A DNA stretch of 64,000 nt, from positions 32,001 through 96,000 of IMG/VR virus record IMGVR_UViG_3300028837_000933. One strand, written 5' to 3'. The stretch is from a virus. A model generated the notes under the pieces. It did not search any database. It was not told the DNA's origin and saw only the letters and a program-made list of their open reading frames with translations. Below, one piece after another: positions 1 to 64,000 of this stretch (positions are counted from its first letter, which is position 1; each line of letters starts with the position of its first letter). Both the position numbers and the translations under genes were made by a program.

Positions 1-2321
1 TCAATGTCTATGTCGACTAGACCACCGATGGGATAGAAGGGGTTGAACTTGTGTGTGACTCTCGAATCCAACTCATAGACCAGCCAGCAGCCCGTGCTTT
101 GCAGCATCTCACGGATTAGGCTCCCCGCCTGCGTCTTCTGGGTGCGGAGTTCCCCCGTGATTTGCCTGCCAAGCGACTCCATGGTGAACTTGTCTTCATC
201 GAGCCCAAACCGTCGAACCAGGATGTCCTTGATAATGGTGCCGGACATCCCGCCTTCCCACGTGGGGTTATCGGGATCATCCGGGTCTTCAATGTCGCCA
301 GTGGCCCCCCAAACCTTGAACTCGTTGAGTTTTACCCTTCCACCATCGGTCATCTCCCGGCAAAGCACCAGCACCTTACGCACCCGCAGCGGCGTAAAGG
401 TCTTGGACCAACGGAAGGTCTTGTTGTTGTGGACGTTGTTGTGCCTAGCCCAATAGTCGACCCATCCTCCCTGGCCAACGCCATCGTCCCATTTAGGATC
501 ATCGGGCATGACCGGTTGGGTCCAATTGGTGATGTATATCTCAAACCGCCTAATCACGTTAGGCTCGTCAGTGGCGGCGGTCATCACCGCTTTCCGCAAC
601 ATCTCCCACCCATCCACAAGGTGAGTCTTGTACGGCCATTCATTCTCGAACTGCTCAATGATGCTCCCCTCCGGATGCACATCAGCCGGCGTGCCGTGTC
701 GTGCCCGAGTTAGGGTAAGCAACTTATTGTTGATGTCGTCCCGTTCCTCATAGGCTATGATCTCGGAGTCTATCTTCACCTCGCCCGATCTGGTCAAGCC
801 GTACGTGCTAGTCACTACGATTTCATCGACCTCGTCCACTGCGAGTTCTGCGTCAAGTTCGATCCCCATCTCGTCGAGTGTAATGCAGAACCACTCGGGT
901 TCTCCAGTCATTTGATAGCCGGGCGTTGGCGTTGACTCTGGCCAGAACCAATCACTAGCCCTGTTCGGCTGGCTTGTCTTACCACTTGGGCTTTTTCGGA
1001 ACGTGTGGTTCCGAGGCAGCGTATCCTCATCGGTCGGAATCGTGCCACCCGTCCAATTGTTCCCACCGCCATCTCCATCGTAGCCATACGGCGTGATGTT
1101 CCCAAACCAGACCTCATCCACATGGTCGTAGCCCCAATGCCGTAGCGCCAGGAAGTCGGCATCCGGGTCCATCACCCAGGAGCCGATGATGCAAGAACGC
1201 CAATCAATGAATAGGTCAGCGTCACTCGTTCCATAACGCTCCAGGTGGGCGGCGCCATTGGAGCATATTACGCAAAACGAACCTTCATCACTCCCATCGA
1301 TCTTGCCGTTTCCCACGGCCCACTTCAGCCCCAAGAAGTTTTCCTTCGGCAGCCTCTCATTGATCGGGTCCCAGCCGGACCATTTGAACGTGGTACGCTT
1401 GTTCGATAGATTATAGGAGCCCACCTTGGCACTACCACCGTACACAAAGAGTTCAATCCAGATGTTGTCCTTCCAGGGCAACCACCAATACGGTCGCAGG
1501 CTCACTTCGTTGATCACCAGTCCGCAGCCTACTGGCGTCTCGGGCGTAACGTCTGGTGTGCCGGCGCTGATCCACAATGTACCCATATCCTCGTCAACGA
1601 TGTTATCGCCATCAAGGCTCGGTGTGCCAATGAACTCGCCACTGCCTTGCTCCTCGGCTGGATAGTCTAGGTAGCTCGACACTTCGACTGAAGCGTTTGC
1701 TGCTAGGTTGACTCGCCCGTAGCGCATCCCCGGAACGTCCGTATTGGCCACATATTGGTTCAGCCCAACGACCGCACCATTCCAGGTGCGCTTTTCGTCT
1801 GAGTCATCCCGGATGCGACAATTCTTGAGGTAGCCCAACCATGCCACTTCCCACGGCGTCCACTTACCTAGGTCGCCGCCCTCGCCCGGTCGGAACCTCC
1901 ATTTTGCCAAGATCGACCGGTCATTCTCAAACAAGAATGAATCGTACTGTTGCCCCCGCATGTTCGCAGACCACGCCACTATCCCGCCATTTTCGCTTAC
2001 GTTTAGGTCGCAGTCGGTGATTCGGTCTGTTACCTCGATCCACTCGGTGACCTCGGCACCACTGGTATGATTGTTAGAGAAGTTCGACCATTCATCCTGG
2101 CGTGTCAAGCCCTGAAAGAGTGTGGTTGTCTTTGCTGTCCAGAGTACCAGTTCATCGAACTCGGAAGCGCCATCGCCAGCAATGATGATGCTCCCCAGCT
2201 CAAAGCCCGTCGTGGACACCACTGGAATCTCAGTATCAGTCTCGTCCACATCCGCCGATAGAGTGGTCAACGCATTGACAGTGTAATCCTGGCCCGTCCG
2301 AATGGCTTGTAGGTTCACCAT
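1..2321 (-). CDS. Minor tail/baseplate-hub-like protein (partial, runs off the left edge)
   Basis: ATG at 2321 (MVNLQAIRTGQDYTVNALTTL...), and the same frame is open at position 1. Absent from the ORF track because no stop lies in the window. Sits two genes after the tape measure. Confidence 0.6.
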   Translation of the reverse strand, partial: MVNLQAIRTGQDYTVNALTTLSADVDETDTEIPVVSTTGFELGSIIIAGDGASEFDELVLWTAKTTTLFQGLTRQDEWSNFSNNHTSGAEVTEWIEVTDRITDCDLNVSENGGIVAWSANMRGQQYDSFLFENDRSILAKWRFRPGEGGDLGKWTPWEVAWLGYLKNCRIRDDSDEKRTWNGAVVGLNQYVANTDVPGMRYGRVNLAANASVEVSSYLDYPAEEQGSGEFIGTPSLDGDNIVDEDMGTLWISAGTPDVTPETPVGCGLVINEVSLRPYWWLPWKDNIWIELFVYGGSAKVGSYNLSNKRTTFKWSGWDPINERLPKENFLGLKWAVGNGKIDGSDEGSFCVICSNGAAHLERYGTSDADLFIDWRSCIIGSWVMDPDADFLALRHWGYDHVDEVWFGNITPYGYDGDGGGNNWTGGTIPTDEDTLPRNHTFRKSPSGKTSQPNRASDWFWPESTPTPGYQMTGEPEWFCITLDEMGIELDAELAVDEVDEIVVTSTYGLTRSGEVKIDSEIIAYEERDDINNKLLTLTRARHGTPADVHPEGSIIEQFENEWPYKTHLVDGWEMLRKAVMTAATDEPNVIRRFEIYITNWTQPVMPDDPKWDDGVGQGGWVDYWARHNNVHNNKTFRWSKTFTPLRVRKVLVLCREMTDGGRVKLNEFKVWGATGDIEDPDDPDNPTWEGGMSGTIIKDILVRRFGLDEDKFTMESLGRQITGELRTQKTQAGSLIREMLQSTGCWLVYELDSRVTHKFNPFYPIGGLVDIDI

Positions 2322-2447
2322 CGCGTGCTTCGGTCCTACAAAGAATCGGAACTCGAAATCAACCCTCGGGGCAGACAGCCGGGTCAATTCATCATCACGT
2401 CGACTAAAACTGTCCAGCAAGATCAGAAGGGTCATGCGCTGAATCCT

Positions 2448-2828
2448 CTATGTACGAACCAGTCGCGTTATCACGATCTCGAAGTTCACATAGGCGCCAC
2501 CCCAAGTTGTACCCGCATGGTCTGGACGGTGCAAGATACCACTGGTGTAATCCACCCAAGCCGGCCCACCTGGCGTGTGTGGGTCGTAAATCACCAAGTC
2601 GCTCACCACCACTGATAGTTCGCGGCCAACAATATCCAGCCACCACTCGGCAGCCGCTCTGGGCATTGGGCTCCATTTGGTCTCAAACATCTCGTAGCCG
2701 ACCGCACCGCAGGGAGTCCCCTCGCCCGATGAGCCTGTCGCTTCTGGATAGACTAGGCGGGACTTCGGCCCTAGGGGAATCCCGCCAGCTGGCGGCGTTA
2801 GGTTATTTATCTTGAACTGCGATGCCAT
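2448..2828 (-). CDS. Small tail protein (distal-tail-like position)
   Basis: 126 aa, directly after the tape measure, with a GGAG SD; assignment by position only. Confidence 0.55.
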   Translation of the reverse strand: MASQFKINNLTPPAGGIPLGPKSRLVYPEATGSSGEGTPCGAVGYEMFETKWSPMPRAAAEWWLDIVGRELSVVVSDLVIYDPHTPGGPAWVDYTSGILHRPDHAGTTWGGAYVNFEIVITRLVRT

Positions 2829-2833
2829 CTCCT

Positions 2834-5800
2834 CTAGTCCCCTCCCATTCTCTCGGCCAGTTTCTCCATGACTATCATCACGATGAGATCGATTAGATCA
2901 TGCTCCCCGAAGCGCTCCTTTACACCCGTCCAGATAGGAGCGACTAGGCCGCGTCCCACCCGTTTTAGGCCAGCGCCCTTGCTCCTGACGAGGTCCTTTT
3001 CCATCGCTGACGCAAACATTTCGGTCCAGGTATACTCTCCCAGCTTGATCTGTATGTCGTGGGTCATCGTTGAAACCATACTCTCTGCGAGCGGTTCCAA
3101 GGTCTCTCCACCGAATTGGATGGCCGTCATCACTCCCGCGATTTTCTGCGAAAGGGTTTCAGCCACGGTCTCGGGCTCCTGTCCACCAAAAAACATCTGC
3201 TCGAACATCGAGCCGCCCACTGCTGCCGCATCTGTTGATAGCCCCGTTCCTCCCGTGTCTGTCGTCTGCATCTGGGCAGACAAGCCTTCCCAAATCAGGG
3301 CCAGCATGTTCGTACCGATACCCCTGACACTTTCCTGCTTCTCTTCAAGGTCGCCTTGAAGAGTGCTGACGAAGCTCTCGGTCCAGCCCACACCCCCTAT
3401 CACATTCTGGAAGCTCAGAGCACTCGCTTCCAGAAACTCAAGGGCCAAGTCGTCCAAGTCTCCAGGCGCGATTTCCAGCGAGCCAGCAGCATCGATGAAG
3501 GCATCCACGAACCCGGACGCTCCTACATCCACGATCTTCTCCCACAGCGGAGTACCTATGCGCTCGCCCAGCTTTTCAAGATCCGTCTTCTTTTTGTCGA
3601 TACTACCCTGGACCGCGCCCGTGAACATCGGCACCCAATCCACGTCCTCGAGGTCGTCCTTGAACCCCGTGGACACATGGCCGCTCAGTTGACCCGCCAG
3701 CGGGTCCACTGCTTCCTTTTTCACCTGCACGCCACCCAGCGCCTCTTCGATTTTCGGTGCCAGATCCTTCCCGGCCTGTTCTGGTGTAGCCCCTCCAAAG
3801 AATGCGTTCTCGAACTCAGAGGTCAGCCCCAGCGCCTGCATCACGTCCTGGCGCGTGGCGGTGATGCCGCGCTTCTTCAGTTCCTCGATGGCCGTCTTGA
3901 CGAGGTTTTGCTTCCCGATCTTTTCCGCAATCCGCCGCTCAAAGTCTCTGGCAAACGCATCCCAATTGATGTGCTCGGGTAGCATCCCCTGATAGAACTG
4001 ACGGATGCGCTCCTCGCCCCAGGCGTTGATCTCCTTCTGGTCGTTCCGCATCTCCATGTCAGATGGCAGTAGGTGCTTCCACTCGGCGGACCCTTGCATG
4101 GCAGCCCGCAGCTGGCGCACATACTCATCCCACTTGTCTTCGTACGTCCCCATGTCCGTCTTGGCTACATCCTCTGCCGTGACCGATGTGGGCGTTAGGC
4201 CAGCCTCCACTTCGCTTTTGAAGGCGTCCCGGATCTTCTCCTGCATCTTGATGAGCTTGTCATTGTGCTCTTCGGCAAGCCGCTCCCTCTCCCGGACGGC
4301 TTCCTTTTCGCCGCTGATCCAGTCAGACCACCATTGGTCATACTGGGCCTTTCGGAAGTCGATATGACGCTGGTCTTGGCCCTCGACTTCCTGATAGAGA
4401 GTGACCAACCCTTCGAGGTAACGGTTCTGCGCCTCCTCGATCTGGGCGGGGCTCATAATATCGAGCAGTCCGTGGAATTGCGCCAGCCCACCACGGGCAG
4501 CCTCCCCCGCCTGAGTCGCCACCTCGCGAGAACTCGGTATGAACTCCGTCACCATCTTGATGGCTTGCTCGATCTCGGACAGATCCCACTCGCCCAAGAC
4601 CAGCCGTACTGTGCCGACTTCCCGCCCGAATATCCTGAGCTGCTCTATGTTTATGCCGAGAGCTTCGGCCAATGAAAGAAGCGCTTTCTCCTTCTCCCAC
4701 ATCTCGGCTTTGACACCCGCGATTTGGATGCGTTGTTCTCTGAGGCGCCTTGCCTGTTCTTCCAGTAGGTAGTTCTCGTACTCCATGGGGTAGGGGTCTC
4801 GCGCTGGACCCCAATCGACAGCCATCCGGGCTTGGAAAGCCTGTTCCCTTATCGCTCGCCTTGCCTCGTTCTGGGCATAGGCTGCATCGGCTCGCGCCTG
4901 CCGGATGTCGCCACGGGTCTCCTCAGCCGCTTTTTGAGACGCAATCTGTAGTTCTTGGAGCCGATTTTCCAAGGCATCGATCTGCGCTTGGACTTCCACC
5001 CAATCGGATTCGATCAGCTTGGTCGAGATCAGCCACTCACCAGCGCCCTTGCCGGTAAACGCCTTGTACTCGTCTGGCACGTCCTCAAACTCGAGCCCCG
5101 AAGTGTCGCCTTCCCAAATCTTGCGAACAGCGACTACGCCCTTCTCAGCATACGCTTCGAGCGCGAGACGCTCCTCCTTGGCCTTCTCAAGAAGGACCTC
5201 GGCCTCAGTGCGCTCCATCTCGGACGCTTCCTGCTCGGCCTCCAGGACAGCGGCCCACTTCTCTTCCTTGACACTGAATAGGTCGTACAAGTCCTTCTCG
5301 GTCGCCAGCGATGAAATAACGTTCCCGACAATCAAAGCCGTCATTACGGCAATGCCGCCTGCCACCACTGCCCCACCAGCACCGCCACCCTTAGCCGGTC
5401 CTTTGGTGAAGAAGCTCGTGCCACCCATCTTGGTCGCGGCCGCATCCATGCCTTTTGCAGCCAGCAAGTTCTTGTCGGCGGCGATTACCATCGCCCTGGC
5501 GGCCTTCCACATGAGGATGTCAGCCGCCATGGCCACCACTTTACCCAGTGCCGTGACCGTTGCACCGATGGCCAAGATGGCGCCGGCCCCTACCGCCGCG
5601 CCACGCACAAGCTCGGGATGCCGCTCCAGAAGGGCGATCAGTGTTCCGAACTTCTCCACGTATTCACTGATGGCTGGTACGATTACGGTGGCAAGTGACT
5701 TCCCAACCGTATCCACGAACGCTGCCCAGCGTGCCTTTGCCATGTCGGCCTGGCCCGTGAGGCTCTCCGTGTACGCCGTCCACTGCTGGTTCATGGTCTC

Positions 5801-7996
5801 CATGGCAGACTGGGTGTGCATGGCATACCCGGTTTGGGCCTCCCTCATGGACACGTAAGTTCTGGTTCCAGCGTCCTCGAGGCCCTCCAGCAAGTTTATC
5901 TCGGCATCAATGGCATCGATGCCCCGCTCGCGAGCCTGCAACTGCATGTCCATGAGCGGGAGCAGCACACGCAGGGCGTTCTGCGTGGTGATGGTGGCCA
6001 GGAACTCTGTGCGCTGCGCTTCCTCCATCTCGCCCGTAGCCTCGGCCAGCACGCGCACGGCGCCAGCTATACCGATGAACTTACCCTCAGCATCGATGAA
6101 GGCGCCTTCCCCCACAACCGCATCGAGTGCCGCCCTTGCTTTGTCCGATGGCGCGATGAGGTTCTCCAGCACGCGGGCCAAGCCACGTCCAGCCCTGCTG
6201 CCACGCTGGCCATACGCCGCCAGGATATTGAGCACCGCGGCCGTTTCCTCGAACGAGACATTCGCCATGTCAGCGAATCCACCGACCATAGAGAATGCCT
6301 GTCCCAAGTCGTCCACTTCCGCCTTGGACCTTGCGGCAACGGTGATGAGCTTCGCCACGACATCGGTCGTTTCGCTGGTGTGTTTGCCGTACATGGAGAG
6401 GATGTCGGTGGTGATCTCGACAGCTTGAGACTGGTCGATGAAGCCGAGCTTGGTCAGCTGCTGAATGGCCTGGCTGTCCACCAGAATCTGATTTAGGTCG
6501 TCCTGGCTCTTTACCTGCGCACCCGTGGCCGTGGCCCATTTGAACAGCAGATCCGCCTGCTCTTCTGGCTTGAGGGCACTCACACTGCCGGCCATTTGCC
6601 GCAGCGCGTAGTCCAGCGCCTCGGTCTGCTCTCTATTGGCCTCTAGGTTCCGGGCGGCCCTTTCGAGCGGACGATTCAGATCCATGTACTCTTTGGCGGT
6701 CGCGCCTAGCCCTCCCAGTGCGGCACCACCGGCCATCATCATCCCGCGCCCGTAGCCCGCCATTTGATAGCCAAAGCCACGCATACCCCACGCGCGTCGC
6801 TGTGCCGCCTGGATGCCTGCTGAGTACTTTTCAATGCCGCCCATCTTCGCCCACTTCTCGGGCGCAACGGTCAATTGCTCGAAAATCTTCTTCTGCTCTT
6901 TGGCGAGCTTCTTCGCCCTTGTCTGCTCATCTTCGACTAGGTCGAACTGCTTTTGCATCGCCTTGTGATGCCGTGCGATTGCACCCGCGATTGACTTGGG
7001 ATCTCTGGCATCGGGTAGATCCTCGATCGTCACTAGGCCCTTGATCTTGGATTTGTCAACATGAACATCCATGGCGCGGGTGAACCGGATGTTTTGTTCG
7101 GTCGCTTTCTTGAAGATGACGCCCCGCTTCTCGAAATACTGCTTGAGCTGGTCGAGGCTGGCCATCCGCCCGCCAAGCGGCTCACCCTGCTCGCCTCGTG
7201 CGCCAGCTGGAAACCTCATCGTGCGGAAGGCTTTCACCATCTCTTCGCTGAGATGCTTGGCCTCCATGATCATGGGATCAAAGGCGCCTTCCTCGGCCGT
7301 TTTCATCGTGTCGATCCAGTGGATAACACCCTCGACCATGGCGGGAATGTAGGAGCCACCGACTACCTGCGTATGCGCTTGGAGTGCGCTCTCGATCAGC
7401 GGTGCGAACGCATCAGCCAACCCAGCCTGCATCGCCTCGGTGGAGGTCTGGATCTGCGCGACCGTTGATGCGTAGGTAGAGGCAACTGACGTTACATCGC
7501 CAATCCAGTCCTGGAGCGTCATGCTCAGCGATTCCCAGCGAGCAATCTGGGACGTTAGCCTCCGCGACTGTGAAGTGGTTTCCGTTCCCAGTTTCCTTGC
7601 ACCGGCCGCCGCTGCCTCGAAAGAGGACTTCAGAGCCCCGGAGTGCCCAGCTAGTTCACTTGACGACTTGCTTGCCATCTTGGCGGCCTCAGCGTACGCC
7701 ACCAGGGGGGCCTGAATGTTAGCACCAGATCCTAGACCTTTGAACGCGCCCGAGAGCGATGTCTGAATCTGTGAAGCGGCGGCCTGCACGCCTGTTGCGA
7801 GTGCAGGCCCGACTTCAGCAGCCCTTGCCTCCAACTGCTCGAACACCTGATAGATATTCTCTGGCATCTGGAGTTCAGGCAGCTTGATCGACTGCGCCTC
7901 TATGACAGCGGTAACGGCAGACGCCCATTTCTGGGCCTCTGCCTGGGCGCTCGAGTGGTCAATTGTCAGAACGAATGCGTGTTTTGCAGCCGGCAT
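2834..7996 (-). CDS. Tail tape measure protein
   Basis: 1720 aa, Ala/Glu-rich and helical, with a TP901-type core (DLGQAFSMVGGFADMANVSFEETAAVLNILAAYGQRGSRAG); lies downstream of the tail chaperones. Confidence 0.9.
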   Translation of the reverse strand: MPAAKHAFVLTIDHSSAQAEAQKWASAVTAVIEAQSIKLPELQMPENIYQVFEQLEARAAEVGPALATGVQAAASQIQTSLSGAFKGLGSGANIQAPLVAYAEAAKMASKSSSELAGHSGALKSSFEAAAAGARKLGTETTSQSRRLTSQIARWESLSMTLQDWIGDVTSVASTYASTVAQIQTSTEAMQAGLADAFAPLIESALQAHTQVVGGSYIPAMVEGVIHWIDTMKTAEEGAFDPMIMEAKHLSEEMVKAFRTMRFPAGARGEQGEPLGGRMASLDQLKQYFEKRGVIFKKATEQNIRFTRAMDVHVDKSKIKGLVTIEDLPDARDPKSIAGAIARHHKAMQKQFDLVEDEQTRAKKLAKEQKKIFEQLTVAPEKWAKMGGIEKYSAGIQAAQRRAWGMRGFGYQMAGYGRGMMMAGGAALGGLGATAKEYMDLNRPLERAARNLEANREQTEALDYALRQMAGSVSALKPEEQADLLFKWATATGAQVKSQDDLNQILVDSQAIQQLTKLGFIDQSQAVEITTDILSMYGKHTSETTDVVAKLITVAARSKAEVDDLGQAFSMVGGFADMANVSFEETAAVLNILAAYGQRGSRAGRGLARVLENLIAPSDKARAALDAVVGEGAFIDAEGKFIGIAGAVRVLAEATGEMEEAQRTEFLATITTQNALRVLLPLMDMQLQARERGIDAIDAEINLLEGLEDAGTRTYVSMREAQTGYAMHTQSAMETMNQQWTAYTESLTGQADMAKARWAAFVDTVGKSLATVIVPAISEYVEKFGTLIALLERHPELVRGAAVGAGAILAIGATVTALGKVVAMAADILMWKAARAMVIAADKNLLAAKGMDAAATKMGGTSFFTKGPAKGGGAGGAVVAGGIAVMTALIVGNVISSLATEKDLYDLFSVKEEKWAAVLEAEQEASEMERTEAEVLLEKAKEERLALEAYAEKGVVAVRKIWEGDTSGLEFEDVPDEYKAFTGKGAGEWLISTKLIESDWVEVQAQIDALENRLQELQIASQKAAEETRGDIRQARADAAYAQNEARRAIREQAFQARMAVDWGPARDPYPMEYENYLLEEQARRLREQRIQIAGVKAEMWEKEKALLSLAEALGINIEQLRIFGREVGTVRLVLGEWDLSEIEQAIKMVTEFIPSSREVATQAGEAARGGLAQFHGLLDIMSPAQIEEAQNRYLEGLVTLYQEVEGQDQRHIDFRKAQYDQWWSDWISGEKEAVRERERLAEEHNDKLIKMQEKIRDAFKSEVEAGLTPTSVTAEDVAKTDMGTYEDKWDEYVRQLRAAMQGSAEWKHLLPSDMEMRNDQKEINAWGEERIRQFYQGMLPEHINWDAFARDFERRIAEKIGKQNLVKTAIEELKKRGITATRQDVMQALGLTSEFENAFFGGATPEQAGKDLAPKIEEALGGVQVKKEAVDPLAGQLSGHVSTGFKDDLEDVDWVPMFTGAVQGSIDKKKTDLEKLGERIGTPLWEKIVDVGASGFVDAFIDAAGSLEIAPGDLDDLALEFLEASALSFQNVIGGVGWTESFVSTLQGDLEEKQESVRGIGTNMLALIWEGLSAQMQTTDTGGTGLSTDAAAVGGSMFEQMFFGGQEPETVAETLSQKIAGVMTAIQFGGETLEPLAESMVSTMTHDIQIKLGEYTWTEMFASAMEKDLVRSKGAGLKRVGRGLVAPIWTGVKERFGEHDLIDLIVMIVMEKLAERMGGD

Positions 7997-8130
7997 TAGC
8001 CTATCTCCATAACGTTACCTTCGGAACGGCAAGGATTCAGCAGCAAGAAACCGCAAAGGAGAACACAATGCTGAGGGAGCCAAGTCGACCAACATACATC
8101 GGTACTCCTTTGCGGCCTCCTGATGCTGAA

Positions 8131-8628
8131 TCAATCCAGCTTGGCGGCAGCTCTCTCCAACGCTTCAACGATCGCATGATCGATCTGCGCAATGTCTTCG
8201 TCAGCCAACAAGTGCATGGGTCGAGGCGGCAGGCGGAGCAAAGTGCTCCCGGTTGTCAGCAAGTCCACATGCGGATGCTCGCTTCCCACCACCAGGATCG
8301 TGAACCCCGCAAACGTGCCCCAGTCCTCGACATGGTCAGAATGCCCTGGATCGGTCCAGGAGTACATCAGATTGCGCGTTCGCTGCAAGATCGGATGCTC
8401 GCCCGGAAAGCCGGCATCGCGCCTCTCCCGAATCGTTCGCGCTGCCAGTTCTGGCCAGCGCATCGGCGCCGGCCCTTCGCTCTCGAACGTGCGGGAGAAG
8501 CCGAACCTAATCCGGTCGGCAATCTGTTTCTTCTCGTCTGCGCCCAGTCTGTTCGGCACATCCGCATACTCGCGGGCGGCCTCCATCAAGGCCACCTTGT
8601 CGATCGCCAGCGTGCGAACTATGGGCAT
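8131..8628 (-). CDS. Mu gpG-like virion morphogenesis/tail completion protein
   Basis: Motif pattern FESEG..WPELAARTIRERR..ILQRTRNL..LPPRP is typical of this family. Confidence 0.65.
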   Translation of the reverse strand: MPIVRTLAIDKVALMEAAREYADVPNRLGADEKKQIADRIRFGFSRTFESEGPAPMRWPELAARTIRERRDAGFPGEHPILQRTRNLMYSWTDPGHSDHVEDWGTFAGFTILVVGSEHPHVDLLTTGSTLLRLPPRPMHLLADEDIAQIDHAIVEALERAAAKLD

Positions 8629-8629
8629 C

Positions 8630-8803
8630 TCATTTCTCCCAGGAGAACGTGTACCTCGGCTCCACGTTGGCCTCGCGGCCCACCAGCTGCACGGCGCCGC
8701 AGCACACCTCTAAAGGACCATCGCTCGTTTGTAGCATTACAACCTTGGGAATCGTCTCCACTTCATCATCCACTTTCCTGCTTTCATCCAAGTTTGGCGT
8801 CAT
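8630..8803 (-). CDS. Small hypothetical protein (57 aa)
   Basis: ATG overlaps the upstream stop (ATGA) and the ORF fills the gap exactly; translated by hand (MTPNLDESRKV...FSWEK). Confidence 0.45.
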   Translation of the reverse strand: MTPNLDESRKVDDEVETIPKVVMLQTSDGPLEVCCGAVQLVGREANVEPRYTFSWEK

Positions 8804-9189
8804 TGGTTCTCTTTCTTGGCCGCTAGTTCGGCCTGAATCCTTGCCACGCGATCCCTGGCCTTCTCGACAGCCTGCACCTCGCGCTCGAGATGGCGCTTGC
8901 GCTGGTCTATGATGGCTATGTCATGCAACCACCACGCAGCTTGGTCCAGCAGCGCACCACCCCAAGGGAGATGGCGCCAATCCAGGATCTCGCAAAGTCG
9001 ATAGAGTTCTAGGCTGACATCGGGACGAACCATTTTGAGCCGTGTCGTAAGCCAGTCTGACTCATCCTCTTCGTCCTCGCGGTCATATTCTTCGTCAGCG
9101 TCCGTTTGTTCCGACCGCAGCCAGGCTTCCAAGTAGGGATCGATTCGCCCCCACTGTTCCCGAAGCCTGGCGGGACTTAGTTTTTTGGG
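8800..9189 (-). CDS. Tail assembly chaperone, -1 frameshift extension (gpGT-like)
   Basis: The -1 frame relative to 9177..9896 is open through the slippery site; the C-terminus contains LPWGGALLDQ, typical of T-extensions. Confidence 0.75.
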   Translation of the reverse strand, partial: PKKLSPARLREQWGRIDPYLEAWLRSEQTDADEEYDREDEEDESDWLTTRLKMVRPDVSLELYRLCEILDWRHLPWGGALLDQAAWWLHDIAIIDQRKRHLEREVQAVEKARDRVARIQAELAAKKENQ

Positions 9190-9896
9190 CCGTCCGCCGT
9201 CTCCACCACCACATCGGATGCCAGCCAGTCTGGCGTCCAATCGGGATTGCAGGCGTACGACTGAGAGAGAACAGGCTCTACGATGTAGTTCGGCACGTTG
9301 ACCCAGTCCTGAATCCTTTGCGGCCACTCGAAGTTTTCCACCAGTGGTTCGCCCTCATCATCGCGAGCGACCGCCCCTATGATCGTAGCGGCGGCAGACA
9401 TCGTTGCCCAGGCTTCCGCCTGCGGACTGGTCAGGGCTGCCTTGAGATCGGCATTGAGCGGCAACTCCGGATCATCTGGATCGAGCCCCGCGTTTTCGAG
9501 ACGCTTCCGCCTCGCCCAACGCTGGGCATCAGCCGCGGCCTGAACCTGTCTCATGCGCCCGGCGAACGTTGCGACCTGCACGGTCAGTACGATTCGGCGC
9601 TCCTTCGCCCGTTTCTTTTGCAGTCTCTCGATGCGCCGCAGTTCTTTTTGGGCGTCCTTCAGCCGCTCCTGCGCCTTTTCTATTTTCGCATCGAGTTTCG
9701 GATCGTCCTCCGGTTCCTTCGGTTCGGTCGGTGGTGCATCCCGCTCAGCGATCAGGGCATCGAGCTGCTCCTGACGTTCATCCACCAGAAGCCGCTTTTC
9801 CCTACGGTCCTGGAGTAGTTCCGTCTCCCGGAGCAGCTCGTCCCCGATCAACGGTCGAGATACCTCGACCCGTACGGTCTGAATCAAGTCTTTCAT
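9177..9896 (-). CDS. Tail assembly chaperone (gpG-like)
   Basis: Lies between the major tail gene and the tape measure; ends GGC CCA AAA AAC TAA. Confidence 0.75.
   Translation of the reverse strand: MKDLIQTVRVEVSRPLIGDELLRETELLQDRREKRLLVDERQEQLDALIAERDAPPTEPKEPEDDPKLDAKIEKAQERLKDAQKELRRIERLQKKRAKERRIVLTVQVATFAGRMRQVQAAADAQRWARRKRLENAGLDPDDPELPLNADLKAALTSPQAEAWATMSAAATIIGAVARDDEGEPLVENFEWPQRIQDWVNVPNYIVEPVLSQSYACNPDWTPDWLASDVVVETADGPKN
9180..9189 (-). other. Programmed -1 ribosomal frameshift site CCCAAAAAAC
   Basis: XXXYYYZ heptamers (C CCA AAA / A AAA AAC) immediately before the stop, with the -1 frame open for about 125 codons. Confidence 0.75.
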
Positions 9897-9928
9897 GGCT
9901 CCCTCTCTTTAGTTGTAGGACTTCATCA

Positions 9929-11692
9929 CTAGGCCACGTATTCGTAAGCCTTGAAGTCCATGTTGTTGACCAGACCGATCATCCAGCCCGTGCTGTCCCG
10001 CTCCAACTCACAGGTGAGATCGCCGTGGACGAGGTCCCCAGCGGCCTGCGGCGTGGTGCGGTTCATCAGGTTGGCCTCATCGGCTTCGAGCCGGAACGCA
10101 AACCTCTCCGTGCTACCGGTTTGGCCGGGCACGACCGTACCGCTGGCATAGAAGAGGTCCAACGTCTTTTCAACGGGCGTGGTCGATGGCGAGTTGCCAT
10201 CAATCGCGCCGAAGAAAATCTCCCTGTAAATCTCACCCTCGCGGGCTCCGAGATACACATCGATGGTGACGTTGCACGAGCGCTCGTTCGGCTCGATGTT
10301 GTACGGCTCGCCCTCGCACTGCTGCGGCTCGACCTGCACGTCCCAGGTCATTTCGATGCTCGAAGCCGCGATGCGGAAGGCGGTGCCGTCCAGTTCGGTG
10401 TGGCCGTAGGCATCCAGGGTGTTGGGTGCTACCACACCTGTCTGCTCTGCCGTGACGTTCAGCGTCTCGGCCTCGACCTGTTTCCAGGTCACGGCCTGGC
10501 CGCTGAAGTTGATGGTGAGTTCGGCCTTGTCGGCACCCTCGATGGTTAGGCTGGACAGGCGGCTCGCCTTGTAGATCAAGTCCAGCCAGGCGGCAGGATC
10601 GACCTGGTTGCGGAAGGTGTAGTGCGGGAAGTCGGCGCCCACATCGATCGGCACGAACAGATGCTTGTTCGCCTTGACTTTCGCGTCATCGGCGGTGTAA
10701 GTGGTGGCGCCCGTGTCATCCGCGGTGAAGCCAAGGTCATCGGAGATCGTGCAGGCCGCATCCGTCCAGTCGATGTCAAGACTGACGGAATCGGTCTCGA
10801 TGGTGTACAGGTTGGTGCTGGTGTCGTAGGTGACGGTATACACCCCATCCAGCGTACCTTGGTTATCGAGCACCGCCTTGAGTGCCGCCCCGACAGAGAA
10901 CGGCGACAGCGGGTAGCGGGCTGTGCAGATGGAGCCCGTACCTCCGATGACGCTCACGGTGAACGGCCCGCCACCATTATCGGTGATGACGATGCCATCG
11001 TTGATGCCAGTGCGGAACCAGTGCTTCGCGGTGACATCCCCATCAGAGCGCTCGTCATCGGCCTCGTAGGTGACGCCGCCCGTGTCATCGGCCGAGTGAT
11101 CGTACCCCAGCAGATTGGCCATCATGGGCGTGGTTGTCCAGTGCAGCGACAACGTGGTCCCGGCGTGCGCGATGGTGATCTTGTCATCGGTCACGCTGAC
11201 GGTGTAGGTCTGAGTGAGGGTCGTATCGGCATCGAGCATGAGCTGCAACGCCGCTGCCACCTCAGTCAGAGTGTAGGGGGTGCCTGCCACCAGTGGTGTC
11301 AAGTACCCCGGATCGATGACATCAAGCAAAGAGATCGTGACCGGCCCGCCGCCGTCATCCGTCACGGAAATCTCGTCATTGACGCCAGCCCAGAACTGGA
11401 TGCCACCGCTCCACGGTTGCATCCCGAAAGCTGCCAGCAAGTGCCCTTGATTGCCGGCGCGGAGGCGTCCGTTACCGGTCAGGTCTACCGCGTCAAAGCC
11501 CAGAATCGGCGGTACGGTCCTGTCCAGCTTTTGCTCGCCCATCTCGGCGGCATCATCGCCACGCACGGGATTGGGCGTGTGGTCAAAGTCGTACAACCGG
11601 AACTTGTACAGCGTCTCCGCATAGGTATCCTCATCGAGTTGAGGCCCCATGGAGACTACTGTGGTTTTGCCCGAAGGCGTCTTGTCAGCCAT
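9929..11692 (-). CDS. Major tail (tube) protein with two inserted repeat domains
   Basis: 587 aa, upstream of the chaperone; internal duplication (G.ND.I..TD.GGGP.T.S ... ADDTG..TY.ADD). Confidence 0.7.
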   Translation of the reverse strand: MADKTPSGKTTVVSMGPQLDEDTYAETLYKFRLYDFDHTPNPVRGDDAAEMGEQKLDRTVPPILGFDAVDLTGNGRLRAGNQGHLLAAFGMQPWSGGIQFWAGVNDEISVTDDGGGPVTISLLDVIDPGYLTPLVAGTPYTLTEVAAALQLMLDADTTLTQTYTVSVTDDKITIAHAGTTLSLHWTTTPMMANLLGYDHSADDTGGVTYEADDERSDGDVTAKHWFRTGINDGIVITDNGGGPFTVSVIGGTGSICTARYPLSPFSVGAALKAVLDNQGTLDGVYTVTYDTSTNLYTIETDSVSLDIDWTDAACTISDDLGFTADDTGATTYTADDAKVKANKHLFVPIDVGADFPHYTFRNQVDPAAWLDLIYKASRLSSLTIEGADKAELTINFSGQAVTWKQVEAETLNVTAEQTGVVAPNTLDAYGHTELDGTAFRIAASSIEMTWDVQVEPQQCEGEPYNIEPNERSCNVTIDVYLGAREGEIYREIFFGAIDGNSPSTTPVEKTLDLFYASGTVVPGQTGSTERFAFRLEADEANLMNRTTPQAAGDLVHGDLTCELERDSTGWMIGLVNNMDFKAYEYVA

Positions 11693-11709
11693 GTTTCATT
11701 CCTCCTGGT

Positions 11710-12141
11710 TTAGAGTTCCTTCGCGTCATTTCGCCAGCCCATGACTCTCTCGTCCGAAACCCCGTAGAGTTCCAGCGCGATCTCATGGCAGCGGTCGTCG
11801 CTCAGGTTTTTCAAGTCATCCACTGTGGCCACACCGAACTCGCGAAGCTGCTGGGCTCTGCCCTCACCGATACCGGGTACATCGGACAACCCGGATGGTT
11901 CAGCGGGCACCACCTCCGCGAATGCGTCTGACCTCTCGGTCGGCTCGACGACCTCTGCGAATGAGCGGCGGATGGGTTCGGCGGGAGTCTCCCATGCAAA
12001 CGCCCCACTTTCGACCAGCTCGTCGGCTAGACCTGCCTCCACATCAACAGCATGTCCGAGCCTCGTGAAGCTGAGCCCGGCTATCCTGGGATGGGTGAAC
12101 GTACCCTCTCCTGCGTAGTAGATCCGTTTCATTGCTGTCAT
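11710..12141 (-). CDS. Hypothetical protein with C-terminal helix-hairpin-helix motif
   Basis: Contains LSDVPGIGEGRAQQLREFGVATVDDL. Confidence 0.65.
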   Translation of the reverse strand: MTAMKRIYYAGEGTFTHPRIAGLSFTRLGHAVDVEAGLADELVESGAFAWETPAEPIRRSFAEVVEPTERSDAFAEVVPAEPSGLSDVPGIGEGRAQQLREFGVATVDDLKNLSDDRCHEIALELYGVSDERVMGWRNDAKEL

Positions 12142-12154
12142 TTCTATGCTCCTC

Positions 12155-12727
12155 TCACCATTTGAGGTCTTCCGTCCTCATCAGGACTTCCCAGACGATC
12201 TCGCCGCGCCAGGCTAGAGTACCCTCGCGAAACAGCACAAACCTGTGTCTGCCCAGTTCGAGATTACCACTGGCCTCATCCTCATACTGTACAGTCGGCG
12301 CGAACGATCGCATTGCCCTCCCGATACGCTGCTTGAGAACCTCGGTACTGGCGTAGCACGCCTTGTAAAACTCCGCCTCTGTGGGTTCCGCCCCATACCC
12401 CATGCTTTCGGGCGTGTATCGGATAACGGCGAAACAGTTCCAGAGATACTCGTAGTCACCTCCCCGCGTCTGGGTGCCAGGTGGTATGTCCTCACGGAAT
12501 AGGTACTGTATGACATAGGCTGGAACCTCGTCATCGTCCCATTCGGCCTGGGGAATGACTTTGCCCAGCCGGCACGTCTTCAATTGTAGGTACTTAGGGA
12601 CAGCGTAGGCTTCCCCCCCACTCGCACACAGGCGATTGACCTCATCACAGATAGCCTGTTCCACATCTGCCAGGAACGAGCCTGTAATGATCCCGTTTTC
12701 CAACGTGCCGTCAACTGTCTCTACCAC
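12155..12727 (-). CDS. Putative tail terminator/neck protein
   Basis: 190 aa with a GGAG SD; position in the head-tail region. Confidence 0.5.
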   Translation of the reverse strand: MVETVDGTLENGIITGSFLADVEQAICDEVNRLCASGGEAYAVPKYLQLKTCRLGKVIPQAEWDDDEVPAYVIQYLFREDIPPGTQTRGGDYEYLWNCFAVIRYTPESMGYGAEPTEAEFYKACYASTEVLKQRIGRAMRSFAPTVQYEDEASGNLELGRHRFVLFREGTLAWRGEIVWEVLMRTEDLKW

Positions 12728-12738
12728 GGTGCGCTCCT

Positions 12739-13995
12739 CTACCAGTCCCCTGCTTCAAAGGACAACGCCTCGTCCTTTGGCTCTTTGTCTTTCGACTGCC
12801 AACGCTCATAGGCCAGTGCCAGCATGATCAGCAACAGCCACCACCAACTACCGCGGTCGCTCGGAATAAAGCCCGCGTCCGGTTCTGGCGGCGGCACGGT
12901 CGGGATCGGCTCCAAAACTAGCCCCATCTGTTGAGAGTATTGATCCATCTCTGGCCAAGGCTCTTCGCCTAGTTGCCATCTCCGGAACCTTTCCTCGAAC
13001 TCCTCGCGAGTCATCAGTTCCGGCAAGAGAAAGCACATGCACAAGATGTGCAACGGTAGGCTCACCGAGCCAACGGGCAAGACCTCACTCACCCTACTGT
13101 TAGGCCAGCCTACGATTTCCTCGCACTCGCAGTCAATGTCTGGCGGGTGTAGGTCGTGTAGGTAGAGCCTCTCCCCAATCACCCACGGGATTGCTGCGAA
13201 GATCCGTCTTAGCGCCGCCTGATGGGCCAGCTGGATCTCGTTTCTCGCCAGCCGGAGCGCATTGTAGGCCACGCCTTCGCTACCGCACACCTCGCCTTTT
13301 ACGAGGCCGGTCGGGTCACCGGCTGCAATTTCAGCCGGCGTCAGCGCCATTCTTGCTTCCGTCCATCTGGGGCAACGTGACGAAGCGCCCAAGTGGTTCT
13401 CAAGCTCGGCGGCGATCTCATAGACCGTCAGCCCACGGCTGAACCCATTCACGATGACTTGCTGGATGGCGGCTCGCCCACCCTGTTCCAATCTCCAGAT
13501 CCGCCCTGAAAGGGTGAAGCCGTCCGAATAGACGTGGTTCTCAAGCTCCCTCAGTACATCTTCCACCTCCGCCATCCAGGGCAACGCGCCTGCAAACGGC
13601 AGCGTCCCTCCGAACTGCTCAATGAATTGGCCGACCGACTGGCCACGTCTCTCGTCCAATTCTTCGACTCCAAAGGCTTCAACGTGAAGCCTCGCCAGGG
13701 TTGCCAGGCCGATCTCCGCGGCCTCTCGCCGCGCTCTCTCAAAGGTAACTCGCCATTGTGCAAATGCCAGGAGCCAGGCCGAGCCAGCCTTGTCGACCGC
13801 GAAACGGTTGCCGAGCACGGTCAAGCGCTTTTTCTCATCGTAGTATCTCGGATTCGACAACACCACCTTGATCTCTTCGTAGATCCATAGCAGCAGCTGG
13901 TGCGTGATGCCAGTCATCCGCACGTGTAGTTTTTCAAGGGCCATCTGCTGATACACGGCCCATTCCTCAACCGGGACCTCGTAAAAGGGTGCCAC
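12739..13995 (-). CDS. Head morphogenesis (Mu gpF/SPP1 gp7-like) protein
   Basis: Follows the portal; contains LSGRIW, ALRLARNE and PLHILCMC (HPNCRC-like). Confidence 0.7.
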   Translation of the reverse strand: MAPFYEVPVEEWAVYQQMALEKLHVRMTGITHQLLLWIYEEIKVVLSNPRYYDEKKRLTVLGNRFAVDKAGSAWLLAFAQWRVTFERARREAAEIGLATLARLHVEAFGVEELDERRGQSVGQFIEQFGGTLPFAGALPWMAEVEDVLRELENHVYSDGFTLSGRIWRLEQGGRAAIQQVIVNGFSRGLTVYEIAAELENHLGASSRCPRWTEARMALTPAEIAAGDPTGLVKGEVCGSEGVAYNALRLARNEIQLAHQAALRRIFAAIPWVIGERLYLHDLHPPDIDCECEEIVGWPNSRVSEVLPVGSVSLPLHILCMCFLLPELMTREEFEERFRRWQLGEEPWPEMDQYSQQMGLVLEPIPTVPPPEPDAGFIPSDRGSWWWLLLIMLALAYERWQSKDKEPKDEALSFEAGDW

Positions 13996-13997
13996 GC

Positions 13998-15380
13998 TTA
14001 GTCCTCTTCGTCCTCTACGTCCTCGTCATCGTCCTCGGGTTCTTCTGCGGCCCAGCCTACCCGTGGCATCCGGATCGGCTGGTTCAGTCGGCCTATCTCA
14101 TCGGGTAGGCCCACTCCCATCTCAGCGGCTTCCTGCTCGATACGGTCGATCTCCGCAGTTGGATCGAAATCCGGGATGAATCGGGCCAGCACGCGCAAGG
14201 ATGTCTCCAGAGATAGCATATTCTGCGCACGCAGCGTTTGGAGTGCTATACTCACCTCCCGCAACACACGGGCGGAAATGGTCTTCTTCGTGCCCCATTC
14301 CAGTTCGTACGGATAGGACTCGTACCAAATGCCCGAAAGCAGCCACTGCCTTTGGAGCAAGGGCACCACAATCTCAGCGCCCATCCATGAGGACAGCGAC
14401 TCGAGAGCGGAATGATACTCGTCCGTCTGTTCCTGCAAGATGTCACGGTTGAGATCCTCGCCATACGCCATGAGACCCATAGGCACGGGGCTTGACAGCC
14501 ACCATGTCGAGATATGGTGACGGACATCTCCAATCTCGCCTAGGCTGGCATCTCCTTGCACAGCCGTAATAGAGCCCTTGTGTGGAGTGAAGAAGTCAGC
14601 TACGGCAGCAAACGAGTCCTGCAAGATCGATTTGTTCCGCTGGCGGTACTCTTCGATCTGCGTGTCACTGGCGCCCTCCAGTACGTGAAGATAGCGCATC
14701 CCTGCCCGTACCTTCCGTCTGATGGCGATGTCCAGTTCGCCCTCCCGCACTCGCTTCCATGGCCCGGTGGCCGTGGAAAACATCGGCGTACCATAGCGGT
14801 TGCCCTCATCGTGGTTGGCGCGGGCATGGACAATCTGCCAGCTGCTGAACCAGATCGAGTCCTCGTTAGGCCCCAGTGACATCCAGGCATTGGCATCCCA
14901 CCAGTAAGCCATTTCGGGATCGTCAAACTTGTCGAACTCGTTACTGGCTCGGTGCATCTCCAGAGTCGGCTTGCGACTTATCTCCCGGATAAGGTTGTCG
15001 GCAGATACGCCCACTTCAAGGAACGAGTCGCCGTCCCTCTCCGTGAGTCGATACCAGGGCGGCAAGGTAGTATCGAGCTCCAACCTCTCGATGAGGGCTT
15101 GGCCCTCCTCCTCCATTTCGCTGTTGGTTGGCACCGACACTCTAAGCCCGCCCTTTGTGATGTCCCTCGAGACTTTGCGCAGAATCCCCGAGCAACGCGG
15201 GTCTTCATCGTACATCTGCCTACACACGCGAACTGTATTGCTCCGGTCCTGTTCCGCCTGCAAACGCGAATACAGTTCATCGTGCCGCACGGGTTGCGCG
15301 TGGGCATCTATGGTTGTCTCGGGGTCGTCATCCGATTGCCTACGCCGGAAGAAGGCTGCGATTCGGTCCGTTAGCGCCAT
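13998..15380 (-). CDS. Portal protein
   Basis: 460 aa; patterns RDGDSFLEV, IVHAR..YGTPMF and SSPVPMGL; followed by the gpF-like gene. Confidence 0.75.
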   Translation of the reverse strand: MALTDRIAAFFRRRQSDDDPETTIDAHAQPVRHDELYSRLQAEQDRSNTVRVCRQMYDEDPRCSGILRKVSRDITKGGLRVSVPTNSEMEEEGQALIERLELDTTLPPWYRLTERDGDSFLEVGVSADNLIREISRKPTLEMHRASNEFDKFDDPEMAYWWDANAWMSLGPNEDSIWFSSWQIVHARANHDEGNRYGTPMFSTATGPWKRVREGELDIAIRRKVRAGMRYLHVLEGASDTQIEEYRQRNKSILQDSFAAVADFFTPHKGSITAVQGDASLGEIGDVRHHISTWWLSSPVPMGLMAYGEDLNRDILQEQTDEYHSALESLSSWMGAEIVVPLLQRQWLLSGIWYESYPYELEWGTKKTISARVLREVSIALQTLRAQNMLSLETSLRVLARFIPDFDPTAEIDRIEQEAAEMGVGLPDEIGRLNQPIRMPRVGWAAEEPEDDDEDVEDEED

Positions 15381-15393
15381 ATCCTAGTCCCTC

Positions 15394-16077
15394 TTAGTAG
15401 AGGCCCTCCAACTCCCACGCTTCAAAGCTGTGGCCGAAGGCTCCTCCGTAACTCGTATCGCTGGTCATGTCCGCCTTGTACCTTTTTGTAAGGTGCTCGA
15501 TCTGTTCTCTCACCACCTTCACTGGGTCAGTGGTGTTCTCGCTGACTCCTTGAATGGTGTGCTTGGTGGCATCGGATGCCATCTGATTGGCGATGATGGT
15601 CAAGGCATACGCCTGGGCCATCTGTGAGAAGATTTCCTCATCAGCATCGGTGAGATTCGCATACACCAGATTGCTGTCAACAGTCGTTAGGACGTGAACA
15701 GACAGATACCTCACTTCCCGTTCACTCCAATCATACACCGGTTCCGGCTGGATGACAAGCGTCTGACCCTGGACCTCGAACCTCTCAGTCCAAGTATCGC
15801 CTATCGGGATTAGGCCCGTCTCGGTGACAAGAACCGTCCGACCCTCAACGAAGAACTCTTGCACCGTAAGCAACTTGAAAAAGTCGCTCGGCATGGCATA
15901 CTCCGCTGTGCCACTCACCACATCGATGGTCGTGGTCTTGAGCATCGGTCGGTCACGGCCATACTTGGCCACTGACCGTTTCACGCACAGTTCGTATTGT
16001 CCCTCATTCGGAACGCGCCCACGCTTCGGCACATCCAGCTTGAGCTGTGCAATCAGCGTTGCAAAATCTAGGCCCAT
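15394..16077 (-). CDS. Putative head-tail adaptor protein
   Basis: 227 aa; TIDVVSGTAEYAMPSDF motif seen in phage adaptors. Confidence 0.5.
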   Translation of the reverse strand: MGLDFATLIAQLKLDVPKRGRVPNEGQYELCVKRSVAKYGRDRPMLKTTTIDVVSGTAEYAMPSDFFKLLTVQEFFVEGRTVLVTETGLIPIGDTWTERFEVQGQTLVIQPEPVYDWSEREVRYLSVHVLTTVDSNLVYANLTDADEEIFSQMAQAYALTIIANQMASDATKHTIQGVSENTTDPVKVVREQIEHLTKRYKADMTSDTSYGGAFGHSFEAWELEGLY

Positions 16078-16092
16078 GCTGCCCTCCCGTCA

Positions 16093-16509
16093 CTATTCGG
16101 ACGAATCCTCAGCCGGCTCGTCCTGCTTCTCTGCCTCTTTCTTTGCCGCCGCCCCTTGCGACCGCGTCGATCGACGTCGAGTGGCCTTCTTCGGCGGCTC
16201 TTCCTTGGTCTCCTCCGCTTCTGGCTCGGGTTCGGGTGGCGGCGTTGCCTTCTTGCGCGGCGCCCGTTTCCGCGGAGCTGGCTTGCGCTTGGGCTTGGGC
16301 TTCGGCGGTGGCTTCCAGCCGGGCGGCTTCTCCACAGGCTGTTCTTCAACGGTGGGCCAGAACCTTTCAAACAAGCCCGGATGGCTCACCGTTAGCCGCG
16401 CCTCTTGTCTCGGCGTGAACTGGTATAGATGGTTCGGATAGCGTAGGTAGCTGTTCACCACCATCGGCATTTGCCCAACGAATCGTACTGTTACCTTTTG
16501 CTCTGGCAT
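16093..16509 (-). CDS. Hypothetical protein with Pro/Lys-rich disordered tail
   Basis: AAGGAGG SD before ATG 16509 (MPEQKV). Confidence 0.6.
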   Translation of the reverse strand: MPEQKVTVRFVGQMPMVVNSYLRYPNHLYQFTPRQEARLTVSHPGLFERFWPTVEEQPVEKPPGWKPPPKPKPKRKPAPRKRAPRKKATPPPEPEPEAEETKEEPPKKATRRRSTRSQGAAAKKEAEKQDEPAEDSSE

Positions 16510-16522
16510 CGTTTCCTCCTTC

Positions 16523-17776
16523 TCAGAAATCAACCATCGATGCTCGCGATGGCACGTCCCAGGTTTCAACGCGGTGACGGATAGCAATCACCTCTCGCTG
16601 TATCTCCGCTTTCGGGCTGTCCGGTTCATTTGGATCGATCAGCTGCGGCGGGTTGGCTGCGAGCAGCCCCGTCACAGGCTTACCGAAACCGTACTTGTCA
16701 TGGAAGCTCCCCCCAAACCAGCTGTCATCTTCCCAGCCGCCCGTGCCGCCCATCCAGGAGTTCGCCAGCAGCCACGGCGTGAGAGCGAACATCCCGTGGT
16801 CAGTGCCCTCAAACATGGCATAGGTCTTTTCAGCCACCTTGATGGGTGTGGTCTGCGGCCACCTATCATCGATGTCATCCCCTGTGCCCGGCCTGTCCCG
16901 CGGGACCCAGCCGCCTTCCGTCATGCACAACGGGATGTCACAGCCCAGAATCTCCTGGGCATAGTACCTCACATTCCGCCAGGCGCCAAAGCAAGTACTG
17001 TCATCCAGAAACGTCTTGTCCGGGTCGGCTAGGTGCGTGCGATACCTATTCATGCGGTCCAGCGGCACATCGTTGAAGGCTGGGTTGTCGTAGTAGTCGT
17101 CAAGCGCGTCTCTCAGCCCATCCTGAGTCATCGGCCAGCCGTGTAGGCTTACGCCGTCCTCTGGATAGTCTTGCGGGCGAGCCTTCCCGTAGAAATGGCC
17201 CGTGAAGCACGCCAAGCCTTCTTCCCACATCCAGCGCAGATCCCGCATCTCATTGAAGAACCATGGCCACTCACCCAGCGGGTCTGGGAAGCCCGGTATC
17301 CCACCGTGTTTCAGGATCAGTTGCGATGACGCTTTCCAGCGCTCCATGAAGTGCTCGGCGGCATTGTCAGGCGCCGTGTCCTGCCTCCATTCCCGGTCAT
17401 CGAAGATTTCGTTTCCATCGATGACAATCGGCCTCATCTGGTAACGCTTGAAGATCGGCACTACTTCCTGGACGAACGCCTCGTTCCGAAACCATCCATT
17501 CAGCACATCAAAGTCGCGGAAGACGGGCACCATCTGGTTCTGGAGTACCCATTCGGCGGCTGTCAGCCCATCGAACTCTTCGAGCGCTGACATCCCGCTC
17601 GTACCCATCAGTACCCACGTGATGTGCATCGCCCTGAGACGCGGCAGCCACTGGCTCCGCTTCTCTTCGTCTCCCAGCCAGCCCCAGTGATACGGGCTGG
17701 CCAGCAGATGCACGCCGCGGTTGCTGTGTGGCCAAGGCGGCTTGCAGCCTACTGGGTAGAGGATCTCAGATGGCAT
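16523..17776 (-). CDS. Putative glycoside hydrolase (clan-A-like TIM barrel)
   Basis: Start MPSEILYP after a GAGG SD; candidate acid/base motif GNE and nucleophile motif MTEGGW. Confidence 0.5.
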   Translation of the reverse strand: MPSEILYPVGCKPPWPHSNRGVHLLASPYHWGWLGDEEKRSQWLPRLRAMHITWVLMGTSGMSALEEFDGLTAAEWVLQNQMVPVFRDFDVLNGWFRNEAFVQEVVPIFKRYQMRPIVIDGNEIFDDREWRQDTAPDNAAEHFMERWKASSQLILKHGGIPGFPDPLGEWPWFFNEMRDLRWMWEEGLACFTGHFYGKARPQDYPEDGVSLHGWPMTQDGLRDALDDYYDNPAFNDVPLDRMNRYRTHLADPDKTFLDDSTCFGAWRNVRYYAQEILGCDIPLCMTEGGWVPRDRPGTGDDIDDRWPQTTPIKVAEKTYAMFEGTDHGMFALTPWLLANSWMGGTGGWEDDSWFGGSFHDKYGFGKPVTGLLAANPPQLIDPNEPDSPKAEIQREVIAIRHRVETWDVPSRASMVDF

Positions 17777-17780
17777 ACCC

Positions 17781-19019
17781 TCAGTCCTCCAGCAGTTCGA
17801 TGATGCGATCCAGCCTCGCGAGAATGTCGGTGGTCGCCTGTTCTCCAAGAATCTTGCCGCCCTCGAGCTTGGCTGCAAGGGCCGCCAGCGTTGCCTGCAT
17901 CGCGCCAAAGTCACGCCTCATGGCCTCTATGGCCACCGCGCAGTCGCACTCGCCCGGCTCCGGTTCGGGATCAGGGTCTGGGTCAGGGTCTGGGTCAGCC
18001 TCCCTTTCCACGAAGGCTAGGTTGAACCAGCGGTCGCCAAACTCTTCGCCATCGGCAGCCTCTACCCAACCAGTTACGGCCACATCGGAATGGCCAGACG
18101 GCTCTCTGCGAATCCACACACGCACGGGCGGCTGGCTGCCTAGCGCGTACTTCCAGAGGTCGTCCATTCTAAAGCAGGCCACCCCGGACGGATCGGTTTC
18201 CACCGTCACTTTCTCACCTGTGTTCATGTACTTGGCTCTTACCTGGATACCAGGAATCCCCACGCAGTCCTGGCCCTGAACCAGCACCGTAAGCGGATAC
18301 GGCTTCTGGTGTCCATTCGCCTCCATGGCCAGCACCTCTGACACCTTGAAGCGGCTTTCTGACTGCGGCTCCACTTCAAACCGCCCAAACTGGTCATTCT
18401 GCCACTCGTGCGTTTTCTCCTCGCCGGCAAAGCCAGACACTCGGTAGTCCTGGTACTCTGGCGGGTCGGGATCTGGGTCGGGATCTGGATCTGGCTCGGT
18501 GGTCCATGCGTATCTGATCATAAAGTGCCTGTGGTTGGTATCAACAAGCATCCCAATTCCGTTGATCACCTCGCAACGCACGCCGCACAGCCAGATCGTA
18601 TGCGGTCCATACGCTGGATCATCATCGTCTCGTTCTGGATGGCTTGGACTGTAGTAGTACGAGCCCCCTCCCCACGTGAAGTGACAATGCCCCTCGTGGT
18701 TGGACCCGTCTAGGTCCGCTCGTGGCTCAATCTCGGTTTCGGGCGGGAGCCCATCCAGTGGCAGATGCTCCGGCCCCCGCAGCGGTGCGCCTTCCCAGTA
18801 TTGGGCAGCGGTGATCTCGTTCTCTGCTGCGCCGTCAACGATGACCTCAACCCCGGACCACGAATTGTATCCCGAGTCTTCCAGCGAGATAATGCGGTAG
18901 CCCTCACCGCCTCCAGGGATCGGGAAAATCTCGAACTCTCCGAACACTGACCGGAACTTGGCCTCAGTGACTTCCTGGATTGCCTGGTGGCCGTCATGGC
19001 CCTTCAGCATAAACTTCAT
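17781..19019 (-). CDS. Hypothetical two-domain protein with (DP)n/(EP)n linkers
   Basis: AAGGAGGGAG SD before MKFMLK; two related domains separated by PDPDPDP linkers. Confidence 0.65.
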   Translation of the reverse strand: MKFMLKGHDGHQAIQEVTEAKFRSVFGEFEIFPIPGGGEGYRIISLEDSGYNSWSGVEVIVDGAAENEITAAQYWEGAPLRGPEHLPLDGLPPETEIEPRADLDGSNHEGHCHFTWGGGSYYYSPSHPERDDDDPAYGPHTIWLCGVRCEVINGIGMLVDTNHRHFMIRYAWTTEPDPDPDPDPDPPEYQDYRVSGFAGEEKTHEWQNDQFGRFEVEPQSESRFKVSEVLAMEANGHQKPYPLTVLVQGQDCVGIPGIQVRAKYMNTGEKVTVETDPSGVACFRMDDLWKYALGSQPPVRVWIRREPSGHSDVAVTGWVEAADGEEFGDRWFNLAFVEREADPDPDPDPDPEPEPGECDCAVAIEAMRRDFGAMQATLAALAAKLEGGKILGEQATTDILARLDRIIELLED

Positions 19020-19121
19020 TTCAGCTCCCTCCTTGCCTTTCCCATGGGAAACGCATAAACCCCACGCTGCACGTCCCAACGGTTGGTCTTGTTGTTCTTC
19101 CTCATGGTTCTGTTCCTGTTC

Positions 19122-19454
19122 TTACCCTTGCTGTTCCTCTTGGCCCTGGTCTTGTTGTTCATCGGGCGGCGGGAGCAAGCGGTACGCATCAACTTTCATC
19201 GTTCGCCGGCTGCCCAGCACCTTGATGCTCTTTTTCACCTGCTGTAGCCTATCCTGCTCATCGTACCAGTGAAGTTCCTCCCTTACCCTATCAACGCTCA
19301 TTTCCAGTCTCTTCGAGAGTTCCTTTGTGGTGTAGATTCCATCCTTGTCTGGTTCAGCTGCCCCGGCTCTGCCTACCTCTATCTCATGCCTTCGACGAAT
19401 GTCGCCTAGTAAATCGACTACGGTGAAATCCGGTTCCACAGGGACTGCATCCAC
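19122..19454 (-). CDS. Small HTH-like protein
   Basis: Contains YTTKELSKRLEMSVDRVREEL. Confidence 0.5.
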   Translation of the reverse strand: MDAVPVEPDFTVVDLLGDIRRRHEIEVGRAGAAEPDKDGIYTTKELSKRLEMSVDRVREELHWYDEQDRLQQVKKSIKVLGSRRTMKVDAYRLLPPPDEQQDQGQEEQQG

Positions 19455-20314
19455 TTTTTCCTTCCTTTCGCTGCCTCAGTGTACGTCTCCCTTGCCAGTT
19501 TGGGATGCCGGAAGCGCAGCCAGTGGACATTGAAGGGCTGCCTCATGGTTCCCAATCGGTCGGGTAGCAGTTCGATGAGCACCATCCCCAGCCATTGGGT
19601 TAGGTATCGATTCGGCCACCGACTCGAGCGAGCAAAAGACGTCTGGAGTTGCATCGGAGGCAGAGCCAACGCACACCGTCCATCCACTTCGATGAAGCTA
19701 CCTAGGTGAGCGTGCGCCCGGATGATGATGTGCGGCATCGACTTGAGTTCCGTCACCTGCCACGCGAACCGTATCTCGCGCTCGAGTGGCATGGTGCGGT
19801 TCACGATGGTAACGCTCTGGTGATGCCCTACATCGGCTATGATGCCCTCGATGTTCAATTCCGGCAACCATTCCCAGGTGTGCCGGCCAAACGGATCGGG
19901 CGTGGCGCCTAGCTGCTGAGCTACCCACTCTTCAGCCTCGCCATTGGGGCCAACGTGATACCCTGACCCCCGAAACACATAGACTACATCAGCCATGTTA
20001 GCAAACGGCTCGATGATCTGATACGCCGCTTCGGCCTGATAGGTCGTGTCCCTCTCTATGATGTACTCGCCATCGTCCTTCTTTTGCTTTCCATCCACAG
20101 AGTCGCCCACCACACCGAGAACGTGGAGGGTTCCGCCCGTAATACGACGAACGGCATCCTCAATGATTTTCGTGTTGGCCAGCACGTATTGCTGTCCCTT
20201 GTTGAGATTCAGAGTCACGCCATTGGACCCAACCATTCCGGGAGGCCAGATGGAAAACGCGCTCCCGAGATGTAGGTCAGACATCCATAACGACCACAGC
20301 CTCCTTTCGCTCAT
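19418..20314 (-). CDS. Calcineurin-like metallophosphoesterase
   Basis: Motifs SDLHLG, GDSVDG, GSGYH, HH and AHAH. Confidence 0.75.
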   Translation of the reverse strand: MSERRLWSLWMSDLHLGSAFSIWPPGMVGSNGVTLNLNKGQQYVLANTKIIEDAVRRITGGTLHVLGVVGDSVDGKQKKDDGEYIIERDTTYQAEAAYQIIEPFANMADVVYVFRGSGYHVGPNGEAEEWVAQQLGATPDPFGRHTWEWLPELNIEGIIADVGHHQSVTIVNRTMPLEREIRFAWQVTELKSMPHIIIRAHAHLGSFIEVDGRCALALPPMQLQTSFARSSRWPNRYLTQWLGMVLIELLPDRLGTMRQPFNVHWLRFRHPKLARETYTEAAKGRKKWMQSLWNRISP

Positions 20315-20315
20315 A

Positions 20316-21605
20316 TCAGTCAGCCACCTTTACTGCCGCGTAGTAAAACGGAGCGCTCGATGTAGCGGTAGTGATATAGCAGTTCAAGGTAAATCCATCC
20401 TCATCCATCGACTTGAATGAAAACGCTTGCTGTGAAACACCTGCTGGCGACATTATCTGGAAACATCTGTTAGTATGAGCGATCCTGGAACCAACCGATG
20501 GTCCTATGCCATTACTCCCGGCAGCATTAGTAGCGAATTGATTACCATTCGCATCCATGAATCCGAGGCCCATCTGCCCTTGACCGTTCCAGTGTATATC
20601 ACGAGCACCGTAATGACCTCCGAAGATCACAAAGTCCGGTTGGAATCCGACACCAGTTACTTGCCATGTACTTGGGAAACCACCGCCGGTGGACCAAACG
20701 GCTCCCTTGATATTCGCTGGTCCGCCGTCAAGACAGAGCGCATGATAACCGTAGGCGTAACCAGGGCTTATTGTCTCATTGATGGTAAATCCATCACTGT
20801 CAAGCGTATTGCAGTTGATAAGTGCTCTCGTACCAGGAGCTGGAGTAGGACTGGCCATACACGCAAATGACCATGTGGAATTGCGGCTGTTCCCTCTCGG
20901 ACCCCACGGACTAACCTGGTGATTGTTGCACTCTGAAACAGACCAATGGCCACCGCTACCGGCCTCAAAACCGACTGAAGCGTACATCGTTGTTCGTGTA
21001 CCAGTGGTAGAATTGTAGATGCCACCACCTAGGTTGAGCAGGATGTTTTCTGGCTGGAATCCAACACCCGTGATCCCAAGGGTGCCTACACTCCCGCGGG
21101 ATAGATACTGTTTTATGAATCTCTCTGCTATATCCGAGCTTCTAAACGCTAGGTAGCCAAAGTATTCGTTGTTGCCACTTATAGTGTCCCAAGTGATAGT
21201 GAAACCATTATTATCGAAGGACTTGATCTTGCCGCGGCTACGGTTTGTACCATCCCAGTAGAATGTGTAGAAGCAATAAGTAGCAGTTAGGCCAGCTCGC
21301 GAGTCCGCCGCTCCTATTGCAGCACCATGCTCAAAGGACCATGACTGCCCAGATTGATAGATTGTCTCACTCGTACTACGACAAGCCATGCCTATTGAGT
21401 TGACATGGTGATTCACAGCAGAGCCAAGTGTAGACACGGCGCTACCAATACACAGGATAACCTGCGGTTTGAATCCAAGAGTTGATATGGCCTGGTCGCC
21501 AGTCGAGGACGGTTCCTGGAAGCTACCGACCTCAACCTGCCCGCCGCCAGCAGCTTCTTCCTCGGCGTACAGTAGTGCCCGTCTAGGACCTGTCAGTAGT
21601 GGCAT
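20316..21605 (-). CDS. Putative virion fibre/receptor-binding protein
   Basis: Three repeats of (T/S)GVGFQP...DGFT(I/L)N; lower GC than flanking genes; start MPLLTGPRRALL. Confidence 0.55.
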   Translation of the reverse strand: MPLLTGPRRALLYAEEEAAGGGQVEVGSFQEPSSTGDQAISTLGFKPQVILCIGSAVSTLGSAVNHHVNSIGMACRSTSETIYQSGQSWSFEHGAAIGAADSRAGLTATYCFYTFYWDGTNRSRGKIKSFDNNGFTITWDTISGNNEYFGYLAFRSSDIAERFIKQYLSRGSVGTLGITGVGFQPENILLNLGGGIYNSTTGTRTTMYASVGFEAGSGGHWSVSECNNHQVSPWGPRGNSRNSTWSFACMASPTPAPGTRALINCNTLDSDGFTINETISPGYAYGYHALCLDGGPANIKGAVWSTGGGFPSTWQVTGVGFQPDFVIFGGHYGARDIHWNGQGQMGLGFMDANGNQFATNAAGSNGIGPSVGSRIAHTNRCFQIMSPAGVSQQAFSFKSMDEDGFTLNCYITTATSSAPFYYAAVKVAD

Positions 21606-21640
21606 CGTTCCTTCGCGTTTCACTCTTCATGTCGCTTTGC

Positions 21641-22975
21641 TCAACCGTGAATCAAGTGCATGGCCAACTCTGGGCCGTAGTTTCCATTGGTCAGCATGTT
21701 CATCTGCGAACCAGCGCTCTGGTACGTCCACGCCTCTATGTACTGGCCCGCTGTCATTTCGTACTGTGTGGCGAGCGCACCATACCCGTAGCCGGCAGGC
21801 GTTGTGTCGAGTTGTGAGATGACAGTAGAGCCCCCGAGCCTTATCTGGTATCGCCGGAGCCCGGTCAGCACATAGGCCCAGTGACCGGAAAAAGTGATGA
21901 TGTACGTGCCATCATAAGGCGCATACATGCGACTGTTGTTGGTGGCTGTATCATGGAAGGGAGCGGCAGCCCAATCCCATCTCTCGCTGTTGAGTTCGAC
22001 AGGTTCCCAAGAATTATGCTGTACGGCCTGCTGTGCATTGTGGTACGCCCTGCATCCAACATTCCCCAGCTTCTCCATCATAAAGGCTGGAGTAGCATAA
22101 CCTATGGACATGACTAGAGGATTGCCGGGGCCAGATGTCTCCATGTTCATCAGTTCCACATAGTCGCCAACACCCAGATAGTAGATCGTGGGCACAGAGA
22201 ATGTGGTGGCATCCCAATAGGCGGCCGGCTGATGGTGTACGGCCAGGAAGGTAGTACCATTCAGCCGAACCCCCAAGTAACGAGATGACCAATAATCGTT
22301 TTGAAACTCCGCATTCCCTATGACTAGGTAGAAGCCTGCCGTTTGCGCTGTCAACCTTGAATTGTTGGTTACTGGATCATGGATACCATCGGTGTCCCAT
22401 TCAGAGACATTGAGGGCAGTCGGTCCCCACACCCCCGCCCCAGCTGCCTGGTTACTTCCGTGCCACGCACCTGCACCGATGCCCCCCACGAGTTTCACGG
22501 CCGCAAACTCAGGCCCCTGCTGAGCCGTAGACTCGAGATCGATGTTCGTTGTAGCGTTCTGGAACACCTGATAATAGGCGTACTCATCTTGGGTGAAGGG
22601 ATAGATACGACTGAACTGCTGGCGTGAACAGTGTGATCCCCCCCTGGTTCGTAGCCTCGCAATCAGGGTAGGGTCGCCAGTTTGGATGTGCGAGTACCTA
22701 GTGTTGCTACTAACTTCCTCCCAGTCGTTGTTAGCCCAAAGGAAGTACCGACCAGTTTCGGGCATGGTCAGTCGGTGATTGTTCGTCACCAGATCGTGCA
22801 TGTTGTACGGATCTGTGCCACGCTCACTGTTGAGTGCAACGGTTGTCATCGTGTTTTTCACGATTTCAACAGTAGTGTCGTGATAGGCGCGGACATGCGG
22901 CACGGGAGGAAAAGCATAGTCCTCTTCCTCGCCGGGATCCAGCAATGCCCGCCTAGGCCCTGTGCGCAATGGCAC
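21641..22975 (-). CDS. Putative virion protein with three C1q/TNF-like beta domains
   Basis: Three repeats of W..HD..TNN.R(L/M)..P..G.Y ... G.Y(V/I)E; start MPLRTGPRRALL. Confidence 0.6.
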   Translation of the reverse strand: MPLRTGPRRALLDPGEEEDYAFPPVPHVRAYHDTTVEIVKNTMTTVALNSERGTDPYNMHDLVTNNHRLTMPETGRYFLWANNDWEEVSSNTRYSHIQTGDPTLIARLRTRGGSHCSRQQFSRIYPFTQDEYAYYQVFQNATTNIDLESTAQQGPEFAAVKLVGGIGAGAWHGSNQAAGAGVWGPTALNVSEWDTDGIHDPVTNNSRLTAQTAGFYLVIGNAEFQNDYWSSRYLGVRLNGTTFLAVHHQPAAYWDATTFSVPTIYYLGVGDYVELMNMETSGPGNPLVMSIGYATPAFMMEKLGNVGCRAYHNAQQAVQHNSWEPVELNSERWDWAAAPFHDTATNNSRMYAPYDGTYIITFSGHWAYVLTGLRRYQIRLGGSTVISQLDTTPAGYGYGALATQYEMTAGQYIEAWTYQSAGSQMNMLTNGNYGPELAMHLIHG

Positions 22976-22980
22976 GGTTT

Positions 22981-23634
22981 CTATCCGTGGTCCTGCATGA
23001 AGTAGAGCCGGATAACGAGACCGTCTGCTGCATACGTCTCGGTGCCCTGGCTCACTCCAGCTAGGTAGAGGTTGTCAACGGCGCTGTCTGCCATCATTCC
23101 CATGCCAACGTTGGGCAGTGGAACGTAGGTCTGATCACCGATGTCGATGTAATCGTCCCCTACTATTTGGATGTAATGGAGCACATCGACAGCTTCGGCG
23201 TCACTCATTGATAGGGCAGCATTGGCCGCGCCGACATTGACGTTGCTGGCAAGCAGGATTAGATCAAAGTCGCCACTGACCTTGCCTTTGTCGAGAACAC
23301 TGATGGAATGCAGGGCGGCGGTTCCGCCATTGGCCCTCACAGCATCGGTGAGAGTCACTGTCGCGAACAGGACATCTCCGACTGCATACGCTCCTGTGTC
23401 AAGCGTTGGCGTCATCTCAAACCCTTTGCCGGGCGTGGCGACAGGCACATCGGTCTGGTCGCTGGCGATGACGGTCGGGAGCGAACTGGCCATGGCTGCC
23501 TGGCCTTTGAGTTCGTTGCCGTCACTGTCGACCAGCACAAGGGGCTGGATCATCTTCCCCCCACCGGTTAGGTAGGTAAGAAAATCATCACCCGATGAAT
23601 CGTTAGTTCTGGTTACGTCATCTGCTGCTCCCAT
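22981..23634 (-). CDS. Hypothetical virion-associated protein
   Basis: AAGGAG SD; acidic, beta-rich composition. Confidence 0.6.
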   Translation of the reverse strand: MGAADDVTRTNDSSGDDFLTYLTGGGKMIQPLVLVDSDGNELKGQAAMASSLPTVIASDQTDVPVATPGKGFEMTPTLDTGAYAVGDVLFATVTLTDAVRANGGTAALHSISVLDKGKVSGDFDLILLASNVNVGAANAALSMSDAEAVDVLHYIQIVGDDYIDIGDQTYVPLPNVGMGMMADSAVDNLYLAGVSQGTETYAADGLVIRLYFMQDHG

Positions 23635-23646
23635 AGCGTCTCCTTA

Positions 23647-24042
23647 TTAGATGCCTGCTACCCAAACATCGACATCGAAAGAAGTGGGCGAGCCCAGCAC
23701 GTTGTCGATATTCACAAAGACATCCCATCCGTTCACGTCTAGATCCCACACATAATCCCCTTCGAGCAGATCGCTACTGCCGTCCCACTCAAGGATCTGC
23801 CACTGGACGATGGGGGTTTGGGCATCCATCGGCTTGAGCCACACGGTGAGGGTACAAGTCGGCGTTGTCCCCCCGGTGAAGTCGATGCTCGCAACAACGC
23901 GACCGACCTTCTGAAAGCCGGGATTTGCCCAGAACGCCGTGTAAACTGGCGTCCCTACATCGGCTGTAGAAATGCTGTCCCGGTGCAACGTTAGTTCTCC
24001 AGGCGTCACACCAACGGCAACGGTTTGTCTTGGCCTTTCCAT
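23647..24042 (-). CDS. Hypothetical virion-associated protein
   Basis: GGAGGGTG SD; 131 aa, beta-rich. Confidence 0.6.
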   Translation of the reverse strand: MERPRQTVAVGVTPGELTLHRDSISTADVGTPVYTAFWANPGFQKVGRVVASIDFTGGTTPTCTLTVWLKPMDAQTPIVQWQILEWDGSSDLLEGDYVWDLDVNGWDVFVNIDNVLGSPTSFDVDVWVAGI

Positions 24043-24105
24043 GTCACCCTCCTGTTCAATAGCGAGCCCCTACTTACTTCTCGGCTCGGTCCTGCCCCCG
24101 TAATT

Positions 24106-24423
24106 CTAGCCGCCACCGGTTGTTGCGGCCACGAAGATAGCGGGGAGCACGCTCCCCAAAAACTGCAAAATGTCTGGTGCAAGAGCGGCCAGCTTGTCCG
24201 TCAGCTTTTCGGCCTCTTCTTCTCTGTTGTGCTGAATGGCCATGCAAAGCTCCTCGAGCACCCGTGTCTGCGCTGGCGTCTTGGCCATCTTCTTGGCAGT
24301 GCTCCAGGCATCCGCGTACTGTGGCATCGGATATTCCGCCCGGCCTCTGATGTTCAGATCCCGCCCTACAATGTTCCCAGACAAGTCTCCCCCGACATCC
24401 AGTGAATCGATTGTAACGCCCAT
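24106..24423 (-). CDS. Hypothetical protein with N-terminal DVGGDLSGNIVGRD motif
   Basis: GGAGG SD; hydrophobic C-terminus. Confidence 0.6.
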   Translation of the reverse strand: MGVTIDSLDVGGDLSGNIVGRDLNIRGRAEYPMPQYADAWSTAKKMAKTPAQTRVLEELCMAIQHNREEEAEKLTDKLAALAPDILQFLGSVLPAIFVAATTGGG

Positions 24424-24447
24424 CTTGGCCCCCTCCTGTGTTTTGTG

Positions 24448-24807
24448 TTACTCGGTTACGTCTCTCCCGGCTATGTTTCCGGACAGGTCGCCCTCTACGT
24501 CCATATCGGCCACGTGGGTTCCGCCCACGCTGACTGAGATGTCGCGTGCCTGTGATGCTAGGCTGCTCATCTGCTTCTTGTCGTCATCCGCCAGCGCCGC
24601 TAGGTACTGGGCGATAATCGTCAGTGCCGCCTCGAGCCGCTCGGTGATGGTACATTGTCTGAGTTGTAGTTCAAGTACTTGGTCGAGCATCTCGCGCAAG
24701 ATCCGAAAATCCGCACGGCGTTCGGTCTCCAATTGCACCTTTCGTTCCGTGGCTTGGAGGAGGTCTCTCAGGTCCTGAAACTGGTCCGTGTCTTGGTGCT
24801 CTGTCAT
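24448..24807 (-). CDS. Coiled-coil protein with C-terminal DVEGDLSGNIAGRD motif
   Basis: GGAGG SD before MTEHQD at 24807. Confidence 0.6.
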   Translation of the reverse strand: MTEHQDTDQFQDLRDLLQATERKVQLETERRADFRILREMLDQVLELQLRQCTITERLEAALTIIAQYLAALADDDKKQMSSLASQARDISVSVGGTHVADMDVEGDLSGNIAGRDVTE

Positions 24808-25465
24808 TGGCCTCCACGATCCTTTCGTAGCCATGGGCAACGCCGTTGATTGCCTCCATTCTTACCCTGTTTGCTTCAATGAGCTTTTCAACCATCTGGT
24901 GCATACAAACGTCAGTTAGGTACATCGCCACGGCTACGAAGTAGTAGGTAAGAATCGTGTACAGCAACTGCGCTCCTCCCAAGAACCACTCGGCCAGAAA
25001 GATCAGCACCGTCTGAAACGCCAGTACAGGCAAGATAGCCTTGGGGGGTAGCACTGCGCCAGCCACAATCAACGCGACCATAAAGTAGATCAGATACCTG
25101 CCCGAACTCACAGCCTCCGCATCGTGAAGTACCATTATTGACATGGCCAGTAACGTGGCGAGGAAAATCACCGCGCTAGTAGGATACCGCAGACCACTCA
25201 CCAAAAGGCACACCAACACGATTAGTTGCAGCGCCCCCGCAGCCAGCAAAAGCCTCGCCTCCTGCCACGTCTCAGCGCCACTCCCAAAGCGCACCACGGT
25301 CACGATGAGAATGCCCACCGAGAAGACAACTGACCAATGAACGAGCACTCGCAGGAGCGCGAGTTGGCGACTGGCGTGCGTGCTCACTTCCAAACAGGGC
25401 GGCCCTGAAGGAAGGAACCAATTGCGCAACTTACTCCGGACTAAAACATACTCAGGAGGCATCAT
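24671..25465 (-). CDS. Multi-pass membrane protein
   Basis: About 5-6 hydrophobic segments; start MMPPEY just after the upstream stop. Confidence 0.6.
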   Translation of the reverse strand: MMPPEYVLVRSKLRNWFLPSGPPCLEVSTHASRQLALLRVLVHWSVVFSVGILIVTVVRFGSGAETWQEARLLLAAGALQLIVLVCLLVSGLRYPTSAVIFLATLLAMSIMVLHDAEAVSSGRYLIYFMVALIVAGAVLPPKAILPVLAFQTVLIFLAEWFLGGAQLLYTILTYYFVAVAMYLTDVCMHQMVEKLIEANRVRMEAINGVAHGYERIVEANDRAPRHGPVSGPERPPPSHGTKGAIGDRTPCGFSDLARDARPST

Positions 25466-25469
25466 TCCC

Positions 25470-25742
25470 CTACCTCTCTTTACAGTCCACCAAGAACGAG
25501 CGATCGTCTCCACCGCCGCCCGTGAAGGTTACGCGATTGGTCACTCGGTACACCTGCCCAGCTGTCCCACCGCTGATCCAAATCGCGGTCGCCGTATCGC
25601 TGTAGGTCGATGACTCCTCATTCAGACCGGAAGGCATTATCCAGGTGCTTCCACTGAGCGTGTCGCTACCCAGCCAGGTCTCCCAATTGAAACCATAGGG
25701 CAGTTCCGCATCCGGGTCTTTTGGAACAATCGGCAGGGCCAT
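25470..25742 (-). CDS. Putative fibre-to-tail adaptor protein
   Basis: KDPDAELPYGFNWETWL motif, typical of small proteins next to phage fibre genes. Confidence 0.55.
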   Translation of the reverse strand: MALPIVPKDPDAELPYGFNWETWLGSDTLSGSTWIMPSGLNEESSTYSDTATAIWISGGTAGQVYRVTNRVTFTGGGGDDRSFLVDCKER

Positions 25743-25746
25743 GGGT

Positions 25747-28731
25747 CTACCTCACTTCAAACACACGGATCTCAGCCGGCACATCGAAGACGCGAAGTTC
25801 AGCCGGCACAAGGAAATAATCGGCCACGTTCATCAATAAGAGCGGAACAGTATCAGGCGTCACGCTCGCGGCGTGTATCAGGGCTGCAAAGTTTGCCTCC
25901 CCCACGGTGAGAACCACGTCATCGGGCGTGCTCGAGACAGCGCTCAGCACTGCGGCTAGGTTCGTTGCTAGGTCCAGATTAGCTGTCGGCGTGGTCGACT
26001 GAGCGGCAATGATAGCCGCCATGCGGAAGATGATCCCCAGCATGGCAGTATCGGGAGTGATGGACCCCGTGGCTATCGCTGCGACATAGGCTCTAGTAAC
26101 CGCCAGCACTACCGTATCGGGCGTGCTGCTGTCAACACCAACCGCCGCGGCTATCGGCAGCACCAGCCCCAGGATCGCATCGGGCGTTGTCGAAACCGCA
26201 TCCAAGGACGCCGTCATCGCCATGACGGCGGTCATGTCTACTGTGTCGGGCGTAGTCGATGCAGCCTCCAGCGATGCGACCATCTCCCGGCTAACTGCCA
26301 ATGGCACCGTGTCGGGCGTTGTGGTCGCGCTATCCAGAGCCGCCGCGAATGACTTGATGATGTCCAGCGAAATGTTGTCGGGCGTGGTGGATGCGGCCAA
26401 AATCAGCGCATCATCGAAACTCGGTTGTCGGTCGAGCGATGCAGTATCAGGCGTTGTTGAGACTGCGTCCAGGGAAGCCGTCATCTTCATGACGGCAGTC
26501 ATGTCTACGGTGTCGGGCGTGGTGGAAACCGCGGCAATGGTGGCCGCGAAAAGAATATCAGCCTCCACGTCCAGTTCCACGGTGTCGGGCGTGGTGGAAG
26601 CCGTATCGATGGCAGCGGAGTACTTCCTGGACACAGCCAGTTCAAACGTGTCGGGTGTGGTTGACACCGCATCCAGGGACGCGACCATCTCCCGGCTAAC
26701 TGCCAATGGCACCGTGTCCGGCGTGGTCGTGGCCGTGTCGATGGACGCAACCAAGCTCGGTTGTCGGTCGAGCGCAACGGTATCCGGTGTGGTCGATGCG
26801 GCTACCGCTGATGCGGCCAGTTCGCAGAACACATCCAGGACTACGCTGTCCGGTGTCGTGCTGGCGGTGTCGATGGTAGCCGCGTACTCGCGAGTGACGG
26901 CCAGCGGCACCGTGTCGGGCGTGGTTGATACAGCCGCCAGGATCGCATCCAGTTCGCAGAACACATCCAGGACTACAACGTCCGGTGTGGTGCTCGCGGC
27001 AGCGGCCAGGGCCGCGAAGGTCTTTATGATCGTCAGCTCGACCGTGTCGGGCGTGGTGGAAGCCGTATCGATGGAAGCCGCGAGCTTCCTGGACACAGTC
27101 AGTTCAAACGCATCGGGTGTGGTGGATGCGGCCAAAATCAGTGCATCATCGAAACTCGGTTGTCTGTCGAGAGAGACCGTGTCCGGCGTGGTCGTGGCCG
27201 TATCGATGGCGGCCGCGAGTTTCCTTGTAATTGCCAAGGTAACGGCATCGGGAGTGGTGGAAACGGACGCCAGGATCGCATCCATCTCCACGAACACGTC
27301 CAGTTCCACGGTGTCGGGTGTCGTGCTGGCGGTGTCGATGGTAGCCGCGTACTCGCGAGTGACGGCCAGCGGCACCGTATCGGGTGTGGTTGAAACGGCC
27401 GCCAGCGTGGCATCCAGTTCGCAGAACACGTCCAGGACTACAACGTCTGGGGTTGTAGTCGCGGCAGCGGCGAGGGCTGCGAAGGTCTTTATGATCGTCA
27501 GTTCGGCGGTGTCGGGTGTTGTGGATGCGGCCAAAATCACCGCGTCATCGAAACTCGGTTGCCGATCGAGCGATGCGGTATCAGGCGTTGTTGAGACTGC
27601 GTCTAATGAAGCCGCAAACTCAATGGTGGCCGTGAGACCAACGTTATCGGGTGTGGTTGACGCTGCATCCAGTGTAGCGGCCAGTTCGATCACGGCGGTC
27701 AGGGCTACGGTGTCGGGCGTAGTCGATGCAGCCTCCAACGATGCGACCATCTCCCGGCTAACTGCCAATGGCACCGTGTCGGGTGTAGTCGCAGCCGCAT
27801 CGATGGCAGCCACGAACTCCCTAGTGACCGCCAGGGGCACGGTGTCGGGCGTGGTCGAAGCTGCGGTGATGACAGCCACGTACTCGCGCTGCACCGCCAG
27901 GGCTACGGTGGTAGGCGTAGTCGAAACAGCTGCACAGACCGCTGAGAAGTTGACATCCTGCCCAACATCCTCGTACAGCGCAGTGATCGCGCCTACCCAC
28001 TCAGAAGAAGAGGAGATCGTACCCGTGACCGTGTCGCCTGTTAGGGCCGTGGCCAGTCGGTACTCCAGCTGAACGGCCACGTTGGATTCGCCGGCGCCTG
28101 CTGTGCCCGACCCGATCGGTGTCCCTAGGTTGGTGTAATCGGCATCTGCGGAGACCGTGACGTTCGTCTTGTTCTGGATGCCCGTCACGTGCAGCATCAA
28201 GTAGTCGCGCTCGGTTAGACTGCTGATGGTCGTGCTTACACTGGTTCCGCTACCATTGGAGCCAGTATCAGCCTCTTCGGTAACGCTTCCAGCCGTGGAG
28301 AACTCCCAGACGCCGATCGCCCGTGCGTAGCAGCTGTGGTGCGTACCCGTGACGGTATCGCTGGCCGCGGTGGTCAGCGCGGTTGTCAGTTCGCTCATCC
28401 AGAGGCTGACGGTCACGCCATCGTTGGCAGAGCCAGATGACCGCGTCCACTCTACGAGTTTTGTGTAGGCGTTGGACTGGTCATCCTGGACCTGCGTGTG
28501 ATCCGTACTGGCACCGCTGGTGGTTGTGTTGTTGTCGGTGACGAGAACAACGATCGCAAGGTCTCCGACCGCTATGTCTGCTGTTACATCGACAGCAGAA
28601 GTAGTGCCGGTGGACCTAAATCCTGCGCCTCCTCGTTCTCCTTGGTAAGCAAATGCCATTTTCTTCGGTTTCTTGGGCTTCTTCGGTTTTTTAGGCTTTT
28701 TCTCCTCGGTGCGACCGAGTGGCGCCCACAT
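25747..28731 (-). CDS. Long repetitive virion fibre-like protein (start may be 28659)
   Basis: 994 aa; N-terminal beta domain followed by about 32 copies of a ~22-aa STTPD repeat. Confidence 0.7.
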   Translation of the reverse strand: MWAPLGRTEEKKPKKPKKPKKPKKMAFAYQGERGGAGFRSTGTTSAVDVTADIAVGDLAIVVLVTDNNTTTSGASTDHTQVQDDQSNAYTKLVEWTRSSGSANDGVTVSLWMSELTTALTTAASDTVTGTHHSCYARAIGVWEFSTAGSVTEEADTGSNGSGTSVSTTISSLTERDYLMLHVTGIQNKTNVTVSADADYTNLGTPIGSGTAGAGESNVAVQLEYRLATALTGDTVTGTISSSSEWVGAITALYEDVGQDVNFSAVCAAVSTTPTTVALAVQREYVAVITAASTTPDTVPLAVTREFVAAIDAAATTPDTVPLAVSREMVASLEAASTTPDTVALTAVIELAATLDAASTTPDNVGLTATIEFAASLDAVSTTPDTASLDRQPSFDDAVILAASTTPDTAELTIIKTFAALAAAATTTPDVVVLDVFCELDATLAAVSTTPDTVPLAVTREYAATIDTASTTPDTVELDVFVEMDAILASVSTTPDAVTLAITRKLAAAIDTATTTPDTVSLDRQPSFDDALILAASTTPDAFELTVSRKLAASIDTASTTPDTVELTIIKTFAALAAAASTTPDVVVLDVFCELDAILAAVSTTPDTVPLAVTREYAATIDTASTTPDSVVLDVFCELAASAVAASTTPDTVALDRQPSLVASIDTATTTPDTVPLAVSREMVASLDAVSTTPDTFELAVSRKYSAAIDTASTTPDTVELDVEADILFAATIAAVSTTPDTVDMTAVMKMTASLDAVSTTPDTASLDRQPSFDDALILAASTTPDNISLDIIKSFAAALDSATTTPDTVPLAVSREMVASLEAASTTPDTVDMTAVMAMTASLDAVSTTPDAILGLVLPIAAAVGVDSSTPDTVVLAVTRAYVAAIATGSITPDTAMLGIIFRMAAIIAAQSTTPTANLDLATNLAAVLSAVSSTPDDVVLTVGEANFAALIHAASVTPDTVPLLLMNVADYFLVPAELRVFDVPAEIRVFEVR
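25850..27930 (-). repeat. Coding tandem repeat, ~66-nt unit (S/T-T-T-P-D)
   Basis: 32 TP-containing units counted by hand in the translation. Confidence 0.85.
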
Positions 28732-28869
28732 GCCTTATAGCCATACCTTTATCCCCCCCAGGAAGGCATGGCGCATCGGCCAGGGCTTACCGCATTGGAA
28801 AACCCTGGCCAGTCCAAGGACTTGCGCCTACCAATTGATGTGTATCCATGCCCAGCCTCCTTGTCGGAA

Positions 28870-29688
28870 CTAGGACATGGTGATGTCGAGATCCCCCGCG
28901 GGGAACTTTGCAGTGTCCCCGTTGTCAACGGCCTGATCGGTCATGCCGTTGTCATAGAAAAGGAGATCCCCGGCCGTCACGGCCGAACAGATGGCCACGG
29001 CTATGATGGTTCCCCAGTTGGCGGTGGCGGTGGTGAAGGTGATGTCATCGTTGTTGTCCACCAATCCAGCAGCGGCATTGTTCCAATCCGGTGCGGCTCC
29101 GCCATTCGGAGTCACTTGCTCCCTGGCGTACGAGCCACCACTGGGCTCGGTGATCGTGGAACCCGTCATACCGTCCGTGACCGGGTTCGTGATGATCAAG
29201 GCCACGTAGGTGTCGGGCGCCGCGTACGCCTGGTTGCGGAACATCAGATCCAGAAGGTCGATGCACAGGCTGTCGGAGATTTCGCCGGCGCTGAAGGTGA
29301 CATCGATCTCGCCGGAGGCGATGGATGGCGTGTTCCCGCTGACGATCGACTTGCCGGACGCGAACTGTCCGTGGGCGAGCATGTTTCCAGTCCCATGCGC
29401 ACTGGCGTCCACAATCGCCCAGTGGGTAACGGTTCCCCAGGAGCCCGTGGCCTCGGGGAACGTCACCGCGCCCGTCTGGTCCACGGCACGGCTGGCCGCA
29501 GCGGCAAACGTAATGGCGGTTCGGGCGTAGGAGCCCGAGTCGGCGCACTCGCTCATCGAGGCGCCCGTACCCGCATCCGTTGGGTCTGCGGTACAGAGCG
29601 CCACATACACTGTGGCAACGGGGCTGTACGCCGCGTTGCACACATGGTCGAGCAACTCAAGTTCTGCGTAGTCTGAAAGGCTTCCCAT
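28870..29688 (-). CDS. Fibre/collar-associated virion protein (duplicated domain)
   Basis: Two copies of LLD..YVAL....SYAR....ITF..AT..WGT(V/I). Confidence 0.65.
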   Translation of the reverse strand: MGSLSDYAELELLDHVCNAAYSPVATVYVALCTADPTDAGTGASMSECADSGSYARTAITFAAAASRAVDQTGAVTFPEATGSWGTVTHWAIVDASAHGTGNMLAHGQFASGKSIVSGNTPSIASGEIDVTFSAGEISDSLCIDLLDLMFRNQAYAAPDTYVALIITNPVTDGMTGSTITEPSGGSYAREQVTPNGGAAPDWNNAAAGLVDNNDDITFTTATANWGTIIAVAICSAVTAGDLLFYDNGMTDQAVDNGDTAKFPAGDLDITMS

Positions 29689-29740
29689 TGTCTAGTCCTC
29701 CCTCTTATGATGGAAGCTACCTGAAAATCGCGTTGGAAGC

Positions 29741-29953
29741 TCAGCGCTTCCTCTTGCGTTTGCGTCTCTTGCCAATCTTCCTCATCTTCTTGGCGAAGGA
29801 CGCTCTTTGCCGGGTCTTCCGGCTCCGGCTCTTGAGACCTTTCGCGATGCAGGCGTTGGTCACGCCTCCGTAGCCCTGCCGCTTACAGTACGCCGTGAAG
29901 GCCCCTGGTTTCTTTACGGCACCTTGAATCCACTTCTTCTTTTTCTTGGCCAC
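29741..29953 (-). CDS. Small highly basic protein
   Basis: AGGAGGT SD and GTG start; reads KKKKKWIQGAVKKPGAF...RRKRKRKR. Confidence 0.65.
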   Translation of the reverse strand: MAKKKKKWIQGAVKKPGAFTAYCKRQGYGGVTNACIAKGLKSRSRKTRQRASFAKKMRKIGKRRKRKRKR

Positions 29954-29964
29954 CGTGTACCTCC

Positions 29965-30262
29965 TAGCTGAAACAAACGACTGGCTCCCTCGCTAGGCGA
30001 CCAACGCGACAGGGCCGCGTGCCCTATGGCACCCGGCCTATACCTTACAGAGAATGAAAGGATTTTGCACTGGGACGCACTGAAAGGCGGGCTTGTTCGG
30101 CCCGCTTCTCAAGCTCGTCACAGCACTCCAGGGCCATCTATCGACATACCGCACGGTCCCTCCCGATGTGCGAAGTGAGCCGGCGACCGTCTGGACTGCC
30201 TGTGACGGTGTGGTAGTGTGACGACCTTTCGGTCGCCGGCTCGCACTAATTCCCCACTAGGG
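29965..30262 (-). ncRNA. Candidate structured intergenic RNA
   Basis: ~300-nt gap with a 13-bp perfect stem (30177-30189/30230-30242), a GAAA tetraloop hairpin and further stems. Confidence 0.3.
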
Positions 30263-30268
30263 GAGGAA

Positions 30269-30697
30269 CTACGTGATAGGCATGGCGTAGATGTAGACGC
30301 GGCCAGCGCCTACGTCATCGCCCGTGTCGTTATCAACGGGCGTAAGGGTCAGGACATCGCCAACATCGACATCCGCATAGGCATCATCGATAGTTCCGGC
30401 TGACACGAGCACATTGTCAGCGCCTGACCAGTCAAACGCATCGGTGATGGCGTTCGCGCCGTTTTTGAGCTGCAACGTATCGGACAGCTCTCCAGCCCCT
30501 CCGGTGTGGATGGCATCGACGCGGAAGATCCGACACTTGAACGCACAAGTCAGGGTCACATCGGCAGCAGCGCCCGATGCTACCTCCATATAGAAGCATA
30601 GCGGCAACTGGCCATCGCCTCTGGCCCCTGACGCCTTTCTTTCTACCTCGCCGGTTTTTGAACCCGCTGGAACATGGACGTGTTTCTTTCGAGCCAT
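30269..30697 (-). CDS. Putative capsid decoration protein (paralog 2)
   Basis: Near-identical to 30758..31189; lies downstream of the capsid gene. Confidence 0.6.
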   Translation of the reverse strand: MARKKHVHVPAGSKTGEVERKASGARGDGQLPLCFYMEVASGAAADVTLTCAFKCRIFRVDAIHTGGAGELSDTLQLKNGANAITDAFDWSGADNVLVSAGTIDDAYADVDVGDVLTLTPVDNDTGDDVGAGRVYIYAMPIT

Positions 30698-30757
30698 TAC
30701 ATCTACCTCCTTAGCCTCAAGACAGCTAGACTACCTCACGCCTCATACAAGCGATGC

Positions 30758-31189
30758 TTACGTGAGCGGCATGGCGTAGATGTAGACGCGACCGGCTCCC
30801 AGATCGCTGCCTGTGTCAAAGTCCACCGGGACTAGGGTCAGAACATCACCCACATCGACATCCGCATAGGCGTCATCGATGGTCCCAGCTGACACAACAA
30901 CGTTGTCGGCTCCCGACCAGTCCATGTCATCCGTGATGGCGTTGGTATCGCCGTTCTGGAGTGTCAGGGTATCGGAAGCCTCGCCGGCGCCGCCAGTATG
31001 GATGGCATCGACACGGAACACGCGGGCCTTGAACCGGGAAGTCAGGGTCACATTGGCAGCAACGCCCGCTGCCACCTCCATATAGAAGACGAGGGGAAGC
31101 TGCCCATCGCCCCTGGCCCCCGCGGCCTTTGCTACAACCTCGCCGGTTTTGGAACCGGCTGGTACGTGAACGTGTTTTGTACGAGCCAT
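30758..31189 (-). CDS. Putative capsid decoration protein (paralog 1)
   Basis: GGAGG SD; MAR.KHVHVPAGSKTGEV shared with the paralog. Confidence 0.6.
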   Translation of the reverse strand: MARTKHVHVPAGSKTGEVVAKAAGARGDGQLPLVFYMEVAAGVAANVTLTSRFKARVFRVDAIHTGGAGEASDTLTLQNGDTNAITDDMDWSGADNVVVSAGTIDDAYADVDVGDVLTLVPVDFDTGSDLGAGRVYIYAMPLT

Positions 31190-31478
31190 TGCAATTGCCT
31201 CCTGGTCTCATAAAAGCCGGGAAGGGACGGACGCAGATTTGGGGGGGTGATGTGCCCGTTGGTTAGGCGGGCGGTGAGCGATCACCCCAACAAACTTTCG
31301 TTCGTGGGAATAGGAGTTTGACACATGCCCGATAGAGATCCACTAGACCCGGTTCCTCTATCGGCCACCACTGGCTGCTGGAGAACCGAATCCGTACAGG
31401 TCATGCAGGAGACTCCAGCGAGCCAGTGCGGCTATGGGTTTGTATGCCATCCATCCCTATCCCGGCAACGGTCCGTCA

Positions 31479-34253
31479 CTAGGACAGCACCACGTGGGCA
31501 GCCTTCTCCGGAACCGGGGAATCCGATCCGTTGAACTCTTCCACGTAGTACTGCTCCGCGGCCACCAGCTTCGCATTGGCTGTCGTCCCGTAGGGGCCGA
31601 ACAGCTGCCAGGGCTGCAAGACTCGGTGATGCACGATTTCGCGGTTGCCAACCACGGCATACCCATCGCGCATCTCGGTGGACTGAATGAGCGGCAGGCC
31701 CTTGATCCTGCCGATGAAGCCGTTGGCGTTGAGCATCGCATCGGCGCGAGTGCCAGCGGCGGTGAAGTTGTCCCAGTTGGACGCGACTTCGGCCTGGGTG
31801 GCGGACATGAGGATGAAGGTGGGGTCGTAGTAGCGGTTGATGATGCGGACCTTGGCTGTCCCCAGCCGTTCGATCAGGACATCGATGGTCTCGCTCGAGG
31901 AATCCCAGGCAAGGCCGGCGTTCGCGGGCACCTGGAGGGCGGCCGCGATGGCCATGTCGATCAGTTGCGCGTCGACGTACCTCTGGCACCGGCGGGTCAT
32001 CATGGCGATGGTGCGGGCGGTGGCGTCATAGCCGAGCGCGGCGCGGGACAGAACCACGGCCTCGCGGCTGATCTGCATGGCCAGCCTGTCGGCAGCCATG
32101 GAGAGCAGCACGAAGTCGAGCGTCCCCTTGCCTCGTTCGATCTCGCCAAGCTCACCCTTGCGGATGGCCCGGTAGGAGTAGTCCAGGTCCAGGTCGGTCG
32201 AATCCCCAATGGTGCCGCCATTGGCCGCGGTGATGGTCCAGAGCTTGCCGTTCCGGGCATCCACCACGTAGTCATCGCCCTCGACGAACGGCGTGCCGCC
32301 GCCGCCAGGCTCGAGAACCCACGTCCCAGGCACAATCGCCTGATTCGCGAGGTCAAACCAGTCGCCCTCGGCCGATGTGACAGTCTCATCGGTGACGGCA
32401 ACGGTTTCACCCGTCTCGCCGGCATACGCCTCGTAGTAGACCCGCGTGTCGGCATCGCTGGTCATCTGGACATCGAAGATGCTCGTTGCAACGAGATCGG
32501 GAACCGCCTCGGCAACGATGGCTCGCATCACGGTGTAGGGAAGGTTGAGGTCGGAAACCTGCTCAGCCTCCTCGAAGAGCCGCGCCTCCTGCACCAGATG
32601 GTGCTTGTAGCGCTGGTCGAAGGCCGCCATGTACTGCTGGGCGAAGCGGCTATTGAGCGGGTTGCTCGCGTCTTCCTTGCTGCGATCCTCGAAGTAGCCG
32701 TGCCTCACGCACGACTCGACAAGCAGCATGGCGGGCTTGGTGAACGCCGGGGCACCGGTCACGCCCTCGATCACGGGACCAAGGACCTCGATCACGGTGG
32801 GATCGCCCATCGCTTGTCGCTTCAGCTGGGACAGCATCTGGTCCGCAAAGGATCTGCGGGCCTTGATGAGTGTCTTGGCTTCGTCGATGCTCTTGGGCTC
32901 GCCGGCCATGACCTCTTCCTGGACCTGCGTCCGCACCCACTCGGGGTAGTTGGCGATGCCCTTGATCTCGCTCTCCACGTACTCCGCCACCTCTCGGGCA
33001 GATGACTCGGTCTCCAGCTGGGCCAGCCTCTCGGCCTGCTCCTGGAGCGCGTTTTCCAGGGAATCGGTCTCTCCCAGATCCAGCTGCTTGCGCAGGGAAG
33101 CCTGGGCTTCATCGATGATTCGCTGGCGATCCGCCTGCTCTTCCTCGATCTCGCGCTCGGCTTCCATGCGGGCAAGCTCGCGCTCGCGGTCGCTCTGGGC
33201 CACAATCGACTCGACCAAGTCGGGTCGCTGGGCCGCGATCTCGGCCGTGGTCAGTTCGGTGACGGGCACCGCGCCTTCCGGGGCCTCTGGTTCTTTCGGT
33301 GTCTGTTCCTGGCCTTTCTTCGGTGGCATAGCTGCAATTCCCTCCTCTTGGGATGTCTGACTTTCTGCGTAAGTGACAGCCGCCTGGGTGTCACTCGGTT
33401 CCAGTACGAGATCGTAACCGGTGATGATGAGTGCCTCCACCACCTCGATAACTTCTCCGCTTTTCTGCTCTTCGCTGACGGAGGTGCCGTATCCGCGCTG
33501 GCTGATGCCAGGTTTCACGCCACCTTTCATCTGGGCACGGAGATCGTGCCCGGCCTGCGTCCCCAGCAGCTTGCCCTCAACGGTCACCTGCTTCCCATCG
33601 AACAAGCACTCTTCCCAGTTGACCACCACCTCATTGAGAAATGGTCGCCTCGTGGGCTTCATGCTCGGATGCTCGACTTCGCCAAGCAACTGCTGAACGC
33701 GGCCCTGTCCCGCGCTTTCTCCCAGATGATCTTGGACTATAGCGACCGCCTCGGCCAAAATCCTACGCTTGTACAGCGTACCGTTGCTGGTCACTTTGTC
33801 GGCTGTGATGCCGATGCCACGAATCGCCCAGGGGCCGTCTGGACTGGCCCCATCACTCTCCACGAGTTCGACCGTACCCGATAGTTCGGCAAACCGCGTG
33901 GCCTGGTCCTTCTCTTCACGGAGCAGCCTCTCCGCCAGAGGTCGGGCCTTGTAGGCCAGTTCGACTACTTCCCAATCCTCTGTTTCAACAAAGACAAAGG
34001 TGTCATCTTCCGCCTCAAAACCCACCTTCCAAAATGACTCGATGGGTAGGCAACGGCAGAAGACGATGACGTAATCCTCGAAGACTTCGTGGACCCATCG
34101 CCCCCAGTCCTGGTTCAGCCACTCCTCGAACTGGACACGGAAAGCTCGCTCCACACTTCTCAGCGTGTGATTCAGTGATCCTCGCACCTCGGAGATTTCT
34201 TTGCCCCGAGCGATCTTCCGCACTTCCATTTGCTCGCTGTTTGGGTCTGGCAT
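31479..34253 (-). CDS. Prohead protease-scaffold-major capsid fusion protein
   Basis: Protease motifs GEVEHP, GISQRGYG and YDLVLEPS, then a coiled-coil middle, then a capsid-like C-terminal half. Confidence 0.8.
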   Translation of the reverse strand: MPDPNSEQMEVRKIARGKEISEVRGSLNHTLRSVERAFRVQFEEWLNQDWGRWVHEVFEDYVIVFCRCLPIESFWKVGFEAEDDTFVFVETEDWEVVELAYKARPLAERLLREEKDQATRFAELSGTVELVESDGASPDGPWAIRGIGITADKVTSNGTLYKRRILAEAVAIVQDHLGESAGQGRVQQLLGEVEHPSMKPTRRPFLNEVVVNWEECLFDGKQVTVEGKLLGTQAGHDLRAQMKGGVKPGISQRGYGTSVSEEQKSGEVIEVVEALIITGYDLVLEPSDTQAAVTYAESQTSQEEGIAAMPPKKGQEQTPKEPEAPEGAVPVTELTTAEIAAQRPDLVESIVAQSDRERELARMEAEREIEEEQADRQRIIDEAQASLRKQLDLGETDSLENALQEQAERLAQLETESSAREVAEYVESEIKGIANYPEWVRTQVQEEVMAGEPKSIDEAKTLIKARRSFADQMLSQLKRQAMGDPTVIEVLGPVIEGVTGAPAFTKPAMLLVESCVRHGYFEDRSKEDASNPLNSRFAQQYMAAFDQRYKHHLVQEARLFEEAEQVSDLNLPYTVMRAIVAEAVPDLVATSIFDVQMTSDADTRVYYEAYAGETGETVAVTDETVTSAEGDWFDLANQAIVPGTWVLEPGGGGTPFVEGDDYVVDARNGKLWTITAANGGTIGDSTDLDLDYSYRAIRKGELGEIERGKGTLDFVLLSMAADRLAMQISREAVVLSRAALGYDATARTIAMMTRRCQRYVDAQLIDMAIAAALQVPANAGLAWDSSSETIDVLIERLGTAKVRIINRYYDPTFILMSATQAEVASNWDNFTAAGTRADAMLNANGFIGRIKGLPLIQSTEMRDGYAVVGNREIVHHRVLQPWQLFGPYGTTANAKLVAAEQYYVEEFNGSDSPVPEKAAHVVLS

Positions 34254-34265
34254 ACATCTGCCTCC

Positions 34266-34457
34266 TTATCGGCGCCTGCGGGATCGTTTTGCCCGCTTCC
34301 GGCGCTTCCTGCGTCGCCTCGATGAGTGCGAGCCAACGTTTATATTGAGAGCCGTGTGGTGCTTCTTGGCCTTCGTGACGGATGGGTGGCACTTCAGCGT
34401 CCGCCACTTCCCGCCTTTCTTGACCTTGACGCACTTGCCGACTCTACGATACGGCAT
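34266..34457 (-). CDS. Small Arg/Lys-rich (protamine-like) protein
   Basis: MPYRRVGKCVKVKKGGKW...RRRRKRRKRAKRSRRRR; abuts the capsid gene SD. Confidence 0.6.
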   Translation of the reverse strand: MPYRRVGKCVKVKKGGKWRTLKCHPSVTKAKKHHTALNINVGSHSSRRRRKRRKRAKRSRRRR

Positions 34458-34469
34458 CAGCCTTGGTTC

Positions 34470-34759
34470 TCTGCGCTTCCTATAGGAACGGCAGGGGGAT
34501 TGTACTCGAACGGCGCGTGCCCGCCCAACCAGCATAGGTTGAGCAGCCACGGATGGCCGTTCACGAAAACAGCAGCGGGGCTGGCCATCTCCCCCCGCGG
34601 TTTGGGAACAGACTGACGACCAGCCCCTTTGATTGGGGTATCCTCGGTTTGGGGCGGGTAGCCACAAATCGCGTCCTGCACGATAGTCCCCTCTCCATCC
34701 TTCCAGGATGGCAACACGGTGCTCTGCTACAACGTGACTCTAGTGGCTCCCGCGTGAAC
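34470..34759 (-). ncRNA. Candidate structured RNA/leader of the capsid operon
   Basis: Begins right after the promoter; stems 34654-34665/34743-34753, 34577-34586/34618-34627 and 34559-34565/34753-34759. Confidence 0.35.
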
Positions 34760-34788
34760 AGTATACCACATCTCGTATAGGGAGTCAA
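34760..34788 (-). promoter_or_regulatory. Sigma70-type promoter for the capsid operon
   Basis: TTGACT-17-TATACT with extended -10 TG. Confidence 0.75.
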
Positions 34789-34849
34789 GTCACGGTATAC
34801 CGAAACTTATACTGCCATGGTTGAAAACTCCATTTTCAACCAAATCGGT

Positions 34850-35272
34850 TCAGTACTCCAGCTGATTCTCTACGGACCGCAAGCGTGCTTGCAAATCGGC
34901 CACCTGTTGTTCCAGTGCCTTGCAGCGCAAGGCCAGCTGCTCAGGCGTCTCTTCGGGCGTGACTGGCCACTCGGCGGGCACCGTCCATTTCCACTCGCTG
35001 CCATCATCGCACCAGACCGTTTCGCCGCACTCGCAGTAGTCGCCCGGCATCGCCCGCTGGAAGTAGTGGATGCCATTCTGGCACATGGGCGTGCAATTCA
35101 TGCCGGTCGAATCCCCTGTGTTGAAATCGGTGCGCTCGCGGTATTCTGGCCCGTCAAAGACATACTGGACGTGCTCATCGGCCGTCACGACTGGCTGCCA
35201 GGGCCAGGATGGCCACCTTCTAGGATCTTTCACGAGCTTATCAGCCCAATCATCCGACCACGTTACGCTCAT
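34850..35272 (-). CDS. Hypothetical protein
   Basis: ATGA overlap with the upstream stop; Cys/His cluster; coiled-coil end. Confidence 0.55.
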   Translation of the reverse strand: MSVTWSDDWADKLVKDPRRWPSWPWQPVVTADEHVQYVFDGPEYRERTDFNTGDSTGMNCTPMCQNGIHYFQRAMPGDYCECGETVWCDDGSEWKWTVPAEWPVTPEETPEQLALRCKALEQQVADLQARLRSVENQLEY

Positions 35273-35664
35273 CGCCTTCGGGTCCAACCCCCTCGTAGAT
35301 ACAGCGCGACTGTCCCAACTGAACACGAACGCGGCAAGCACTGCACCCAAATGTACGGTGTGACGTAGATCCCGGTTAGCTGGCCAGTGTACCAGAACGT
35401 TTTCGACCTCTTACCCAAGAACAGCCATATCGGTAGGCCGTGAATCCAATACTTTCGATACTTGCGGTAGGTGACGCGGACTCTAGGCCCCAGCAGCGGA
35501 CGAACCGTAATCTTGACCTTCTCCGCACCACGGCGCACGACCGCGACTTGTCCTCTGCGGATGGTGCCGGCGCGATTCCACCCCGGTTTGTACGCGGCCA
35601 CGTCTGCGGGGACCGTGGCCGCCAGCAAAACGAGCAACGCCAGTACAGCAATGACTTTCTTCAT
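35269..35664 (-). CDS. Secreted/basic hypothetical protein
   Basis: Signal-peptide-like start MKKVIAVLALLVLLAATVPA. Confidence 0.6.
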   Translation of the reverse strand: MKKVIAVLALLVLLAATVPADVAAYKPGWNRAGTIRRGQVAVVRRGAEKVKITVRPLLGPRVRVTYRKYRKYWIHGLPIWLFLGKRSKTFWYTGQLTGIYVTPYIWVQCLPRSCSVGTVALYLRGGWTRRR

Positions 35665-35667
35665 CGT

Positions 35668-36087
35668 TCACTCTCCTGCGAAGGCTGCCCTAGACAACTT
35701 GGCCGCACTCACCCGCGCCTGTTCCGCTCCCATCGACGCGCGTTGTGCCAGCCTAGTGAGATCCGCGGCTTGCTCCTCCCACGCTTCTGCGAGCTGCATC
35801 AAGATGTGCGCGGCGTCTGCGGCCTCGCTCACTACGCCCCACTCGACTTCGCCGCAAATGCACTTCTGTCCTCGGAATGGCTCGCTCACCGCCCACAGGT
35901 GCAAGTTCTGCTCCTTACGGCAGAGCATCTGGCCTTCTTGGTTCTCTTCCCACCGGACGGTATCATCAGTACTCCCATACTCTCCAGGTTCGAGCGGCGG
36001 CGGCCAGCCCAGTTCCACCTCAAAGGCTTGTGCGGCCTCGTGGAAAGACATGGTCATCGTGTCTGTTTCCTGACCCTCGTCCTGCAT
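35668..36087 (-). CDS. Hypothetical protein
   Basis: GGAGGT SD; tightly packed after the terminase gene. Confidence 0.6.
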   Translation of the reverse strand: MQDEGQETDTMTMSFHEAAQAFEVELGWPPPLEPGEYGSTDDTVRWEENQEGQMLCRKEQNLHLWAVSEPFRGQKCICGEVEWGVVSEAADAAHILMQLAEAWEEQAADLTRLAQRASMGAEQARVSAAKLSRAAFAGE

Positions 36088-36096
36088 TGTACCTCC

Positions 36097-37932
36097 CTAT
36101 CGCATCATGGCTTCCATTTGCCAACGGGGTACAGCCTGGCTGCTGATCCGAGCCACTCGCGGGGCCTCTTCGGCGGCTCTCTGATAGCCTTCGGCATGGG
36201 CGTAGTGGTCGGCGGCGGTGCCCACGTAGACGGCCAGTTGGGTGTGTTGGCGCTCCTCAACGACCCGCACCATGTGGCAAATCTGGTCATAGTAGCCCGG
36301 CACATCGCGCATGTGGGCCGGCAGCGTGTGGCTCTTGGTATAGAAGCCCTCATACATGCGGTCAAGCCCGCGGGTGCGATCTATGTTGATCTCGCCCTGC
36401 TCGGGCCGCCACAGGTACATATCCGGGCGCCGACTGGACGCCGGGCTGCTGCTGTAGTAGGCCAGCCACACAAGCCCCGGTTCAAACTTGGCTTGAAGCT
36501 CTCTGGCCTTCTTGGTCTCGGGCATGGCGTCCACGACCACGCGCTTACAGTTCCAGCGTATGATCTCCGCTGCTATGGCCTCGAAGCTGTCCACAACGCC
36601 GGCCATCCGGAGCGGTTTTTCTCCGGTGAGGTAGTCCTTGGGGCCGCGCACCACGAAATGGAGCACGTTCCCCACGTCAACGCCCATGGTGGTCTCTTCG
36701 GTCGGCATCACACCAAAGGCGTAATCGCGGCGCAATAGATCCAGGAGTTGATTCGTCATCCTACCGCCTCTCGGCTGGTAGGGAAGGCCCAAGTCCTGAT
36801 TGACACACTCTTTGCGTTGGGTCTCGTTGATGACCCGCAAGCGCTCGATGATCTCGAGAGGGTCCTGGCGGGCACTGTACAGTTTGGTGAGGTGGTAGCC
36901 GTGGCGCTTGATGTGGGGAAACTCAGCTATCCACTCGCCCGGCCCCAGCCTGTCCATCACACCATCACACTTCTGACAATGGGCAACGGCCTTGTCCTCG
37001 TCCATCCCATTCCAGATAATCGGGCGCTCGAGCGCATCGTACTCGACAACGAAGTGGTCCAGTGTGAGGTACTGGCGTTTGCCACAGTGGTCACAGCGGA
37101 TAAACCAGTACATCTGATTGGTGAGCACCCATAGTTGCTCGATCCCCATGCCGGGGTACGTGGGCGTGCTCACGGCTCGCATCTCGCCCAGCGAGTCGGC
37201 CCCCAGCCGTTTCTCGGCAATGGGGATGGCCCGCTGGTCCATCTCATCAACCTCGTCCAAGAGCACGACGTCGGCGTCCACCGACTTCAATTGCGGAGCC
37301 CCGCCATCCTTTTTCACGCGGGCACCGCGCAAGTACCAGAAACGGTCTCCCACCCTTTTCAGGGTAACGCGGTCTGCTGCTTTTCGACGCGCGGCCTCGG
37401 AAGATGTCTGATCTCCTCCGGAGACGATCAGCCGCTGAAGGTAGGGTGAAGCCTCGATAGCCGGACCGATGCGGGCAACGCTGAAATCCGAAACGTGGGT
37501 GTCGGTGGGGAACACGTACAGGACGGTCGCTTTCCGGACATCGCACGCGTGCATGGCATAGCTGATGAGAAGCTCGCTGGCTCCCATCTGGGCGGCTTTG
37601 CGCACAGTCATGTGTTCGGACGTGTCGCCGTACAGGGCCACCAGATAGGGGTGTTTCACAAAGTCCAGCGGGCGGTCCGGGATGAGGAACTGGCGATGGC
37701 GCATGGTCCAGGCAAGCAGCCCCAGCGGCGCCTCGTCTATCGCCTCTCCCGCCCTGGTGCTGATCTGCCCTTGCCGTCTCTGCAATTGCTGGGCCAGCGC
37801 GGCAGCCAGCCGAATCTTATCGAGTCGGTTTGCAGCGCCCTCGCCTGGCGTTGGATGCCCCGTGCCGAGCAGTTCTTCGAGCCCTGACCCGGCCGCAGGC
37901 GCGGCTCCCAGTAGTTCGCGAATCTCGCTCAT
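36097..37932 (-). CDS. Terminase large subunit (lambda gpA-like)
   Basis: Walker A KAAQMGASE, Walker B LLDEVD, STPT, CxxC...CxxC zinc motif, nuclease motifs MGVDVG and DHYAHA. Confidence 0.9.
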   Translation of the reverse strand: MSEIRELLGAAPAAGSGLEELLGTGHPTPGEGAANRLDKIRLAAALAQQLQRRQGQISTRAGEAIDEAPLGLLAWTMRHRQFLIPDRPLDFVKHPYLVALYGDTSEHMTVRKAAQMGASELLISYAMHACDVRKATVLYVFPTDTHVSDFSVARIGPAIEASPYLQRLIVSGGDQTSSEAARRKAADRVTLKRVGDRFWYLRGARVKKDGGAPQLKSVDADVVLLDEVDEMDQRAIPIAEKRLGADSLGEMRAVSTPTYPGMGIEQLWVLTNQMYWFIRCDHCGKRQYLTLDHFVVEYDALERPIIWNGMDEDKAVAHCQKCDGVMDRLGPGEWIAEFPHIKRHGYHLTKLYSARQDPLEIIERLRVINETQRKECVNQDLGLPYQPRGGRMTNQLLDLLRRDYAFGVMPTEETTMGVDVGNVLHFVVRGPKDYLTGEKPLRMAGVVDSFEAIAAEIIRWNCKRVVVDAMPETKKARELQAKFEPGLVWLAYYSSSPASSRRPDMYLWRPEQGEINIDRTRGLDRMYEGFYTKSHTLPAHMRDVPGYYDQICHMVRVVEERQHTQLAVYVGTAADHYAHAEGYQRAAEEAPRVARISSQAVPRWQMEAMMR

Positions 37933-38915
37933 TCGGCGGCCTCGGCTGTCTCCACGGCGCTGACTTCCCCTTCCACTACATCGCTGTCCCGGAGATCCGT
38001 CCCCTGGTTTGAGCCATTGTTCCCGGCCATGAGCTGTGCTACGCCTTGGGCGGGATCTACGGCCACCATAAGGTTTCCAATCAGTTGATCAAGCTCGCCC
38101 TCGCTCATCTTGGCGTACTGGGCAGCGGGATCGTTGACGTTGACCTGCTGCTGGGCCAAGATATTGACGTGGGCGCCTCTCAGCTGGATACCCAAGAGGG
38201 CAAGGATCTGTTCCTCGGCCTCCATGACGACCCGTAGGGCCTGCATGTTTTTCGGAGTGGATTTATCGAAAGCCAGCCAGCCCGCTTGCTGTACCGCCCG
38301 GAACTGGGCCACTGACGCGGCCTTGGCCCGATCTATGGTCGGACGCGCCAAGTCCTGCCACAGCACGAAGACGCGGGCGATGTCGCGTTTGGCGGTTCTC
38401 AGCCCACAGTGAATGGCCTGGGCGATCTGGTGCGGTTTCGCCCCTCTCACGATCAAGGCACTGACCAGTTCCAGACGCGCCAGGATGACCGGATCTTTCT
38501 TCCAGTAGCGACTTTGTATGCCCTTCTGCGGTCTCTGAACCAGCCGGCCTTCGGCCTCGGTGAACTGGCGCACGCGGGACAGTACCTCGCCCACGCCGTC
38601 CTCGGCTTGCTGGCCACCGACATCGGCCCACTCTAGGTTCTGGCTTTGCTGTTTCTTTGTCTGCTCAGGGGGATACGCGTCGATCGCAGCCGGCTCCGGG
38701 ACGTACTCGTTCAGTTCAGCGAGCACGTCCTCGGGCTTGAGGTGTTCCACGCCTTCCATCATCTCGCCGTCCTCTTCGTCGATGTCTTCATCGGCAAGTT
38801 CGGCAAGTTCGGAAGGTGTAGCGCCCCAGAGGTTCACTTCCTCGCGCATCCGTTCCAGGGCGTTCCAGGGCTGTTCAACGGTATCTATGGCAGCGATCTC
38901 TTCGTCGGTTTTCAT
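37929..38915 (-). CDS. Putative terminase small subunit
   Basis: HTH-like segment (GAKPHQIAQAIHCGLRTAKRDI); overlaps the large-subunit start. Confidence 0.6.
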   Translation of the reverse strand: MKTDEEIAAIDTVEQPWNALERMREEVNLWGATPSELAELADEDIDEEDGEMMEGVEHLKPEDVLAELNEYVPEPAAIDAYPPEQTKKQQSQNLEWADVGGQQAEDGVGEVLSRVRQFTEAEGRLVQRPQKGIQSRYWKKDPVILARLELVSALIVRGAKPHQIAQAIHCGLRTAKRDIARVFVLWQDLARPTIDRAKAASVAQFRAVQQAGWLAFDKSTPKNMQALRVVMEAEEQILALLGIQLRGAHVNILAQQQVNVNDPAAQYAKMSEGELDQLIGNLMVAVDPAQGVAQLMAGNNGSNQGTDLRDSDVVEGEVSAVETAEAAE

Positions 38916-38948
38916 GTAGTAGGTTCGCTTTCCGGCTCCCTCAAGCGA

Positions 38949-39932
38949 CTAGGTGGGTAGCGCAAGCGGCTCCCTCATCGGCTCATCCACGTCATGTTCT
39001 TCAAGCTCGCCCTTCTCCAGCCGGATCTGGGCTAGGCGCTCCATGGCCAGTCTGGCCATCTCAACCACGGCGGTCGGGATCGAAAAAATCTCACACTCAT
39101 CCCGGACGGTTTGCAGGGCCTTCCGCCAGGAATCGTAAAAGTCACGGTTCGCCATGTACATGCGATCCACATCGACACTCGGTACAATGGCCTCGGCGGC
39201 GGCCACGAAATCATCGTGCTGGGATGAAAGGAACATCAGCAGCACAACGCGGGAATTGCCAAGAAGGTTCACGTCTGGCGGATTGAACTTGACCGGGTCC
39301 GGTATCAGATCGATGATGCGCGGGTCAACGTAGGCCGCAAACTGCTCGGCCACATCGGTGATCGCCCCGAACACCCTGGCCACCAGTTCGGGATCATCCG
39401 AGCCGGCGATAGTGTTGTGGCTCAGCTGCTTGGAGTACATGGCGCTCTTGCTCAAGTCCTCGTAGAGCAGCACAAGCACCACCTTCACGCCAGCCGCCCG
39501 GCCTGCGCGGACGCGGTGGTTCCCGCTGACTATCTCGATCCCCTTATCCGTCCGTACGCACAACGGCACCGACTCCAGACCACCCACGGTGGAGATATTG
39601 TCGACCAGCTGGTCGAACGTTTTCTTGGTCATGGAGCGCGGGTTCACATCCTGTTCGATCAACTCGCTGATGTTCGCCACGAACAGACTCAAATGCTCAG
39701 GGAGCACCATCTTGCTCAATTCCTTGAGCATGGAGTTGATCTGTTCGCGGTCGCCGTGAAGCATCTCGGGGTTGATCACCCCCCGCATGATCGACTCGAA
39801 GCCGTCTACATCCTCGGGGCTTACGCCGGCTGCGTCTGTGGCTTGCGCTTCTTGCGGCCCCTGCGCTTCCTCCCGCGCCTCGACTTCTTCGGTGTCTCCT
39901 GCTTCGGCCTCTGCTTGAACTTCTGATACCAT
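38949..39932 (-). CDS. ParB/Srx-like N-terminal domain protein (start may be 39788)
   Basis: NPRSM, IVSGNHRVRA and HNTIAG motifs. Confidence 0.8.
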   Translation of the reverse strand: MVSEVQAEAEAGDTEEVEAREEAQGPQEAQATDAAGVSPEDVDGFESIMRGVINPEMLHGDREQINSMLKELSKMVLPEHLSLFVANISELIEQDVNPRSMTKKTFDQLVDNISTVGGLESVPLCVRTDKGIEIVSGNHRVRAGRAAGVKVVLVLLYEDLSKSAMYSKQLSHNTIAGSDDPELVARVFGAITDVAEQFAAYVDPRIIDLIPDPVKFNPPDVNLLGNSRVVLLMFLSSQHDDFVAAAEAIVPSVDVDRMYMANRDFYDSWRKALQTVRDECEIFSIPTAVVEMARLAMERLAQIRLEKGELEEHDVDEPMREPLALPT

Positions 39933-40684
39933 AGGGCTAGGGTCTCCTCCCTCGTACGGTCTGCAACGTGCGCCTCGTAGACCAGCTTGTACTCCCCATC
40001 TGATTGTCGCTCGCGGCTCCGCATTGTCATGCCTGTCCCTCGAGCGGTCTTATTCTCTGGGTGTGGGGTGAGCATGGTACTCTGGATCATCTCCGGCACA
40101 CCCCGGATCTGGAACCAACCCAACGCGCCGAACACGTCCTCCCAGAACCAGGCGCTACACATGCTCATCAGGGTCAGTTTGTGCAGGCGCGGCTCCAACT
40201 CCTGCGGCGCCGTGAACGCAAACACAATCTTGGCCGGCAGTTCGCTCGTGGGCGTGCCGGCGAGAACACCACTCCCGGTGCGGTAACTCTGCATGTGCGC
40301 TCCCACGATACCCAGCAAATGCCCATCCAGGAGCACCGCGCAGTAGTTTTCCGCCCCACCTCCAGGCAACCGATGAACGAACAGATCCCGGTAGTAGTCA
40401 CCCTCCTGTTGGGAGATCATCTTCGCCCGGAGTTCCATCCCCTCCTTCACAGGAGCGTGAAAGAGGGGAAAGCTCGATCTCCCTTCATGCAGCTTGGTGC
40501 GCACCATGACGTGCGGGAGTAGTGTCTTGTTGGACACGATCCAGTTGAGCGATGTCAGCCGCGTGTTTCCGGGCCTGTCAGCGAACACCGACCGCCAGGG
40601 CGGCCCCCACGTGGGGGAAGGGTCTTCTCCCTTGGAAGCGTAGTACATGAGCACAAGCGCCTCGGATGCGGCGAGATAGTCCAT
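39821..40684 (-). CDS. DNA-modification-associated protein, probably the C-terminal part of 40694..41332
   Basis: In frame with the upstream ORF and separated by one TAG; YYRDLFVHRL segment is possibly a GNAT-like fold (inference). Confidence 0.55.
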   Translation of the reverse strand: MDYLAASEALVLMYYASKGEDPSPTWGPPWRSVFADRPGNTRLTSLNWIVSNKTLLPHVMVRTKLHEGRSSFPLFHAPVKEGMELRAKMISQQEGDYYRDLFVHRLPGGGAENYCAVLLDGHLLGIVGAHMQSYRTGSGVLAGTPTSELPAKIVFAFTAPQELEPRLHKLTLMSMCSAWFWEDVFGALGWFQIRGVPEMIQSTMLTPHPENKTARGTGMTMRSRERQSDGEYKLVYEAHVADRTREETLALWYQKFKQRPKQETPKKSRRGRKRRGRKKRKPQTQPA

Positions 40685-40693
40685 CAGCCCCTT

Positions 40694-41332
40694 CTAGTCA
40701 CGCTCGACAAACTGGGCCACCTCTGGTTCGTCCCAGTCAAAGATCGCCTCGATGCCCTCGAACATCTTGTCATAGCCGCCCGTGTACCTAGGCGGGTTGA
40801 GCAGGATAGCAGTGGAAGCGTCACTCCGCGGCTCGTCAATCACTTCCCACATATCCTGTGTCTCGTAGTTGATGCCGTCCAGCTGCGCCGCCATGGTCTT
40901 CAACTGCTCAATCAGTTGAGGGACGTAGCTTCCCACGTTTCTCAGCAATTCCTGCTGGTTCTGGATGTGCCACGCCTTCTTGGTCTTGCGCTCGTACTGG
41001 AGCACCCTCAATAGGAACATGATCGCCGCCGTCTTACCCAACGGCCCCTCGTCCAGCCACGGTAGAACCACATCGGCGGCCTCGTGCTTCGGCTCTAATC
41101 GGTAATCTCTGCCCACTAACGCATGACCCAAGGCGTGAGAGTAGACAGATATGTCCGATGCGTAGATGCTCTCCGGCGTAGCTCCGCCGGCGACCGCGCT
41201 CACCGCCAGGCTGAACGTGCCACAGCAAGGCAGAATCACCCGGTTGGGGCGATAGGCTTTGACCATCTGGCTGGTGTAGCCTCGCGTGCGCCCTCGCGGG
41301 ATGCCTTTGAACAGTATGTCAGGATTGGACAT
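40694..41332 (-). CDS. Adenine-methyltransferase-like DNA modification protein
   Basis: Motif-I-like ILPCCGTFS, ASDIS and catalytic-like LLNPPRY. Confidence 0.6.
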   Translation of the reverse strand: MSNPDILFKGIPRGRTRGYTSQMVKAYRPNRVILPCCGTFSLAVSAVAGGATPESIYASDISVYSHALGHALVGRDYRLEPKHEAADVVLPWLDEGPLGKTAAIMFLLRVLQYERKTKKAWHIQNQQELLRNVGSYVPQLIEQLKTMAAQLDGINYETQDMWEVIDEPRSDASTAILLNPPRYTGGYDKMFEGIEAIFDWDEPEVAQFVERD

Positions 41333-41529
41333 AGATGCTACCCATTATGCCAGGACTCCACCCACACACCTACCCAGAGCAGCACGGACAGCACGGCCCA
41401 GGCAAGGAAGCCACGCATCAAGAGCGCAACCGCGAGTTCTAATGTCATTCGGCCTCCTCACGAAAGAAAGCCCCACAGCGGGGCCTCTGCTTGCCACCGT
41501 GCCCAGCCGCTACCCGGCGAACACTCAGG

Positions 41530-41671
41530 ACCAGGGAGTAGGAGTCGAACCTACATCTTCCCCTTGAGAGGGGGCTGTCCTCGGCCTAGGGCCTTGCCAT
41601 CGCTTAGTCGCCTCTTACGGCGAAACCTACAGCCACAGTCAAAGACTGGCGGGGCGTTAGACGATCCCTGG
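41530..41671 (-). tRNA. tRNA-Glu(CUC)-like gene with a 69-nt D-loop insertion
   Basis: Acceptor CCAGGGA/TCCCTGG, D-stem GTCT/GGAC, anticodon arm CCCC-CT CTC AA-GGGG, T-arm GTAGG-TTCGACT-CCTAC; no encoded CCA. Confidence 0.75.
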
Positions 41672-41677
41672 ACCACC

Positions 41678-41706
41678 AGTATACCGCATCCTTCCCGATT
41701 TGTCAA
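41678..41706 (-). promoter_or_regulatory. Sigma70 promoter driving the tRNA and modification/terminase genes
   Basis: TTGACA-17-TATACT ending 6 nt before the tRNA 5' end. Confidence 0.85.
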
Positions 41707-41751
41707 CTTCTACACGGTTCCCTTGGCAATCGCAAAGGTATACACAGATGG

Positions 41752-41780
41752 TTGACGGATGGCACGATTTGTGATAAGAT
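41752..41780 (+). promoter_or_regulatory. Divergent sigma70 promoter
   Basis: TTGACG-17-TAAGAT with extended -10 TG. Confidence 0.65.
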
Positions 41781-41797
41781 GGCACAAAGGAGGCACG

Positions 41798-42256
41798 ATG
41801 TCACCAAGGGATAAGGTGTACGGCGACCCCATCACGTACAATGGCAAGACGCATACGCTAGAAGAATGGGCCAAGCGGTTGAACACCACCTATTCCGTGC
41901 TCGCTCACCGCCTGCGTAGGGGCTGGTCTGTCAATCGCACGCTCTCCACCCCACCTGAAAAAGTCGTGAAGCGTATGCGATTCGATGGACGCAACATGAC
42001 GTACCAGGAATGGGAGTACGAGACAGGCATCAAGCAACGTAGGCTCCGACGTCGACGGGCGGCAGGATGGACAGAGGAACAGACCGTCACAACCCGCGTC
42101 CGCAAATACGGCCGACAAATCAACTACGCGGGCCAGAATAAGACACTCCGCGAGTGGGCAGAAACGCTCGGCATCAACTACAACACGCTCTACTACCGCC
42201 TGTACAGGCTCGGACTCCCGATAGAAGAAGCGTTCACAGCACCCCTCAGACGCTAA
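41798..42256 (+). CDS. Triple-repeat HTH-like DNA-binding protein
   Basis: AAAGGAGG SD; three copies of (I/M).(Y/F).G...T..EW.......L..R...G. Confidence 0.7.
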   Translation: MSPRDKVYGDPITYNGKTHTLEEWAKRLNTTYSVLAHRLRRGWSVNRTLSTPPEKVVKRMRFDGRNMTYQEWEYETGIKQRRLRRRRAAGWTEEQTVTTRVRKYGRQINYAGQNKTLREWAETLGINYNTLYYRLYRLGLPIEEAFTAPLRR

Positions 42257-42559
42257 CACACACACACCCACGGTTCCCATAGGAAGGGCAAAGGGCCAAG
42301 CACCCAACGCGCACAACGGGTTTTCGGGTCAACCGAAATCCGGGTCAAGCCGATTCTGGGTAGGGCCTCACCCCCAGGCACGCCCGCTGTGTCACCCACA
42401 GGGCGAAAACCCAAAAAATCGCTGCGCGGTCGGAGACGCAAAAAAGGCCGACGCCCCCTCTGAGTACGGCGGGCTTATGTAAAGAGGCAAACTCAAAAAT
42501 CCAGTGCGTGGTCGAAATGACCCAAATGGCGAGAAACGCACAGAATCCACCAAAAAATG

Positions 42560-44790
42560 CGCGAAACCGAGTGAACTCGCTTGAACTCCACAGAAGCCGG
42601 ATGAACTCGACAGAACCCGAGGGGAACCCGGTGAACCGTGAGCAAACCGAGTGAACTGTGAGCAAATCGAGTGAAAGTGTAGGAAACCGTAGCAAACGTG
42701 ATGAAACCCATAGAAGCGCGATCAAACCGCGTGATCAGCTCTGAAACCATCGCAAACCGTATAGAACCAGGGGCAACCGTAGCAAAGCCGGAGAAACGTG
42801 TTGAAACCGTAGAAACCCGAGTGGAATCGTGTAGCCGGCTATAGATAGGGTAGAGACCGACAGAAACCGCATGAACCCCGTTGAAAGCCTCTCTTCCTCA
42901 TCGAACCCGTGAGAAATCGTAGGAAACCGCATAGAAGCCCAGCAAACCGAGAGACCAGGCCGGCAACCGTGAGGAACCGTGAGAACTGGTAGCATAGTGA
43001 CAGGAACCGTAGGAAAACGGGAGAGAATAGAGCAACCCGTGAGTAACTCACCGAACCCGTGAGAAACCACATAGAAGCACAGTGAACCGGGAGAAACCGA
43101 GTGGCCGGCGACAGTATGCCCGGAAACCGTGAGAGAATGGCAAGAATGGCAGCAAACCGGGAGAAAGCGACAGAAAGCACAGCAGACGGCCGGATCTCCC
43201 TGGAAACCGTGCGGAATCGATAGGCCGGCACAGCTATCGTGTGAACCCGGTTGGAATCGATAGCAATCGTGTAGTATACGTGCATATCGACAGGAAGCAG
43301 GAGCAACCAGTAGCCGGCGACAGTAACCCAGTGACCGCGTGCGCAATCGGCAGGACTCATAGCAAACCAACAGTAACCCAGTGCAATCACTAGGCCGGCG
43401 CAGCTATCGAGTGACCACGGTTGAACCTCTGCAATTCCGATAGCAACCGCAAAGAAACCAGAGACCCCAAGAGCAACCAGCAGCAAGCGACAGGCGGCCG
43501 GAGAAACCCGCAAACCACGCGAGAAACCGAGAGACCACGCCCCAAACCCACAGGAACCGCGAGCAATCGAGTGGCCGGCAACGATACGCGTGTATATCGT
43601 CAACTATAGTGTGATGGTGAGTGAGAGTGAGTGAGGGTGAGTGAGACCAGCAACAAGCGACAGGTCTCCAGTGACCAGGTAGCAAACCGTGAGCAATCGT
43701 GTGAACTGGTAGCAAACCGAGCGGGACGGTGAGAAAGCGACAGGCCCCGCGAGCAATCGAGTGGCCGGCCGCGAAACCGTGAGACCAGCTCAGGAACAGT
43801 GGGATAACGACAGGTCAAGCCAGCAACGCAACAAAAGAGGCAGGAACCGAGAGAACCCGGCAACCCGAGCACCAACTCGCCCAAACCCGTCACCAACCGT
43901 CAATCCACGTGTGACCGCGTGAGAGTAGCCTTGCCAACCGTCACGAACCGTCAACCTAATAGGGTCAATCGGCCTAATTTGAGTGAAACCGTATAGAACC
44001 GAGAGAACCGTCGACAGTGAAACCGTGTGAAAGCAAACCGTGAGAAACCGTGTGAAACGTGAGAGAGAGAAACCGTGTGAAACGTGAGCGCCAAAACCCG
44101 CGAAAACAAACCGTGTGAAACCGTGTGAAACGTGAGAGAGTGAAACCGTGTGAAACGTGAGAACCAAAACACTCCAAAACCGAACCGCGAGAAACCGTGA
44201 GAAACCGTGTGAACCTAGACCCCTAGAAACCGTGTGAAACCCATAGCAAACCATAGTAGAATCGTGAGAAACCGTGTGAGAACCAAACCCGGTCAAACCG
44301 AACCACCAAAACCCGCGAAAACAAACCGTGTGAAACCGTGTGAAACGTTAGTAGTAGAAACCGTGTGAAACGTGAGAACCAAAACACCCCGGTCCAAACC
44401 GTGAGAAACCGTGTGAAACGTGAGAGAGAGAAACCGTGTGAAACGTAACCACCAAAACACCCAAAAAGCAAACCGTGTGAAACCGTGTGAAACCCAGTGA
44501 ACCGTTTTTCATCTTCTGCCGTCGCCTGAAACCGTGAGAAACCGTGTGAAACCGTCAACCAGGTTGAAACCGTGAGAAACCGTGAGAAACGCAACCCGCG
44601 GACCTCTCACCCAGAAACCGCGAGAAACCGTGAGAAACCGATCACGGTCCCTGGTTGGCATTGAAACCGTGTGAAACGATAGCAACCCAGCTCAAACCGT
44701 ATAGATCCATACAGTCAGACCAGTTTTTTTCCCGCTAGTTATGGGTCAAGTTATTGAAACCGTGTGAAACCCATAGCAAACCCTAGGCAA
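42560..44790 (+). repeat. Strand-biased low-complexity array of AAACCGTG(T/A)G-type units
   Basis: Dozens of AACCG(T)/GAAACCGTG units, most regular at 43980-44770; the ORFs here are repeat artefacts. Confidence 0.85.
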
Positions 44791-44830
44791 ACCATATCAA
44801 AACCGATTGAAAAACGGTCCCAACGCGTTT

Positions 44831-44860
44831 TTGGAGTATCAGCCGGGTTGGTGGTATAAT
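44831..44860 (+). promoter_or_regulatory. Candidate early promoter
   Basis: TTGGAG-18-TATAAT with extended -10 TG; followed by TCTC. Confidence 0.55.
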
Positions 44861-45341
44861 TCTCGCGTAACCTATAGGCCAACGGGACGCACCAACCGAA
44901 CCCTTGACCCTCTCCCTACTCCATCCCAACCCGAACCACTATCACCCAACCCGAACCACTATCACGCGGGACCGTTGACCGAACCGGAACCGGAAAAGAC
45001 CACCAACCGCAACCACCGCAACCACCAACCCAACCCGCACCACGTCAACCGTACATTTCCAACGGTCCAGAAACCGAGAATATAACCTAATCCCTACCAA
45101 CCCGAACCCGAACCGGAACCCTAAACGGTTGGATTATACCTCTCCCTCTCCCTAGTCAGTTTCTATAGCTAGAATACCCGCACCTCTCCAACGTCAGTGG
45201 AACCCAAAACGCGGAAACGCGTTCCCAGTCGCGGAAAACAAACCAACAAACCCGCACCCACAAAAACGGTGGTGATAGGCAAAAATCACAAAAAAATCGG
45301 GACAATCAGCCGGAACACTCGTCAACTCACGTGCGGCATTT

Positions 45342-45371
45342 TTCCCGAACCGGGACCTTGACGGGTATAAT
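45342..45371 (+). promoter_or_regulatory. Candidate early promoter upstream of the first cassette
   Basis: Perfect TATAAT within GGTATAATTCTC, the same 12-mer as at 44853; weak -35 TTCCCG. Confidence 0.5.
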
Positions 45372-45540
45372 TCTCTCATAACTAGGGTCTCTCCCTTGAA
45401 TCACAATCGGGACGGTTGGCCTTTTCCGCGTTTCGCGGGAATTGCCAACGGTCCCTTTTGTGGTGAGAGACCCAACCGCGGAACCGTCCTATTGTGGGTC
45501 GGTTCGGTCGGGTTTCATCACAAAAAGGGAGAGTGATACA

Positions 45541-45654
45541 ATGGAGTTGGTGGAAATGTTGGTCAATATGCAACCCGCGTTTCAGATTCTTCTGGGTGCG
45601 TTCGTGTTGTTGGTGGTTGCGGTTTGTCTGGAGTTGGTTGGTATGATGCGATAG
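45541..45654 (+). CDS. Cassette ORF: 37-aa single-TM peptide
   Basis: ATG after the repeat SD; hydrophobic. Confidence 0.6.
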   Translation: MELVEMLVNMQPAFQILLGAFVLLVVAVCLELVGMMR

Positions 45655-45815
45655 ACCAACCACCAAGACCCACAATAGAATAGAACCGAGAGACCCACAA
45701 TCGGGACGGTTGGCAATTGCCAACGGTCCCTTTTGTGGTGAGAGACCCAACCGCGGAACCGTCCTATTGTGGGTCGGTTCGGTCGGGTTTCATCACAAAA
45801 AGGGAGAGTGATACA

Positions 45816-46199
45816 ATGTCAGATTATAGGTTGTATTGTGAGATTGACGAAACGGTTTTGAGGGAGTTGGTTGCCAGTATTGAAACCGTGTCAATCCGCG
45901 TGCGTGCGGAACCCAACCCTATTCTACAATCGTTGGTTCCACTGGAGATTGTGGAATTGTCGCGGGAACGTGCGTGGTTGACAATCCATCGGATACCCGC
46001 AACCGGAACCGTCAACCGGTATAGTCCAGCCGTCAACGTGGACGTTCCCGGTTGGGTTGACGTGGATCGGTTGGGTTTGTTGGATTGTCTGGACGGTTGG
46101 GTCGGTTGCGGGATTGTAACCCTTTTTTCCACTCACGATGGAATAGGGTATGCTTCTGACGGTTGTTTTGACGTGGACGTTTCCGCGGAAACGTATTGA
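45816..46199 (+). CDS. Cassette ORF: hypothetical protein
   Basis: ATG after the repeat SD; stop at the next repeat. Confidence 0.7.
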   Translation: MSDYRLYCEIDETVLRELVASIETVSIRVRAEPNPILQSLVPLEIVELSRERAWLTIHRIPATGTVNRYSPAVNVDVPGWVDVDRLGLLDCLDGWVGCGIVTLFSTHDGIGYASDGCFDVDVSAETY

Positions 46200-46351
46200 C
46201 CAACCACCAAGACCCACAATAGAATAGAACCGAGAGACCCACAATCGGGACGGTTGGCCTAGGCCAACGGTCCCTTTTGTGGTGAGAGACCCAACCGCGG
46301 AACCGTCCTATTGTGGGTCGGTTCGGTCGGGTTTCATCACAAAAAGGGAGA

Positions 46352-46648
46352 GTGAGGTTCGACTACAATCCCGATGCTATTGGGACGTGTCAACGGGTTG
46401 GTATCTTGGTTCGACTATACCACGATGGGAACCATTATCTTGTATATGACCGTTGGGACGTGATTGACGGTCAATCGCAACCCGTTTTTCTCGCGGGTTT
46501 TGGTGGTCCCGATTATACAAGAAACGGTCAATTGACCTATTCCAGTATTGACCGTGTGACGCGTTTTCTAATGCAAAACGCGGAAAAGGTTGAATTGTGG
46601 TTGACCCATCGGAACCATATTGACGTCAAAACGCACGATCCACAATAG
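46352..46648 (+). CDS. Cassette ORF: hypothetical protein
   Basis: GTG start very close to the SD; stop lies inside the next repeat. Confidence 0.55.
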   Translation: MRFDYNPDAIGTCQRVGILVRLYHDGNHYLVYDRWDVIDGQSQPVFLAGFGGPDYTRNGQLTYSSIDRVTRFLMQNAEKVELWLTHRNHIDVKTHDPQ

Positions 46649-46785
46649 AATAGAACCGAGAGACCCACAATCGGGACGGTTGGCCTAGGCCAACCGTCCC
46701 TTTTGTGGTGAGAGACCCAACCGCGGAACCGTCCTATTGTGGGTCGGTTCGGTCGGGTTTCATCACAAAAAGGGAGAGTGATACA

Positions 46786-47223
46786 ATGTTGTTGGTTGAC
46801 GTACAATTGACGGTTGTTTTCCGGAACCGTCCAGTGATGCGGGACGTGAACGGGAAACGTCAAAAAAACCGGGAACGGTCGACGGGTGATAGGCGTGGTA
46901 TGATGCGGGATGAAACGTGGTTATGTCTCACGTGGAACCATGAAACCGGATTCAAGGTTGCGGATTGGACGTGGTATAGTGGTGGAAACAAACCCTATTG
47001 GAATAGGGAATATGGTTCCGGTGGTCAACGTGCGGTATATTCCTATAGGGACAATCGGTTGACCGCAAACCTAGATGACACGTGGATCACTGACTACCAA
47101 CCACGAAAACCCATCACTGACGCGTCAGTGAAACGGTTGTTTCGGGTTTGTCGAAAATACGGGATGATTGTCGCCTATCTTGGCGACGGTTGGTATACTG
47201 ATTGTGGTGACGTTTCGATATAA
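46786..47223 (+). CDS. Cassette ORF: hypothetical protein
   Basis: ATG after the repeat SD. Confidence 0.7.
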   Translation: MLLVDVQLTVVFRNRPVMRDVNGKRQKNRERSTGDRRGMMRDETWLCLTWNHETGFKVADWTWYSGGNKPYWNREYGSGGQRAVYSYRDNRLTANLDDTWITDYQPRKPITDASVKRLFRVCRKYGMIVAYLGDGWYTDCGDVSI

Positions 47224-47379
47224 CCCGCATCACTGACAATAGAATAGAACCGAGAGACCCACAATCGGGACGGTTGGCCTAGGCCAACGGTCCCTTTTGT
47301 GGTGAGAGACCCAACCGCGGAGCCGTCCTATTGTGGGTCGGTTCGGTCGGGTTTCATCACAAAAAGGGAGAGTGATACA

Positions 47380-47754
47380 ATGTTGTTTTTCGTGGATCGT
47401 GATATACTCGCGGAAACGTTCTATGGTGACGAGTTGGACGATTGGGACCACGTACAGTGGAACGTCAAGTATTGGGGAGAGTTGGTTATAATTCCCTACG
47501 CAAGAATAGGTCAAAAACGTCCCGCGTTCGGTGCGTGGACTATCCCGGTTTCCGTTTTGGAGAGTGCGGAAAACGTCACAATCGATTGTATGGAGTTGGA
47601 TACATTTTTGACCTATTCAAACGTGGAAAAACCCGGTTCGGGTTGTATTGTCGCGTTCCGTTCCGATGGAGAGGGAACCGTTTCCGCGGGTATTGTACGT
47701 CAATCCCGATGGAAACCTATACAAGACCCGTTTTGGTTCGACATTTCACCATAG
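47380..47754 (+). CDS. Cassette ORF: hypothetical protein
   Basis: ATG after the repeat SD. Confidence 0.7.
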   Translation: MLFFVDRDILAETFYGDELDDWDHVQWNVKYWGELVIIPYARIGQKRPAFGAWTIPVSVLESAENVTIDCMELDTFLTYSNVEKPGSGCIVAFRSDGEGTVSAGIVRQSRWKPIQDPFWFDISP

Positions 47755-47916
47755 CACGCACCCACAATAGAATAGAACCGAGAGACCCACAATCGGGACG
47801 GTTGGCCTAGGCCAACGGTCCCTTTTGTGGTGAGAGACCCAACCGCGGAACCGTCCTATTGTGGGTCGGTTCGGTCGGGTTTCATCACAAAAAGGGAGAG
47901 TGAGACGGTCCAAAAA

Positions 47917-48062
47917 TGAAACCGGTGCCGGATACGCTATTTTTCCATCGTTCCGCGATTGACGGTCCCAAAAGGAACGGGACCGAACCCGCAACCGTTG
48001 ACGCGGAAAACCCGCATCGGTTGAAACCCGTGCCGGATACGCTATTTTTCCATCGTTCCGCG
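47917..48062 (+). repeat. 41-nt direct repeat pair flanking a 64-nt hairpin-rich spacer
   Basis: 47917-47957 and 48022-48062 differ at one position. Confidence 0.85.
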
Positions 48063-48220
48063 GGTTGACCAACCACCAAGACCCACAATAGAATAGAACC
48101 GAGAGACCCACAATCGGGACGGTTGGCCTAGGCCAACGGTCCCTTTTGTGGTGAGAGACCCAACCCAACCAACCACGATCCACCAACCCAACCGCGGGAA
48201 CCGTTGACGGGTTGACCAAC

Positions 48221-48369
48221 GGGACCCAACCGCACGCGGGACCCTTGACCCTTTTTCCGGTCGGGACCCAACCGCACGCGGGACCCTTGACCCTTTTTCC
48301 GGTCGGGAACCCAACCGCACGCGGGAACCCTTGACCCTTTTTCCGGTCGGGACCCAACCGCACGCGGGG
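48221..48369 (+). repeat. ~42-bp tandem repeat, 3.5 copies
   Basis: Unit GGGACCCAACCGCACGCGGGACCCTTGACCCTTTTTCCGGTC. Confidence 0.9.
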
Positions 48370-48876
48370 AATCCGCGTCAATTCGGTTGAACGCACCCAC
48401 AACACAAAAACGGGTTACACCGTGCAAAAAATCCCGCACATTTCCGGTCAATTGACCCTTTTTTGGTGAGACCAACCAACCAAAAACAACCGGGTTGACC
48501 GATTTTTGGGTCAATCGTTCCGGTTCCTAGGTCAACGGTCCCTTTTTTGGCCAACCTGGTCGGTTTCCAACCACAACCCTTGGAGCTGGTTCCAACCCAT
48601 AGCGCGAGCGTGAGGGACTTACACCTGGTGGAATCGGGCTGGCGTTTGGAGCCGCCAGCCAAAACGGCGCTAGATTCTACACCAACCGCGGAGCGCGTGA
48701 GCGCACATCTGGCGCATCTTTTCCCACGTTTGGAGTCGATAGCACGGGGCGGTCAGCTGGCCACAGCTGGCGGTCCCTTTTCGGGTGAGAGAGTCGGTAG
48801 TCGGCTCAGGCCGCGCTAGGCTGGAATCGGTCCAGCTTTTCTACGCCGACTCACAACCACAGAGAGGGAGAGTGTC

Positions 48877-49086
48877 ATGGCATGCGGAATCCCGCTATAC
48901 GCGAGCGTGGCGCTGGAATATCCCACGTGCCCGCCAACCACAGCCGGGGACGATGGCCGCGGTTTTCCAGCGGCCGGCGAACCTGGTGACTGGCGAATTG
49001 GCGACCCGCTGGACGATGACGAGATCGGTATCCAGATGGGTGAGCCAATCGGGGTCGAGCACCTGGCTGGTATCGTGCTGGCGTAA
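48877..49086 (+). CDS. Cassette ORF: small acidic protein
   Basis: ATG after the repeat SD. Confidence 0.55.
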   Translation: MACGIPLYASVALEYPTCPPTTAGDDGRGFPAAGEPGDWRIGDPLDDDEIGIQMGEPIGVEHLAGIVLA

Positions 49087-49235
49087 CGCAAGCTGAGCAT
49101 CACAACAGAAAACGAGAGACCCGAATTGGGGCGAACCGGGACGGTCCGGTTGGTCCCTTTTCGGGTGAGAGAGCCAACCACCAACCGGGGTCGTCCCGGC
49201 TGGCCTGGTTCTCATCACCACAGAGGGAGGGAACG

Positions 49236-49583
49236 ATGTACAGCTATTGCGATGTGGAAACCTATTGGGTGCCAGTCGAACATGGTCCAACTCTCCAGCC
49301 AATGGCCGGGATGTTCTTGGCGCCGGACGGCTGGAATGCCCGAACGGTCAAAACGCCGCGACCCCATTGGGGCGGTGAGACGCTGCTGGAATGCACCGAT
49401 TGGGACAAGGCAGCCTTCCGCTTGCCAACGCGGCACATCGGCATCGAAGTCGCGATCAACGTGCGCATCACGGGCCACCGCGTCCACGTGTGGGACGGTC
49501 GCCATTGGGTGAGGACACGGATCACGTGGGTCGGGGACTGCGAGCCGGACAGCTATAGCGGCGGCTGGCTTTGCATCCGCTAG
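49236..49583 (+). CDS. Cassette ORF: hypothetical protein
   Basis: ATG after the repeat SD. Confidence 0.7.
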   Translation: MYSYCDVETYWVPVEHGPTLQPMAGMFLAPDGWNARTVKTPRPHWGGETLLECTDWDKAAFRLPTRHIGIEVAINVRITGHRVHVWDGRHWVRTRITWVGDCEPDSYSGGWLCIR

Positions 49584-49707
49584 AACACAACAACCGAATA
49601 CTCGCGAGAGACCCGAATTGGGACGGCGTGGCCTTATTCCACGTGGTCCCTTTTCGGGTGCCGGCGCCCCTGGTTCGGGCGTCGAGTACAGAGAGGGAGG
49701 GCATATC

Positions 49708-49938
49708 ATGGCAGCAGTATCGTACATGGCGCGTTTTCACTCGGGGCGTTTGCTCCGGCTGGTCGGCAAGCTGGTCATGGTCCAGCTGGCATACGGTGTG
49801 GCCGAGGGCACGCTGTCGGTTGACGGCGAGCTGGCCAATTGCGTTTACACCGTGACCGGATCTGGCACGCATCTGGAGTTCCGCGTGGAGAAGGTGCGGG
49901 ACGTGGAGTACAGCGAGCGCCTGGTGGTGCTCGTCTAG
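49708..49938 (+). CDS. Cassette ORF: hypothetical protein
   Basis: ATG after the repeat SD. Confidence 0.7.
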   Translation: MAAVSYMARFHSGRLLRLVGKLVMVQLAYGVAEGTLSVDGELANCVYTVTGSGTHLEFRVEKVRDVEYSERLVVLV

Positions 49939-50060
49939 CACAACAACCGAATACTCGCGAGAGACCCGAATTGGGACGGCGTGGCCTTATTCCACGTGGT
50001 CCCTTTTCGGGTGCCGGCGTCCGATCTGCTGACGCCGAGTACAGAGAGGGAGGGCATATC

Positions 50061-50444
50061 ATGGATAGCTTGGAATTGGGTGCCACGGCGGAGTTGCGCG
50101 TGCTGGTCAGGGGTTACAAGGGCCAGGACGGGCTCGATGTCCGGAAGTTCTACAATGGCAAGCCAACCAAAAAGGGTGCTTTTCTCTGCATCCCTGGACA
50201 GGCGGAGTTCGCCGTCAAGGCGCTTGGCCTGGTCCTGGCTGGCGAGAGCGCGGAAGAGGCGCTTCCCATCGATCGCGCCGCCAAGGGCACAACCAACCTG
50301 GTCGTGCGGCGCTTCGAGTTCAAGGGGATGGATGGTATCAGCATCCGGAAAGAGGGCGAGCGCTGGGGCAAGGGGATCTGGCTCAAGCTGGCTCAGGCCG
50401 AGTGGGCGTTCGGCGCGATGAAAGCCGCTCTGGCTGGCAAGTAG
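50061..50444 (+). CDS. Cassette ORF: tandem PC4/YdbC-like ssDNA-binding protein
   Basis: Two related halves, YKGQDGLDVRKFY..KPTKKG and FKGMDGISIRK..GKGIWL. Confidence 0.65.
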   Translation: MDSLELGATAELRVLVRGYKGQDGLDVRKFYNGKPTKKGAFLCIPGQAEFAVKALGLVLAGESAEEALPIDRAAKGTTNLVVRRFEFKGMDGISIRKEGERWGKGIWLKLAQAEWAFGAMKAALAGK

Positions 50445-50594
50445 CACGCATCACCACAACCGAATAGCGAGAGACCCGAATTGGGGCGAACCGGGATGTT
50501 CCGGTTGGTCCCTTTTCGGGTGAGAGAGCCAGTCACCCAACCGGGGTTGTCCCGGCTGGCCGCTGGGTCTCATCACAGAGAGGGAGGGATTGCA

Positions 50595-51266
50595 ATGGCG
50601 ATGCACAAGACGGACGAGCTGTATCTGGACGCGCTGCCGCCGTTTCCACACAGCGACGAGGAGTTCTACAAGATGGAGACCACGCGGGACGTTCCGACAT
50701 CGGCGCTGTGGTTCGAGCGCTGTGGTGACCATCTGGACGGTCGCAAGCTGGCAATCTGGCCACGCGAGCGGAGCGCGTGGAACGTGGTCCACAACGTCTT
50801 CTGGATGACGTTCTATCCGGACGGCGCTGTGGTCGGCGGCTATGGCACGCGGATCGAGGGCGTGGATACGCCGTACAACTGGCGCAGTCACATCGAGCAC
50901 CTGGCTCGCCGGAACGGCTACAAGGTGACGGAGCCGGGACGGAACCGGACAATCCGGGTGGACTGGCATCCTGGTGACGTGGTGGCCGTGGTGTTCAAGT
51001 ACATCGAGCGCCGCGAGACGCTGGACCAGTCGGAGTTGAACCGGCTGTACGACTACCGCCAGTTCTGGAACCCGCGGAAGGTGCGCAAGCTGTCGCTGTG
51101 GGTGGGCAGCGCGTGCCCTGGACAGCGCCAAGCTGGGCGCATAGCAACACAACAACCGAATACTCACGAGAGACCCGAATCGGGGCGGCTGGGCTTCATT
51201 CCCAGTGGCCCCTTTTCGGGTGCCGGCGCCCCTGGTTCGGGCGCCGAGTACAGAGAGGGAGAGTGA
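50595..51266 (+). CDS. Cassette ORF: hypothetical protein (apparent C-terminal frameshift; native stop probably 51144)
   Basis: ATG after the repeat SD; reads through the next repeat because of a TGGG duplication at 51099-51106. Confidence 0.6.
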   Translation: MAMHKTDELYLDALPPFPHSDEEFYKMETTRDVPTSALWFERCGDHLDGRKLAIWPRERSAWNVVHNVFWMTFYPDGAVVGGYGTRIEGVDTPYNWRSHIEHLARRNGYKVTEPGRNRTIRVDWHPGDVVAVVFKYIERRETLDQSELNRLYDYRQFWNPRKVRKLSLWVGSACPGQRQAGRIATQQPNTHERPESGRLGFIPSGPFSGAGAPGSGAEYREGE

Positions 51267-51623
51267 ATGATGGACGTCGAGACTACGGTTTGTCGGCTCA
51301 AAGCAACGCTGGTATCCAGCGAGGGTGAGAATCTCAGCGTCAAGGCTCGCGGTGACGGAACGCTGTCGGTGACAGAGCTTGACACCAACAACGCGTTCAC
51401 CACAACGCGGACGCTGGTCGGCGTGATCGTCTACGCGGCGGGCCGGAGCGTGATACACCGGGCTTCCGCGCTGGACACGCTCCGCGGACTGCGTGGCGAC
51501 AAGGCGGTCAAGCTGGTGGACGATGGCGAGGGCGCGTTGATTGGCTGGGAGTGCTCCGGCTGTCCCCATGGTGAGCACTGGCACGATGTGAGCGTGGTGC
51601 CAGCCGACATCACAACCGAATAG
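51267..51623 (+). CDS. Cassette ORF: hypothetical protein
   Basis: ATG after the repeat SD; CxxC near the C-terminus. Confidence 0.65.
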   Translation: MMDVETTVCRLKATLVSSEGENLSVKARGDGTLSVTELDTNNAFTTTRTLVGVIVYAAGRSVIHRASALDTLRGLRGDKAVKLVDDGEGALIGWECSGCPHGEHWHDVSVVPADITTE

Positions 51624-51725
51624 CGAGAGACCCGAAACGGGGCGGTTGGCCGATGGTGGCCGCGGTCCCTTTTCGGGTGCCGGCGCCTGGGGCTTAGGCG
51701 CTGGACAACAGAGAGGGAGGGTATC

Positions 51726-52106
51726 ATGCCGCACGGAATCAGTGGACTGTGTTTCGAGTTGGAAGTTGGCATATTCCGGCGAGCGTTGCTGGCCAACGTG
51801 TCGCGGAGCGTGTCGATCCTGGCTACGCACATCGGCAAGGCGCCAGTGATAATCCGGGACCTGGACTACAATCCGGGGATCGTGACGGAGCGCCGGATCG
51901 AGCGCAGCCAGATCGTGCTGTCGGTTGGTCGCATGGCTCTGGACAGCAGCAAGCTGCTGGGGTTCCTGGCCGGGATGGCCAACAGCGCACGCGTCCAGGT
52001 GGCCTACAACGCGGACAGCGAGCCGTGCATCACCGGGCTGTGCTGGGGCCAAAAGCGATGGCACACAATAGCCGACCTGGAGCCGTTCCAGTCGCCCGCC
52101 AGCTAG
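51726..52106 (+). CDS. Cassette ORF: single sliding-clamp-like domain
   Basis: FELEVGIFRRAL...GRMALDSSKLLGFL...VQVAYNADSEP resembles a DnaN domain pattern. Confidence 0.4.
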   Translation: MPHGISGLCFELEVGIFRRALLANVSRSVSILATHIGKAPVIIRDLDYNPGIVTERRIERSQIVLSVGRMALDSSKLLGFLAGMANSARVQVAYNADSEPCITGLCWGQKRWHTIADLEPFQSPAS

Positions 52107-52228
52107 ACTGGCGCACAACCGAATAGCGAGAGACCCGAATGGGGGCGAGCCGGGACGGTCCGGTTGGTCCCTTTTCGGGTGCCAGCGGCTTAGGGTTAGC
52201 CGTTGAGTACAGAGAGGGAGGGAGTAAC

Positions 52229-52552
52229 GTGAATCTCAGCATGGATACGGTATTGGACATCTGCAAGCGGTATGGCAAGCTGGGTTCGGCTGGTCAGGAC
52301 GTGCTGGAGTCGGCGTTGAACCGGGACCTGGGGTACGAGAACACAACGCCGTCCTTGGTGGAAGAGGCGCGGTCGTTCCTGGAGCTTCTGGCTGTCGAGT
52401 TCCCAGCTGAGGCTGGGGTGGCTTGTGAGGCTGAGTCCACAGCCGAGTACTGCGCCGAGTATCTGGCCAACGAACCGGAAGACGGCGAGGAGTGGGGCGA
52501 GTTGGAATGGACGGAATGGGGATTGGGCTGGAGTGGCGCGAGAGGCGGATAG
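52229..52552 (+). CDS. Cassette ORF: acidic hypothetical protein
   Basis: GTG after the repeat SD; Glu-rich. Confidence 0.65.
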   Translation: MNLSMDTVLDICKRYGKLGSAGQDVLESALNRDLGYENTTPSLVEEARSFLELLAVEFPAEAGVACEAESTAEYCAEYLANEPEDGEEWGELEWTEWGLGWSGARGG

Positions 52553-52697
52553 GACTGTTCATCCCTACCGTTCCCAACGGAATCACAACCGAATAGCGAG
52601 AGACCCGAAACGGGGCGGTTGGCCAACGGTGGCCAGCGGTCCCTTTTCGGGTGCCGGCGTCCGATCTGCTGACGCCGAGTACAGAGAGGGAGAGTGA

Positions 52698-53393
52698 ATG
52701 ATGGAGAGCAAGAGGGAAGTAGTTCACCTGGCCCTGATGGAAACCACGTGGCCGGACGCGCCGCACATCGGGAGGTGGTCGTACACGCTTGGCGACTATG
52801 CCGGGGAGTGCAGCCAGTTGTACCCGACAGCTGACGCGTGCGATGCCGCCCTGGAAGAGCTGATGCCGAAAGCTCGCTGGGACAGGCGGGTTGTCGTCTG
52901 CTGCAAGGTCCACCACGAGAGTGCAGATGTGGACGTGGTGACCGACTACAGCATCGCGGACGGCGAGGTCATCGGCGTACACCGAGTGGAGCCAGGCGGC
53001 TGGCTGCGCAAGGTGCAGCAGCTGCTGGAGTCGGCGGTCAACGCCGACCTGGCCGAAACGGAAGTCCGTCGACAGATGCTGCAAAGCGCCCGGTGGCCAC
53101 GGGCGGCGACCATCGCAAAGTTCTTGTACACCACAGACGGCGAGCAGGCGCTGTGGTTCGCCAACGCCGACCGCACACGGTTCGCGAGCGCCTCGCCGCA
53201 CCACGCGCACAACGTGATGGGGCGGGCCGTCACCACGTGGCACGAGAACGGAGACGTTGACACGCACGTCTGGATGCCCAAACCGTCGCTACAGTTCTGG
53301 GTGACGGGGATGGTGCTGTTCGTCAAGGTCAACTACGATCTCGATCCGGTGAGCCGGGAAGAGGTCATGGCCTGCATCACAGCGCCGGAATAG
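52698..53393 (+). CDS. Cassette ORF: hypothetical protein
   Basis: ATG after the repeat SD. Confidence 0.7.
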   Translation: MMESKREVVHLALMETTWPDAPHIGRWSYTLGDYAGECSQLYPTADACDAALEELMPKARWDRRVVVCCKVHHESADVDVVTDYSIADGEVIGVHRVEPGGWLRKVQQLLESAVNADLAETEVRRQMLQSARWPRAATIAKFLYTTDGEQALWFANADRTRFASASPHHAHNVMGRAVTTWHENGDVDTHVWMPKPSLQFWVTGMVLFVKVNYDLDPVSREEVMACITAPE

Positions 53394-53515
53394 GCGCCAG
53401 TACAACCGAATACAGAGAGACCCGAAACGGGACGGTTGGCCTATGGTGGTCGCGGTCCCTTTTCGGGTGCCAGCGCCAGCGGCTTAGGCGCTGAGTAACA
53501 GAGAGGGAGGGCAGT

Positions 53516-53815
53516 ATGACGGAATACGAGAAGGCGGTCGAGCGCACGGAGCTTGCGATGTTCGAGCTGGGCGTGGACGCGGGGTTCAATGAGCACGCGT
53601 TCTGCATCGGGCGCGATCAGGGCGACACCGAGATCAAGCTGTGGAGCGTCTACACTCCGCTGGCTGGCGGCGGCAAGCGGCGCATCACAACGGTCATGGG
53701 GCGCACGGAGCTTGAGGCTCAGGACAGAGCGTGGGACACGTTGAACCGGCCGGGGCGCGTGGCAATCGCGCTCGAGTGGCGCGACATGGGTTGTCGCGTA
53801 GAACCGAAAGAGTAA
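53516..53815 (+). CDS. Cassette ORF: hypothetical protein
   Basis: ATG after the repeat SD. Confidence 0.7.
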   Translation: MTEYEKAVERTELAMFELGVDAGFNEHAFCIGRDQGDTEIKLWSVYTPLAGGGKRRITTVMGRTELEAQDRAWDTLNRPGRVAIALEWRDMGCRVEPKE

Positions 53816-53917
53816 CACGAGAGATCCGAATCGGGACGGTGGCCAATGGCCGCGGTCCCTTTTCGGGTGCCGGCGCCTGGGGCTTAGGCGCTGGACAACA
53901 GAGAGGGAGGGTGTATC

Positions 53918-54148
53918 ATGGCCGGAAACGGCAAGCCAAGTCTCCGCTATAATCGGGGGCGCCGCGTGCTTCTGGACGCACGCTCAGCGCACTTTCAGCG
54001 GACGGGGCACAAGCGCATCCACGTGGGCTTGAACTACATCGAGTGCGAGGTCTGCAAGGCACACGCGCACCTGGATCGGTTCGCCCGGCAGCTGCTACAG
54101 CATGGCCGAGTGGGGCCGCTGTACCAGATTCAGCCAGCCGAGTTCTAG
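53918..54148 (+). CDS. Cassette ORF: small basic protein with H/CxxC motif
   Basis: ATG after the repeat SD. Confidence 0.65.
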   Translation: MAGNGKPSLRYNRGRRVLLDARSAHFQRTGHKRIHVGLNYIECEVCKAHAHLDRFARQLLQHGRVGPLYQIQPAEF

Positions 54149-54284
54149 CATCGGCGGCGGGACAGTAGCACAGAGAGACCCGAAACGGGGCGGTTGGGGT
54201 GCCGCAGAGTCATGGTCCCAACGGTCCCTTTTCGGGTGCCGGCGCCTGGGGCTTAGGCGCTGGACAACAGAGAGGGAGGGTATC

Positions 54285-54587
54285 ATGCGGAGAGTGTTCA
54301 AGGTCGCGGAGAAGGACGGCGACGAGATCAACGAGAAGGCGCTCCGGCTGGCCGCCAAGGCGCTCCGGCGTGAGCGTGACGGCGGTGCTCTGCTACGTGT
54401 CGGGCGGGACTACGAGCCGATGGAAGTGGAGCGGATCAACGTTGGCACGGAGTGCCGCGGGCTGATGGGGCGCACGCTGTTCCTGGAAGTCGTCGACGGG
54501 CGCAAGCGCGTACACAAGGTAGCCGCCGAGATGGTTCGGGGCGTCTACGTCTACGGCGGGACACGGACGGTCGAGACAGTCGAGTAG
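54285..54587 (+). CDS. Cassette ORF: hypothetical protein
   Basis: ATG after the repeat SD; the TAG overlaps the next repeat. Confidence 0.7.
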   Translation: MRRVFKVAEKDGDEINEKALRLAAKALRRERDGGALLRVGRDYEPMEVERINVGTECRGLMGRTLFLEVVDGRKRVHKVAAEMVRGVYVYGGTRTVETVE

Positions 54588-54673
54588 AGAGATCCGAAAC
54601 GGGACGGTGGCCAGCGGCTGCGGTCCCTTTTCGGGTGCCGGCGCAACACGCGCCGAGTACAGAGAGGGAGGGA

Positions 54674-55087
54674 ATGATGGAGACGCTACACTTTGCTATC
54701 GTGAGAGTCTCGCACAAGACGGACGGCGCTGTGGAGTGGTGTGCTCTGGTCATGGTGGAGCACACGAGCGCATGGGACCGTCCAGCGCGGTTCGAGTGGC
54801 AGGGGATCTATCCCACGCTGGCCAGCCTGGAGCGTGGACTCGCCAAGGTGTACCCTGGCTCAGAGTTGGGCAAGGGCCGTGGCCTAACGTTCATGGTACA
54901 CGTGACGCGCCACGACACCGACACCACCGACCGCATCCAGCGCTATCTGCTACCGCCGCCCGATGGCCGCGAGGTGGAAGTGCCGAGTCATGGCAACGAT
55001 GCCGAGATCACGATCCAGTCCTGGCTGCTGGACGAGGTCGTCCAGCGGAAGGCGCTGGCCTTCGATGCGGCGCGGAACGCGGAGTAG
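54674..55087 (+). CDS. Cassette ORF: hypothetical protein
   Basis: ATG after the repeat SD. Confidence 0.7.
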   Translation: MMETLHFAIVRVSHKTDGAVEWCALVMVEHTSAWDRPARFEWQGIYPTLASLERGLAKVYPGSELGKGRGLTFMVHVTRHDTDTTDRIQRYLLPPPDGREVEVPSHGNDAEITIQSWLLDEVVQRKALAFDAARNAE

Positions 55088-55187
55088 AGAGAGACCCGAA
55101 ACGGGACGGTTGCCACCGGCAGCGGTCCCTTTTCGGGTGCCAGCGCCAGCGGCTTAGGCGCTGAGTGACAGAGAGGGAGGGAGTATC

Positions 55188-55409
55188 ATGGCTGAGGAGT
55201 TGAAACGGGCGGAGCGGGTGTTGCGGACGAAGCTGGCTCGAATGTACAGAGTCTACGGTGAGGCTGTCATCCGGAAGGTCGCGGCCGTGGAGTTCTTGGG
55301 CGTGGTGGACGGGTTCTACCAGTTCCAAGTGGAGTTCGAGCGAGAGTTGCTTCCCCAGTTCTACGAGGTGCGCTTGTACGCCAAGAGCGCCAGGGTGTAC
55401 AGCGCCTAG
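55188..55409 (+). CDS. Cassette ORF: hypothetical protein
   Basis: ATG after the repeat SD. Confidence 0.7.
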   Translation: MAEELKRAERVLRTKLARMYRVYGEAVIRKVAAVEFLGVVDGFYQFQVEFERELLPQFYEVRLYAKSARVYSA

Positions 55410-55501
55410 AGAGACCCGAGATGGGACGGTGGCCAATGGCCGCGGTCCCTTTTCGGGTGCCGGCGCACTGCGCCGAGTACATCACAGAGAGGGAGGGTAT
55501 C

Positions 55502-56269
55502 ATGGGTAGACGCGAGATGCTCAAGAGGGACGCGGGCGTCCGGTTCCTGTATCTGGTCTCCGAGAAGATTCTGGAGACCTACGAGATCAAGCACTGGCCA
55601 AGCGTCATGCGGAACCGCAAGACCAGTCTACACCGACGCCGGAACGGGACGAGCCAGCTGCTGTTCAGCTGGTCCAACGTCCAGCGGCAGTGGTACTGCG
55701 GAGCCAGGGAGTACAAGACGGTGGCCAGGGCAATGCGCGAGGTCAACGAGCGCTCAGAGCCTGGCTGGCACGCACTCCGGCAGGTCCTGCTCCACGAGTG
55801 CGCCCACGCGCTTCAGTATGAGGTGCCGAACGGGCGGACGCGGGGCAGCATCCACAACGAAGTGTTCATGGCCGAGTACCGTGCTCTGCTGGAACGCTAC
55901 GATCTGGATCGGTGCCTGACGATGGCTGGTCTCACGCTGGACAGCAAGCCGCCGTGGGAAGAGCCGAAAGTGGAAGAGCCAACCACCGCACAGACATCGT
56001 TCATCGCACCCAAACCGCAGACAGAACTGCTCATCGGACGGATCAAGATCAAGGAAAAGGCGCAGTTCTGGTCAGCGAGACAGCAAAAGGACGGCAAGAT
56101 CAACCTGTCGTTCGGCCGCAAGTACTACGCTAAGATGACGTCGACGGAGCGCCAGCTGCTGCTCGAGTACTGCATGGCCACGATGCGGAAGTCGCTATTC
56201 CGCGTGCCGATCCCGCCCGACCTCCGCGGCCAGTACCTGGCGCTGAGGCTGCGAGTGGGCGGCTGGTAG
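55502..56269 (+). CDS. Cassette ORF: SprT-like zinc metalloprotease
   Basis: VLLHECAHALQ...HNEVF (HExxH plus a downstream H). Confidence 0.7.
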   Translation: MGRREMLKRDAGVRFLYLVSEKILETYEIKHWPSVMRNRKTSLHRRRNGTSQLLFSWSNVQRQWYCGAREYKTVARAMREVNERSEPGWHALRQVLLHECAHALQYEVPNGRTRGSIHNEVFMAEYRALLERYDLDRCLTMAGLTLDSKPPWEEPKVEEPTTAQTSFIAPKPQTELLIGRIKIKEKAQFWSARQQKDGKINLSFGRKYYAKMTSTERQLLLEYCMATMRKSLFRVPIPPDLRGQYLALRLRVGGW

Positions 56270-56369
56270 AGAGACCCGAGATGGGACGATGGCCCGGCCT
56301 GGGCTGTGGTCCCTTTTCGGGTGCCAGCGCCAGCGGCTTAGGCGCTGAGTAACAGAGAGGGAGGGCAAT

Positions 56370-56678
56370 ATGGAAACGGCGGACTTGGGGTATGGAACCG
56401 TGCTGGCGCTCAAGCCAACGGGACGGCACGCGGACGTGTTCCAGCAAGTCATCTTGATCAGCGATGGCAGCGCTGTGTTCCCGCGAGGCGAGGAGACGCG
56501 GTTCTTCGGTCTTTTCGTAGACGACTACGAGCAGCCAACGAAGTATGGGTTGGCCAACGTGTACGTCCCGGAAGAGGCGGAAGAGCGTGTCGGTCAAGTC
56601 GAGGAAACGCAGGTGCCGATCATGGTCGTTGATGCCGGCTTTGGCTGGCCTGGACGACTCACACCGAAGGAGGGCTGA
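56370..56678 (+). CDS. Cassette ORF: hypothetical protein
   Basis: ATG after the repeat SD. Confidence 0.7.
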   Translation: METADLGYGTVLALKPTGRHADVFQQVILISDGSAVFPRGEETRFFGLFVDDYEQPTKYGLANVYVPEEAEERVGQVEETQVPIMVVDAGFGWPGRLTPKEG

Positions 56679-56679
56679 G

Positions 56680-56841
56680 ATGGCATTCGATCCGAGATAC
56701 AGACCGCGCCCCGAGAACTGGGGCAAGCTGCACACCGCGCTCAAAGCTGGCGATGAGGCCAAGGCTGAGCGCATCCTCCGCACAATCGAGGCCGAAACCG
56801 AGCTGATGATACGCGAGGCAGAGGCGTACAAGGGCGACTAG
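56680..56841 (+). CDS. Second ORF in cassette (53 aa)
   Basis: AAGGAGG SD; ends at the next repeat. Confidence 0.6.
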   Translation: MAFDPRYRPRPENWGKLHTALKAGDEAKAERILRTIEAETELMIREAEAYKGD

Positions 56842-56930
56842 AGAGATCCGAAACGGGACGGTGGCCAGTGGCCGCGGTCCCTTTTCGGGTGCCGGCGCAA
56901 CACGCGCCGAGTACAGAGAGGGAGGGAGAT

Positions 56931-57341
56931 ATGGTTTTCCATGTGAAGCAGTACGTCTTGATGCGGCTGCTGTCGAATTGCCGCGTCAGGGCGCCGTGGA
57001 TGGACACGATCCGTCTGCACGCCATGCACCCGCAAGACCTACATCTGGTGAGGCTGGATCTGTTCGTGGAGGACGCGGGCGGCAACGTGGATGGTATCGG
57101 CATGATGCACACTATCGAAGAGTGCTACGACACCGTACACGTTGACAGTCCTGGCGCTGTCCTGGTCAGCTTGCACGAGCTGGGCAACGTGGTTCGTCAC
57201 CACGCACCCGACCAGTACGTGACACTGGCGCTGTACGAGAAGGGCGAAGAGCGCGTCATGGTGAGCATCGGCAATGGCCATCCGAAGTATGTGGCCCGCA
57301 TCGATGCGAGCACGCTCCGCACCTTGCCAGATGCGGAGTAG
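56931..57341 (+). CDS. Cassette ORF: single sliding-clamp (DnaN domain I)-like protein
   Basis: MVFHVKQYVLMRLL...PGAVLVSLHELGNVVRH. Confidence 0.5.
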   Translation: MVFHVKQYVLMRLLSNCRVRAPWMDTIRLHAMHPQDLHLVRLDLFVEDAGGNVDGIGMMHTIEECYDTVHVDSPGAVLVSLHELGNVVRHHAPDQYVTLALYEKGEERVMVSIGNGHPKYVARIDASTLRTLPDAE

Positions 57342-57444
57342 TAGGAGAGACCCGAAACGGGACGGTTGCCACCGGCAGCGGTCCCTTTTCGGGTGCCAGC
57401 GCCAGCGGCTTAGGCGCTGAGTAACAGAGAGGGAGGGAACAGTC

Positions 57445-58089
57445 ATGGAGATGAAGTGGAGTCACGAGATGTCCAAGCTGACGCTGGTCATCGAGACGGA
57501 ACAGGGCGCCATCACAGATCCCGATGAAGTGCTACGCGCCGCCGAGGTCATCTTGATGACGGCGGTCAGCCATCTGGAGCCGGACACGGCGCCCGAGATC
57601 GTGCAGCGCGTGATCGATCACGTCACCACCACCAACGATGCCATCGAGAGCGGCGACTGGAGTGGCGAGGCTGGACCAGACGAGTGCGACACGTGCTACA
57701 ATCTGCTGGACAGCCACGATGGGTGTGTGTTCTGCGACCAGGACGAACCCGATCCGCCGCCACGCGAGTACCGCAAGGTCAAGCAAGGCGACACGGTGCG
57801 GTTCGCCCACAAGCTGGGCTACGAGGTGACGGCTGTGGTGGTCGGCAAGCGGTTCTACGCACACGCAGCGGACGCGTCCAGCATCACCGTGTACAGCGCT
57901 GACCACGGCACGCTGTACGGTCTCTCGCTGGGCGCTTACGAGATTCTCGCACAGCCGGACGATGCGACCCGCGAGAAGAAGTTCGTGGAGGCGGACGAGA
58001 ACTACAAGGCGCATCTGAAACAGTACGGGATCTGGGCGGCCAGATTCGAGCAGGAGCCCGACTACCGATTCTTCGAGTGGGAGGGCTAG
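57445..58089 (+). CDS. Cassette ORF: hypothetical protein with CxxC..CxxC zinc ribbon
   Basis: CDTC...CVFC. Confidence 0.7.
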   Translation: MEMKWSHEMSKLTLVIETEQGAITDPDEVLRAAEVILMTAVSHLEPDTAPEIVQRVIDHVTTTNDAIESGDWSGEAGPDECDTCYNLLDSHDGCVFCDQDEPDPPPREYRKVKQGDTVRFAHKLGYEVTAVVVGKRFYAHAADASSITVYSADHGTLYGLSLGAYEILAQPDDATREKKFVEADENYKAHLKQYGIWAARFEQEPDYRFFEWEG

Positions 58090-58188
58090 ACGAGAGACCC
58101 GAGATGGGACGGTTGCCACCGGCAGCGGTCCCTTTTCGGGTGCCAGCGTCCGATCTGCTGACGCTGAGTAACAGAGAGGGAGGGTATC

Positions 58189-58734
58189 ATGGGTAAGAGG
58201 TATCGAACGATCAACCTGGGCTGGGGCGCGGGTGAGCGCCGCTACGTCCGCCATGCGCTGGAGTCGACCGAGACCGGAATGCTCCGGCACCAGTTCAAGG
58301 TGTCAGACGAGGAGTGGGCCGCCAAGGTGAGCCCGACACCCGCCAGCGTGCGCCGCTTGCTTCGCGTGCTGGTCAAGAACGGCTGGAGCATCTGCGCCGA
58401 GGGAATGCTCAAGCCGGAAGTCGCCAAGGGCCGCGTGTGCGGCAACAACGCGCCCCGCTACGTCCACGTTGACTACAACGACTACGATGGCCGCGAGCAG
58501 CTGGTGCCGCCGCGCTGCTACAGCCGGACACCACCGCCCTGCGTCCACGAGGGCGTCCACGTTGACCAGCCCCGCGCCGTGACGGAGTTCGAGAACGTCA
58601 CCCAGGCATCCGTGGGCCGCATCCTGGAGCTTCTGGACGAGGACGATGTGACAGTCTGGGCGGCTGTGGAGCCGTCCGTCACTCGCGTCCAGTTCCTTGG
58701 CTACGTGCCAACGGGCGAGGAAGAGGACGCTTAG
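58189..58734 (+). CDS. Cassette ORF: hypothetical protein with internal duplication
   Basis: KVSPTPASVRRLL and NVTQASVGRIL; a similar ITDASVKRL occurs in 46786..47223. Confidence 0.7.
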   Translation: MGKRYRTINLGWGAGERRYVRHALESTETGMLRHQFKVSDEEWAAKVSPTPASVRRLLRVLVKNGWSICAEGMLKPEVAKGRVCGNNAPRYVHVDYNDYDGREQLVPPRCYSRTPPPCVHEGVHVDQPRAVTEFENVTQASVGRILELLDEDDVTVWAAVEPSVTRVQFLGYVPTGEEEDA

Positions 58735-58821
58735 AGAGACCCGAAACGGGACGGTCAGCCTAGCTGGCGGTCCCTTTTCGGGTGCCGGCGCAACGCGCCG
58801 AGTACAGAGAGGGAGGGAGAT

Positions 58822-59199
58822 ATGCTGTTCACAGTGAGACAGAACTACCTGTTCCGTATGCTGGCGGATGCCCGCCGTACCGTGCCGTTCCTGGAGCGGG
58901 TCACGCTCAGCGCGGAGTACGTTGGCAACGGACGGGCAAAGCTGACGATGACGTTTCTCGATGACGAGATGAGCTTGTCGCACAAGTTCTCGACTGAATG
59001 CACCGTGCGCATCGAAGTGGAGGGTGCGTGCAGCGCGGACGTATCGGAGCTTGCCGACTTTGTCGGCCAGTGCAAGCCGACTGAGCACATCGATGTCAGC
59101 TTGCTAGGCAGCGATGCCGGCGACCGCCAGGTGTTGGTGTCCTCTGGCGGCTACGGGAACGCGATCAAAGGCGAGCGCGTCATGCTGATGCGTGACTGA
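58822..59199 (+). CDS. Cassette ORF: single sliding-clamp (DnaN domain I)-like protein
   Basis: MLFTVRQNYL...PFLERVTL...LTMTFLDDEMSL...EGACSADVSELADFV...VLVSSG. Confidence 0.6.
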   Translation: MLFTVRQNYLFRMLADARRTVPFLERVTLSAEYVGNGRAKLTMTFLDDEMSLSHKFSTECTVRIEVEGACSADVSELADFVGQCKPTEHIDVSLLGSDAGDRQVLVSSGGYGNAIKGERVMLMRD

Positions 59200-59296
59200 G
59201 AGATCCGAAAACGGGACGGTTGGCCTAGGCCAGCGGTCCCTTTTCGGGTGCCGGCGCCCCTGGTTCACGCGCCGAGTACAGAGAGGGAGGTGTGTG

Positions 59297-59635
59297 ATGA
59301 TGAAAGTACGTGTTCGCCAGAAAGCGCTGGTCGCTGCTCTTGCAGACGCGGCCAGTTCGAGCCACGTCCAGCTGGAGGCCACGCGTCCGCATCAGCTGGC
59401 CGTGACGGGGCCGGAGGGTGACGTGAGGTACATCGGGCGATGCTTCTACGAGTGTTTCACGGAGCGTGTCGGTTCCGTCACCGTCTCCGCCAACAAGTTG
59501 CTGGCCGTGCTCGATGAGTGGATGCGGTGGGACTACGTGACTCTGCTCGCATCGCCAGTGCTGGGCGGTTGGATGCTCGTGAGCAACGAGCAGACCAACG
59601 AGGCCAAGGCCATCAAGCTGGCCAGCTACAGCTAG
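59297..59635 (+). CDS. Cassette ORF: single sliding-clamp-like protein
   Basis: MKVRVRQKALVAAL...GSVTVSANKLLAVL. Confidence 0.55.
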   Translation: MMKVRVRQKALVAALADAASSSHVQLEATRPHQLAVTGPEGDVRYIGRCFYECFTERVGSVTVSANKLLAVLDEWMRWDYVTLLASPVLGGWMLVSNEQTNEAKAIKLASYS

Positions 59636-59744
59636 GAGAGATCCGGAATCGGGCGTGTCAGTTCAACGTTAGACTGATAGGCCCGTTTTCGGGTGCCAGC
59701 GCCCGCTACCACGGGCGTTGAGTATCACAGAGAGGGAGGGTACG

Positions 59745-59948
59745 ATGGAAGGGCATGAGCATGACGACACGGACCTGTGCGCCTGTGGCGCGGATCTGCT
59801 CGAGGCCATCACCAATGGCTACGCGCACTACGCCTACACCGAGGGCACGTTCACGATCGAATGCTACGAGTGCGGCCTGGAGATCGAGGTCGAGGCCGAG
59901 GCGCACGTCACGTTCAAGGTGACGGTTCCGAAGGAGAGTGCGACATGA
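59745..59948 (+). CDS. Cassette ORF: acidic zinc-ribbon protein
   Basis: CACG...CYECG. Confidence 0.7.
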   Translation: MEGHEHDDTDLCACGADLLEAITNGYAHYAYTEGTFTIECYECGLEIEVEAEAHVTFKVTVPKESAT

Positions 59949-60307
59949 GAGAGTTTCTCAAGAGAGAGGTGAGGGGTGAGCGCCCCGCCGAGGCGCCCGA
60001 TGGCTGGATCGTCTACAACGCGCCGCGTCCCATCTGGGGCCACACGAAGTGGCAAGGCGACTTTGTGACTGGCGTGTTCTACGCGGCTGTAGATCCCGAG
60101 ATGGACGATGCGGACGAGATGGTCGCCCACAACCAGCTACAGCACGCGGCCGAGCTGACGTTCATCAGCGAAGAGGAATGGCGCCGGCGCGTCGAAGAGT
60201 ACGGTCGAAAGATGTCGGCGGAGTACGAGATCAACCTGGACGACTTCGAGTGGGCCGACATAGAGGCCAGCTACGCCAACTGGCTCCGGCAGGAGCACGA
60301 AACGTGA
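59945..60307 (+). CDS. Second ORF in cassette: acidic hypothetical protein
   Basis: ATGA overlap and AAGGAG SD. Confidence 0.65.
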   Translation: MREFLKREVRGERPAEAPDGWIVYNAPRPIWGHTKWQGDFVTGVFYAAVDPEMDDADEMVAHNQLQHAAELTFISEEEWRRRVEEYGRKMSAEYEINLDDFEWADIEASYANWLRQEHET

Positions 60308-60384
60308 GAGATCCGAACCGGGACGGCTACCCTGTCAAGGGGTGGCGGTCCCTTTTCGGGTGCCGGCGCAAGACGAGTCGCCGC

Positions 60385-60412
60385 TTGCCGTTCTGCACGT
60401 TTTGTGTATAAT
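60385..60412 (+). promoter_or_regulatory. Sigma70-like promoter embedded in the last repeat copy
   Basis: TTGCCG-16-TATAAT. Confidence 0.55.
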
Positions 60413-60461
60413 GGACACGGTTGGCGCGGAGCGCCGAGTAATCACAGAGGGAGGGAGAAAC

Positions 60462-60659
60462 ATGACAAGTCGCAAGTGGAGTGGAGTCGGAAAGCTAGTG
60501 CTGTACGCACTGGTCATCGCGGCCGCGGTAGCACTGTCGGTCGCGGTGGAGGGTGCCGAACGCACGGTCTCGCTGGTCGTGTTCGCCGCCATGCTCAGGA
60601 CGCTTCTGCTCTTATACAGAGAGAGCGCAAAATGGGCGGAGGCGTGCGTCTATGACTAG
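60462..60659 (+). CDS. Small two-TM membrane protein
   Basis: ATG after the repeat SD; two hydrophobic segments. Confidence 0.6.
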   Translation: MTSRKWSGVGKLVLYALVIAAAVALSVAVEGAERTVSLVVFAAMLRTLLLLYRESAKWAEACVYD

Positions 60660-61248
60660 TGAGGAGTACGAAGAGATGCTTCGTCAGGAACAGATGGCGA
60701 GTGAACGCGAGTCCCATCGCAGCCGCTCAGGAGTGCCGGGCTTGGCCGTGGCGCTGTTCGTGGTGATCGTGATCCTAACGTTCATCAGCGCCGGCTGGCA
60801 GTACGGCTGGTTCGACAGGTTCCCGTGGCTCCCCGCAGCCTTTGCCCTGGTGGTCGCTCTGTTCCTGCTGAGCGTCTGGAAGGGCTACCGAGAGGCACAA
60901 CGCGAGGCGCCGCTCGAGCCGGAACCTGGAGAGCAAGTCTGGTACTACAATCCCGACTGGAGACCAGCAGAGCCGCCAGACGCGATCCCGATGGCGGGCG
61001 GCGGGCTGCTGCTGGAGCCAGTCCAGAGTCCGTACCCCGAGTCAGAGGAAGAGCCGTTCATCGTCCAGCAAGAGGTGATAGCGGAGGGCGAGACGGTCGA
61101 CCGCATAGTGGTGCTGCTGCATGGCATAGCACCGATCAAGATCATCGTGCCGAGAGAACAGGCAGATGCAGTCATCCGACTGCTGGACCCCGACGATGTC
61201 GGTCCAGTGCAAGCAGAGATCCGTGTCGAGACCGTCCCCGCCGACTGA
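60652..61248 (+). CDS. Membrane protein (two TM segments)
   Basis: GGAGG SD; overlaps the upstream stop. Confidence 0.65.
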   Translation: MTSEEYEEMLRQEQMASERESHRSRSGVPGLAVALFVVIVILTFISAGWQYGWFDRFPWLPAAFALVVALFLLSVWKGYREAQREAPLEPEPGEQVWYYNPDWRPAEPPDAIPMAGGGLLLEPVQSPYPESEEEPFIVQQEVIAEGETVDRIVVLLHGIAPIKIIVPREQADAVIRLLDPDDVGPVQAEIRVETVPAD

Positions 61249-61262
61249 GGCGAGGGCGCGAG

Positions 61263-61295
61263 AAGGCCAGGGCATCCGCCCTGGCCTTTTGTTTT
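61263..61295 (+). terminator. Intrinsic terminator ending the cassette region
   Basis: AAGGCCAGGGC-ATCC-GCCCTGGCCTT followed by TTGTTTT. Confidence 0.85.
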
Positions 61296-61710
61296 GCCCG
61301 CGCTCGCTCTGGCCGGTCTTTACGGTTTCCGTCGCGCGTCTGCGCGTTTTTTTGCCCGAGAGGGGGAGGGCGAGCGCCGCCGCCGAGGCCGCACACCTGA
61401 CGCGCAAGCGTGGTGTTTGGAGTCGCTCAGAGCTATTGCGGAGGCATGATATTGCCGCGCCCATACACCTAGGCGAATGTGCTGGTGTTTGGAGTCGACC
61501 GAGTGTTATGCTGTCACGCTTACCGCGAGCGCCGTTTGTAGGCGTGCCTGTTACCGATGTCTGTCACAAAACGCGATCGCCGTAAGAGCCTATGCCGTTC
61601 CCAAAGGAGTGGCACTGAACTCGCCCCGAGATGTGCCCTGACATAGTGACAATCGTTTACTCGATTCATGCGTTAGATAGGGTACAATCCTTGTTCGATG
61701 GAGGGAGCCT

Positions 61711-62229
61711 ATGCACGAATTACCAGAAGATCGCATCCCCGACCACTGTCTTGCGAGTGGCACGGCCACGTTCAGCATCGAGGAACTCAAGGAGCATCCT
61801 CACAATGCCATCCCTGGCACACGCTGCGTTGAGTTCAGGCTGTTTCGGAAGGTCGTGTTCCGCCTCTTGCTTTTCCCGCGGCGCTACGAAAAACAGGTCT
61901 TGGGCCACAGGACACTTGTCAGAGGTCCAGAGGGTGGCAGTACGCTTGTCAGTGATACGGGCTGGCAGACCAAGCGCGTCACCACCAACCGGCGCAAGCC
62001 GGTTTGCTTTATGGCGCTCCGCCCAGATGGCATGTGGTTCCAGATTCACACCGCCTGGAGCTACGTCAAGGAGTATCTCGAGCAGCGCGGCATCATCGCC
62101 GCGGCCATCGAGAACGTCTTGCGCGAACTGGGTTGGGGCAACGTCATCGTACCCGACCAGCCCCAGACCATCCCCGACTACGTGGTCATAAAGACCGAAC
62201 CCGAACAGGCCGAGGGCCATGACGGATAG
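61711..62229 (+). CDS. Hypothetical protein
   Basis: GGAGGGAG SD; starts an overlapping operon. Confidence 0.65.
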   Translation: MHELPEDRIPDHCLASGTATFSIEELKEHPHNAIPGTRCVEFRLFRKVVFRLLLFPRRYEKQVLGHRTLVRGPEGGSTLVSDTGWQTKRVTTNRRKPVCFMALRPDGMWFQIHTAWSYVKEYLEQRGIIAAAIENVLRELGWGNVIVPDQPQTIPDYVVIKTEPEQAEGHDG

Positions 62230-62707
62230 ACAATCGGCTGACGATGCGGAATGGCCCACCGTCTCAATGCAGCCTTGGGGTGTTGTAACCCACGCGTGTC
62301 TGTACAGTGACCGCGGACTAAGGTGGTGGGAGCGCCCTCTGATCTGGCTCAAGCTGATGAAGGACCCCCGACTTATCGCAATATGGCGCTTCGAGGTGGA
62401 AACGATGCAACCGAATACATGGAGGGTAGCAAGCATGGAAAAGAAGTTGAGGGACGGCAGCACCGTTCAGCTGAGGAACAGCGGCTCAGTCCCGTACTCG
62501 TACATCGACATTGTCTCACCAGCCGGCGAGTGGTTCACGGGCGTTGCCCACGTCGAGCATCCGAACACGGACAGGCCCACGCTTACGCTGAATCGCCCGC
62601 TCGACTTTCAGCACGTCCAGGCTATCATGGATCTGGTCGCGAGAGACGCCGAACTCAGCGGCGTGTCCCCGGCCCCTTGGCTGGAGCCCGTAGCGGATGG
62701 AGAGTGA
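62219..62707 (+). CDS. Hypothetical protein
   Basis: Overlaps the upstream gene; GAGG SD. Confidence 0.6.
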   Translation: MTDRQSADDAEWPTVSMQPWGVVTHACLYSDRGLRWWERPLIWLKLMKDPRLIAIWRFEVETMQPNTWRVASMEKKLRDGSTVQLRNSGSVPYSYIDIVSPAGEWFTGVAHVEHPNTDRPTLTLNRPLDFQHVQAIMDLVARDAELSGVSPAPWLEPVADGE

Positions 62708-62710
62708 GCA

Positions 62711-63403
62711 ATGACGCTATCACTGTCCGAGATCGATTCACTCGATGCCAACGAGGTCGCGGAGCTTCTCGACACGCCTTGGCGCCCATCCTTTCCATCC
62801 GGTCGGCTCGCCCACGGCTGGCTGTCCGAACGCCGCCCGCTTTGCCAAAAAACGCTCATTTGGGATGACGATGACACCGAAGAAGGACGCGAGCGCTGTC
62901 AGATGTGCGTTGACCGCTACTCCCGTCTACAGCACCGTGACTTTCTGCTCAACCTGGACGTTGAGGGCTTGAACGAGGTCCTCAACAACGTGCGGTGGCA
63001 CTTTCCCATGAGCATGATGGTGCGCCACGCGTTTTTTGGCGGAGACCGCACCCTTTGCGGCGTCCCGTTCGAGCCAGGGCAACACGAATGGCCCGGCCGG
63101 CATTGTAGTCGGTGCATGGACGTGGTCGAGGAGTTACGTTTCCGGCTGTCCGATCTGCTGACGCAACGCGGCGAGGTAGTCGCCGTGGTACTGGCCGCTA
63201 CGATAGCACAGGGCCAGATAATCCGCAGCTTGATCCCCGCTGAACAGTGCTGGAGTTGCATGTACCGCTACAACCATGTGTCCGGCCTGAGCTTTTGCGA
63301 GAAGGGATTCGCGGGTTGGCTCCATCCAGGCGCCAACTGGAACCATCCCATCCTCAACTGTACCGACTATGAGAAAGAGTCGGTAGACCCCTCTATGACC
63401 TAG
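62711..63403 (+). CDS. Cys/His-rich protein with duplicated zinc-finger-like domain
   Basis: H..LC..CxxC occurs twice, plus a C-terminal CWSC..C..C. Confidence 0.65.
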   Translation: MTLSLSEIDSLDANEVAELLDTPWRPSFPSGRLAHGWLSERRPLCQKTLIWDDDDTEEGRERCQMCVDRYSRLQHRDFLLNLDVEGLNEVLNNVRWHFPMSMMVRHAFFGGDRTLCGVPFEPGQHEWPGRHCSRCMDVVEELRFRLSDLLTQRGEVVAVVLAATIAQGQIIRSLIPAEQCWSCMYRYNHVSGLSFCEKGFAGWLHPGANWNHPILNCTDYEKESVDPSMT

Positions 63404-63511
63404 CGGGGAAAGGAGTCCGCGTATGCGCTAGAATGGCTGTACTCTGTGAGGGAGCCGGGGCCGATGTTCCTGGGGGGACATCGGCCCCATCACACCAAAG
63501 GAGAGTGAGAG

Positions 63512-63784
63512 ATGGAATGGACAATCGAGGCGACCGTGTCGTTCGAGCTGTATGACGAGGACAACACGCCGCAGGAGTGGCTGGACAACGTGGCCTGCGT
63601 GGTGAAAACGCGAACCGTAGACGCCGAGGACAAGGTTTCGGACTTTGTAGGCCAGGTTCTGGATACGGCTCCGAATCTGACACCAGCAGAGCGCTCGCGG
63701 CTCCGCTGCGAGGCCATCCGGCGTTTTCAGCAGAACAAGGCGCATCTGATCGAGGAACAGGCGAAGGAGGAAGGCCGTGGCTGA
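63512..63784 (+). CDS. Hypothetical protein
   Basis: AAAGGAG SD; preceded by a strong hairpin at 63457-63488. Confidence 0.6.
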   Translation: MEWTIEATVSFELYDEDNTPQEWLDNVACVVKTRTVDAEDKVSDFVGQVLDTAPNLTPAERSRLRCEAIRRFQQNKAHLIEEQAKEEGRG

Positions 63785-64000
63785 CAAGGACGAGGTCAAA
63801 GGAGACGAGTCTCAGTTAGCAGTTATCATCCTCAAGTCGGGAATGGTTCTGTCGAAGGAAGATATTCGAGAGAAACATTTGGTCACCGACCCTGAGTGCG
63901 ACTGGTGTCACAAGAGCTTGTACGAGCCCATCGAAGCTATCTGGCATGAGAAGTGGCAGAAAGGATGTAGGCGTTTTTTGATCGAGTGTCCGCATTGTGG
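63777..64000 (+). CDS. Hypothetical CxxC protein (partial)
   Basis: AAGGAGG SD, GTG start, CDWC...CPHC; open to the window end. Confidence 0.55.
   Translation, partial: MADKDEVKGDESQLAVIILKSGMVLSKEDIREKHLVTDPECDWCHKSLYEPIEAIWHEKWQKGCRRFLIECPHC

Follow-up and report, generated by a model that had tools for sequence, protein, structure and literature searches.

A sharply bounded 4.6-kb segment depleted of AG, CT and GC steps in a phage genome: a possible leading region purged of defence target words

Background

Why would a phage keep one short segment of its genome poor in a few short words that it uses freely elsewhere? The question is raised by a zone at 43950-48560 of the window analysed here, a stretch of 64,000 nucleotides of viral DNA (positions 32,001 to 96,000 of IMG/VR record IMGVR_UViG_3300028837_000933) to which all coordinates refer. 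The original prediction held that this zone avoids AG, GC and CT dinucleotides within sharp bounds, and that it is the first-injected DNA of the phage, purged of restriction or other sensor motifs.

Results

The dinucleotides AG, CT and GC together make up 9.0% of all dinucleotides between 43950 and 48585 (a fraction of 0.090). For comparison, this fraction is 0.210 in 94 windows of the same size outside the zone in the 121,820-bp genome (sd 0.010, minimum 0.179), and it never falls below 0.159 in 1-kb windows outside the zone. Strand-specific odds ratios for 43950-48560 are 0.55 for AG, 0.44 for CT and 0.42 for GC, compared to 0.92-1.05 elsewhere. The zone has a GC content of 51% with flanks at 59-62%, but odds ratios this low mean that GC content alone does not account for the depletion. 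Nowhere else in the phage genome is such a depletion seen. Counts made by hand for 46786-47223 proved exact (9 GC and 8 AG, to which we add 10 CT and 37 CG).

On the right the edge is sharp, with 4-12 AG, CT or GC steps per 100 nt up to 48599 followed by 25, 24 and 25, while the left edge is graded from about 43900 to 44100; with these edges and odds ratios the predicted zone is confirmed. The trinucleotides AGC/GCT and GGC/GCC are down about 9-14-fold and CAG/CTG about 4.5-fold, TAG/CTA is spared and CGC/GCG is reduced only mildly. The depletion persists without duplicate repeat copies (2,718 nt; GC -1.64 log2, AG/CT -1.25 log2) and when the ORFs are taken alone. We looked for the same feature in 62 loci of at least 6 kb, out of 80 IMG/VR loci with a TerL relative, and in 11 Chloroflexota loci, relatives whose TerL is only about 50% identical to that of this phage, and found none: the 1-kb ratio does not fall below 0.73 in the first set and 0.79 in the second, compared to 0.39 here.

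The zone is made of several kinds of elements, described here, apart from a palindrome, on the forward strand. To its left lies array 1 (42450..43950), which repeats with a strict period of 10.0 bp over about 1.5 kb and is outside the depleted zone because it has normal levels of AG and GC. Array 2 (43950..44800) is the depleted version of this adjoining array, built of 10-nt units that are partly in a 73-nt higher-order repeat (CT 0.42, GC 0.40, AG 0.76). An A/C-rich non-coding leader follows (44800..45400) with candidate promoters, namely rightward TATAAT boxes at 44855-44860 and 45366-45371 in the common context GG-TATAAT-TCTC and a leftward box at 45138; the TATAAT boxes of the leader are not among the sites listed by a consensus promoter scan. 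Seven cassettes are then interspersed with six ORFs. The first cassette (45376..45536) is of the zone-type two-hairpin form with an RBS, the second (45651..45811) serves as the reference copy, the third (46195..46355) keeps the two-hairpin fold (z -4.66), and the others lie at 46621..46781, 47215..47375, 47743..47903 and 48064..48224, the last being truncated to the first hairpin alone with no RBS or ORF after it. Most zone cassettes are 89-97% alike, the first being 72% identical to the reference copy and the last 66%, and all are unlike the 23 outside the zone.

The distal border (48070-48585) is non-coding and contains the truncated cassette, four tandem 42-45-nt repeats with a TTGACC word in each (48196..48368), the perfect 12-bp palindrome GGTCAATTGACC (48446..48457) and the last GGTCCCTTTT motif, which together with the right-hand compositional boundary occupies 48537..48585. 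No significant fold is predicted for 48430-48600 (z -1.5).

The depletion is seen in the ORFs, repeats and non-coding DNA of the zone, and three features (arrays, leader cassettes and ORF codon usage) take a depleted form within the zone and a normal form beyond it. The codon preferences noted for the zone are borne out, and so is the recoding of the repeat. From the rest of the genome to the zone, GGC drops from 46 to 2%, CGC from 33 to 2%, AGC from 30 to 0%, TGC from 65 to 9%, GCC from 41 to 10%, AAG from 71 to 19%, CAG from 69 to 12% and GAG from 63 to 36%, and TTG rises from 14 to 62% and GCG from 27 to 69%. Rewriting the zone proteins with downstream codon usage gives 329±11 AG/CT/GC steps compared to the 127 observed. 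All three codon positions in the zone ORFs are depleted, and codon junctions hold 36 such steps against 76.4±6.3 in synonymous permutations, none of 2000 of which reach the observed value. The effect is also symmetric between strands (AGC 0.03 and GCT 0.09, GGC 0.03 and GCC 0.12, CAG 0.26 and CTG 0.17). Taken together, the presence in non-coding DNA, the strand symmetry, the involvement of all codon positions and the deficit at junctions point to selection acting on double-stranded DNA rather than on codons or RNA.

Could the depletion be a mere by-product, either of a context-specific C-to-T mutation bias or of saturation with binding words such as AACCG, GGGAC and TTGAC? The gains in GGT, TGT, CGT, TTG, AAA, CAA and GAA are those expected if GC and CT steps underwent C>T or G>A change, the words GGTTG/CAACC and TTGAC/GTCAA are over-represented in the zone beyond dinucleotide expectation (z of 12 and 9.5), and the 12-bp palindrome has a second perfect copy at 46526-46537 within ORF C. 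We nevertheless find this explanation highly improbable. CpG is enriched (1.22-1.3) and not lost, ACC, CCC, TCC, AAC and GAC are retained, and we know of no mutagen with a context of both 5'-G and 3'-T. As for binding words, only a small share of the sequence falls within over-represented ones, and phasing at 10-11 bp is absent from the ORF region of the zone.

The phage as a whole is demonstrably shaped by restriction, with palindromes avoided genome-wide. TTAA is absent from the whole phage, where the mononucleotide, dinucleotide or trinucleotide composition predicts about 206, 127 or 37 copies. Of the palindromic hexamers, 30/64 occur at most once in the whole genome, and among words of comparable expectation this holds for 23/56 palindromes and only 5/1796 non-palindromic pairs; palindromes fill all of the top ten places among under-represented hexamers. 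The zone follows the genome's avoidance list and in addition loses shorter or degenerate words that are tolerated elsewhere. Fourteen genome-avoided palindromes that contain no AG, CT, GC or TTAA number 0 in the zone, compared to 18.3-20.4 expected from its own composition. Relative to the density in the rest of the genome, GCGC occurs 1 time instead of 33, CATG 1 instead of 19, AGCT 2 instead of 15, GGGC/GCCC 0 instead of 54, GCAG/CTGC 1 instead of 42, GCNGC 1 instead of 39, CCWGG 3 instead of 18, and CTNAG and GDGCHC 0 instead of 9 each. Several words without the depleted steps are also scarcer than the dinucleotides of the zone itself predict: CATG (1 versus 13.6), GTAC (4 versus 18), TCGA (8 versus 23) and GATC (7 versus 14.5). 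Conversely, ACGT, CGCG, CCGG, GGWCC, CCGCGG (11 copies) and CCTAGG (7 copies) are retained or enriched, and all 16 four-letter palindromes summed give 134 in the de-duplicated zone compared to about 154 expected from its dinucleotides. There is good support for the predicted removal of restriction or sensor motifs from the action at the DNA level, the genome-wide palindrome avoidance, and a common list to which the zone adds the loss of shorter words.

These counts also bear on the idea that the zone is a foreign module, recombined in from a related phage with another signature, whose edges would be joints without present function. Its lower GC content, its orphan ORFs, its sharp right edge and its cassettes, like one another and unlike those outside, are what such an event would leave. 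Against it, the absence of the 14 avoided palindromes marks a resident selective regime and the cassette architecture continues seamlessly through the zone. To our knowledge, whole-genome signatures do not reach odds ratios of 0.42-0.55 at two dinucleotide steps. No donor was found, a search of IMG/VR with the cassette motif returning only single chance matches (25 loci, 1 match each), and a donor would merely shift the question elsewhere. We therefore consider a foreign origin improbable.

The six ORFs, all on the forward strand, are ORF A (45541..45654, 37 aa, hydrophobic), ORF B (45816..46199, 127 aa, pI 4.3, orphan), ORF C (46352..46648, 98 aa as assembled without a canonical start; longer and with the usual ATG start in contigs of runs X1 and X2), ORF D (46786..47223, 145 aa, pI 9.5, orphan), ORF E (47380..47754, 124 aa, pI 4.4, orphan) and ORF F (47916..48068, 50 aa, with an internal 41-nt direct repeat). 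At E<=0.1, five of the six have no match in Pfam and three of the six none in PHROGs, and every other match is marginal (E 0.0016-0.049). A search of 1.84 billion representatives gave no relative of ORF D, and none of the six ORFs has a paralog in the phage genome. Pfam and PHROGs reveal no recognisable anti-defence, nuclease or T5 A1/A2/dmp-like domain in ORFs A-F.

This last result matters for an explanation in which the phage protects itself from its own nuclease. A pre-early enzyme of short specificity would destroy host DNA while only the zone is inside the cell, and because only the zone is inside while the enzyme acts, the zone must be without its target words. Davison put forward the same self-immunity idea for T5 A1, as set out in the available part of that preprint (bioRxiv 10.1101/866236), which provides a precedent. 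The boundary is sharp, and a purge that reaches di- and trinucleotides (AGC/GCT, GGC/GCC, CAG/CTG) suits a specificity of 2-3 nt better than 4-8-bp R-M sites. The lack of a nuclease domain in ORFs A-F, however, counts against it, it leaves unexplained why the zone obeys the genome-wide palindrome list, and it requires two-step entry, like our main reading. We judge self-immunity to be unlikely.

A comparably low probability attaches to the avoidance of the phage's own DNA modification. The phage encodes a DAM-like and GNAT-like pair beside a tRNA-like gene, and a C5 methylase. A zone without the target contexts of an adenine hypermodifier and a C5-cytosine methylase would remain unmodified, and such leading DNA might escape modification-dependent nucleases or be freely transcribed by the host polymerase. 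The depleted steps do include A (AG/CT) and C (GC), and the depletion of CAG and GAG fits the SAS contexts in which Mu Mom modifies A, as given in the portion of the source available (PMC13219725). But the other SAS contexts, GAC and CAC, are not depleted and the C5 methylase matches solved enzymes only in its catalytic half. CATG, GTAC, TCGA and GATC are also depleted, so this explanation needs at least one further cause.

The position of the zone provides the link to genome entry. The large terminase (36097..37932, reverse strand) is of the GpA (lambda) type (PF05876, the precomputed family for the large terminase of the phage and its relatives; phrog_675, E 1.3e-85), and TerL relatives are located in Chloroflexota MAGs in 11/11 cases. 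A non-coding gap (42.26-45.54 kb) separates the terminase operon from the zone, which heads a rightward early array of about 29 cassette genes. From the terminase type, the position across the gap and at the head of the early array, and the parallel with T5, we infer that the zone may be the first-entering DNA. A single Logan contig spans 39500-44063 without a break. The zone is present once in the contig with no terminal repeat copy visible, and assembly would collapse such a repeat. With a physical end left of array 1, 1.5 kb of ordinary, undepleted DNA would enter before the zone. No RNA polymerase was found among the 20 larger ORFs scanned in this contig, which is about 87% complete.

Discussion

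We favour, with evenly balanced confidence, a reading of the zone as a leading or pre-early segment from which defence target words have been purged. Its parts would be a repeat array, signals resembling host promoters, six small genes set among two-hairpin leaders that are almost identical, and a non-coding border with many repeats and palindromes. Counting against this reading are the normal composition of array 1, the restriction-type words that stay in the zone, the lack of the feature in the relatives examined, the absence of a recognisable anti-defence or T5-like domain from the ORFs, the non-significant border fold, the unbroken Logan contig at the left edge and the opposite direction of the GC step in T5. 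Most likely, the purge reflects zone DNA meeting host DNA-cutting defences before protection is made. We hypothesize that its double-stranded DNA has been selected to be without the short words read by sequence-specific host nucleases or sensors. Rare six-letter palindromes would be purged genome-wide, and frequent four-letter, degenerate and asymmetric targets in the zone alone because removing them everywhere would cost too much. Viewed at low resolution, such a purge would look as if AG/CT and GC steps were almost banned. As in T5 first-step transfer, the zone would be in the cell, naked, ahead of any protective protein, entry would pause at its right border, and its six ORFs would counter host defences. 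The rest of the genome may keep target words because it would arrive or be exposed later, shielded by zone products.

A bolder version, which we regard as possible although doubtful, is that an unrelated siphovirus, with a terminase of the lambda type and a host that is probably Chloroflexota, has a T5-like first-step-transfer (FST) segment whose DNA vocabulary is cut wholesale. Here 2/10 dinucleotide steps and several four-letter palindromes would be nearly banned, so that short-word nucleases and sensors find no target before the six genes act; the genome would physically end at the left edge, and injection would stop at the right. Staged entry and the exact first-entering extent could in that case be read in uncultured phages from their sequence.

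If the main reading is true, a sharp-edged compositional island is a marker, in sequence alone, of first-entering DNA. Staged genome delivery would extend beyond the T5 and T7 groups to a phage whose host phylum has been little studied, and six orphan genes would be delimited as candidates for broad anti-defence functions. Site avoidance would operate in two tiers, with rare words purged everywhere and frequent words only in exposed DNA.

How does the zone compare with known systems? Phage-wide palindrome avoidance is matched here (TTAA absent, 30/64 palindromic hexamers at no more than one copy); unlike plain genome-wide avoidance, this phage adds a second, local tier confined to 4.6 kb. T7 has no compositional island (maximum delta* 0.096). 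The RNase III-type hairpins of its early operon resemble the zone in that conserved hairpins stand between small early genes and the zone copies keep the two-hairpin fold; this likeness concerns the leader elements and not the depletion, and RNase III-type processing of the zone hairpins is putative.

In Autographiviridae, according to the available part of one study, the leading region decides sensitivity to Type I R-M by motif location and also carries variable early genes (PMC12455610). Selection against defence motifs concentrated on first-entering DNA would be common to both systems, the entry order of our phage being inferred; that part of the study deals with single bipartite motifs and escape mutants, while the zone is without a whole vocabulary of short words (PMC12455610).

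T5 offers the closest parallel. T5-like phages withstand R-M, CRISPR and other defences as long as no sites fall within the FST region, as far as the available text of PMC10644984 describes, and in T5 defence sites count only within the FST block (PMC10644984; bioRxiv 10.1101/866236, both in the parts available). We computed that the first 10 kb of T5 are a sharply bounded dinucleotide island, with a delta* of 0.17-0.25 compared to 0.076±0.022, AG/CT at 0.79 compared to 1.12, and the CG and GC steps up; the zone reaches a delta* of 0.27-0.35. In both, small pre-early genes form a discrete block, with a non-coding stretch of repeats and palindromes behind it, and both are islands with AG/CT down and CG up. 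The zone is also without putative defence target words present in the remainder of its genome, as an FST segment would be. The likeness between the T5 iss region and the zone border at 48070-48585 is one of anatomy only. The two differ in that the purge in the zone is much deeper and the GC step is depleted in the zone and enriched in T5, and in that no A1, A2 or dmp relatives were found among ORFs A-F of our phage, which has a lambda-type terminase and a two-step entry that is presumed. Since the T5 FST has a milder island of the same kind, the idea is testable across phages with known termini.

Depletion of AG, CT and GC in a bounded zone

The original prediction held that one stretch of this phage avoids the dinucleotides AG, CT and GC, and we found odds ratios of 0.55, 0.44 and 0.42 respectively at 43950-48560. 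Because these values compare to 0.92-1.05 elsewhere, GC content alone, which had been named as the competing cause, fails as an explanation: its drop from about 0.60 to 0.51 cannot account for them. Together the three steps make up 9.0 % of the dinucleotides at 43950-48585, while outside they make up 21.0 % (standard deviation 1.0, minimum 17.9 over 94 windows of the same size), and no other 1-kb window genome-wide comes near the level of the zone. The dinucleotide counts made by hand for 46786-47223 proved exact on recount. The depletion is little altered when ORFs alone are considered or when duplicate copies of the repeats are dropped.

The claim of sharp bounds holds for the right edge, where 4-12 AG/CT/GC steps per 100 nt are found through 48599 and 24-25 after. 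The left edge is instead graded across about 200 nt near 43950.

Codon preferences shift in the direction that had been proposed, with GGC falling from 46 % in the rest of the phage to 2 % in the zone, AGC falling from 30 % to 0 and TTG rising from 14 % to 62 %. The zone's copies of the leaders, repeated two-hairpin elements with a ribosome-binding site before the small genes, are recoded as claimed. Alanine, whose codons always contain GC, goes from 9.9 % to 5.0 % of residues in the zone.

Level at which the depletion acts

Besides the ORFs, the depletion is found in the non-coding array, leader and border. Within ORFs it affects codon positions 1-2, 2-3 and 3-1, and it is equal for words and their reverse complements. 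We shuffled synonymous codons while holding proteins and codon usage constant and obtained 76.4 ± 6.3 AG/CT/GC steps at codon junctions, compared to 36 observed (0 of 2000 permutations reach the observed value). Back-translating the zone proteins with downstream-gene codon usage gives 329 ± 11 steps, where the actual number is 127. Since the depletion is strand-symmetric, frame-independent and also present in non-coding DNA, codon adaptation and RNA-level causes are ruled out. Taken together, these results point to a constraint acting on double-stranded DNA. Curvature or wrapping was dropped as a cause for the ORFs, the ORF part of the zone being free of 10-11-bp phasing.

Missing and retained words

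Relative to the density in the rest of the genome, AGC/GCT and GGC/GCC are 9-14-fold lower in the zone, CAG/CTG about 4.5-fold lower and AAG/CTT and GAG/CTC about 3-fold lower. CGC/GCG is reduced only mildly and TAG/CTA is spared. On the same basis GGGC/GCCC is observed 0 times (54 expected), GCAG/CTGC and GCGC once each (42 and 33 expected), GAGC/GCTC three times (51 expected) and CAGC/GCTG four times (66 expected). Degenerate words of the restriction type are almost absent, namely GCNGC (1 vs 39), CCWGG (3 vs 18), CTNAG (0 vs 9), GDGCHC (0 vs 9) and RGCGCY (1 vs 12). Certain words are low despite containing no AG, CT or GC: compared to the expectation from the zone's own dinucleotides, we found CATG 1 vs 13.6, GTAC 4 vs 18, TCGA 8 vs 23 and GATC 7 vs 14.5. 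ACGT, CGCG, CCGG, GGWCC, CCGCGG and CCTAGG are retained or enriched, with the CCGCGG and CCTAGG copies lying partly within repeated leaders, and the purge is therefore selective. A mutation bias, or saturation of the zone with binding words, could also be proposed as the origin of its composition. This is opposed by the enriched CpG and by the selective pattern of retained codons, and we regard it as highly improbable.

Genome-wide avoidance of palindromes

TTAA is absent from the 121,820 bp of the record, although base composition predicts about 206 copies and trinucleotide composition still predicts 37. Of 64 palindromic hexamers, 23 are absent genome-wide and 7 are single-copy (avoided examples are AGATCT, AGGCCT, GCGCGC, GGGCCC, CTGCAG, TTCGAA and CCCGGG), and palindromes account for all ten of the most under-represented hexamers. 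For words of comparable expectation, 23 of 56 palindromes have at most one copy compared to 5 of 1796 non-palindromic pairs. Because this avoidance is extreme across the genome, removal of recognition sites is a main strategy of the phage. The non-palindromic CGACG/CGTCG is also strongly under-represented genome-wide (75 vs 313 in a maximal-order Markov model, z -13).

The zone obeys the same avoidance list. The 14 genome-avoided palindromes without AG, CT, GC or TTAA have no copy in the zone, where 18-20 are expected from its own composition, while palindromes that are common elsewhere and lack the three steps show a much milder shortfall (13 vs about 21 expected from zone dinucleotides). The pressures that shaped the zone were thus those acting on the remaining genome, which counts against recent import from a phage of another host. 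The hypothesis that the zone is a foreign module is opposed by this common list and appears quite unlikely.

Genome layout and content of the zone

The window spans bases 32001-96000 of the IMG/VR record, which is classed as linear with an estimated completeness of about 87 %. A leftward arm begins near 41.3 kb in the window and carries structural and packaging genes, among them those for head proteins, the large terminase (36097-37932) and a tape measure protein of 1,720 aa, and a rightward arm from about 45.4 kb carries about 29 small genes, each behind a conserved two-hairpin leader and a strong ribosome-binding site. Between the two arms lie a gene whose product has three helix-turn-helix repeats (41759-42256), the 1.5-kb non-coding array 1 (42450-43950) with a strict 10.0-bp period and a strong A-over-T skew, and array 2 (43950-44800) composed of 10-nt units. 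Array 1 adjoins the helix-turn-helix gene, the two being a candidate binding pair, and it may serve in packaging or partition or as an origin. No tRNA was called in the whole window and no Rfam match was found for 40000-52000 at E ≤ 1.

The six small ORFs of the zone (A-F, 45541-48068) have no meaningful match to Pfam or PHROGs and no paralogs in the genome, and for ORF D (46786-47223, plus strand) a search of 1.84 billion representatives gave no relative. The anti-defence function suggested for them is consequently a guess from position alone. A marginal match of ORF D, P0122, was rejected as a tandem-repeat translation, and ORF E (47380-47754, plus strand) returned nothing above threshold in the ESM Atlas. 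For ORF B (45816-46199, plus strand), the low-confidence ESM Atlas model (pLDDT 0.40) superposes on single sliding-clamp domains with TM 0.57-0.65, a predicted resemblance that we take as a lead only. At the start of ORF C (46352-46648, plus strand), a longer form at 46352-46356 in contigs from sequencing runs X1 and X2 restores the leader-ATG start seen in the remaining cassette genes; at this position the assembly may have slipped or have captured a variant with a deletion. ORF F (47916-48068, plus strand) contains a 41-nt direct repeat that is 98 % identical (47917-47957 and 48022-48062), and the first and last 14 residues of its 50-aa product are nearly the same. The 12-bp palindrome GGTCAATTGACC has two perfect copies (46526-46537 and 48446-48457) and, with up to two mismatches, seven matches in the window (shuffle mean 2.8, largest 8, with 1 of 100 shuffles reaching 7); it looks operator-like.

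It is conceivable that the segment has become immune to an early nuclease of the phage itself with a very short specificity. Such a nuclease would account for the depth of the purge, and the idea was raised for T5 in Davison's preprint (bioRxiv 10.1101/866236), but there is no gene to support it and we consider it unlikely. Alternatively the segment may avoid the targets of the phage's own DNA modifications, given that the genome encodes a Mom-like pair and a C5 methylase and that A is present in one banned step and C in the other. However, the zone is depleted in only two of the four SAS contexts of Mu (the Mom modification context; PMC13219725), and only the catalytic half of the C5 methylase aligns to M.HaeIII and M.HhaI, from which no target can be inferred. 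We find this possibility doubtful. The C5-cytosine DNA methylase is encoded outside the window, as are two ParB-like proteins, a DUF5131 protein, a DnaB helicase and a sliding clamp, the loci given for these genes being L114:5513-6772 (genome 5513-6772), L114:2561-4561, L116:2007-3002 and L114:16499-17437.

Relatives in databases

The terminase belongs to the GpA family of lambda and its nearest relatives have about 50 % identity. A protein search including JGI data found no large terminase above 54 % identity, and the terminase as a single query against IMG/VR returned zero loci. The 11 relatives that turned up in genomes of prokaryotes are all in Chloroflexota MAGs. An AG/CT/GC-depleted zone is present in none of the 62 IMG/VR related-terminase loci of at least 6 kb (80 loci in total) and in none of the 11 Chloroflexota loci, all of these relatives being distant, and the databases searched held no close relative of the phage. 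Neither the zone DNA (distant mode) nor a 994-aa ORF (protein mode) had a match against 'phages'. The phage-bearing runs listed are four DNA runs from a single marine-sediment study, with no RNA run among them.

Matches of the cassette motif in IMG/VR (25 loci, one match each) were taken as chance. Scanning IMG/VR for the array unit gave three loci on unrelated contigs with short iteron-like triplets, none with a depleted zone. Two unrelated low-GC viral contigs of IMG/VR (L118 and L119) contain a 10-nt unit similar to the array 2 unit, in three direct and two inverted copies that stand just behind a gene and resemble iterons or operators.

A proposed local tier of site avoidance and comparison with T5, T7 and lambda

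We hypothesize, giving it about an even chance, that site avoidance in this phage has two tiers and that the zone is the second, a local one in pre-protection DNA. Six-letter sites, with about 20-80 expected per genome, would be cheaply removable everywhere. Four-letter, degenerate and asymmetric sites would number hundreds per genome, genome-wide removal would not be cheap, and these frequent sites would be purged only in the DNA exposed before protection exists. The anatomy of the zone fits such a leading segment: it contains promoter-like TATAAT boxes in a common sequence context, its six small genes exactly occupy the spaces between leaders that are mostly 89-97 % identical, and it closes with a 0.5-kb non-coding border that holds a truncated leader, four tandem repeats and a perfect 12-bp palindrome and that ends at the return of normal composition.

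Site avoidance in leading regions is already known. The zone may be new in that two of the ten dinucleotide steps are almost banned from one sharply bounded block and that the phage carrying it is unrelated to T5. Our literature search, which was not aimed at first-step-transfer dinucleotide islands, found no description of such a near-ban together with a genome-wide loss of almost half of the palindromic hexamers.

Packaging of lambda starts at cos beside the terminase operon and runs through the operon. By analogy, a lambda-type terminase would package the zone, lying across cos, last, and the zone would be ejected first. The leading-segment reading is weakened by a single contig that spans 39500-44063 unbroken, and the relatives lend it no support. 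Depletion does not extend into array 1, which flanks the zone towards the terminase, and the reading therefore requires that the DNA physically ends at, or close to, the zone's left boundary.

According to two reports, T5-like phages withstand Type I and II restriction-modification, CRISPR and other systems unless sites are present in the first-step-transfer region (PMC10644984; bioRxiv 10.1101/866236). The logic proposed for the zone is that of this T5 DNA, and the same logic holds for the leading region of Autographiviridae (PMC12455610).

The T7 profile has no dinucleotide island, while the first 10 kb of T5 (AY587007 1-10000, left terminal repeat and first-step-transfer region) form a sharply bounded one. 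Delta* per kb is 0.17-0.25 in the T5 island, 0.05-0.08 at 10 kb and 0.076 ± 0.022 in the remaining T5 genome; for our phage it is 0.27-0.35 in the zone compared to 0.074 ± 0.026 in the rest. In the T5 island compared to the rest of T5, AG/CT is 0.79 vs 1.12, CG 1.34 vs 0.75 and GC 1.53 vs 1.12. The T5 island and the zone are thus alike in having AG/CT down and CG up, and they differ in GC, which is up in T5 and down in the zone.

Follow-up and report, generated by a model that had tools for sequence, protein, structure and literature searches.

Operon layout

The window analysed here is a stretch of 64,000 nucleotides from the 121,820-bp (~122 kb) record of an uncultured phage. One operon on its plus strand contains 29 full copies of a repeated element of roughly 100 bases, with two promoters ahead of them and two canonical terminators behind. 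A whole-genome regular-expression scan and reading of the sequence placed a promoter-like site (TTGGAG, spacer, TGGTATAAT) upstream of the array at 44831-44860, and a promoter-like -10 (GGTATAAT, in the same GGTATAATTCTC context as the first site) at 45364-45371, 27 nt ahead of the first copy, e1. An element precedes the first cistron too and none follows the last gene, behind which lie a terminator-like hairpin at 61265-61296 (9-bp GC stem, tail TTTTGTTTTG) and a second one at 61333-61353 (CGCGCG..CGCGCG then TTTTTTT), the latter also recovered by scan. With promoters at ~44831 and 45364 and terminators at ~61265-61353, the unit is wider than the initial annotation had drawn it.

That annotation placed the element before almost every ORF, which holds for 29 of the 32 operon genes but not for three coupled second genes (56680-56841, 59945-60307 and 60652-61248). 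It also described the upstream stop codon as often falling within the first bases of the element; the stop abuts or overlaps box A (gap -2 to +3 nt) in 13 of the 27 copies measured, but in the remaining 14 a leader of 9-45 nt separates the two. The genes are ORFans unrelated to one another, and their codon usage is native: when 31 ORFs were compared all-vs-all by BLASTP, a single related pair emerged, in agreement with their earlier description as unrelated, no Pfam match was obtained for 27 of the 30 products scanned, and the GC3 of CG-type ORFs is 0.67-0.86, with that of TerL at 0.76. The same Pfam scan lent no support to the host-takeover or anti-defence role proposed for these genes.

Copies of the element

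Allowing up to two mismatches, the core GGTCCCTTTTNNGGTG has 32 matches between 45450 and 60362, all on the plus strand, against an expectation of 0.53 and a maximum of 3 in 100 shuffles, and none outside this interval on either strand of the entire phage record, confirming that a repeated element precedes these short plus-strand, presumably early, genes. The cores belong to 29 full elements (e1-e6 and e10-e32), each followed by an SD box and an ORF, one truncated copy (e7) and two degenerate copies. The order of hairpin P1, hairpin P2 directly abutting it, extended SD ACAGAGAGGGAGG and start codon is fixed in 29 of 29 full copies, and the view of the element as a modular expression unit stands. 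Box A (GAGAGAYCC), the core and the SD box are its invariant parts. A covariance model (CM) scored 28 copies at 42.9-108.1 bits. Seven cores at 45450-48138 are of the GT type (six exact) and 23 at 48772-60347 of the CG type (21 exact over 16 nt).

The GT-type block opens with e1 (45398-45543; 42.9 bits), which folds with a P1 arm of 31 nt and has box A in inverted form (GGGTCTCTC, 45385-45393), with no forward one. Listed from box A to the start, e2-e6, five full copies of the GT type, are near-identical: e2 (45688-45818) has a long P2, e3 (46232-46354) appears in the window without the usual ATACAATG start and with a longer start in contigs of runs X1 and X2, e4 (46658-46788; z -6.1) carries the core variant CGTCCC, which makes a G·G mismatch a pair, and e5 (47252-47382) and e6 (47780-47918) were placed by their folds, the latter also by contigs. 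At the end of the block, e7 (48101-48153) retains box A, P1 and core without P2, SD or gene, and matches the CM partially (model positions 7-51, 29.2 bits). The core scan located the two degenerate cores (48453-48468 and 48537-48552, two mismatches each) in the non-coding junction of the GT and CG blocks (48453-48552).

The first CG-type copy, e10 (48738-48879; 32.3 bits), lacks box A and has 14-nt arms on a short P1; a long P2 is found in e11 (49114-49238; GAGAGAGCC...) and e14 (50469-50597). Six further copies were recognised by their folds, namely e12 (49606-49710; z -3.4), e16 (51625-51728; z -3.4), e17 (52128-52231), e19 (53415-53518), e26 (56841-56933; z -5.7) and e29 (58734-58824; z -4.3), and two from the element listing and the gap between stop and box A, namely e24 (55409-55504) and e25 (56269-56372). 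The upstream stop codon overlaps box A at e22 (54587-54676), the apical part of P1 is longer in e21 (54173-54287) and close to that of the GT type in e30 (59198-59299), and the best CM score, 108.1 bits, belongs to e23 (55089-55190; z -4.0). The core GGTCCCTTTTCGGGTGCC.GCG is constant in 17 of the 19 aligned CG-type copies while its pairing partner varies; the exceptions are e15 (51168-51269), where GGGGC in the 5' arm restores pairing with GGCCCC, and e31 (59636-59747; z -5.8), the most divergent copy, where GGCCCG is likewise compensated in the 5' arm. The P2 loop of the last copy, e32 (60306-60464), holds an insert with a promoter-like site (TTGCCG, 16 nt, TATAAT; 60385-60412).

Copy-to-copy comparison revealed the same P2 modules behind different P1 modules and vice versa, all four combinations being present for one pair of P1/P2 classes. 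The P1 of e13 (49959-50063) is that of e12 with a different P2, and this P2 recurs unchanged behind another P1 in e18 (52598-52700); e20 (53819-53920; z -3.8) has a P2 identical to those of e16 and e21; e27 (57345-57447) has the P1 of e23 and a P2 one base off that of e23; and e28 (58092-58191) joins the P1 of e23 and e27 to a compensated variant of the e13/e18 P2. This reassortment of P1 and P2 variants indicates that copies recombine. The proposed recombination unit is supported by these footprints of recombination between copies; a search for reordered junctions in contigs of the sequencing runs that contain the phage found no cassette-level joint.

Fold and covariation

P1 is a long hairpin of about two helical turns, with arms of 20-23 nt in 26 of 29 copies, differing tips and loops, and two conserved 1x1 or 2x2 mismatches; P2 is a hairpin of 7-10 bp, and the extended SD is unpaired, with the start codon 2-9 nt downstream of it. 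The core, initially taken for a spacer between two hairpins, is instead the 3' strand of the lower stem of P1, in which ACCCGAAA pairs with UUUCGGGU and GGGAC with GUCCC. Minimum-free-energy folding gave P1, P2 and a free SD for 27 of 27 copies, and the z-scores of the eight copies tested were all between -3.4 and -6.1, with none of 200 shuffles equalling the native stability.

Across 28 copies, 99.2% of 644 alignment cells are paired and 14 of 23 pairs have changed on both sides, figures biased towards structure by an alignment fitted to the model; none of 500 shuffles matched the observed level, and shifting the partner by 1-3 columns reduced pairing to 40-55%. The alignment contains 52 G·U cells compared with five non-standard cells, and because the opposite strand would have an A·C mismatch in place of each G·U, the fold is assigned to the sense strand. 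The covariance model gave P1 at most 27.1 bits on the minus strand, compared with 42.9-108.1 bits on the plus strand. Pairing extends past the U run of P1 (ACCCG with CGGGU) and is kept in the GT type by a double change (CCACAA with UUGUGG); such pairing is of no use for termination and is useful only in read-through RNA. That the G·U pattern is that of the sense strand and that the element contains its own SD both suggest that it acts primarily as RNA.

Possible function

The most likely of the readings considered, which we regard as quite possible, if just short of probable, is that the elements are T7-style hairpins for intercistronic RNA processing and stability, joined to a standard ribosome-binding leader. 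By means of this leader one long message would be cut up, stabilised and translated. The element would act as a cis-acting RNA module, the 5' leader of each cistron, used 29 times in one long early operon. Host RNA polymerase would start at the two promoters (~44831-44860 and 45364-45371), pass all copies and halt at the two canonical terminators (61265-61353), and each element would fold in the transcript into P1 and P2. P1 would presumably be the substrate of a host double-strand-specific endoribonuclease of the RNase III type, its internal mismatches probably restricting the cut. Cleavage would split the long transcript into messages of one cistron or two genes, with a protective hairpin at the end of every upstream message and P2 plus a standard strong ribosome-binding site at the start of every downstream one. 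According to the relevant passages of PMC1540722, E. coli RNase III substrates typically span two helical turns, which may be extended by coaxial stacking of short helices, and internal loops confine cleavage to one strand, leaving a protective 3' hairpin. No RNase III domain was found in the phage record, so that a host enzyme must be assumed.

Box A and the core (3' arm) are far more constant than a length-measuring nuclease requires, which speaks against the processing reading and suggests an extra sequence-specific reader or a second pairing; one such pairing is possible between UCCCUUUU of the core and GAGAGGGA of the SD box. Also against that reading, the terminator scan lists the apical segment of P1 as terminator-like for more than 25 copies. 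Given the second pairing, a double-strand cut in P1 might silence rather than activate the downstream gene, and a purely 5'-UTR role in stability or translation, without cleavage, fits equally well, since the first copy lies at the 5' end of the primary transcript. Under the processing-leader reading, the P1/P2 modules would be reassorted by homologous recombination and gene conversion between copies, whose constant parts repeat every 300-850 bp, and recombination between copies could also delete, duplicate or swap intervening genes. Recombination looks like a by-product of the repeats, and we regard the reassortment as their consequence, with no dedicated site-specific system.

The possible second pairing would also allow a translational toggle, an unlikely arrangement in which the core is an anti-SD. 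The SD would be free as long as the core is paired with the 5' arm of P1, and removal or occupation of that arm (through cleavage by a nuclease, binding of a phage protein to box A, or a ribosome halted at the abutting stop) would permit core-SD pairing and turn the cistron off, giving operon-wide control of early genes in a way compatible with a processing leader. In 27 of 27 copies GGGAG is predicted to be unpaired with a probability of 0.54-0.97 when the element is complete and of 0.08-0.43 in a fragment starting at the core, GT-type complementarity between the core and the pre-SD stretch reaches ~13 bp, 13 of 27 copies have the stop codon at a distance of -2 to +3 nt from box A, and helix length alone leaves the invariance of box A, core and SD box unexplained. 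However, no compensatory change supports a core-SD helix, in which CCC and UUUU never vary, the CG-type helix is only 8 bp, two of them G·U, a pyrimidine run pairs with any SD by composition, the GT-type pre-SD stretch may be no more than a 5'-arm copy that has diverged, and the far more stable P1 (-30 to -39 kcal/mol) forms first during transcription. P1 is also unlikely to be a series of leaky intrinsic terminators or attenuators comparable to the stem-loop part of PeSL, which would grade expression along the operon or require a phage antiterminator, even though its GC-rich inner stem is followed by UUUU and has an A run upstream, more than 25 P1 were listed as terminator-like and a scan of the region found 47 such structures where 19.0 were expected. 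Transcription may start anew at some cassettes, since sigma-70-like sites (TTGACC, 18 nt, TAGAAT; 9-10 of 12 matches) occur in four of the six GT-block leaders. Yet P1 has only four U before CGGGUG, compared with the 7-8-U tails of the operon-end terminators, its pairing past the U run is conserved and covarying, and 29 terminators in series, with promoter-like sites in few copies only, would starve the distal genes; where present, these sites lie upstream of P1, so that P1 belongs to the 5' UTR rather than to the region preceding the promoter.

A role as DNA, with a sequence-specific protein bound to the invariant 16-22-bp core, is very unlikely. The stoperators of mycobacteriophage L5 lie between genes in one orientation, and the single orientation of all copies here, as well as a core that stays constant in 17 of 19 aligned CG-type copies while its partner varies, would suit a stoperator-like repressor or other factor (a comparison that draws on PMC3203893). 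It would leave the covarying stems, the sense-strand G·U bias and the fixed link to the SD unexplained, the core differs between subfamilies with compensation in the 5' arm, and no candidate binding protein was identified. That P1 folds as a single-stranded DNA site of an integron-like or other site-specific cassette system, with its recombinase elsewhere or host-encoded, is highly improbable: P1 bears a loose likeness to attC in its imperfect palindrome, its conserved mismatches and its variable tip, one or two ORFans make up the content of each unit, and the modules are reassorted around the core, but the phage record, itself only 87% complete, has no match to PF00589 or PF00239 (tyrosine and serine recombinases), families matched in 14 and 12 of 14 control genomes, and the absence of a recombinase reported for the window thus extends to the rest of the record. 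The attC ends were rightly described as absent, RYYYAAC and GTTRRRY occurring together in attC order in only one of 27 copies, and the fold, which is fused to the SD, forms specifically on the gene-sense strand. The covariance model recommended initially was built. The element was not found in other genomes; its two-box pattern had no match among the genomes of 185,579 species, an 18-mer of the element gave seven single matches in unrelated taxa, and the match to an Rfam family that would have spoken against novelty was likewise not found. With no integrase, attC boxes, relatives or cassette-level variants found, the label "integron-like" is unsupported. A selfish miniature mobile element (MITE- or REP-like) spread into intergenic gaps would explain many copies with constant ends and the near-identity of e2-e6, but is scarcely credible for copies lying in a single orientation in one operon, exactly between stop and start and supplying the SD, with none elsewhere in the phage, no match in the genomes just mentioned beyond the scattered 18-mers, and no transposase among the proteins scanned.

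Comparison with known systems

Arrays of attC sites without an integrase (CALIN) are reportedly present in phage genomes too. In them, as in the present array, single promoterless ORFs are separated by imperfect palindromes whose tips vary, but the phage array has no integrase and no R''/R' boxes, its fold is on the gene-sense strand and fused to an SD, and no cassette mobility was seen. By analogy, the element is related in kind to T7 RNase III sites, SAS/ESAS and PeSL. T7 has an RNase III site before its first early gene. The T7 early operon (R0.3, R0.5, R1, R1.1, R1.3) resembles the present one in its tandem host-type promoters, one long polycistronic early transcript and end terminator, and in the related irregular hairpin of about two turns, with internal loops, before each cistron; T7 polycistronic transcripts have ten RNase cleavage sites processed by host RNase III, as summarised in part of PMC6938266. 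In contrast to the 5-10 sites of T7, 29 copies lie in 15 kb here, and they have no sequence relation to the T7 sites; a second hairpin and an invariant extended SD are joined to P1, whose cleavage is putative, the 3' arm of P1 shows complementarity to this SD, and P1 and P2 modules are reassorted.

The SAS of Cluster K mycobacteriophages, 5'-GGGATAGGAGCCC, is, in the sections of PMC3203893 that describe it, a conserved box that includes the SD and lies a few bases ahead of the start codon of many non-structural genes, in a single orientation, with about half of the copies preceded by an imperfect inverted repeat at a variable spacer; SAS/ESAS are associated there with unrelated gene families and given as of unknown function. 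As described in those sections, SAS differs in sequence from the phage element, is scattered over half a genome, whereas the phage element is confined to one uninterrupted operon, and has neither a second hairpin nor the 16-nt core. PeSL (promoter-early stem-loop) of T4-type phages consists of a terminator stem-loop and then a strong sigma-70 promoter, and the parts of PMC2839356 and PMC4122927 devoted to it describe ~100-bp conserved composite intergenic repeats which, like the present element, end in an SD and start codon, flank ORFans in a plastic early region and recombine between copies. Unlike PeSL, CG-type copies have no promoter-like site except that in the e32 insert and a chance match over the e20 start codon, and the hairpin of the phage lies inside the transcribed leader, where its covariation reflects selection on RNA structure.

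Architecture of the repeated element

The 16-nt core GGTCCCTTTTNNGGTG occurs 32 times with up to two mismatches, against 0.53 occurrences expected, always on the plus strand and between 45450 and 60362, with no further occurrence elsewhere in the 121,820-bp record. Of the 32 cores, 29 belong to full copies of the two-hairpin leader and one to a truncated copy (e7, 48101-48153), and the two at 48453 and 48537 are degenerate. Alignment of the copies gives a constant order of parts: the stop codon of the upstream gene; a leader of 9-45 nt, present in 14 of 27 measured copies; box A, GAGAGAYCC; the 5' arm (G/A)A(A/G)A(C/T) GGGRCG; a variable stem tip and loop; the core, GGTCCC TTTTCGGGTG; hairpin P2; the SD box, (A)CAGAGAGGGAGG; and, after 2-9 nt, an ATG, or a GTG in two copies. 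Two subfamilies follow one another along the array, namely the GT type (7 cores, 45450-48138), with near-identical copies and a long P2, and the CG type (23 cores, 48772-60347), in which P2 is mostly short. The non-coding junction between the two blocks carries a 42-nt unit repeated 3.5 times in tandem (48220-48368, 97% matches).

Under a covariance model trained on 19 copies, 28 copies score 42.9-108.1 bits and e10 scores 32.3 bits, e7 is matched in part, and no score outside the array exceeds 18.8 bits anywhere in the phage. A whole-genome scan likewise places box A, the SD box and the P1 frame only in the array, save for two stray matches: an SD box at window-relative 80673 (record base 112673), past the window's 64,000 bases, and a box A on the reverse strand at window-relative 76857, also past the window end.

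RNA structure and covariation

The core, which the initial annotation had described as a linker between the two hairpins, is instead placed by folding in the 3' strand of P1. The lower stem of this hairpin is formed by ACCCGAAA paired with UUUCGGGU, followed upward by a C·U (or 2x2) mismatch, a GGGAC/GUCCC helix, a G·G mismatch and a variable tip of 6-8 bp. Folded alone, P1 has 20-23-nt arms in 26 of 29 copies (the exceptions being e1, e10 and e21); it forms 17-21 bp, its loops measure 3-8 nt and its folding energy lies between -30 and -39 kcal/mol. P2 starts 0-2 nt after P1, and the SD is unpaired in minimum-energy folds. All eight copies tested fold better than each of 200 shuffles (z -3.4 to -6.1).

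In an alignment of 28 copies, fitted to the model and hence biased toward structure, 99.2% of 644 cells are paired and double-sided changes occur in 14 of 23 pairs, neither value being equalled by any shuffle; sliding the partner column lowers the paired share to 40-55%. An independent MAFFT/RNAalifold run found double changes in 9 of the 23 pairs. The difference between subfamilies is itself a compensating change, GT versus CG in the core being matched by AC versus CG in the 5' arm, and the CG-type core variants of e15 and e31 are both compensated. The alignment holds 5 non-standard and 52 G·U cells. Since each G·U would read as an A·C mismatch on the opposite strand, the fold is selected on the gene-sense strand; this and the fusion to an SD point plainly to RNA as the medium. 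The element is likely an RNA-level cis element for the expression of each cistron.

Genome setting and transcription signals

The source record is a single contig with an estimated completeness of 87%, of which the window covers bases 32001-96000. Late genes occupy the minus strand of the window from 1 to 44300 (tape measure, head morphogenesis, protease, large terminase), and plus-strand genes run from about 45400 past the window end and continue across 28.9 kb at the start of the record, their products including DnaB, a beta clamp, ParB-like proteins, a C5 methylase and an amidase. The array therefore opens a rightward non-structural transcription unit, beside a divergent control region. The closest relatives of the terminase are 47-54% identical, and the source names of some of them are Chloroflexi/Anaerolineae bins, with one Planctomycetaceae bin; judged from the names of these few relatives at about 50% identity, this is possibly a phage of Chloroflexota. 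Scans for close relatives with TerL and the products of c27 and c24 (the ORFs behind e27 and e24) as queries returned no match. Four sequencing runs match the sequence, all as contigs and from one study labelled marine sediment metagenome, and two of them contain most of the stretch; no RNA data set is among the matches. A similar, non-identical stretch is common to the two outermost 200-base segments of the record (1-200 and 121621-121820) and could represent paralogous gene ends or an imperfect terminal overlap. ARAGORN finds no tRNA gene in the whole window.

Two promoter-like sites, at 44831-44860 and 45364-45371, lie in a common GGTATAATTCTC context before the array; the record as a whole has only 15 copies of the consensus TATAAT, and e1 starts about 27 nt past the second -10. 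At the other end, the last operon gene (60652-61248) is followed by two canonical terminator-like hairpins, at 61265-61296 and 61333-61353, with tails of 7-8 U. A promoter scan over 19.9 kb found 12 promoter-like sites, where 5.3 would be expected. Such sites are present in four of six GT-type leaders (45652, 46196, 47745 and 48065), in the form TTGACC, 18 nt, TAGAAT (9-10 of 12 matches), with box A near the possible start. The CG-type leaders are not promoter-like, and only two sites lie inside CG-type elements, one overlapping a start codon (53892) and one (60385) in a promoter-like insert in the P2 loop of e32 (60385-60412).

Directly upstream of the early promoters, the region 44016-44640 contains dozens of 10-bp-periodic AAACCGTGTG / AAACCGTGAG repeats, with 25-bp and 73-bp periods as well and a strong A-over-T skew, which could be an origin or a helically phased protein-binding field. 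The wider zone 44000-48400, comprising the control region and six GT-type cassettes, has a GC content of about 0.51 versus 0.60-0.64, and its AG, CT and GC dinucleotides stand at 0.55, 0.44 and 0.42 of expectation, versus about 1.0 in the CG-type array and the left 42 kb. GCAGC, GCTGC and CTGCAG have no occurrence here in 4.6 kb. This composition may reflect restriction-site avoidance in the first-expressed or first-entering DNA, or a foreign block.

Genes of the array

Each of 29 of the 32 operon genes has its own element, the other three being second genes coupled through an overlap or an SD of their own. One apparent ORF runs through e15; there a contig of run X2 has a 29-nt insertion after 51101, which would move the frame of c14 onto a TAG at 51142, provided that the inserted letters hold no in-frame stop. 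Third-position GC content is 0.67-0.86 in CG-type ORFs, 0.76 in TerL and about 0.5 in GT-type ORFs, the resemblance to TerL indicating that the CG-type ORFs are resident genes. An origin of the array by tandem duplication was rejected, as all-versus-all BLASTP of 31 ORFs gives a single related pair, c26/c29.

A Pfam scan of 30 products left 27 without a match. c13 (50061-50444) encodes a PC4-type single-stranded-DNA-binding domain (E 1.8e-7, above the Pfam cut-off), c24 (55502-56269) has an HExxH motif and a weak SprT-like match below the cut-off, and the gene at 60652-61248, listed first as 60553-61248, has weak membrane or holin-like Pfam matches. The product of c18 has no relatives among 1.84 billion representative proteins. 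Scanning 38 larger proteins against Pfam and PHROG revealed no polymerase, recombinase or nuclease attributable to the element. For the rejected reading of the element as a promoter of a phage RNA polymerase, PF00940 also has no match, but with a control matching no genome this carries no weight. Four products of 112-136 aa form a protein family, c16 (51726-52106), c26 (56931-57341), c29 (58822-59199) and c30 (59297-59635). The AlphaFold model of c26 (pLDDT 70, pTM 0.68) resembles the sliding clamps PCNA, T4 gp45 and beta clamp (Foldseek E 1.5e-4 to 3e-3, TM 0.42-0.62), and on the basis of this model the four look like single clamp-domain proteins; the phage also encodes a full beta clamp.

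Relation to known elements

Rfam gives no match at gathering score over the 64 kb, and at E up to 1 the interval 45300-60700 yields a single chance-level match (mir-128, E 0.82). A self-cleaving ribozyme or other known RNA, as far as described classes extend, was rejected for lack of an Rfam match. The covariance-model search of other phage and metagenome DNA proposed earlier found no relative carrying the element: the best score was 20.4 bits in 79 terminase-relative loci (927 kb) and 19.5 bits in five whole related virus records. The 15-kb array has no megablast match in 50,697 phage records. In a 109.6-kb related record, the 19.6-kb stretch on the array-equivalent side of the terminase holds no comparable repeat family, and a k-mer screen of the 79 loci returned only tandem repeats and one shared RBS motif. 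The core 16-mer occurs in seven contigs of viral_contigs, once in each, and a pattern with 14 specified bases in at least 119 stretches of metagenome_contigs; among the matches listed, no locus screened has two of the three motifs box A, GGGAC and AGGGAG beside the core. One metagenome locus with two core-pattern matches proved to be an unrelated AT-rich repeat. No copy of the element was found in the phage, viral and genome collections, each covered in full, or among the metagenome matches listed.

A literature search found analogues (T7 sites, PeSL, SAS/ESAS) and no description of this element. The earlier analogies with T7 and PeSL hold. Like PeSL, the element combines stem-loop, SD and start codon in a conserved repeat of about 100 bp flanking ORFans, but each PeSL repeat has a sigma-70-like promoter, whereas here only four GT-type leaders and two CG-type elements contain a promoter-like site. 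The SAS/ESAS of Cluster K mycobacteriophages, in the account given in PMC3203893, include a 13-bp box, 5'-GGGATAGGAGCCC, 3-7 bp before the start codon. The corresponding box here is ACAGAGAGGGAGG, so that the layout is analogous and the family different. The element is distinct and unusually regular.

Proposed function

In the early operon of T7, promoters come first, every cistron, the first included, is preceded by a site, and terminators close the unit. The array is organised alike, with promoters, an element before each cistron including the first and then the end terminators, and P1 has the form of a T7-type RNase III site, with arms of about two turns, conserved 1x1 or 2x2 mismatches and P2 abutting it. 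Pairing in P1 runs on past its U run and covaries there, so that P1 matters in read-through RNA. P1 keeps a length of about two helical turns whereas its tip is free to vary, the internal mismatches are conserved and P2 is stacked on it. These traits match those described for the reactivity of bacterial RNase III substrates, a helix of about two turns, internal mismatches and coaxial stacking, and single-strand cuts by the enzyme can leave a protective 3' hairpin (both in PMC1540722). Given these substrate features and the T7-like layout, the element may well be a hairpin for RNA processing and stability joined to a standard leader for translation, and this is the favoured reading. An RNase III-type cut in P1 would split the polycistronic RNA as in the early operon of T7, where host RNase III cuts polycistronic RNAs (PMC6938266). 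The RNase III domain PF14622 has no match in the phage record, with a control matching 8 of 14 genomes.

Box A and the core show more conservation than a nuclease that measures length would call for, and a second pairing, of the core with the SD box, is one possible cause. When the 5' arm is removed, the core sequence UCCCUUUU is predicted to pair with GAGAGGGA of the SD box, enclosing P2, and the predicted probability of a free SD drops from 0.54-0.97 to 0.08-0.43 in 27 of 27 copies; yet this helix shows no covariation and any SD pairs with a pyrimidine run, so a role of the core as anti-SD, as a rival or an addition to the processing reading, seems rather unlikely. Intrinsic terminators consist of a GC-rich hairpin directly before a U-rich tract of about 7-9 nt. 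The inner stem of P1 is followed by UUUUCGGGUG, with four contiguous U, and helical pairing continues past this run in an extension that covaries. Leaky terminators are an unlikely explanation. A DNA-binding site of stoperator type is improbable beside a fold selected on the gene-sense strand. There is little to favour a selfish repeat of REP or MITE kind: the two-box pattern has no match in genome_contigs or viral_contigs, an 18-mer has seven single matches in unrelated taxa, and all copies in the phage share one orientation.

If P1 is a processing site, the 29 sites in 15 kb would constitute the densest natural intercistronic processing array known to us. With its standardised translation leader, each site would then be nature's equivalent of the insulator parts in synthetic operons, and the array would show how a phage expresses a long train of orphan early genes. 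The covariance model can be used for finding the element in new viromes. A broader and rather doubtful extension treats the element as an adaptor that would give any ORF behind it processing, stability and a strong ribosome-binding site, with the constant boxes offering homology for exchange without a recombinase and the core anti-SD allowing all 29 cistrons to be silenced in a single step, either by a cut or by a protein bound at box A or on the 5' arm of P1.

Exchange between copies

The two hairpins are reassorted among copies. Identical P2 stands behind differing P1 in e13/e18, e16/e20/e21 and e19/e25/e27, and identical P1 before differing P2 in e12/e13, e20/e24 and e23/e27 versus e28; the P1 tip of e30 nearly equals the GT-type tip. 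When P1 and P2 are sorted into classes by a crude similarity cut-off, two P1 classes and two P2 classes occur in all four combinations. This reassortment indicates that copies have repeatedly exchanged parts, breaking in the core or close to it, and is concrete material for studying recombinase-free gene shuffling by regulatory repeats. Homologous recombination between repeats 300-850 bp apart, of the kind proposed for PeSLs (PMC2839356), would yield such exchange, a site-specific system being neither required nor shown.

The integron analogy of the initial annotation does not hold, and an integron-like system is very improbable. The annotation had itself found no recombinase in the window and no attC ends on the element. 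A scan of the whole 87%-complete record agrees, with no match to PF00589 or PF00239 (the PF00589 control matched 14 of 14 genomes), and of the attC motifs as quoted there, R'' (RYYYAAC) occurs in 7 of 27 copies, R' (GTTRRRY) in 2 and both in attC order in 1. The fold lies on the sense strand, and the reordered junctions that had been suggested as a check are missing from the contigs of the four runs, which contain no cassette-level joint. These contigs have only two joints, 45544 to 46356 and 45546 to 47904, plus small indels; uncovered stretches in runs X3 and X4 carry no meaning. Both joints lie inside the GT-type repeat, with left sides in sequence repeated in every GT-type copy, and are taken to reflect extended start regions of c03 and c06 rather than the loss of cassettes. 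The run contigs differ from the window at three places, 51101, 46344-46356 and 47892-47904, which may be small assembly deletions at repeats in the window or signs of a mixed population.

Follow-up and report, generated by a model that had tools for sequence, protein, structure and literature searches.

The 64,000-nt stretch analysed here (the window) belongs to the 121,820-bp genome of an uncultured phage (~122 kb, 87% complete) with a long tape-measure gene. Its early gene block, ~16 kb with ~30 small genes, is an array of repeat units. With up to three mismatches allowed, the core GGTCCCTTTTCGGGTG gives 30 matches on the + strand, at 45450-60362 of the window, and none on that strand in the rest of the genome; the 5′ arms of copies 17, 21, 25 and 27, read in reverse, account for the four − strand matches. 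A covariance model of the first hairpin (P1) recovers exactly the same 30 copies (E ≤ 1.6e-7) and no additional + strand copy in the window. All 30 are intergenic and on the coding strand. The first-pass annotation had set the array at 48745-60461, a range that spans copies 8-30 only and omits copies 1-7 (45396-48153), which its own text uses. No relative was found in which conservation between lineages could be seen, and the sequence turned up in no RNA run.

The order within a unit is stop codon, GAGAGA, P1, UG, a second hairpin (P2), AGUA-CAGAGAGGGAGGG, 3-9 nt and AUG (Table 1). The ribosome-binding site is a very strong Shine-Dalgarno sequence, GGGAGG, and the 14-mer ACAGAGAGGGAGGG, which stands between P2 and the start codon, occurs 17 times, against 0 expected. 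The unit heads the gene downstream of it, since the first copy follows a promoter-like TATAAT (45367-45372, ~25 nt upstream) with no + strand gene before it, and no copy trails the last genes.

Table 1. Repeat units and associated elements of the array, in window coordinates
Feature	Position	Strand	Description
Whole array	45396..60470	+	30 repeat units with small genes after (27 clear start codons)
c01	45396..45543	+	P1 45396-45465 (5′ outer arm shortened, long apical insert), type-A second hairpin, SD, ATG 45541
c02	45686..45818	+	P1 45686-45740, type A, ATG 45816
c03	46230..46340	+	P1 46230-46284, type A; window version without clear start codon; X1 and X2 contigs variant here
c04	46656..46788	+	P1 46656-46710, ATG 46786; G.G mismatch closed
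c05	47250..47382	+	P1 47250-47304, type A, ATG 47380
c06	47778..47918	+	P1 47778-47832, type A, possible ATG 47916 (50-aa ORF)
c07	48099..48153	+	P1 only; then 42-44-nt tandem repeats (48196-48368), no gene
c08	48731..48879	+	P1 48731-48787 (no 5′ outer arm), long type-A′ second hairpin, ATG 48877
c09	49112..49238	+	P1 49112-49167, type-A′ second hairpin, ATG 49236
c10	49604..49710	+	P1 49604-49660, P2 type B, ATG 49708
c11	49957..50063	+	P1 49957-50013 (= c10 P1), P2 differs, ATG 50061
c12	50467..50597	+	P1 50467-50522, type-A′ second hairpin, ATG 50595
c13	51166..51269	+	P1 51166-51222 (middle stem GGGGC/GCCCC, fully compensated), P2, ATG 51267
c14	51623..51728	+	P1 51623-51679, P2 base G.U, ATG 51726
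c15	52126..52231	+	P1 52126-52181, P2 (A-U base), GTG 52229
c16	52596..52700	+	P1 52596-52653, P2 = c11 P2, ATG 52698
c17	53413..53518	+	P1 53413-53469, P2 (A-U base), ATG 53516
c18	53817..53920	+	P1 53817-53869, P2 = that of c14 and c19, ATG 53918
c19	54171..54287	+	P1 54171-54238 (extended apical stem), P2, ATG 54285
c20	54585..54679	+	P1 54585-54637 (apical stem with two wobble pairs), short P2, ATG 54677
c21	55087..55190	+	P1 55087-55139, P2, ATG 55188
c22	55407..55504	+	P1 55407-55459 (apical stem = c18), short P2, ATG 55502
c23	56267..56372	+	P1 56267-56323, P2, ATG 56370
c24	56839..56933	+	P1 56839-56891, P2 = c20 P2, ATG 56931
c25	57343..57447	+	P1 57343-57395, P2, ATG 57445
c26	58090..58191	+	P1 58090-58142 (apical stem = c21, c25), P2 loop = c11, c16, A-U base not G-C, ATG 58189
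c27	58732..58824	+	P1 58732-58784, short P2, ATG 58822
c28	59196..59299	+	P1 59196-59250, P2, ATG 59297
c29	59634..59747	+	P1 59634-59695 (middle stem CGGGC/GCCCG, two double changes), P2, ATG 59745
c30	60304..60464	+	P1 60304-60362; insertion with TTGCCG-N16-TATAAT (60385-60412) splits P2; ATG 60462
Sigma-70-like promoter matches	45652-45681 (c02), 46196-46225 (c03), 47745-47773 (c06), 48065-48094 (c07)	+	End in TAGAAT, 7 nt 5′ of GAGAGA
Two canonical intrinsic terminators	61263..61355	+	Array end: GGCCAGGGC-ATCC-GCCCTGGCC TTTTGTTTT; CGCGCG..CGCGCG TTTTTTT

The P1 helix spans about two turns, is interrupted, and has conserved C.U and G.G mismatches; each arm measures 19-22 nt in 28 of the 30 copies. 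Over its 18 pairs 94.4% of cells pair, compared with at most 65.7% when the 3′ partner is slid by 1-3 columns, and 8 pairs carry double-sided changes; realignment with the covariance model gives 94.9% and 10 pairs. Copies 2-7 have CCACAA/TTGTGG as their outer stem and copies 9-30 have (C/T)CCGAA/TTCGGG; read from the GGGAC/GTCCC anchors, two pairs thus differ on both sides, one C-G to G-C and the other A-U to C-G. The stem is reduced to CACAA/TTGTG in copy 1, and copy 8 lacks the 5′ outer arm. The middle stem reads GGGAC/GUCCC in 21 copies, GGGGC/GUCCC with a G.U pair in seven, GGGGC/GCCCC in copy 13 and CGGGC/GCCCG in copy 29 (start 59634-59636). Apical stems come in 22 distinct sequences among the 30 copies, all of which fold.

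P2 covaries as well. In the alignment of 19 of the 20 type-B copies (copy 30 was excluded for its long insertion), 85.6% of cells pair, against at most 39.2% when slid, with double-sided change at 3 of 8 pairs; at one pair GC is found seven times, AU five times and GU once. The base pair of the stem is G-C, G.U or A-U among copies, and more double changes lie inside it. None of 500 column shuffles reaches the covariation score of P1, nor that of P2, although all copies are paralogues from one metagenome-assembled genome, some identical and some mosaic, so that single cells cannot be counted as independent events, nor the shuffle result taken as a probability.

There are 43 G.U cells, spread over 10 pair positions, against 2 A.C cells at 1 position, which identifies the sense strand as the selected one. 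Stability also favours the + strand, in 29 of 30 copies for P1 by itself, and for P1 with 40 further nucleotides in 26 of 30 under RNA parameters and 29 of 30 under DNA parameters. Both hairpins are thus clearly maintained as RNA structure by compensatory change on the sense strand. All the patterns that the first-pass annotation had read from the letters stand: a two-hairpin structure under selection with G-U tolerance on the plus strand, the switch of the outer stem, the altered inner stem of the copy at 59636, the alternation of P2 through G-U intermediates, and apical loops that vary while staying self-complementary. It had proposed a covariation test on the 30 copies, which returned compensatory changes in both hairpins, and had named better minus-strand folding as evidence against an RNA role; the plus strand folds better.

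Minimum-energy folds of full units keep P1 and P2 side by side in 27 of 30 cases, with GGGAGG mostly unpaired; in c01, c03 and c08 the tract after GUCCC pairs instead with the purine run before the Shine-Dalgarno sequence. Four whole units gave z-scores of −2.7 to −4.8. The 3′ arm of P1 is near-invariant (16 nt identical in 21 of 30 copies) and the 5′ arm drifts by wobble-preserving transitions. Since helix shape alone cannot explain this near-invariance, it points to an added, sequence-specific role of the 3′ arm, as a protein site, as the U-tract or as a pairing partner of the ribosome-binding site.

Only upstream of copies 1-7 and within c30 are there promoter-like sites; copies 8-29 show none. 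Several of copies 2-7 stand just downstream of sigma-70-like promoters, an arrangement that the earlier reading had overlooked.

Our best explanation, held at a little under even confidence, is that the repeat is a cis-acting structured RNA module for intercistronic mRNA punctuation, comparable to the early RNase III sites of phage T7 (R0.3, R0.5, R1, R1.1 and R1.3). Host RNA polymerase would start at the sigma-70-like promoters in the first 3 kb and pass the promoterless units 8-29 up to the two canonical terminators at 61.3 kb, yielding a long transcript that would be punctuated at every unit. There, a double-strand-specific endonuclease may cut P1, either host RNase III or one like it; the presence of RNase III in the host is assumed, and the phage genome itself has no gene for it. 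The cut P1 would remain on the upstream message as a protective 3′ hairpin, and P2 would form the 5′ hairpin of the downstream message, insulating its ribosome-binding site from any upstream gene. As a side effect, crossing over at the invariant core, which lies between variable halves, would reshuffle genes and hairpin halves, in line with the mosaic units described below.

According to a review (PMC3867540), the idealised RNase III substrate has 22 bp and cellular helices ~20 bp or less, and loops or mismatches lead to single-strand cuts that leave stabilising 3′ hairpins; in size and interrupted shape, P1 resembles these substrates. The same review cites five such signals in the T7 early polycistronic precursor (PMC3867540): these hairpins, too, span about two helical turns with internal loops or mismatches in between, stand before each gene, with one in the leader behind the promoters, and once cut remain as a stabilising 3′ hairpin on the message upstream. 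In its placement P1 also parallels the T7 early operon, down to a copy within the leader that follows the first promoter. In contrast to the five T7 sites, the array has 30, whose units also comprise a further hairpin and a fixed ribosome-binding site of exceptional strength; its P1 holds a U-tract within the 3′ arm and a near-invariant 16-nt core, and its cleavage is only predicted here.

The inner part of P1 with its UUUU has the shape of an intrinsic terminator, another feature overlooked before, and we consider it unlikely, though the first alternative to weigh, that P1 is a leaky terminator or attenuator stopping some polymerases at each gene boundary. Array expression would then be graded or factor-controlled (antiterminated), with P2 and the strong ribosome-binding site serving translation only. 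As in Rho-independent terminators with an A-tract, complementary A residues, a GC-rich hairpin and U residues follow one another, the U-tract sits in the invariant 3′ arm, and a simple consensus scan lists most copies as terminator-like. However, the four U are paired to the 5′ arm and followed by CGGG, whereas the operon-end terminators of this phage have perfect 6-13-bp stems and 8-9-nt U-rich tails; none of that canonical kind was seen inside the array. Copies of P1 lie within the operon and directly after promoters: in c01 and copies 2, 3, 6 and 7, a hairpin just past the promoter-like site would stop the transcript before its gene. Because 22 promoterless units follow in succession (48.7-60.3 kb), the distal genes would be almost shut off if each unit terminated even a modest share of transcripts. 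Finally, covariation keeps the outer stem, P2 and the constant arms of 19-22 nt, with their conserved mismatches, none of which a terminator needs.

The PeSL (promoter-early stem-loop) elements of T4-type phages speak for termination, as their stem-loops are effective terminators in reporter assays (PMC2839356). Like the array units, they are conserved composite intergenic cassettes, ~100 bp long, in which a stem-loop is combined with a Shine-Dalgarno sequence on the 3′ side, and they flank ORFan early genes in one region, with recombination footprints between cassettes (PMC2839356, PMC4122927). Their order is stem-loop, AT-rich tract and sigma-70 promoter (PMC2839356), whereas in the array promoter-like sites occur at only some of the first seven units, upstream of the hairpin, and units 8-29 have none. 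PeSL stem-loops are G/C-run terminators, unlike the two strongly covarying hairpins here; phage type and sequences are unrelated.

We find it rather improbable that the unit works as a switch of translation or that an RNA-binding regulator attaches to it. The invariant 3′ arm (UCCCUUUU) would have two possible partners: the 5′ arm, which leaves the ribosome-binding site open, and AGAGAGGGA within that site, which closes it. A 3′ arm freed by a cut, a protein or an upstream ribosome would then turn the gene off. When the 5′ arm is removed, the minimum-energy fold indeed pairs the core with the ribosome-binding region in all 27 gene-linked copies, through an 8-pair helix pairable in 97.9% of cells; type-A copies have a longer version, present in the full-unit minimum-energy folds of c01 and c03. 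The near-invariant 3′ arm and the purine run 5′ of GGGAGG, conserved beyond ribosome-binding needs, are in line with this. But no covariation is seen in the alternative helix, where 0 pairs have changed on both sides and all shuffles equal the observed value, and it still pairs at 87% when slid by 1-2 columns, as any pyrimidine and purine runs do. The only changes in the core, in copies 13 and 29, are compensated in the 5′ arm of P1 and not on the ribosome-binding side, and in full units P1 (−27 to −36 kcal/mol) far outweighs an 8-pair helix with four G.U pairs.

Very improbable, in our view, is a primary function at the DNA level, as attC- or PeSL-like cassette recombination sites, or as hairpin/cruciform protein sites or a phage-specific promoter. 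The array does look integron-like: ~30 small same-strand ORFan genes, bounded by imperfect inverted repeats whose core is invariant and whose centre varies. The two halves of a unit, left and right, assort independently: c10 and c11 share P1 and not P2, c11 and c16 share P2 and not P1, and c26 joins the P1 of c21/c25 to the P2 loop of c11/c16. Contig joints run across units, from 45544 to 46356 (runs X1 and X2) and from 45546 to 47904 (X1 only), but these may be assembly paths. PeSL cassettes mediate such shuffling (PMC2839356, PMC4122927), and the phage has a gene for a sigma-like protein (region 4, E 7e-7). Against this stands the wobble bias of the sense strand; the minus strand does not fold better, which weakens an attC-like role, and no tyrosine recombinase or integrase was found in the 87% complete genome. 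Sites of the attC type have extrahelical bases and a GTTRRRY-type core and favour the bottom strand, whereas the repeat, as read from its sequence, has neither feature, favours the sense strand and includes the ribosome-binding site of the next gene; an attC-like role is disfavoured. The spacing of the conserved blocks varies by 15-40 nt and more, which a fixed-geometry promoter or dimeric operator would not tolerate. Any repeat of 50-100 nt can give shuffling as a by-product.

Least probable is a role in processive antitermination, as played by the put RNA elements of phage HK022, two neighbouring hairpins that, transcribed right after the promoter, make polymerase terminator-resistant: the two hairpins 2 nt apart, and the position of copy 1 and several of copies 2-7 directly 3′ of promoter-like sites and ahead of a long promoterless array, recall them, but one or two copies per operon would be enough, yet 30 are kept, there are no canonical terminators inside the array to override, and the repeat has no sequence or Rfam match to known RNA families.

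Beyond these readings, the array resembles the SAS and extended SAS elements of Cluster K mycobacteriophages, which, according to PMC3203893, are short asymmetric motifs (GGGATAGGAGCCC, 11-19 copies over the right arm) at the translation starts of a subset of non-structural genes, in one orientation. About half of them have, just upstream, imperfect 17-bp inverted repeats with variable spacers of 4-13 bp (PMC3203893). The array differs in having a hairpin in every unit, arms that enclose a further stem, a second hairpin, and demonstrated covariation and wobble bias. As a minor point, the G.G mismatch of P1 is closed in c04 alone (C at 46695), and this may be an assembly variant, since a contig of run X1 reads G at that position.

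The repeat forms one array of 30 copies. With up to three mismatches allowed, the core GGTCCCTTTTCGGGTG gave 30 matches in the whole genome, all on the + strand and all at window 45450-60362; four matches on the - strand are the 5' arms of four copies in reverse reading. A covariance model of P1, the first hairpin of the unit, recovers the same 30 copies and none further. The range given in the first-pass annotation, 48745-60461, therefore holds for copies 8-30 but leaves out copies 1-7 at 45396-48153. All units share one order: an upstream stop codon, 0-25 nt, GAGAGA, P1, UG, the second hairpin P2, AGUA-CAGAGAGGGAGGG, 3-9 nt and a start codon. The 14-mer ACAGAGAGGGAGGG, for which 0 occurrences are expected, is found 17 times. 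The units are without exception intergenic; each points the same way as its gene and is continuous with the ribosome-binding site of that gene. A plausible start and a small ORF (37-255 aa) follow in 27 of them.

Two RNA hairpins are under structural selection in this array. P1 is built in three tiers: an outer stem of 6-7 pairs and a C.U mismatch or 2x2 loop, a middle stem of 5 pairs (GGGAC/GUCCC) followed by a G.G mismatch, and an apical stem, 6-8 pairs long and free in sequence, with a loop of 3-8 nt. Its arms measure 19-22 nt in 28 of the 30 copies, and its folding energy lies between -27 and -36 kcal/mol. When the 30 copies are aligned with MAFFT (26 distinct rows), pairing holds in 94.4% of the 466 P1 cells; the cells are not independent, since they come from paralogous copies, some of them identical. 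Pairing falls to 40-66% when the 3' partner is slid by 1-3 columns, and RNAalifold independently returns the same helix. The covariation on which the first-pass annotation had staked its claim of structural selection is present: 8 of 18 pairs carry double-sided changes, and none of 500 shuffles reached the P1 score. After realignment to the model, which biases the alignment towards structure, the figures become 94.9% paired and 10 double-change pairs.

The individual substitutions described earlier are also found. The outer stem is CCACAA/UUGUGG in copies 2-7 and CCCGAA/UUCGGG in later ones; in copies 1-7 the outer 5' arm is shifted by one column in the MAFFT alignment, which makes most of them count as unpaired there, and the former pairing is taken from individual folds rather than from the alignment. 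One middle-stem pair is A-U in 21 copies, G.U in seven and G-C in two, the copy at 59636 (copy 29) has the altered stem CGGGC/GCCCG, and the 30 copies carry 22 different apical stems. P2 is a longer, different hairpin in copies 1-9 and 12 (type A in copies 1-7, type A' in 8, 9 and 12). Among the remaining, type-B units, it has 8 pairs in 19 of 20, copy 30 being left out of the P2 analysis for its insertion, and 85.6% of its cells pair versus at most 39% when slid. Double-sided changes affect three of its pairs, and its reported alternation through G-U intermediates is seen at one pair as GC in seven, AU in five and GU in one of 13 distinct rows. Against dinucleotide shuffles, four whole units score z = -2.7 to -4.8. 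Almost every full-length fold leaves the ribosome-binding site open.

Wobble bias and folding stability both point to the sense strand as the selected one. The two helices together contain 43 G.U cells and 2 A.C cells, again not independent between copies, as expected from the plus-strand G-U tolerance noted at first; the wobbles fall at 10 pair positions, the A.C cells at one loop-closing position. P1 alone is more stable on the + strand in 29 of 30 copies, and for P1 plus 40 nt the count is 26 of 30 under RNA and 29 of 30 under DNA parameters. The better minus-strand folding that had been linked to an attC-like DNA element is thus not what these copies display. Because the units are intergenic, co-oriented and joined to ribosome-binding sites, action at the RNA level is much the simplest explanation.

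Copies 2, 3, 6 and 7 are preceded by sigma-70-like matches (TTGACC or near, N17-18, TAGAAT), each ending 7 nt ahead of GAGAGA. Copy 1 follows a TATAAT at a distance of about 25 nt and has no + strand gene upstream, and in unit 30 a TTGCCG-N16-TATAAT is inserted within P2. Units 8-29 gave no convincing sigma-70-like promoter match, the single hit, at 53892, overlapping a start codon. From this lack of promoters and from the two terminators that close the array at 61263-61355, we infer a single long transcript. A primary transcript from the promoter-like sites would begin at or near GAGAGA, with P1 as its 5' hairpin.

We tentatively propose that the element punctuates one long early transcript between cistrons, at every unit, with P1 as a candidate RNase III-type site, a reading that falls a little short of being probable. 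The downstream message would carry P2 as its 5' hairpin, insulating its ribosome-binding site. In the excerpts of PMC3867540 at hand, RNase III substrates are coaxial hairpins of about 20-22 bp with an internal loop or mismatches, single-strand cleavage of such interrupted helices leaves stabilising 3' hairpins, and the T7 early precursor carries five such signals. P1 has this shape, with arms of matching length and conserved C.U (or 2x2 loop) and G.G mismatches. Its position between genes and in the putative leader of the predicted long transcript parallels the T7-type placement, one copy standing before the first gene in both. By this analogy, the T7 early RNase III signals would be its closest functional counterparts. 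No RNase III domain was found in the phage genome.

The main rival, in which P1 is a leaky terminator, appears unlikely. P1 does share the hairpin-plus-U shape, and stem-loops of PeSL cassettes have terminator activity, as reported in the portion of PMC2839356 consulted. Intrinsic terminators, however, place a GC-rich stem-loop immediately before a U-rich tail of about 7-9 nt, and those of the phage itself have perfect GC-rich stems with tails of 8-9 nt (TTTTGTTTT, TTTTTTGTT or TTTTCTTTT). The P1 inner hairpin is followed by only UUUU (UUUUCGGG) and then CGGG, and this short U-tract is paired with the 5' arm. Placement at the end of a transcription unit is not seen either: the 30 copies lie inside one same-strand block, several of them just downstream of promoter-like sites, and 22 promoterless units follow one another in series.

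The 3' arm of P1 is nearly invariant, whereas the 5' arm drifts; this is poorly explained by any reading and suggests a sequence-specific partner. A more elaborate and rather doubtful scheme makes the array a platform of 'insulated cassettes', served by a dedicated hairpin-specific endoribonuclease. The enzyme would be either an ORFan early product of the phage or a host nuclease distinct from RNase III. Its target would be the invariant 16-nt 3' arm within the P1 helix, and its cuts would divide a transcript about 16 kb long into some 30 monocistronic messages, all of them P2-capped and P1-tailed. The invariant core would also serve as a crossover point, early genes being swapped like integron cassettes without an integrase.

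That the core acts as a switch, pairing alternatively with the ribosome-binding region, is improbable. Once the 5' arm is taken away, computed folds do pair it with AGAGAGGGA in 27 of 27 units. The resulting helix, however, lacks covariation and is hardly specific in register, and where the core has changed, in copies 13 and 29, the compensation lies only in P1.

We regard a primary role at the DNA level as quite improbable, although single-stranded DNA of the sense strand would be compatible with the strand numbers. Integron attC sites need the integron integrase, a tyrosine recombinase, and their active form is the folded bottom strand. Here the sense strand folds better, and the 87%-complete genome gave no match to the tyrosine recombinase family PF00589 at E <= 0.01, with a control positive in 14 of 14 genomes; the attC-like role raised at first is weakened. 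Put-like antitermination seems very unlikely, and a split promoter for a phage polymerase is disfavoured by the variable spacing.

The element belongs to none of the PeSL, SAS and attC classes, from which it departs in promoter order, in motif sequence, and in integrase and strand, respectively; it is probably no intrinsic terminator either, judged by its placement and perhaps by its tail. As far as the consulted part of PMC2839356 describes it, the PeSL cassette runs from stem-loop through an AT-rich tract and a sigma-70 early promoter to the SD; in our array the promoter-like sites lie upstream of the hairpin, and only at copy 1 and four of copies 2-7. The SAS/ESAS motifs of Cluster K mycobacteriophages, which the element recalls, are given in excerpts from PMC3203893 as a 13-bp motif GGGATAGGAGCCC at translation starts, of unknown function; the motif here is the 14-mer already described.

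Rfam 15, self-cleaving ribozymes included, returned no match at gathering score in the window, and at E <= 10 over 53380-57460 only six chance-level matches, none recurring on the + strand at each unit. The segment 48000-61000 had no megablast match among 50,697 phage records; in the same records, tblastn with TerL reached at most 27.6% identity among the matches listed, all under 60%, and TerL peptide patterns had no match in viral_contigs. The exact 16-mer core occurs at seven loci in viral_contigs, each a single match, and in at least 118 stretches in metagenome_contigs, with single matches in all 80 among the matches listed; an 18-mer gave seven single matches in genome_contigs, no more than chance. 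With no relative in the collections searched, the element is known from this one metagenome-assembled genome alone; such searches need near-exact cores and would have missed diverged relatives. Open-access text yielded no described equivalent. We conclude that this is a well-supported novel structured RNA motif, absent from Rfam and unusual in copy number and composite design.

P1 and P2 variants assort independently. Copies 10 and 11 have a common P1 and different P2, copies 11 and 16 a common P2 and different P1, and copies 18 and 22 a common apical stem and different P2; copy 26 combines the P1 of copies 21 and 25 with the P2 loop of copies 11 and 16, one base pair changing from G-C to A-U. 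This pattern resembles PeSL-mediated shuffling as outlined in the available parts of PMC2839356 and PMC4122927, and by analogy the element appears to evolve most like PeSL cassettes. The reshuffling is probably a by-product of the repeats. The sequence is present in four DNA runs of one marine-sediment metagenome study, whose contigs differ from the window by three base differences, 1-nt and 29-nt indels and two joints across units, with breaks at repeats; they contain no compensatory polymorphism. No RNA run was among those listed for the sequence. One joint (45544 to 46356) appears in contigs of two runs, X1 and X2, the other (45546 to 47904) in one X1 contig, and both may be real variants or assembly paths. 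Separately, GAGAGA(C/G)CC stands directly before and directly after P1 in type-A and A' units (copies 2-7, 9 and 12), which looks like a short direct repeat around the P1 inverted repeat and may be a relic of P1 insertion or duplication.

If the punctuation reading is true, the array shows, on an unusual scale, a virus bringing numerous unrelated small early genes under one standard of expression: a single RNA module would provide the ends and the stability of the messages together with a ribosome-binding site independent of context. Artificial versions of this design exist in synthetic biology, where ribozymes or Csy4 act as insulators. The 30 copies and their 22 apical stems are a ready mutational series for what a processing enzyme or terminator reads in the helix, and an invariant core flanked by halves that reassort freely makes the array a test case for phage shuffling of host-takeover genes. 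The status of a new structured RNA motif holds whatever the mechanism.

The source of the array is a tailed phage, represented in IMG/VR by a single 121,820-bp contig classed as linear, with an estimated completeness of 87%; the window spans bases 32001-96000 of this contig. A simple ORF map, with gene starts assigned by simple rules, shows - strand structural genes reaching about 41.3 kb of the window and a + strand block from about 45.4 kb to the contig end, continuing from the contig start. Other products include a DnaB helicase, ParB-like proteins, a C5 methylase, an amidase and a 220-aa sigma-70-like protein. The gene of the latter lies about 10 kb downstream of the array and is followed by a canonical terminator; the protein probably serves the phage as a sigma factor of its own for the later genes.

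Features of the phage genome and of the repeat array (window coordinates unless marked genome)
Feature	Position	Strand	Remarks
Tape-measure protein	2834-7996	-	
Large terminase	36097-37932	-	
Head-morphogenesis protein		-	
Protease-containing 924-aa protein		-	
AACCG-rich non-coding zone	42480-44800		about 2.3 kb
Zone of copies 1-7	44801-48560		GC 52%
GAGAGA(C/G)CC pair around P1	45686-45750		
Four tandem units after copy 7	48196-48368		42-44 nt each
PC4-like single-strand DNA-binding domain	50061-50444		weak family match, E 1.8e-7
ORF reading through copy 13	50595-51266		
SprT-like metalloprotease motif	55502-56269		E 2.7e-4, below cut-off
Putative paralogue, first	56931-57341		136 aa
Putative paralogue, second	58822-59199		125 aa
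Putative paralogue, third	59297-59635		112 aa
Array-closing terminator, first	61263-61300		
Array-closing terminator, second	61333-61355		
Sigma-70-like protein	genome 103573-104235 (L134:7573-8235), outside window		region 4 E 7.3e-7; region 2 weak, E 0.004
Canonical terminator	genome 104252		

Among 10 array ORFs scanned, Pfam returned the PC4-like and the weak SprT-like match only. The 255-aa SprT-like protein has a single homologue among 5.8 billion proteins searched, 35% identical and on a 3.3-kb contig. Three further small array proteins look like paralogues; the first two were among the 10 scanned and matched no Pfam family, and the N-termini of all three resemble the first domain of bacterial sliding clamps. 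The ORF before copy 13 has no in-frame stop ahead of the repeat, and an X2 contig holds 29 extra bases behind 51101; assembly or population therefore varies here, and the true end of the gene is uncertain. The tandem units after copy 7 contain CTTGACCC and stand in place of the expected gene.

The tetramer TTAA is wholly missing from the genome (0 versus 223.5 expected from base composition) and is the most depleted of all 256, which looks like avoidance of a TTAA-specific restriction system. The non-coding zone that separates the two divergent gene blocks consists of short purine-rich words ending in AACCG, such as GTGAGAAACCG and GTGTGAAACCG. AACCG occurs there 66 times (28 per kb versus 0.7 per kb elsewhere), most commonly spaced by 10 nt and frequently by multiples of 10, and the zone may serve as an origin, in packaging or protein coating, or as phased bent DNA. 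In the adjoining zone of copies 1-7, the dinucleotides AG, CT and GC are strongly depleted (observed/expected 0.42-0.49, versus about 1.0 elsewhere), and AGCT, GCGC and CATG are counted once, never and once. The type-A variants, with AAAAAGGGAGAG replacing AGAGAGGGAGGG and the other second hairpin, may be part of this recoding.
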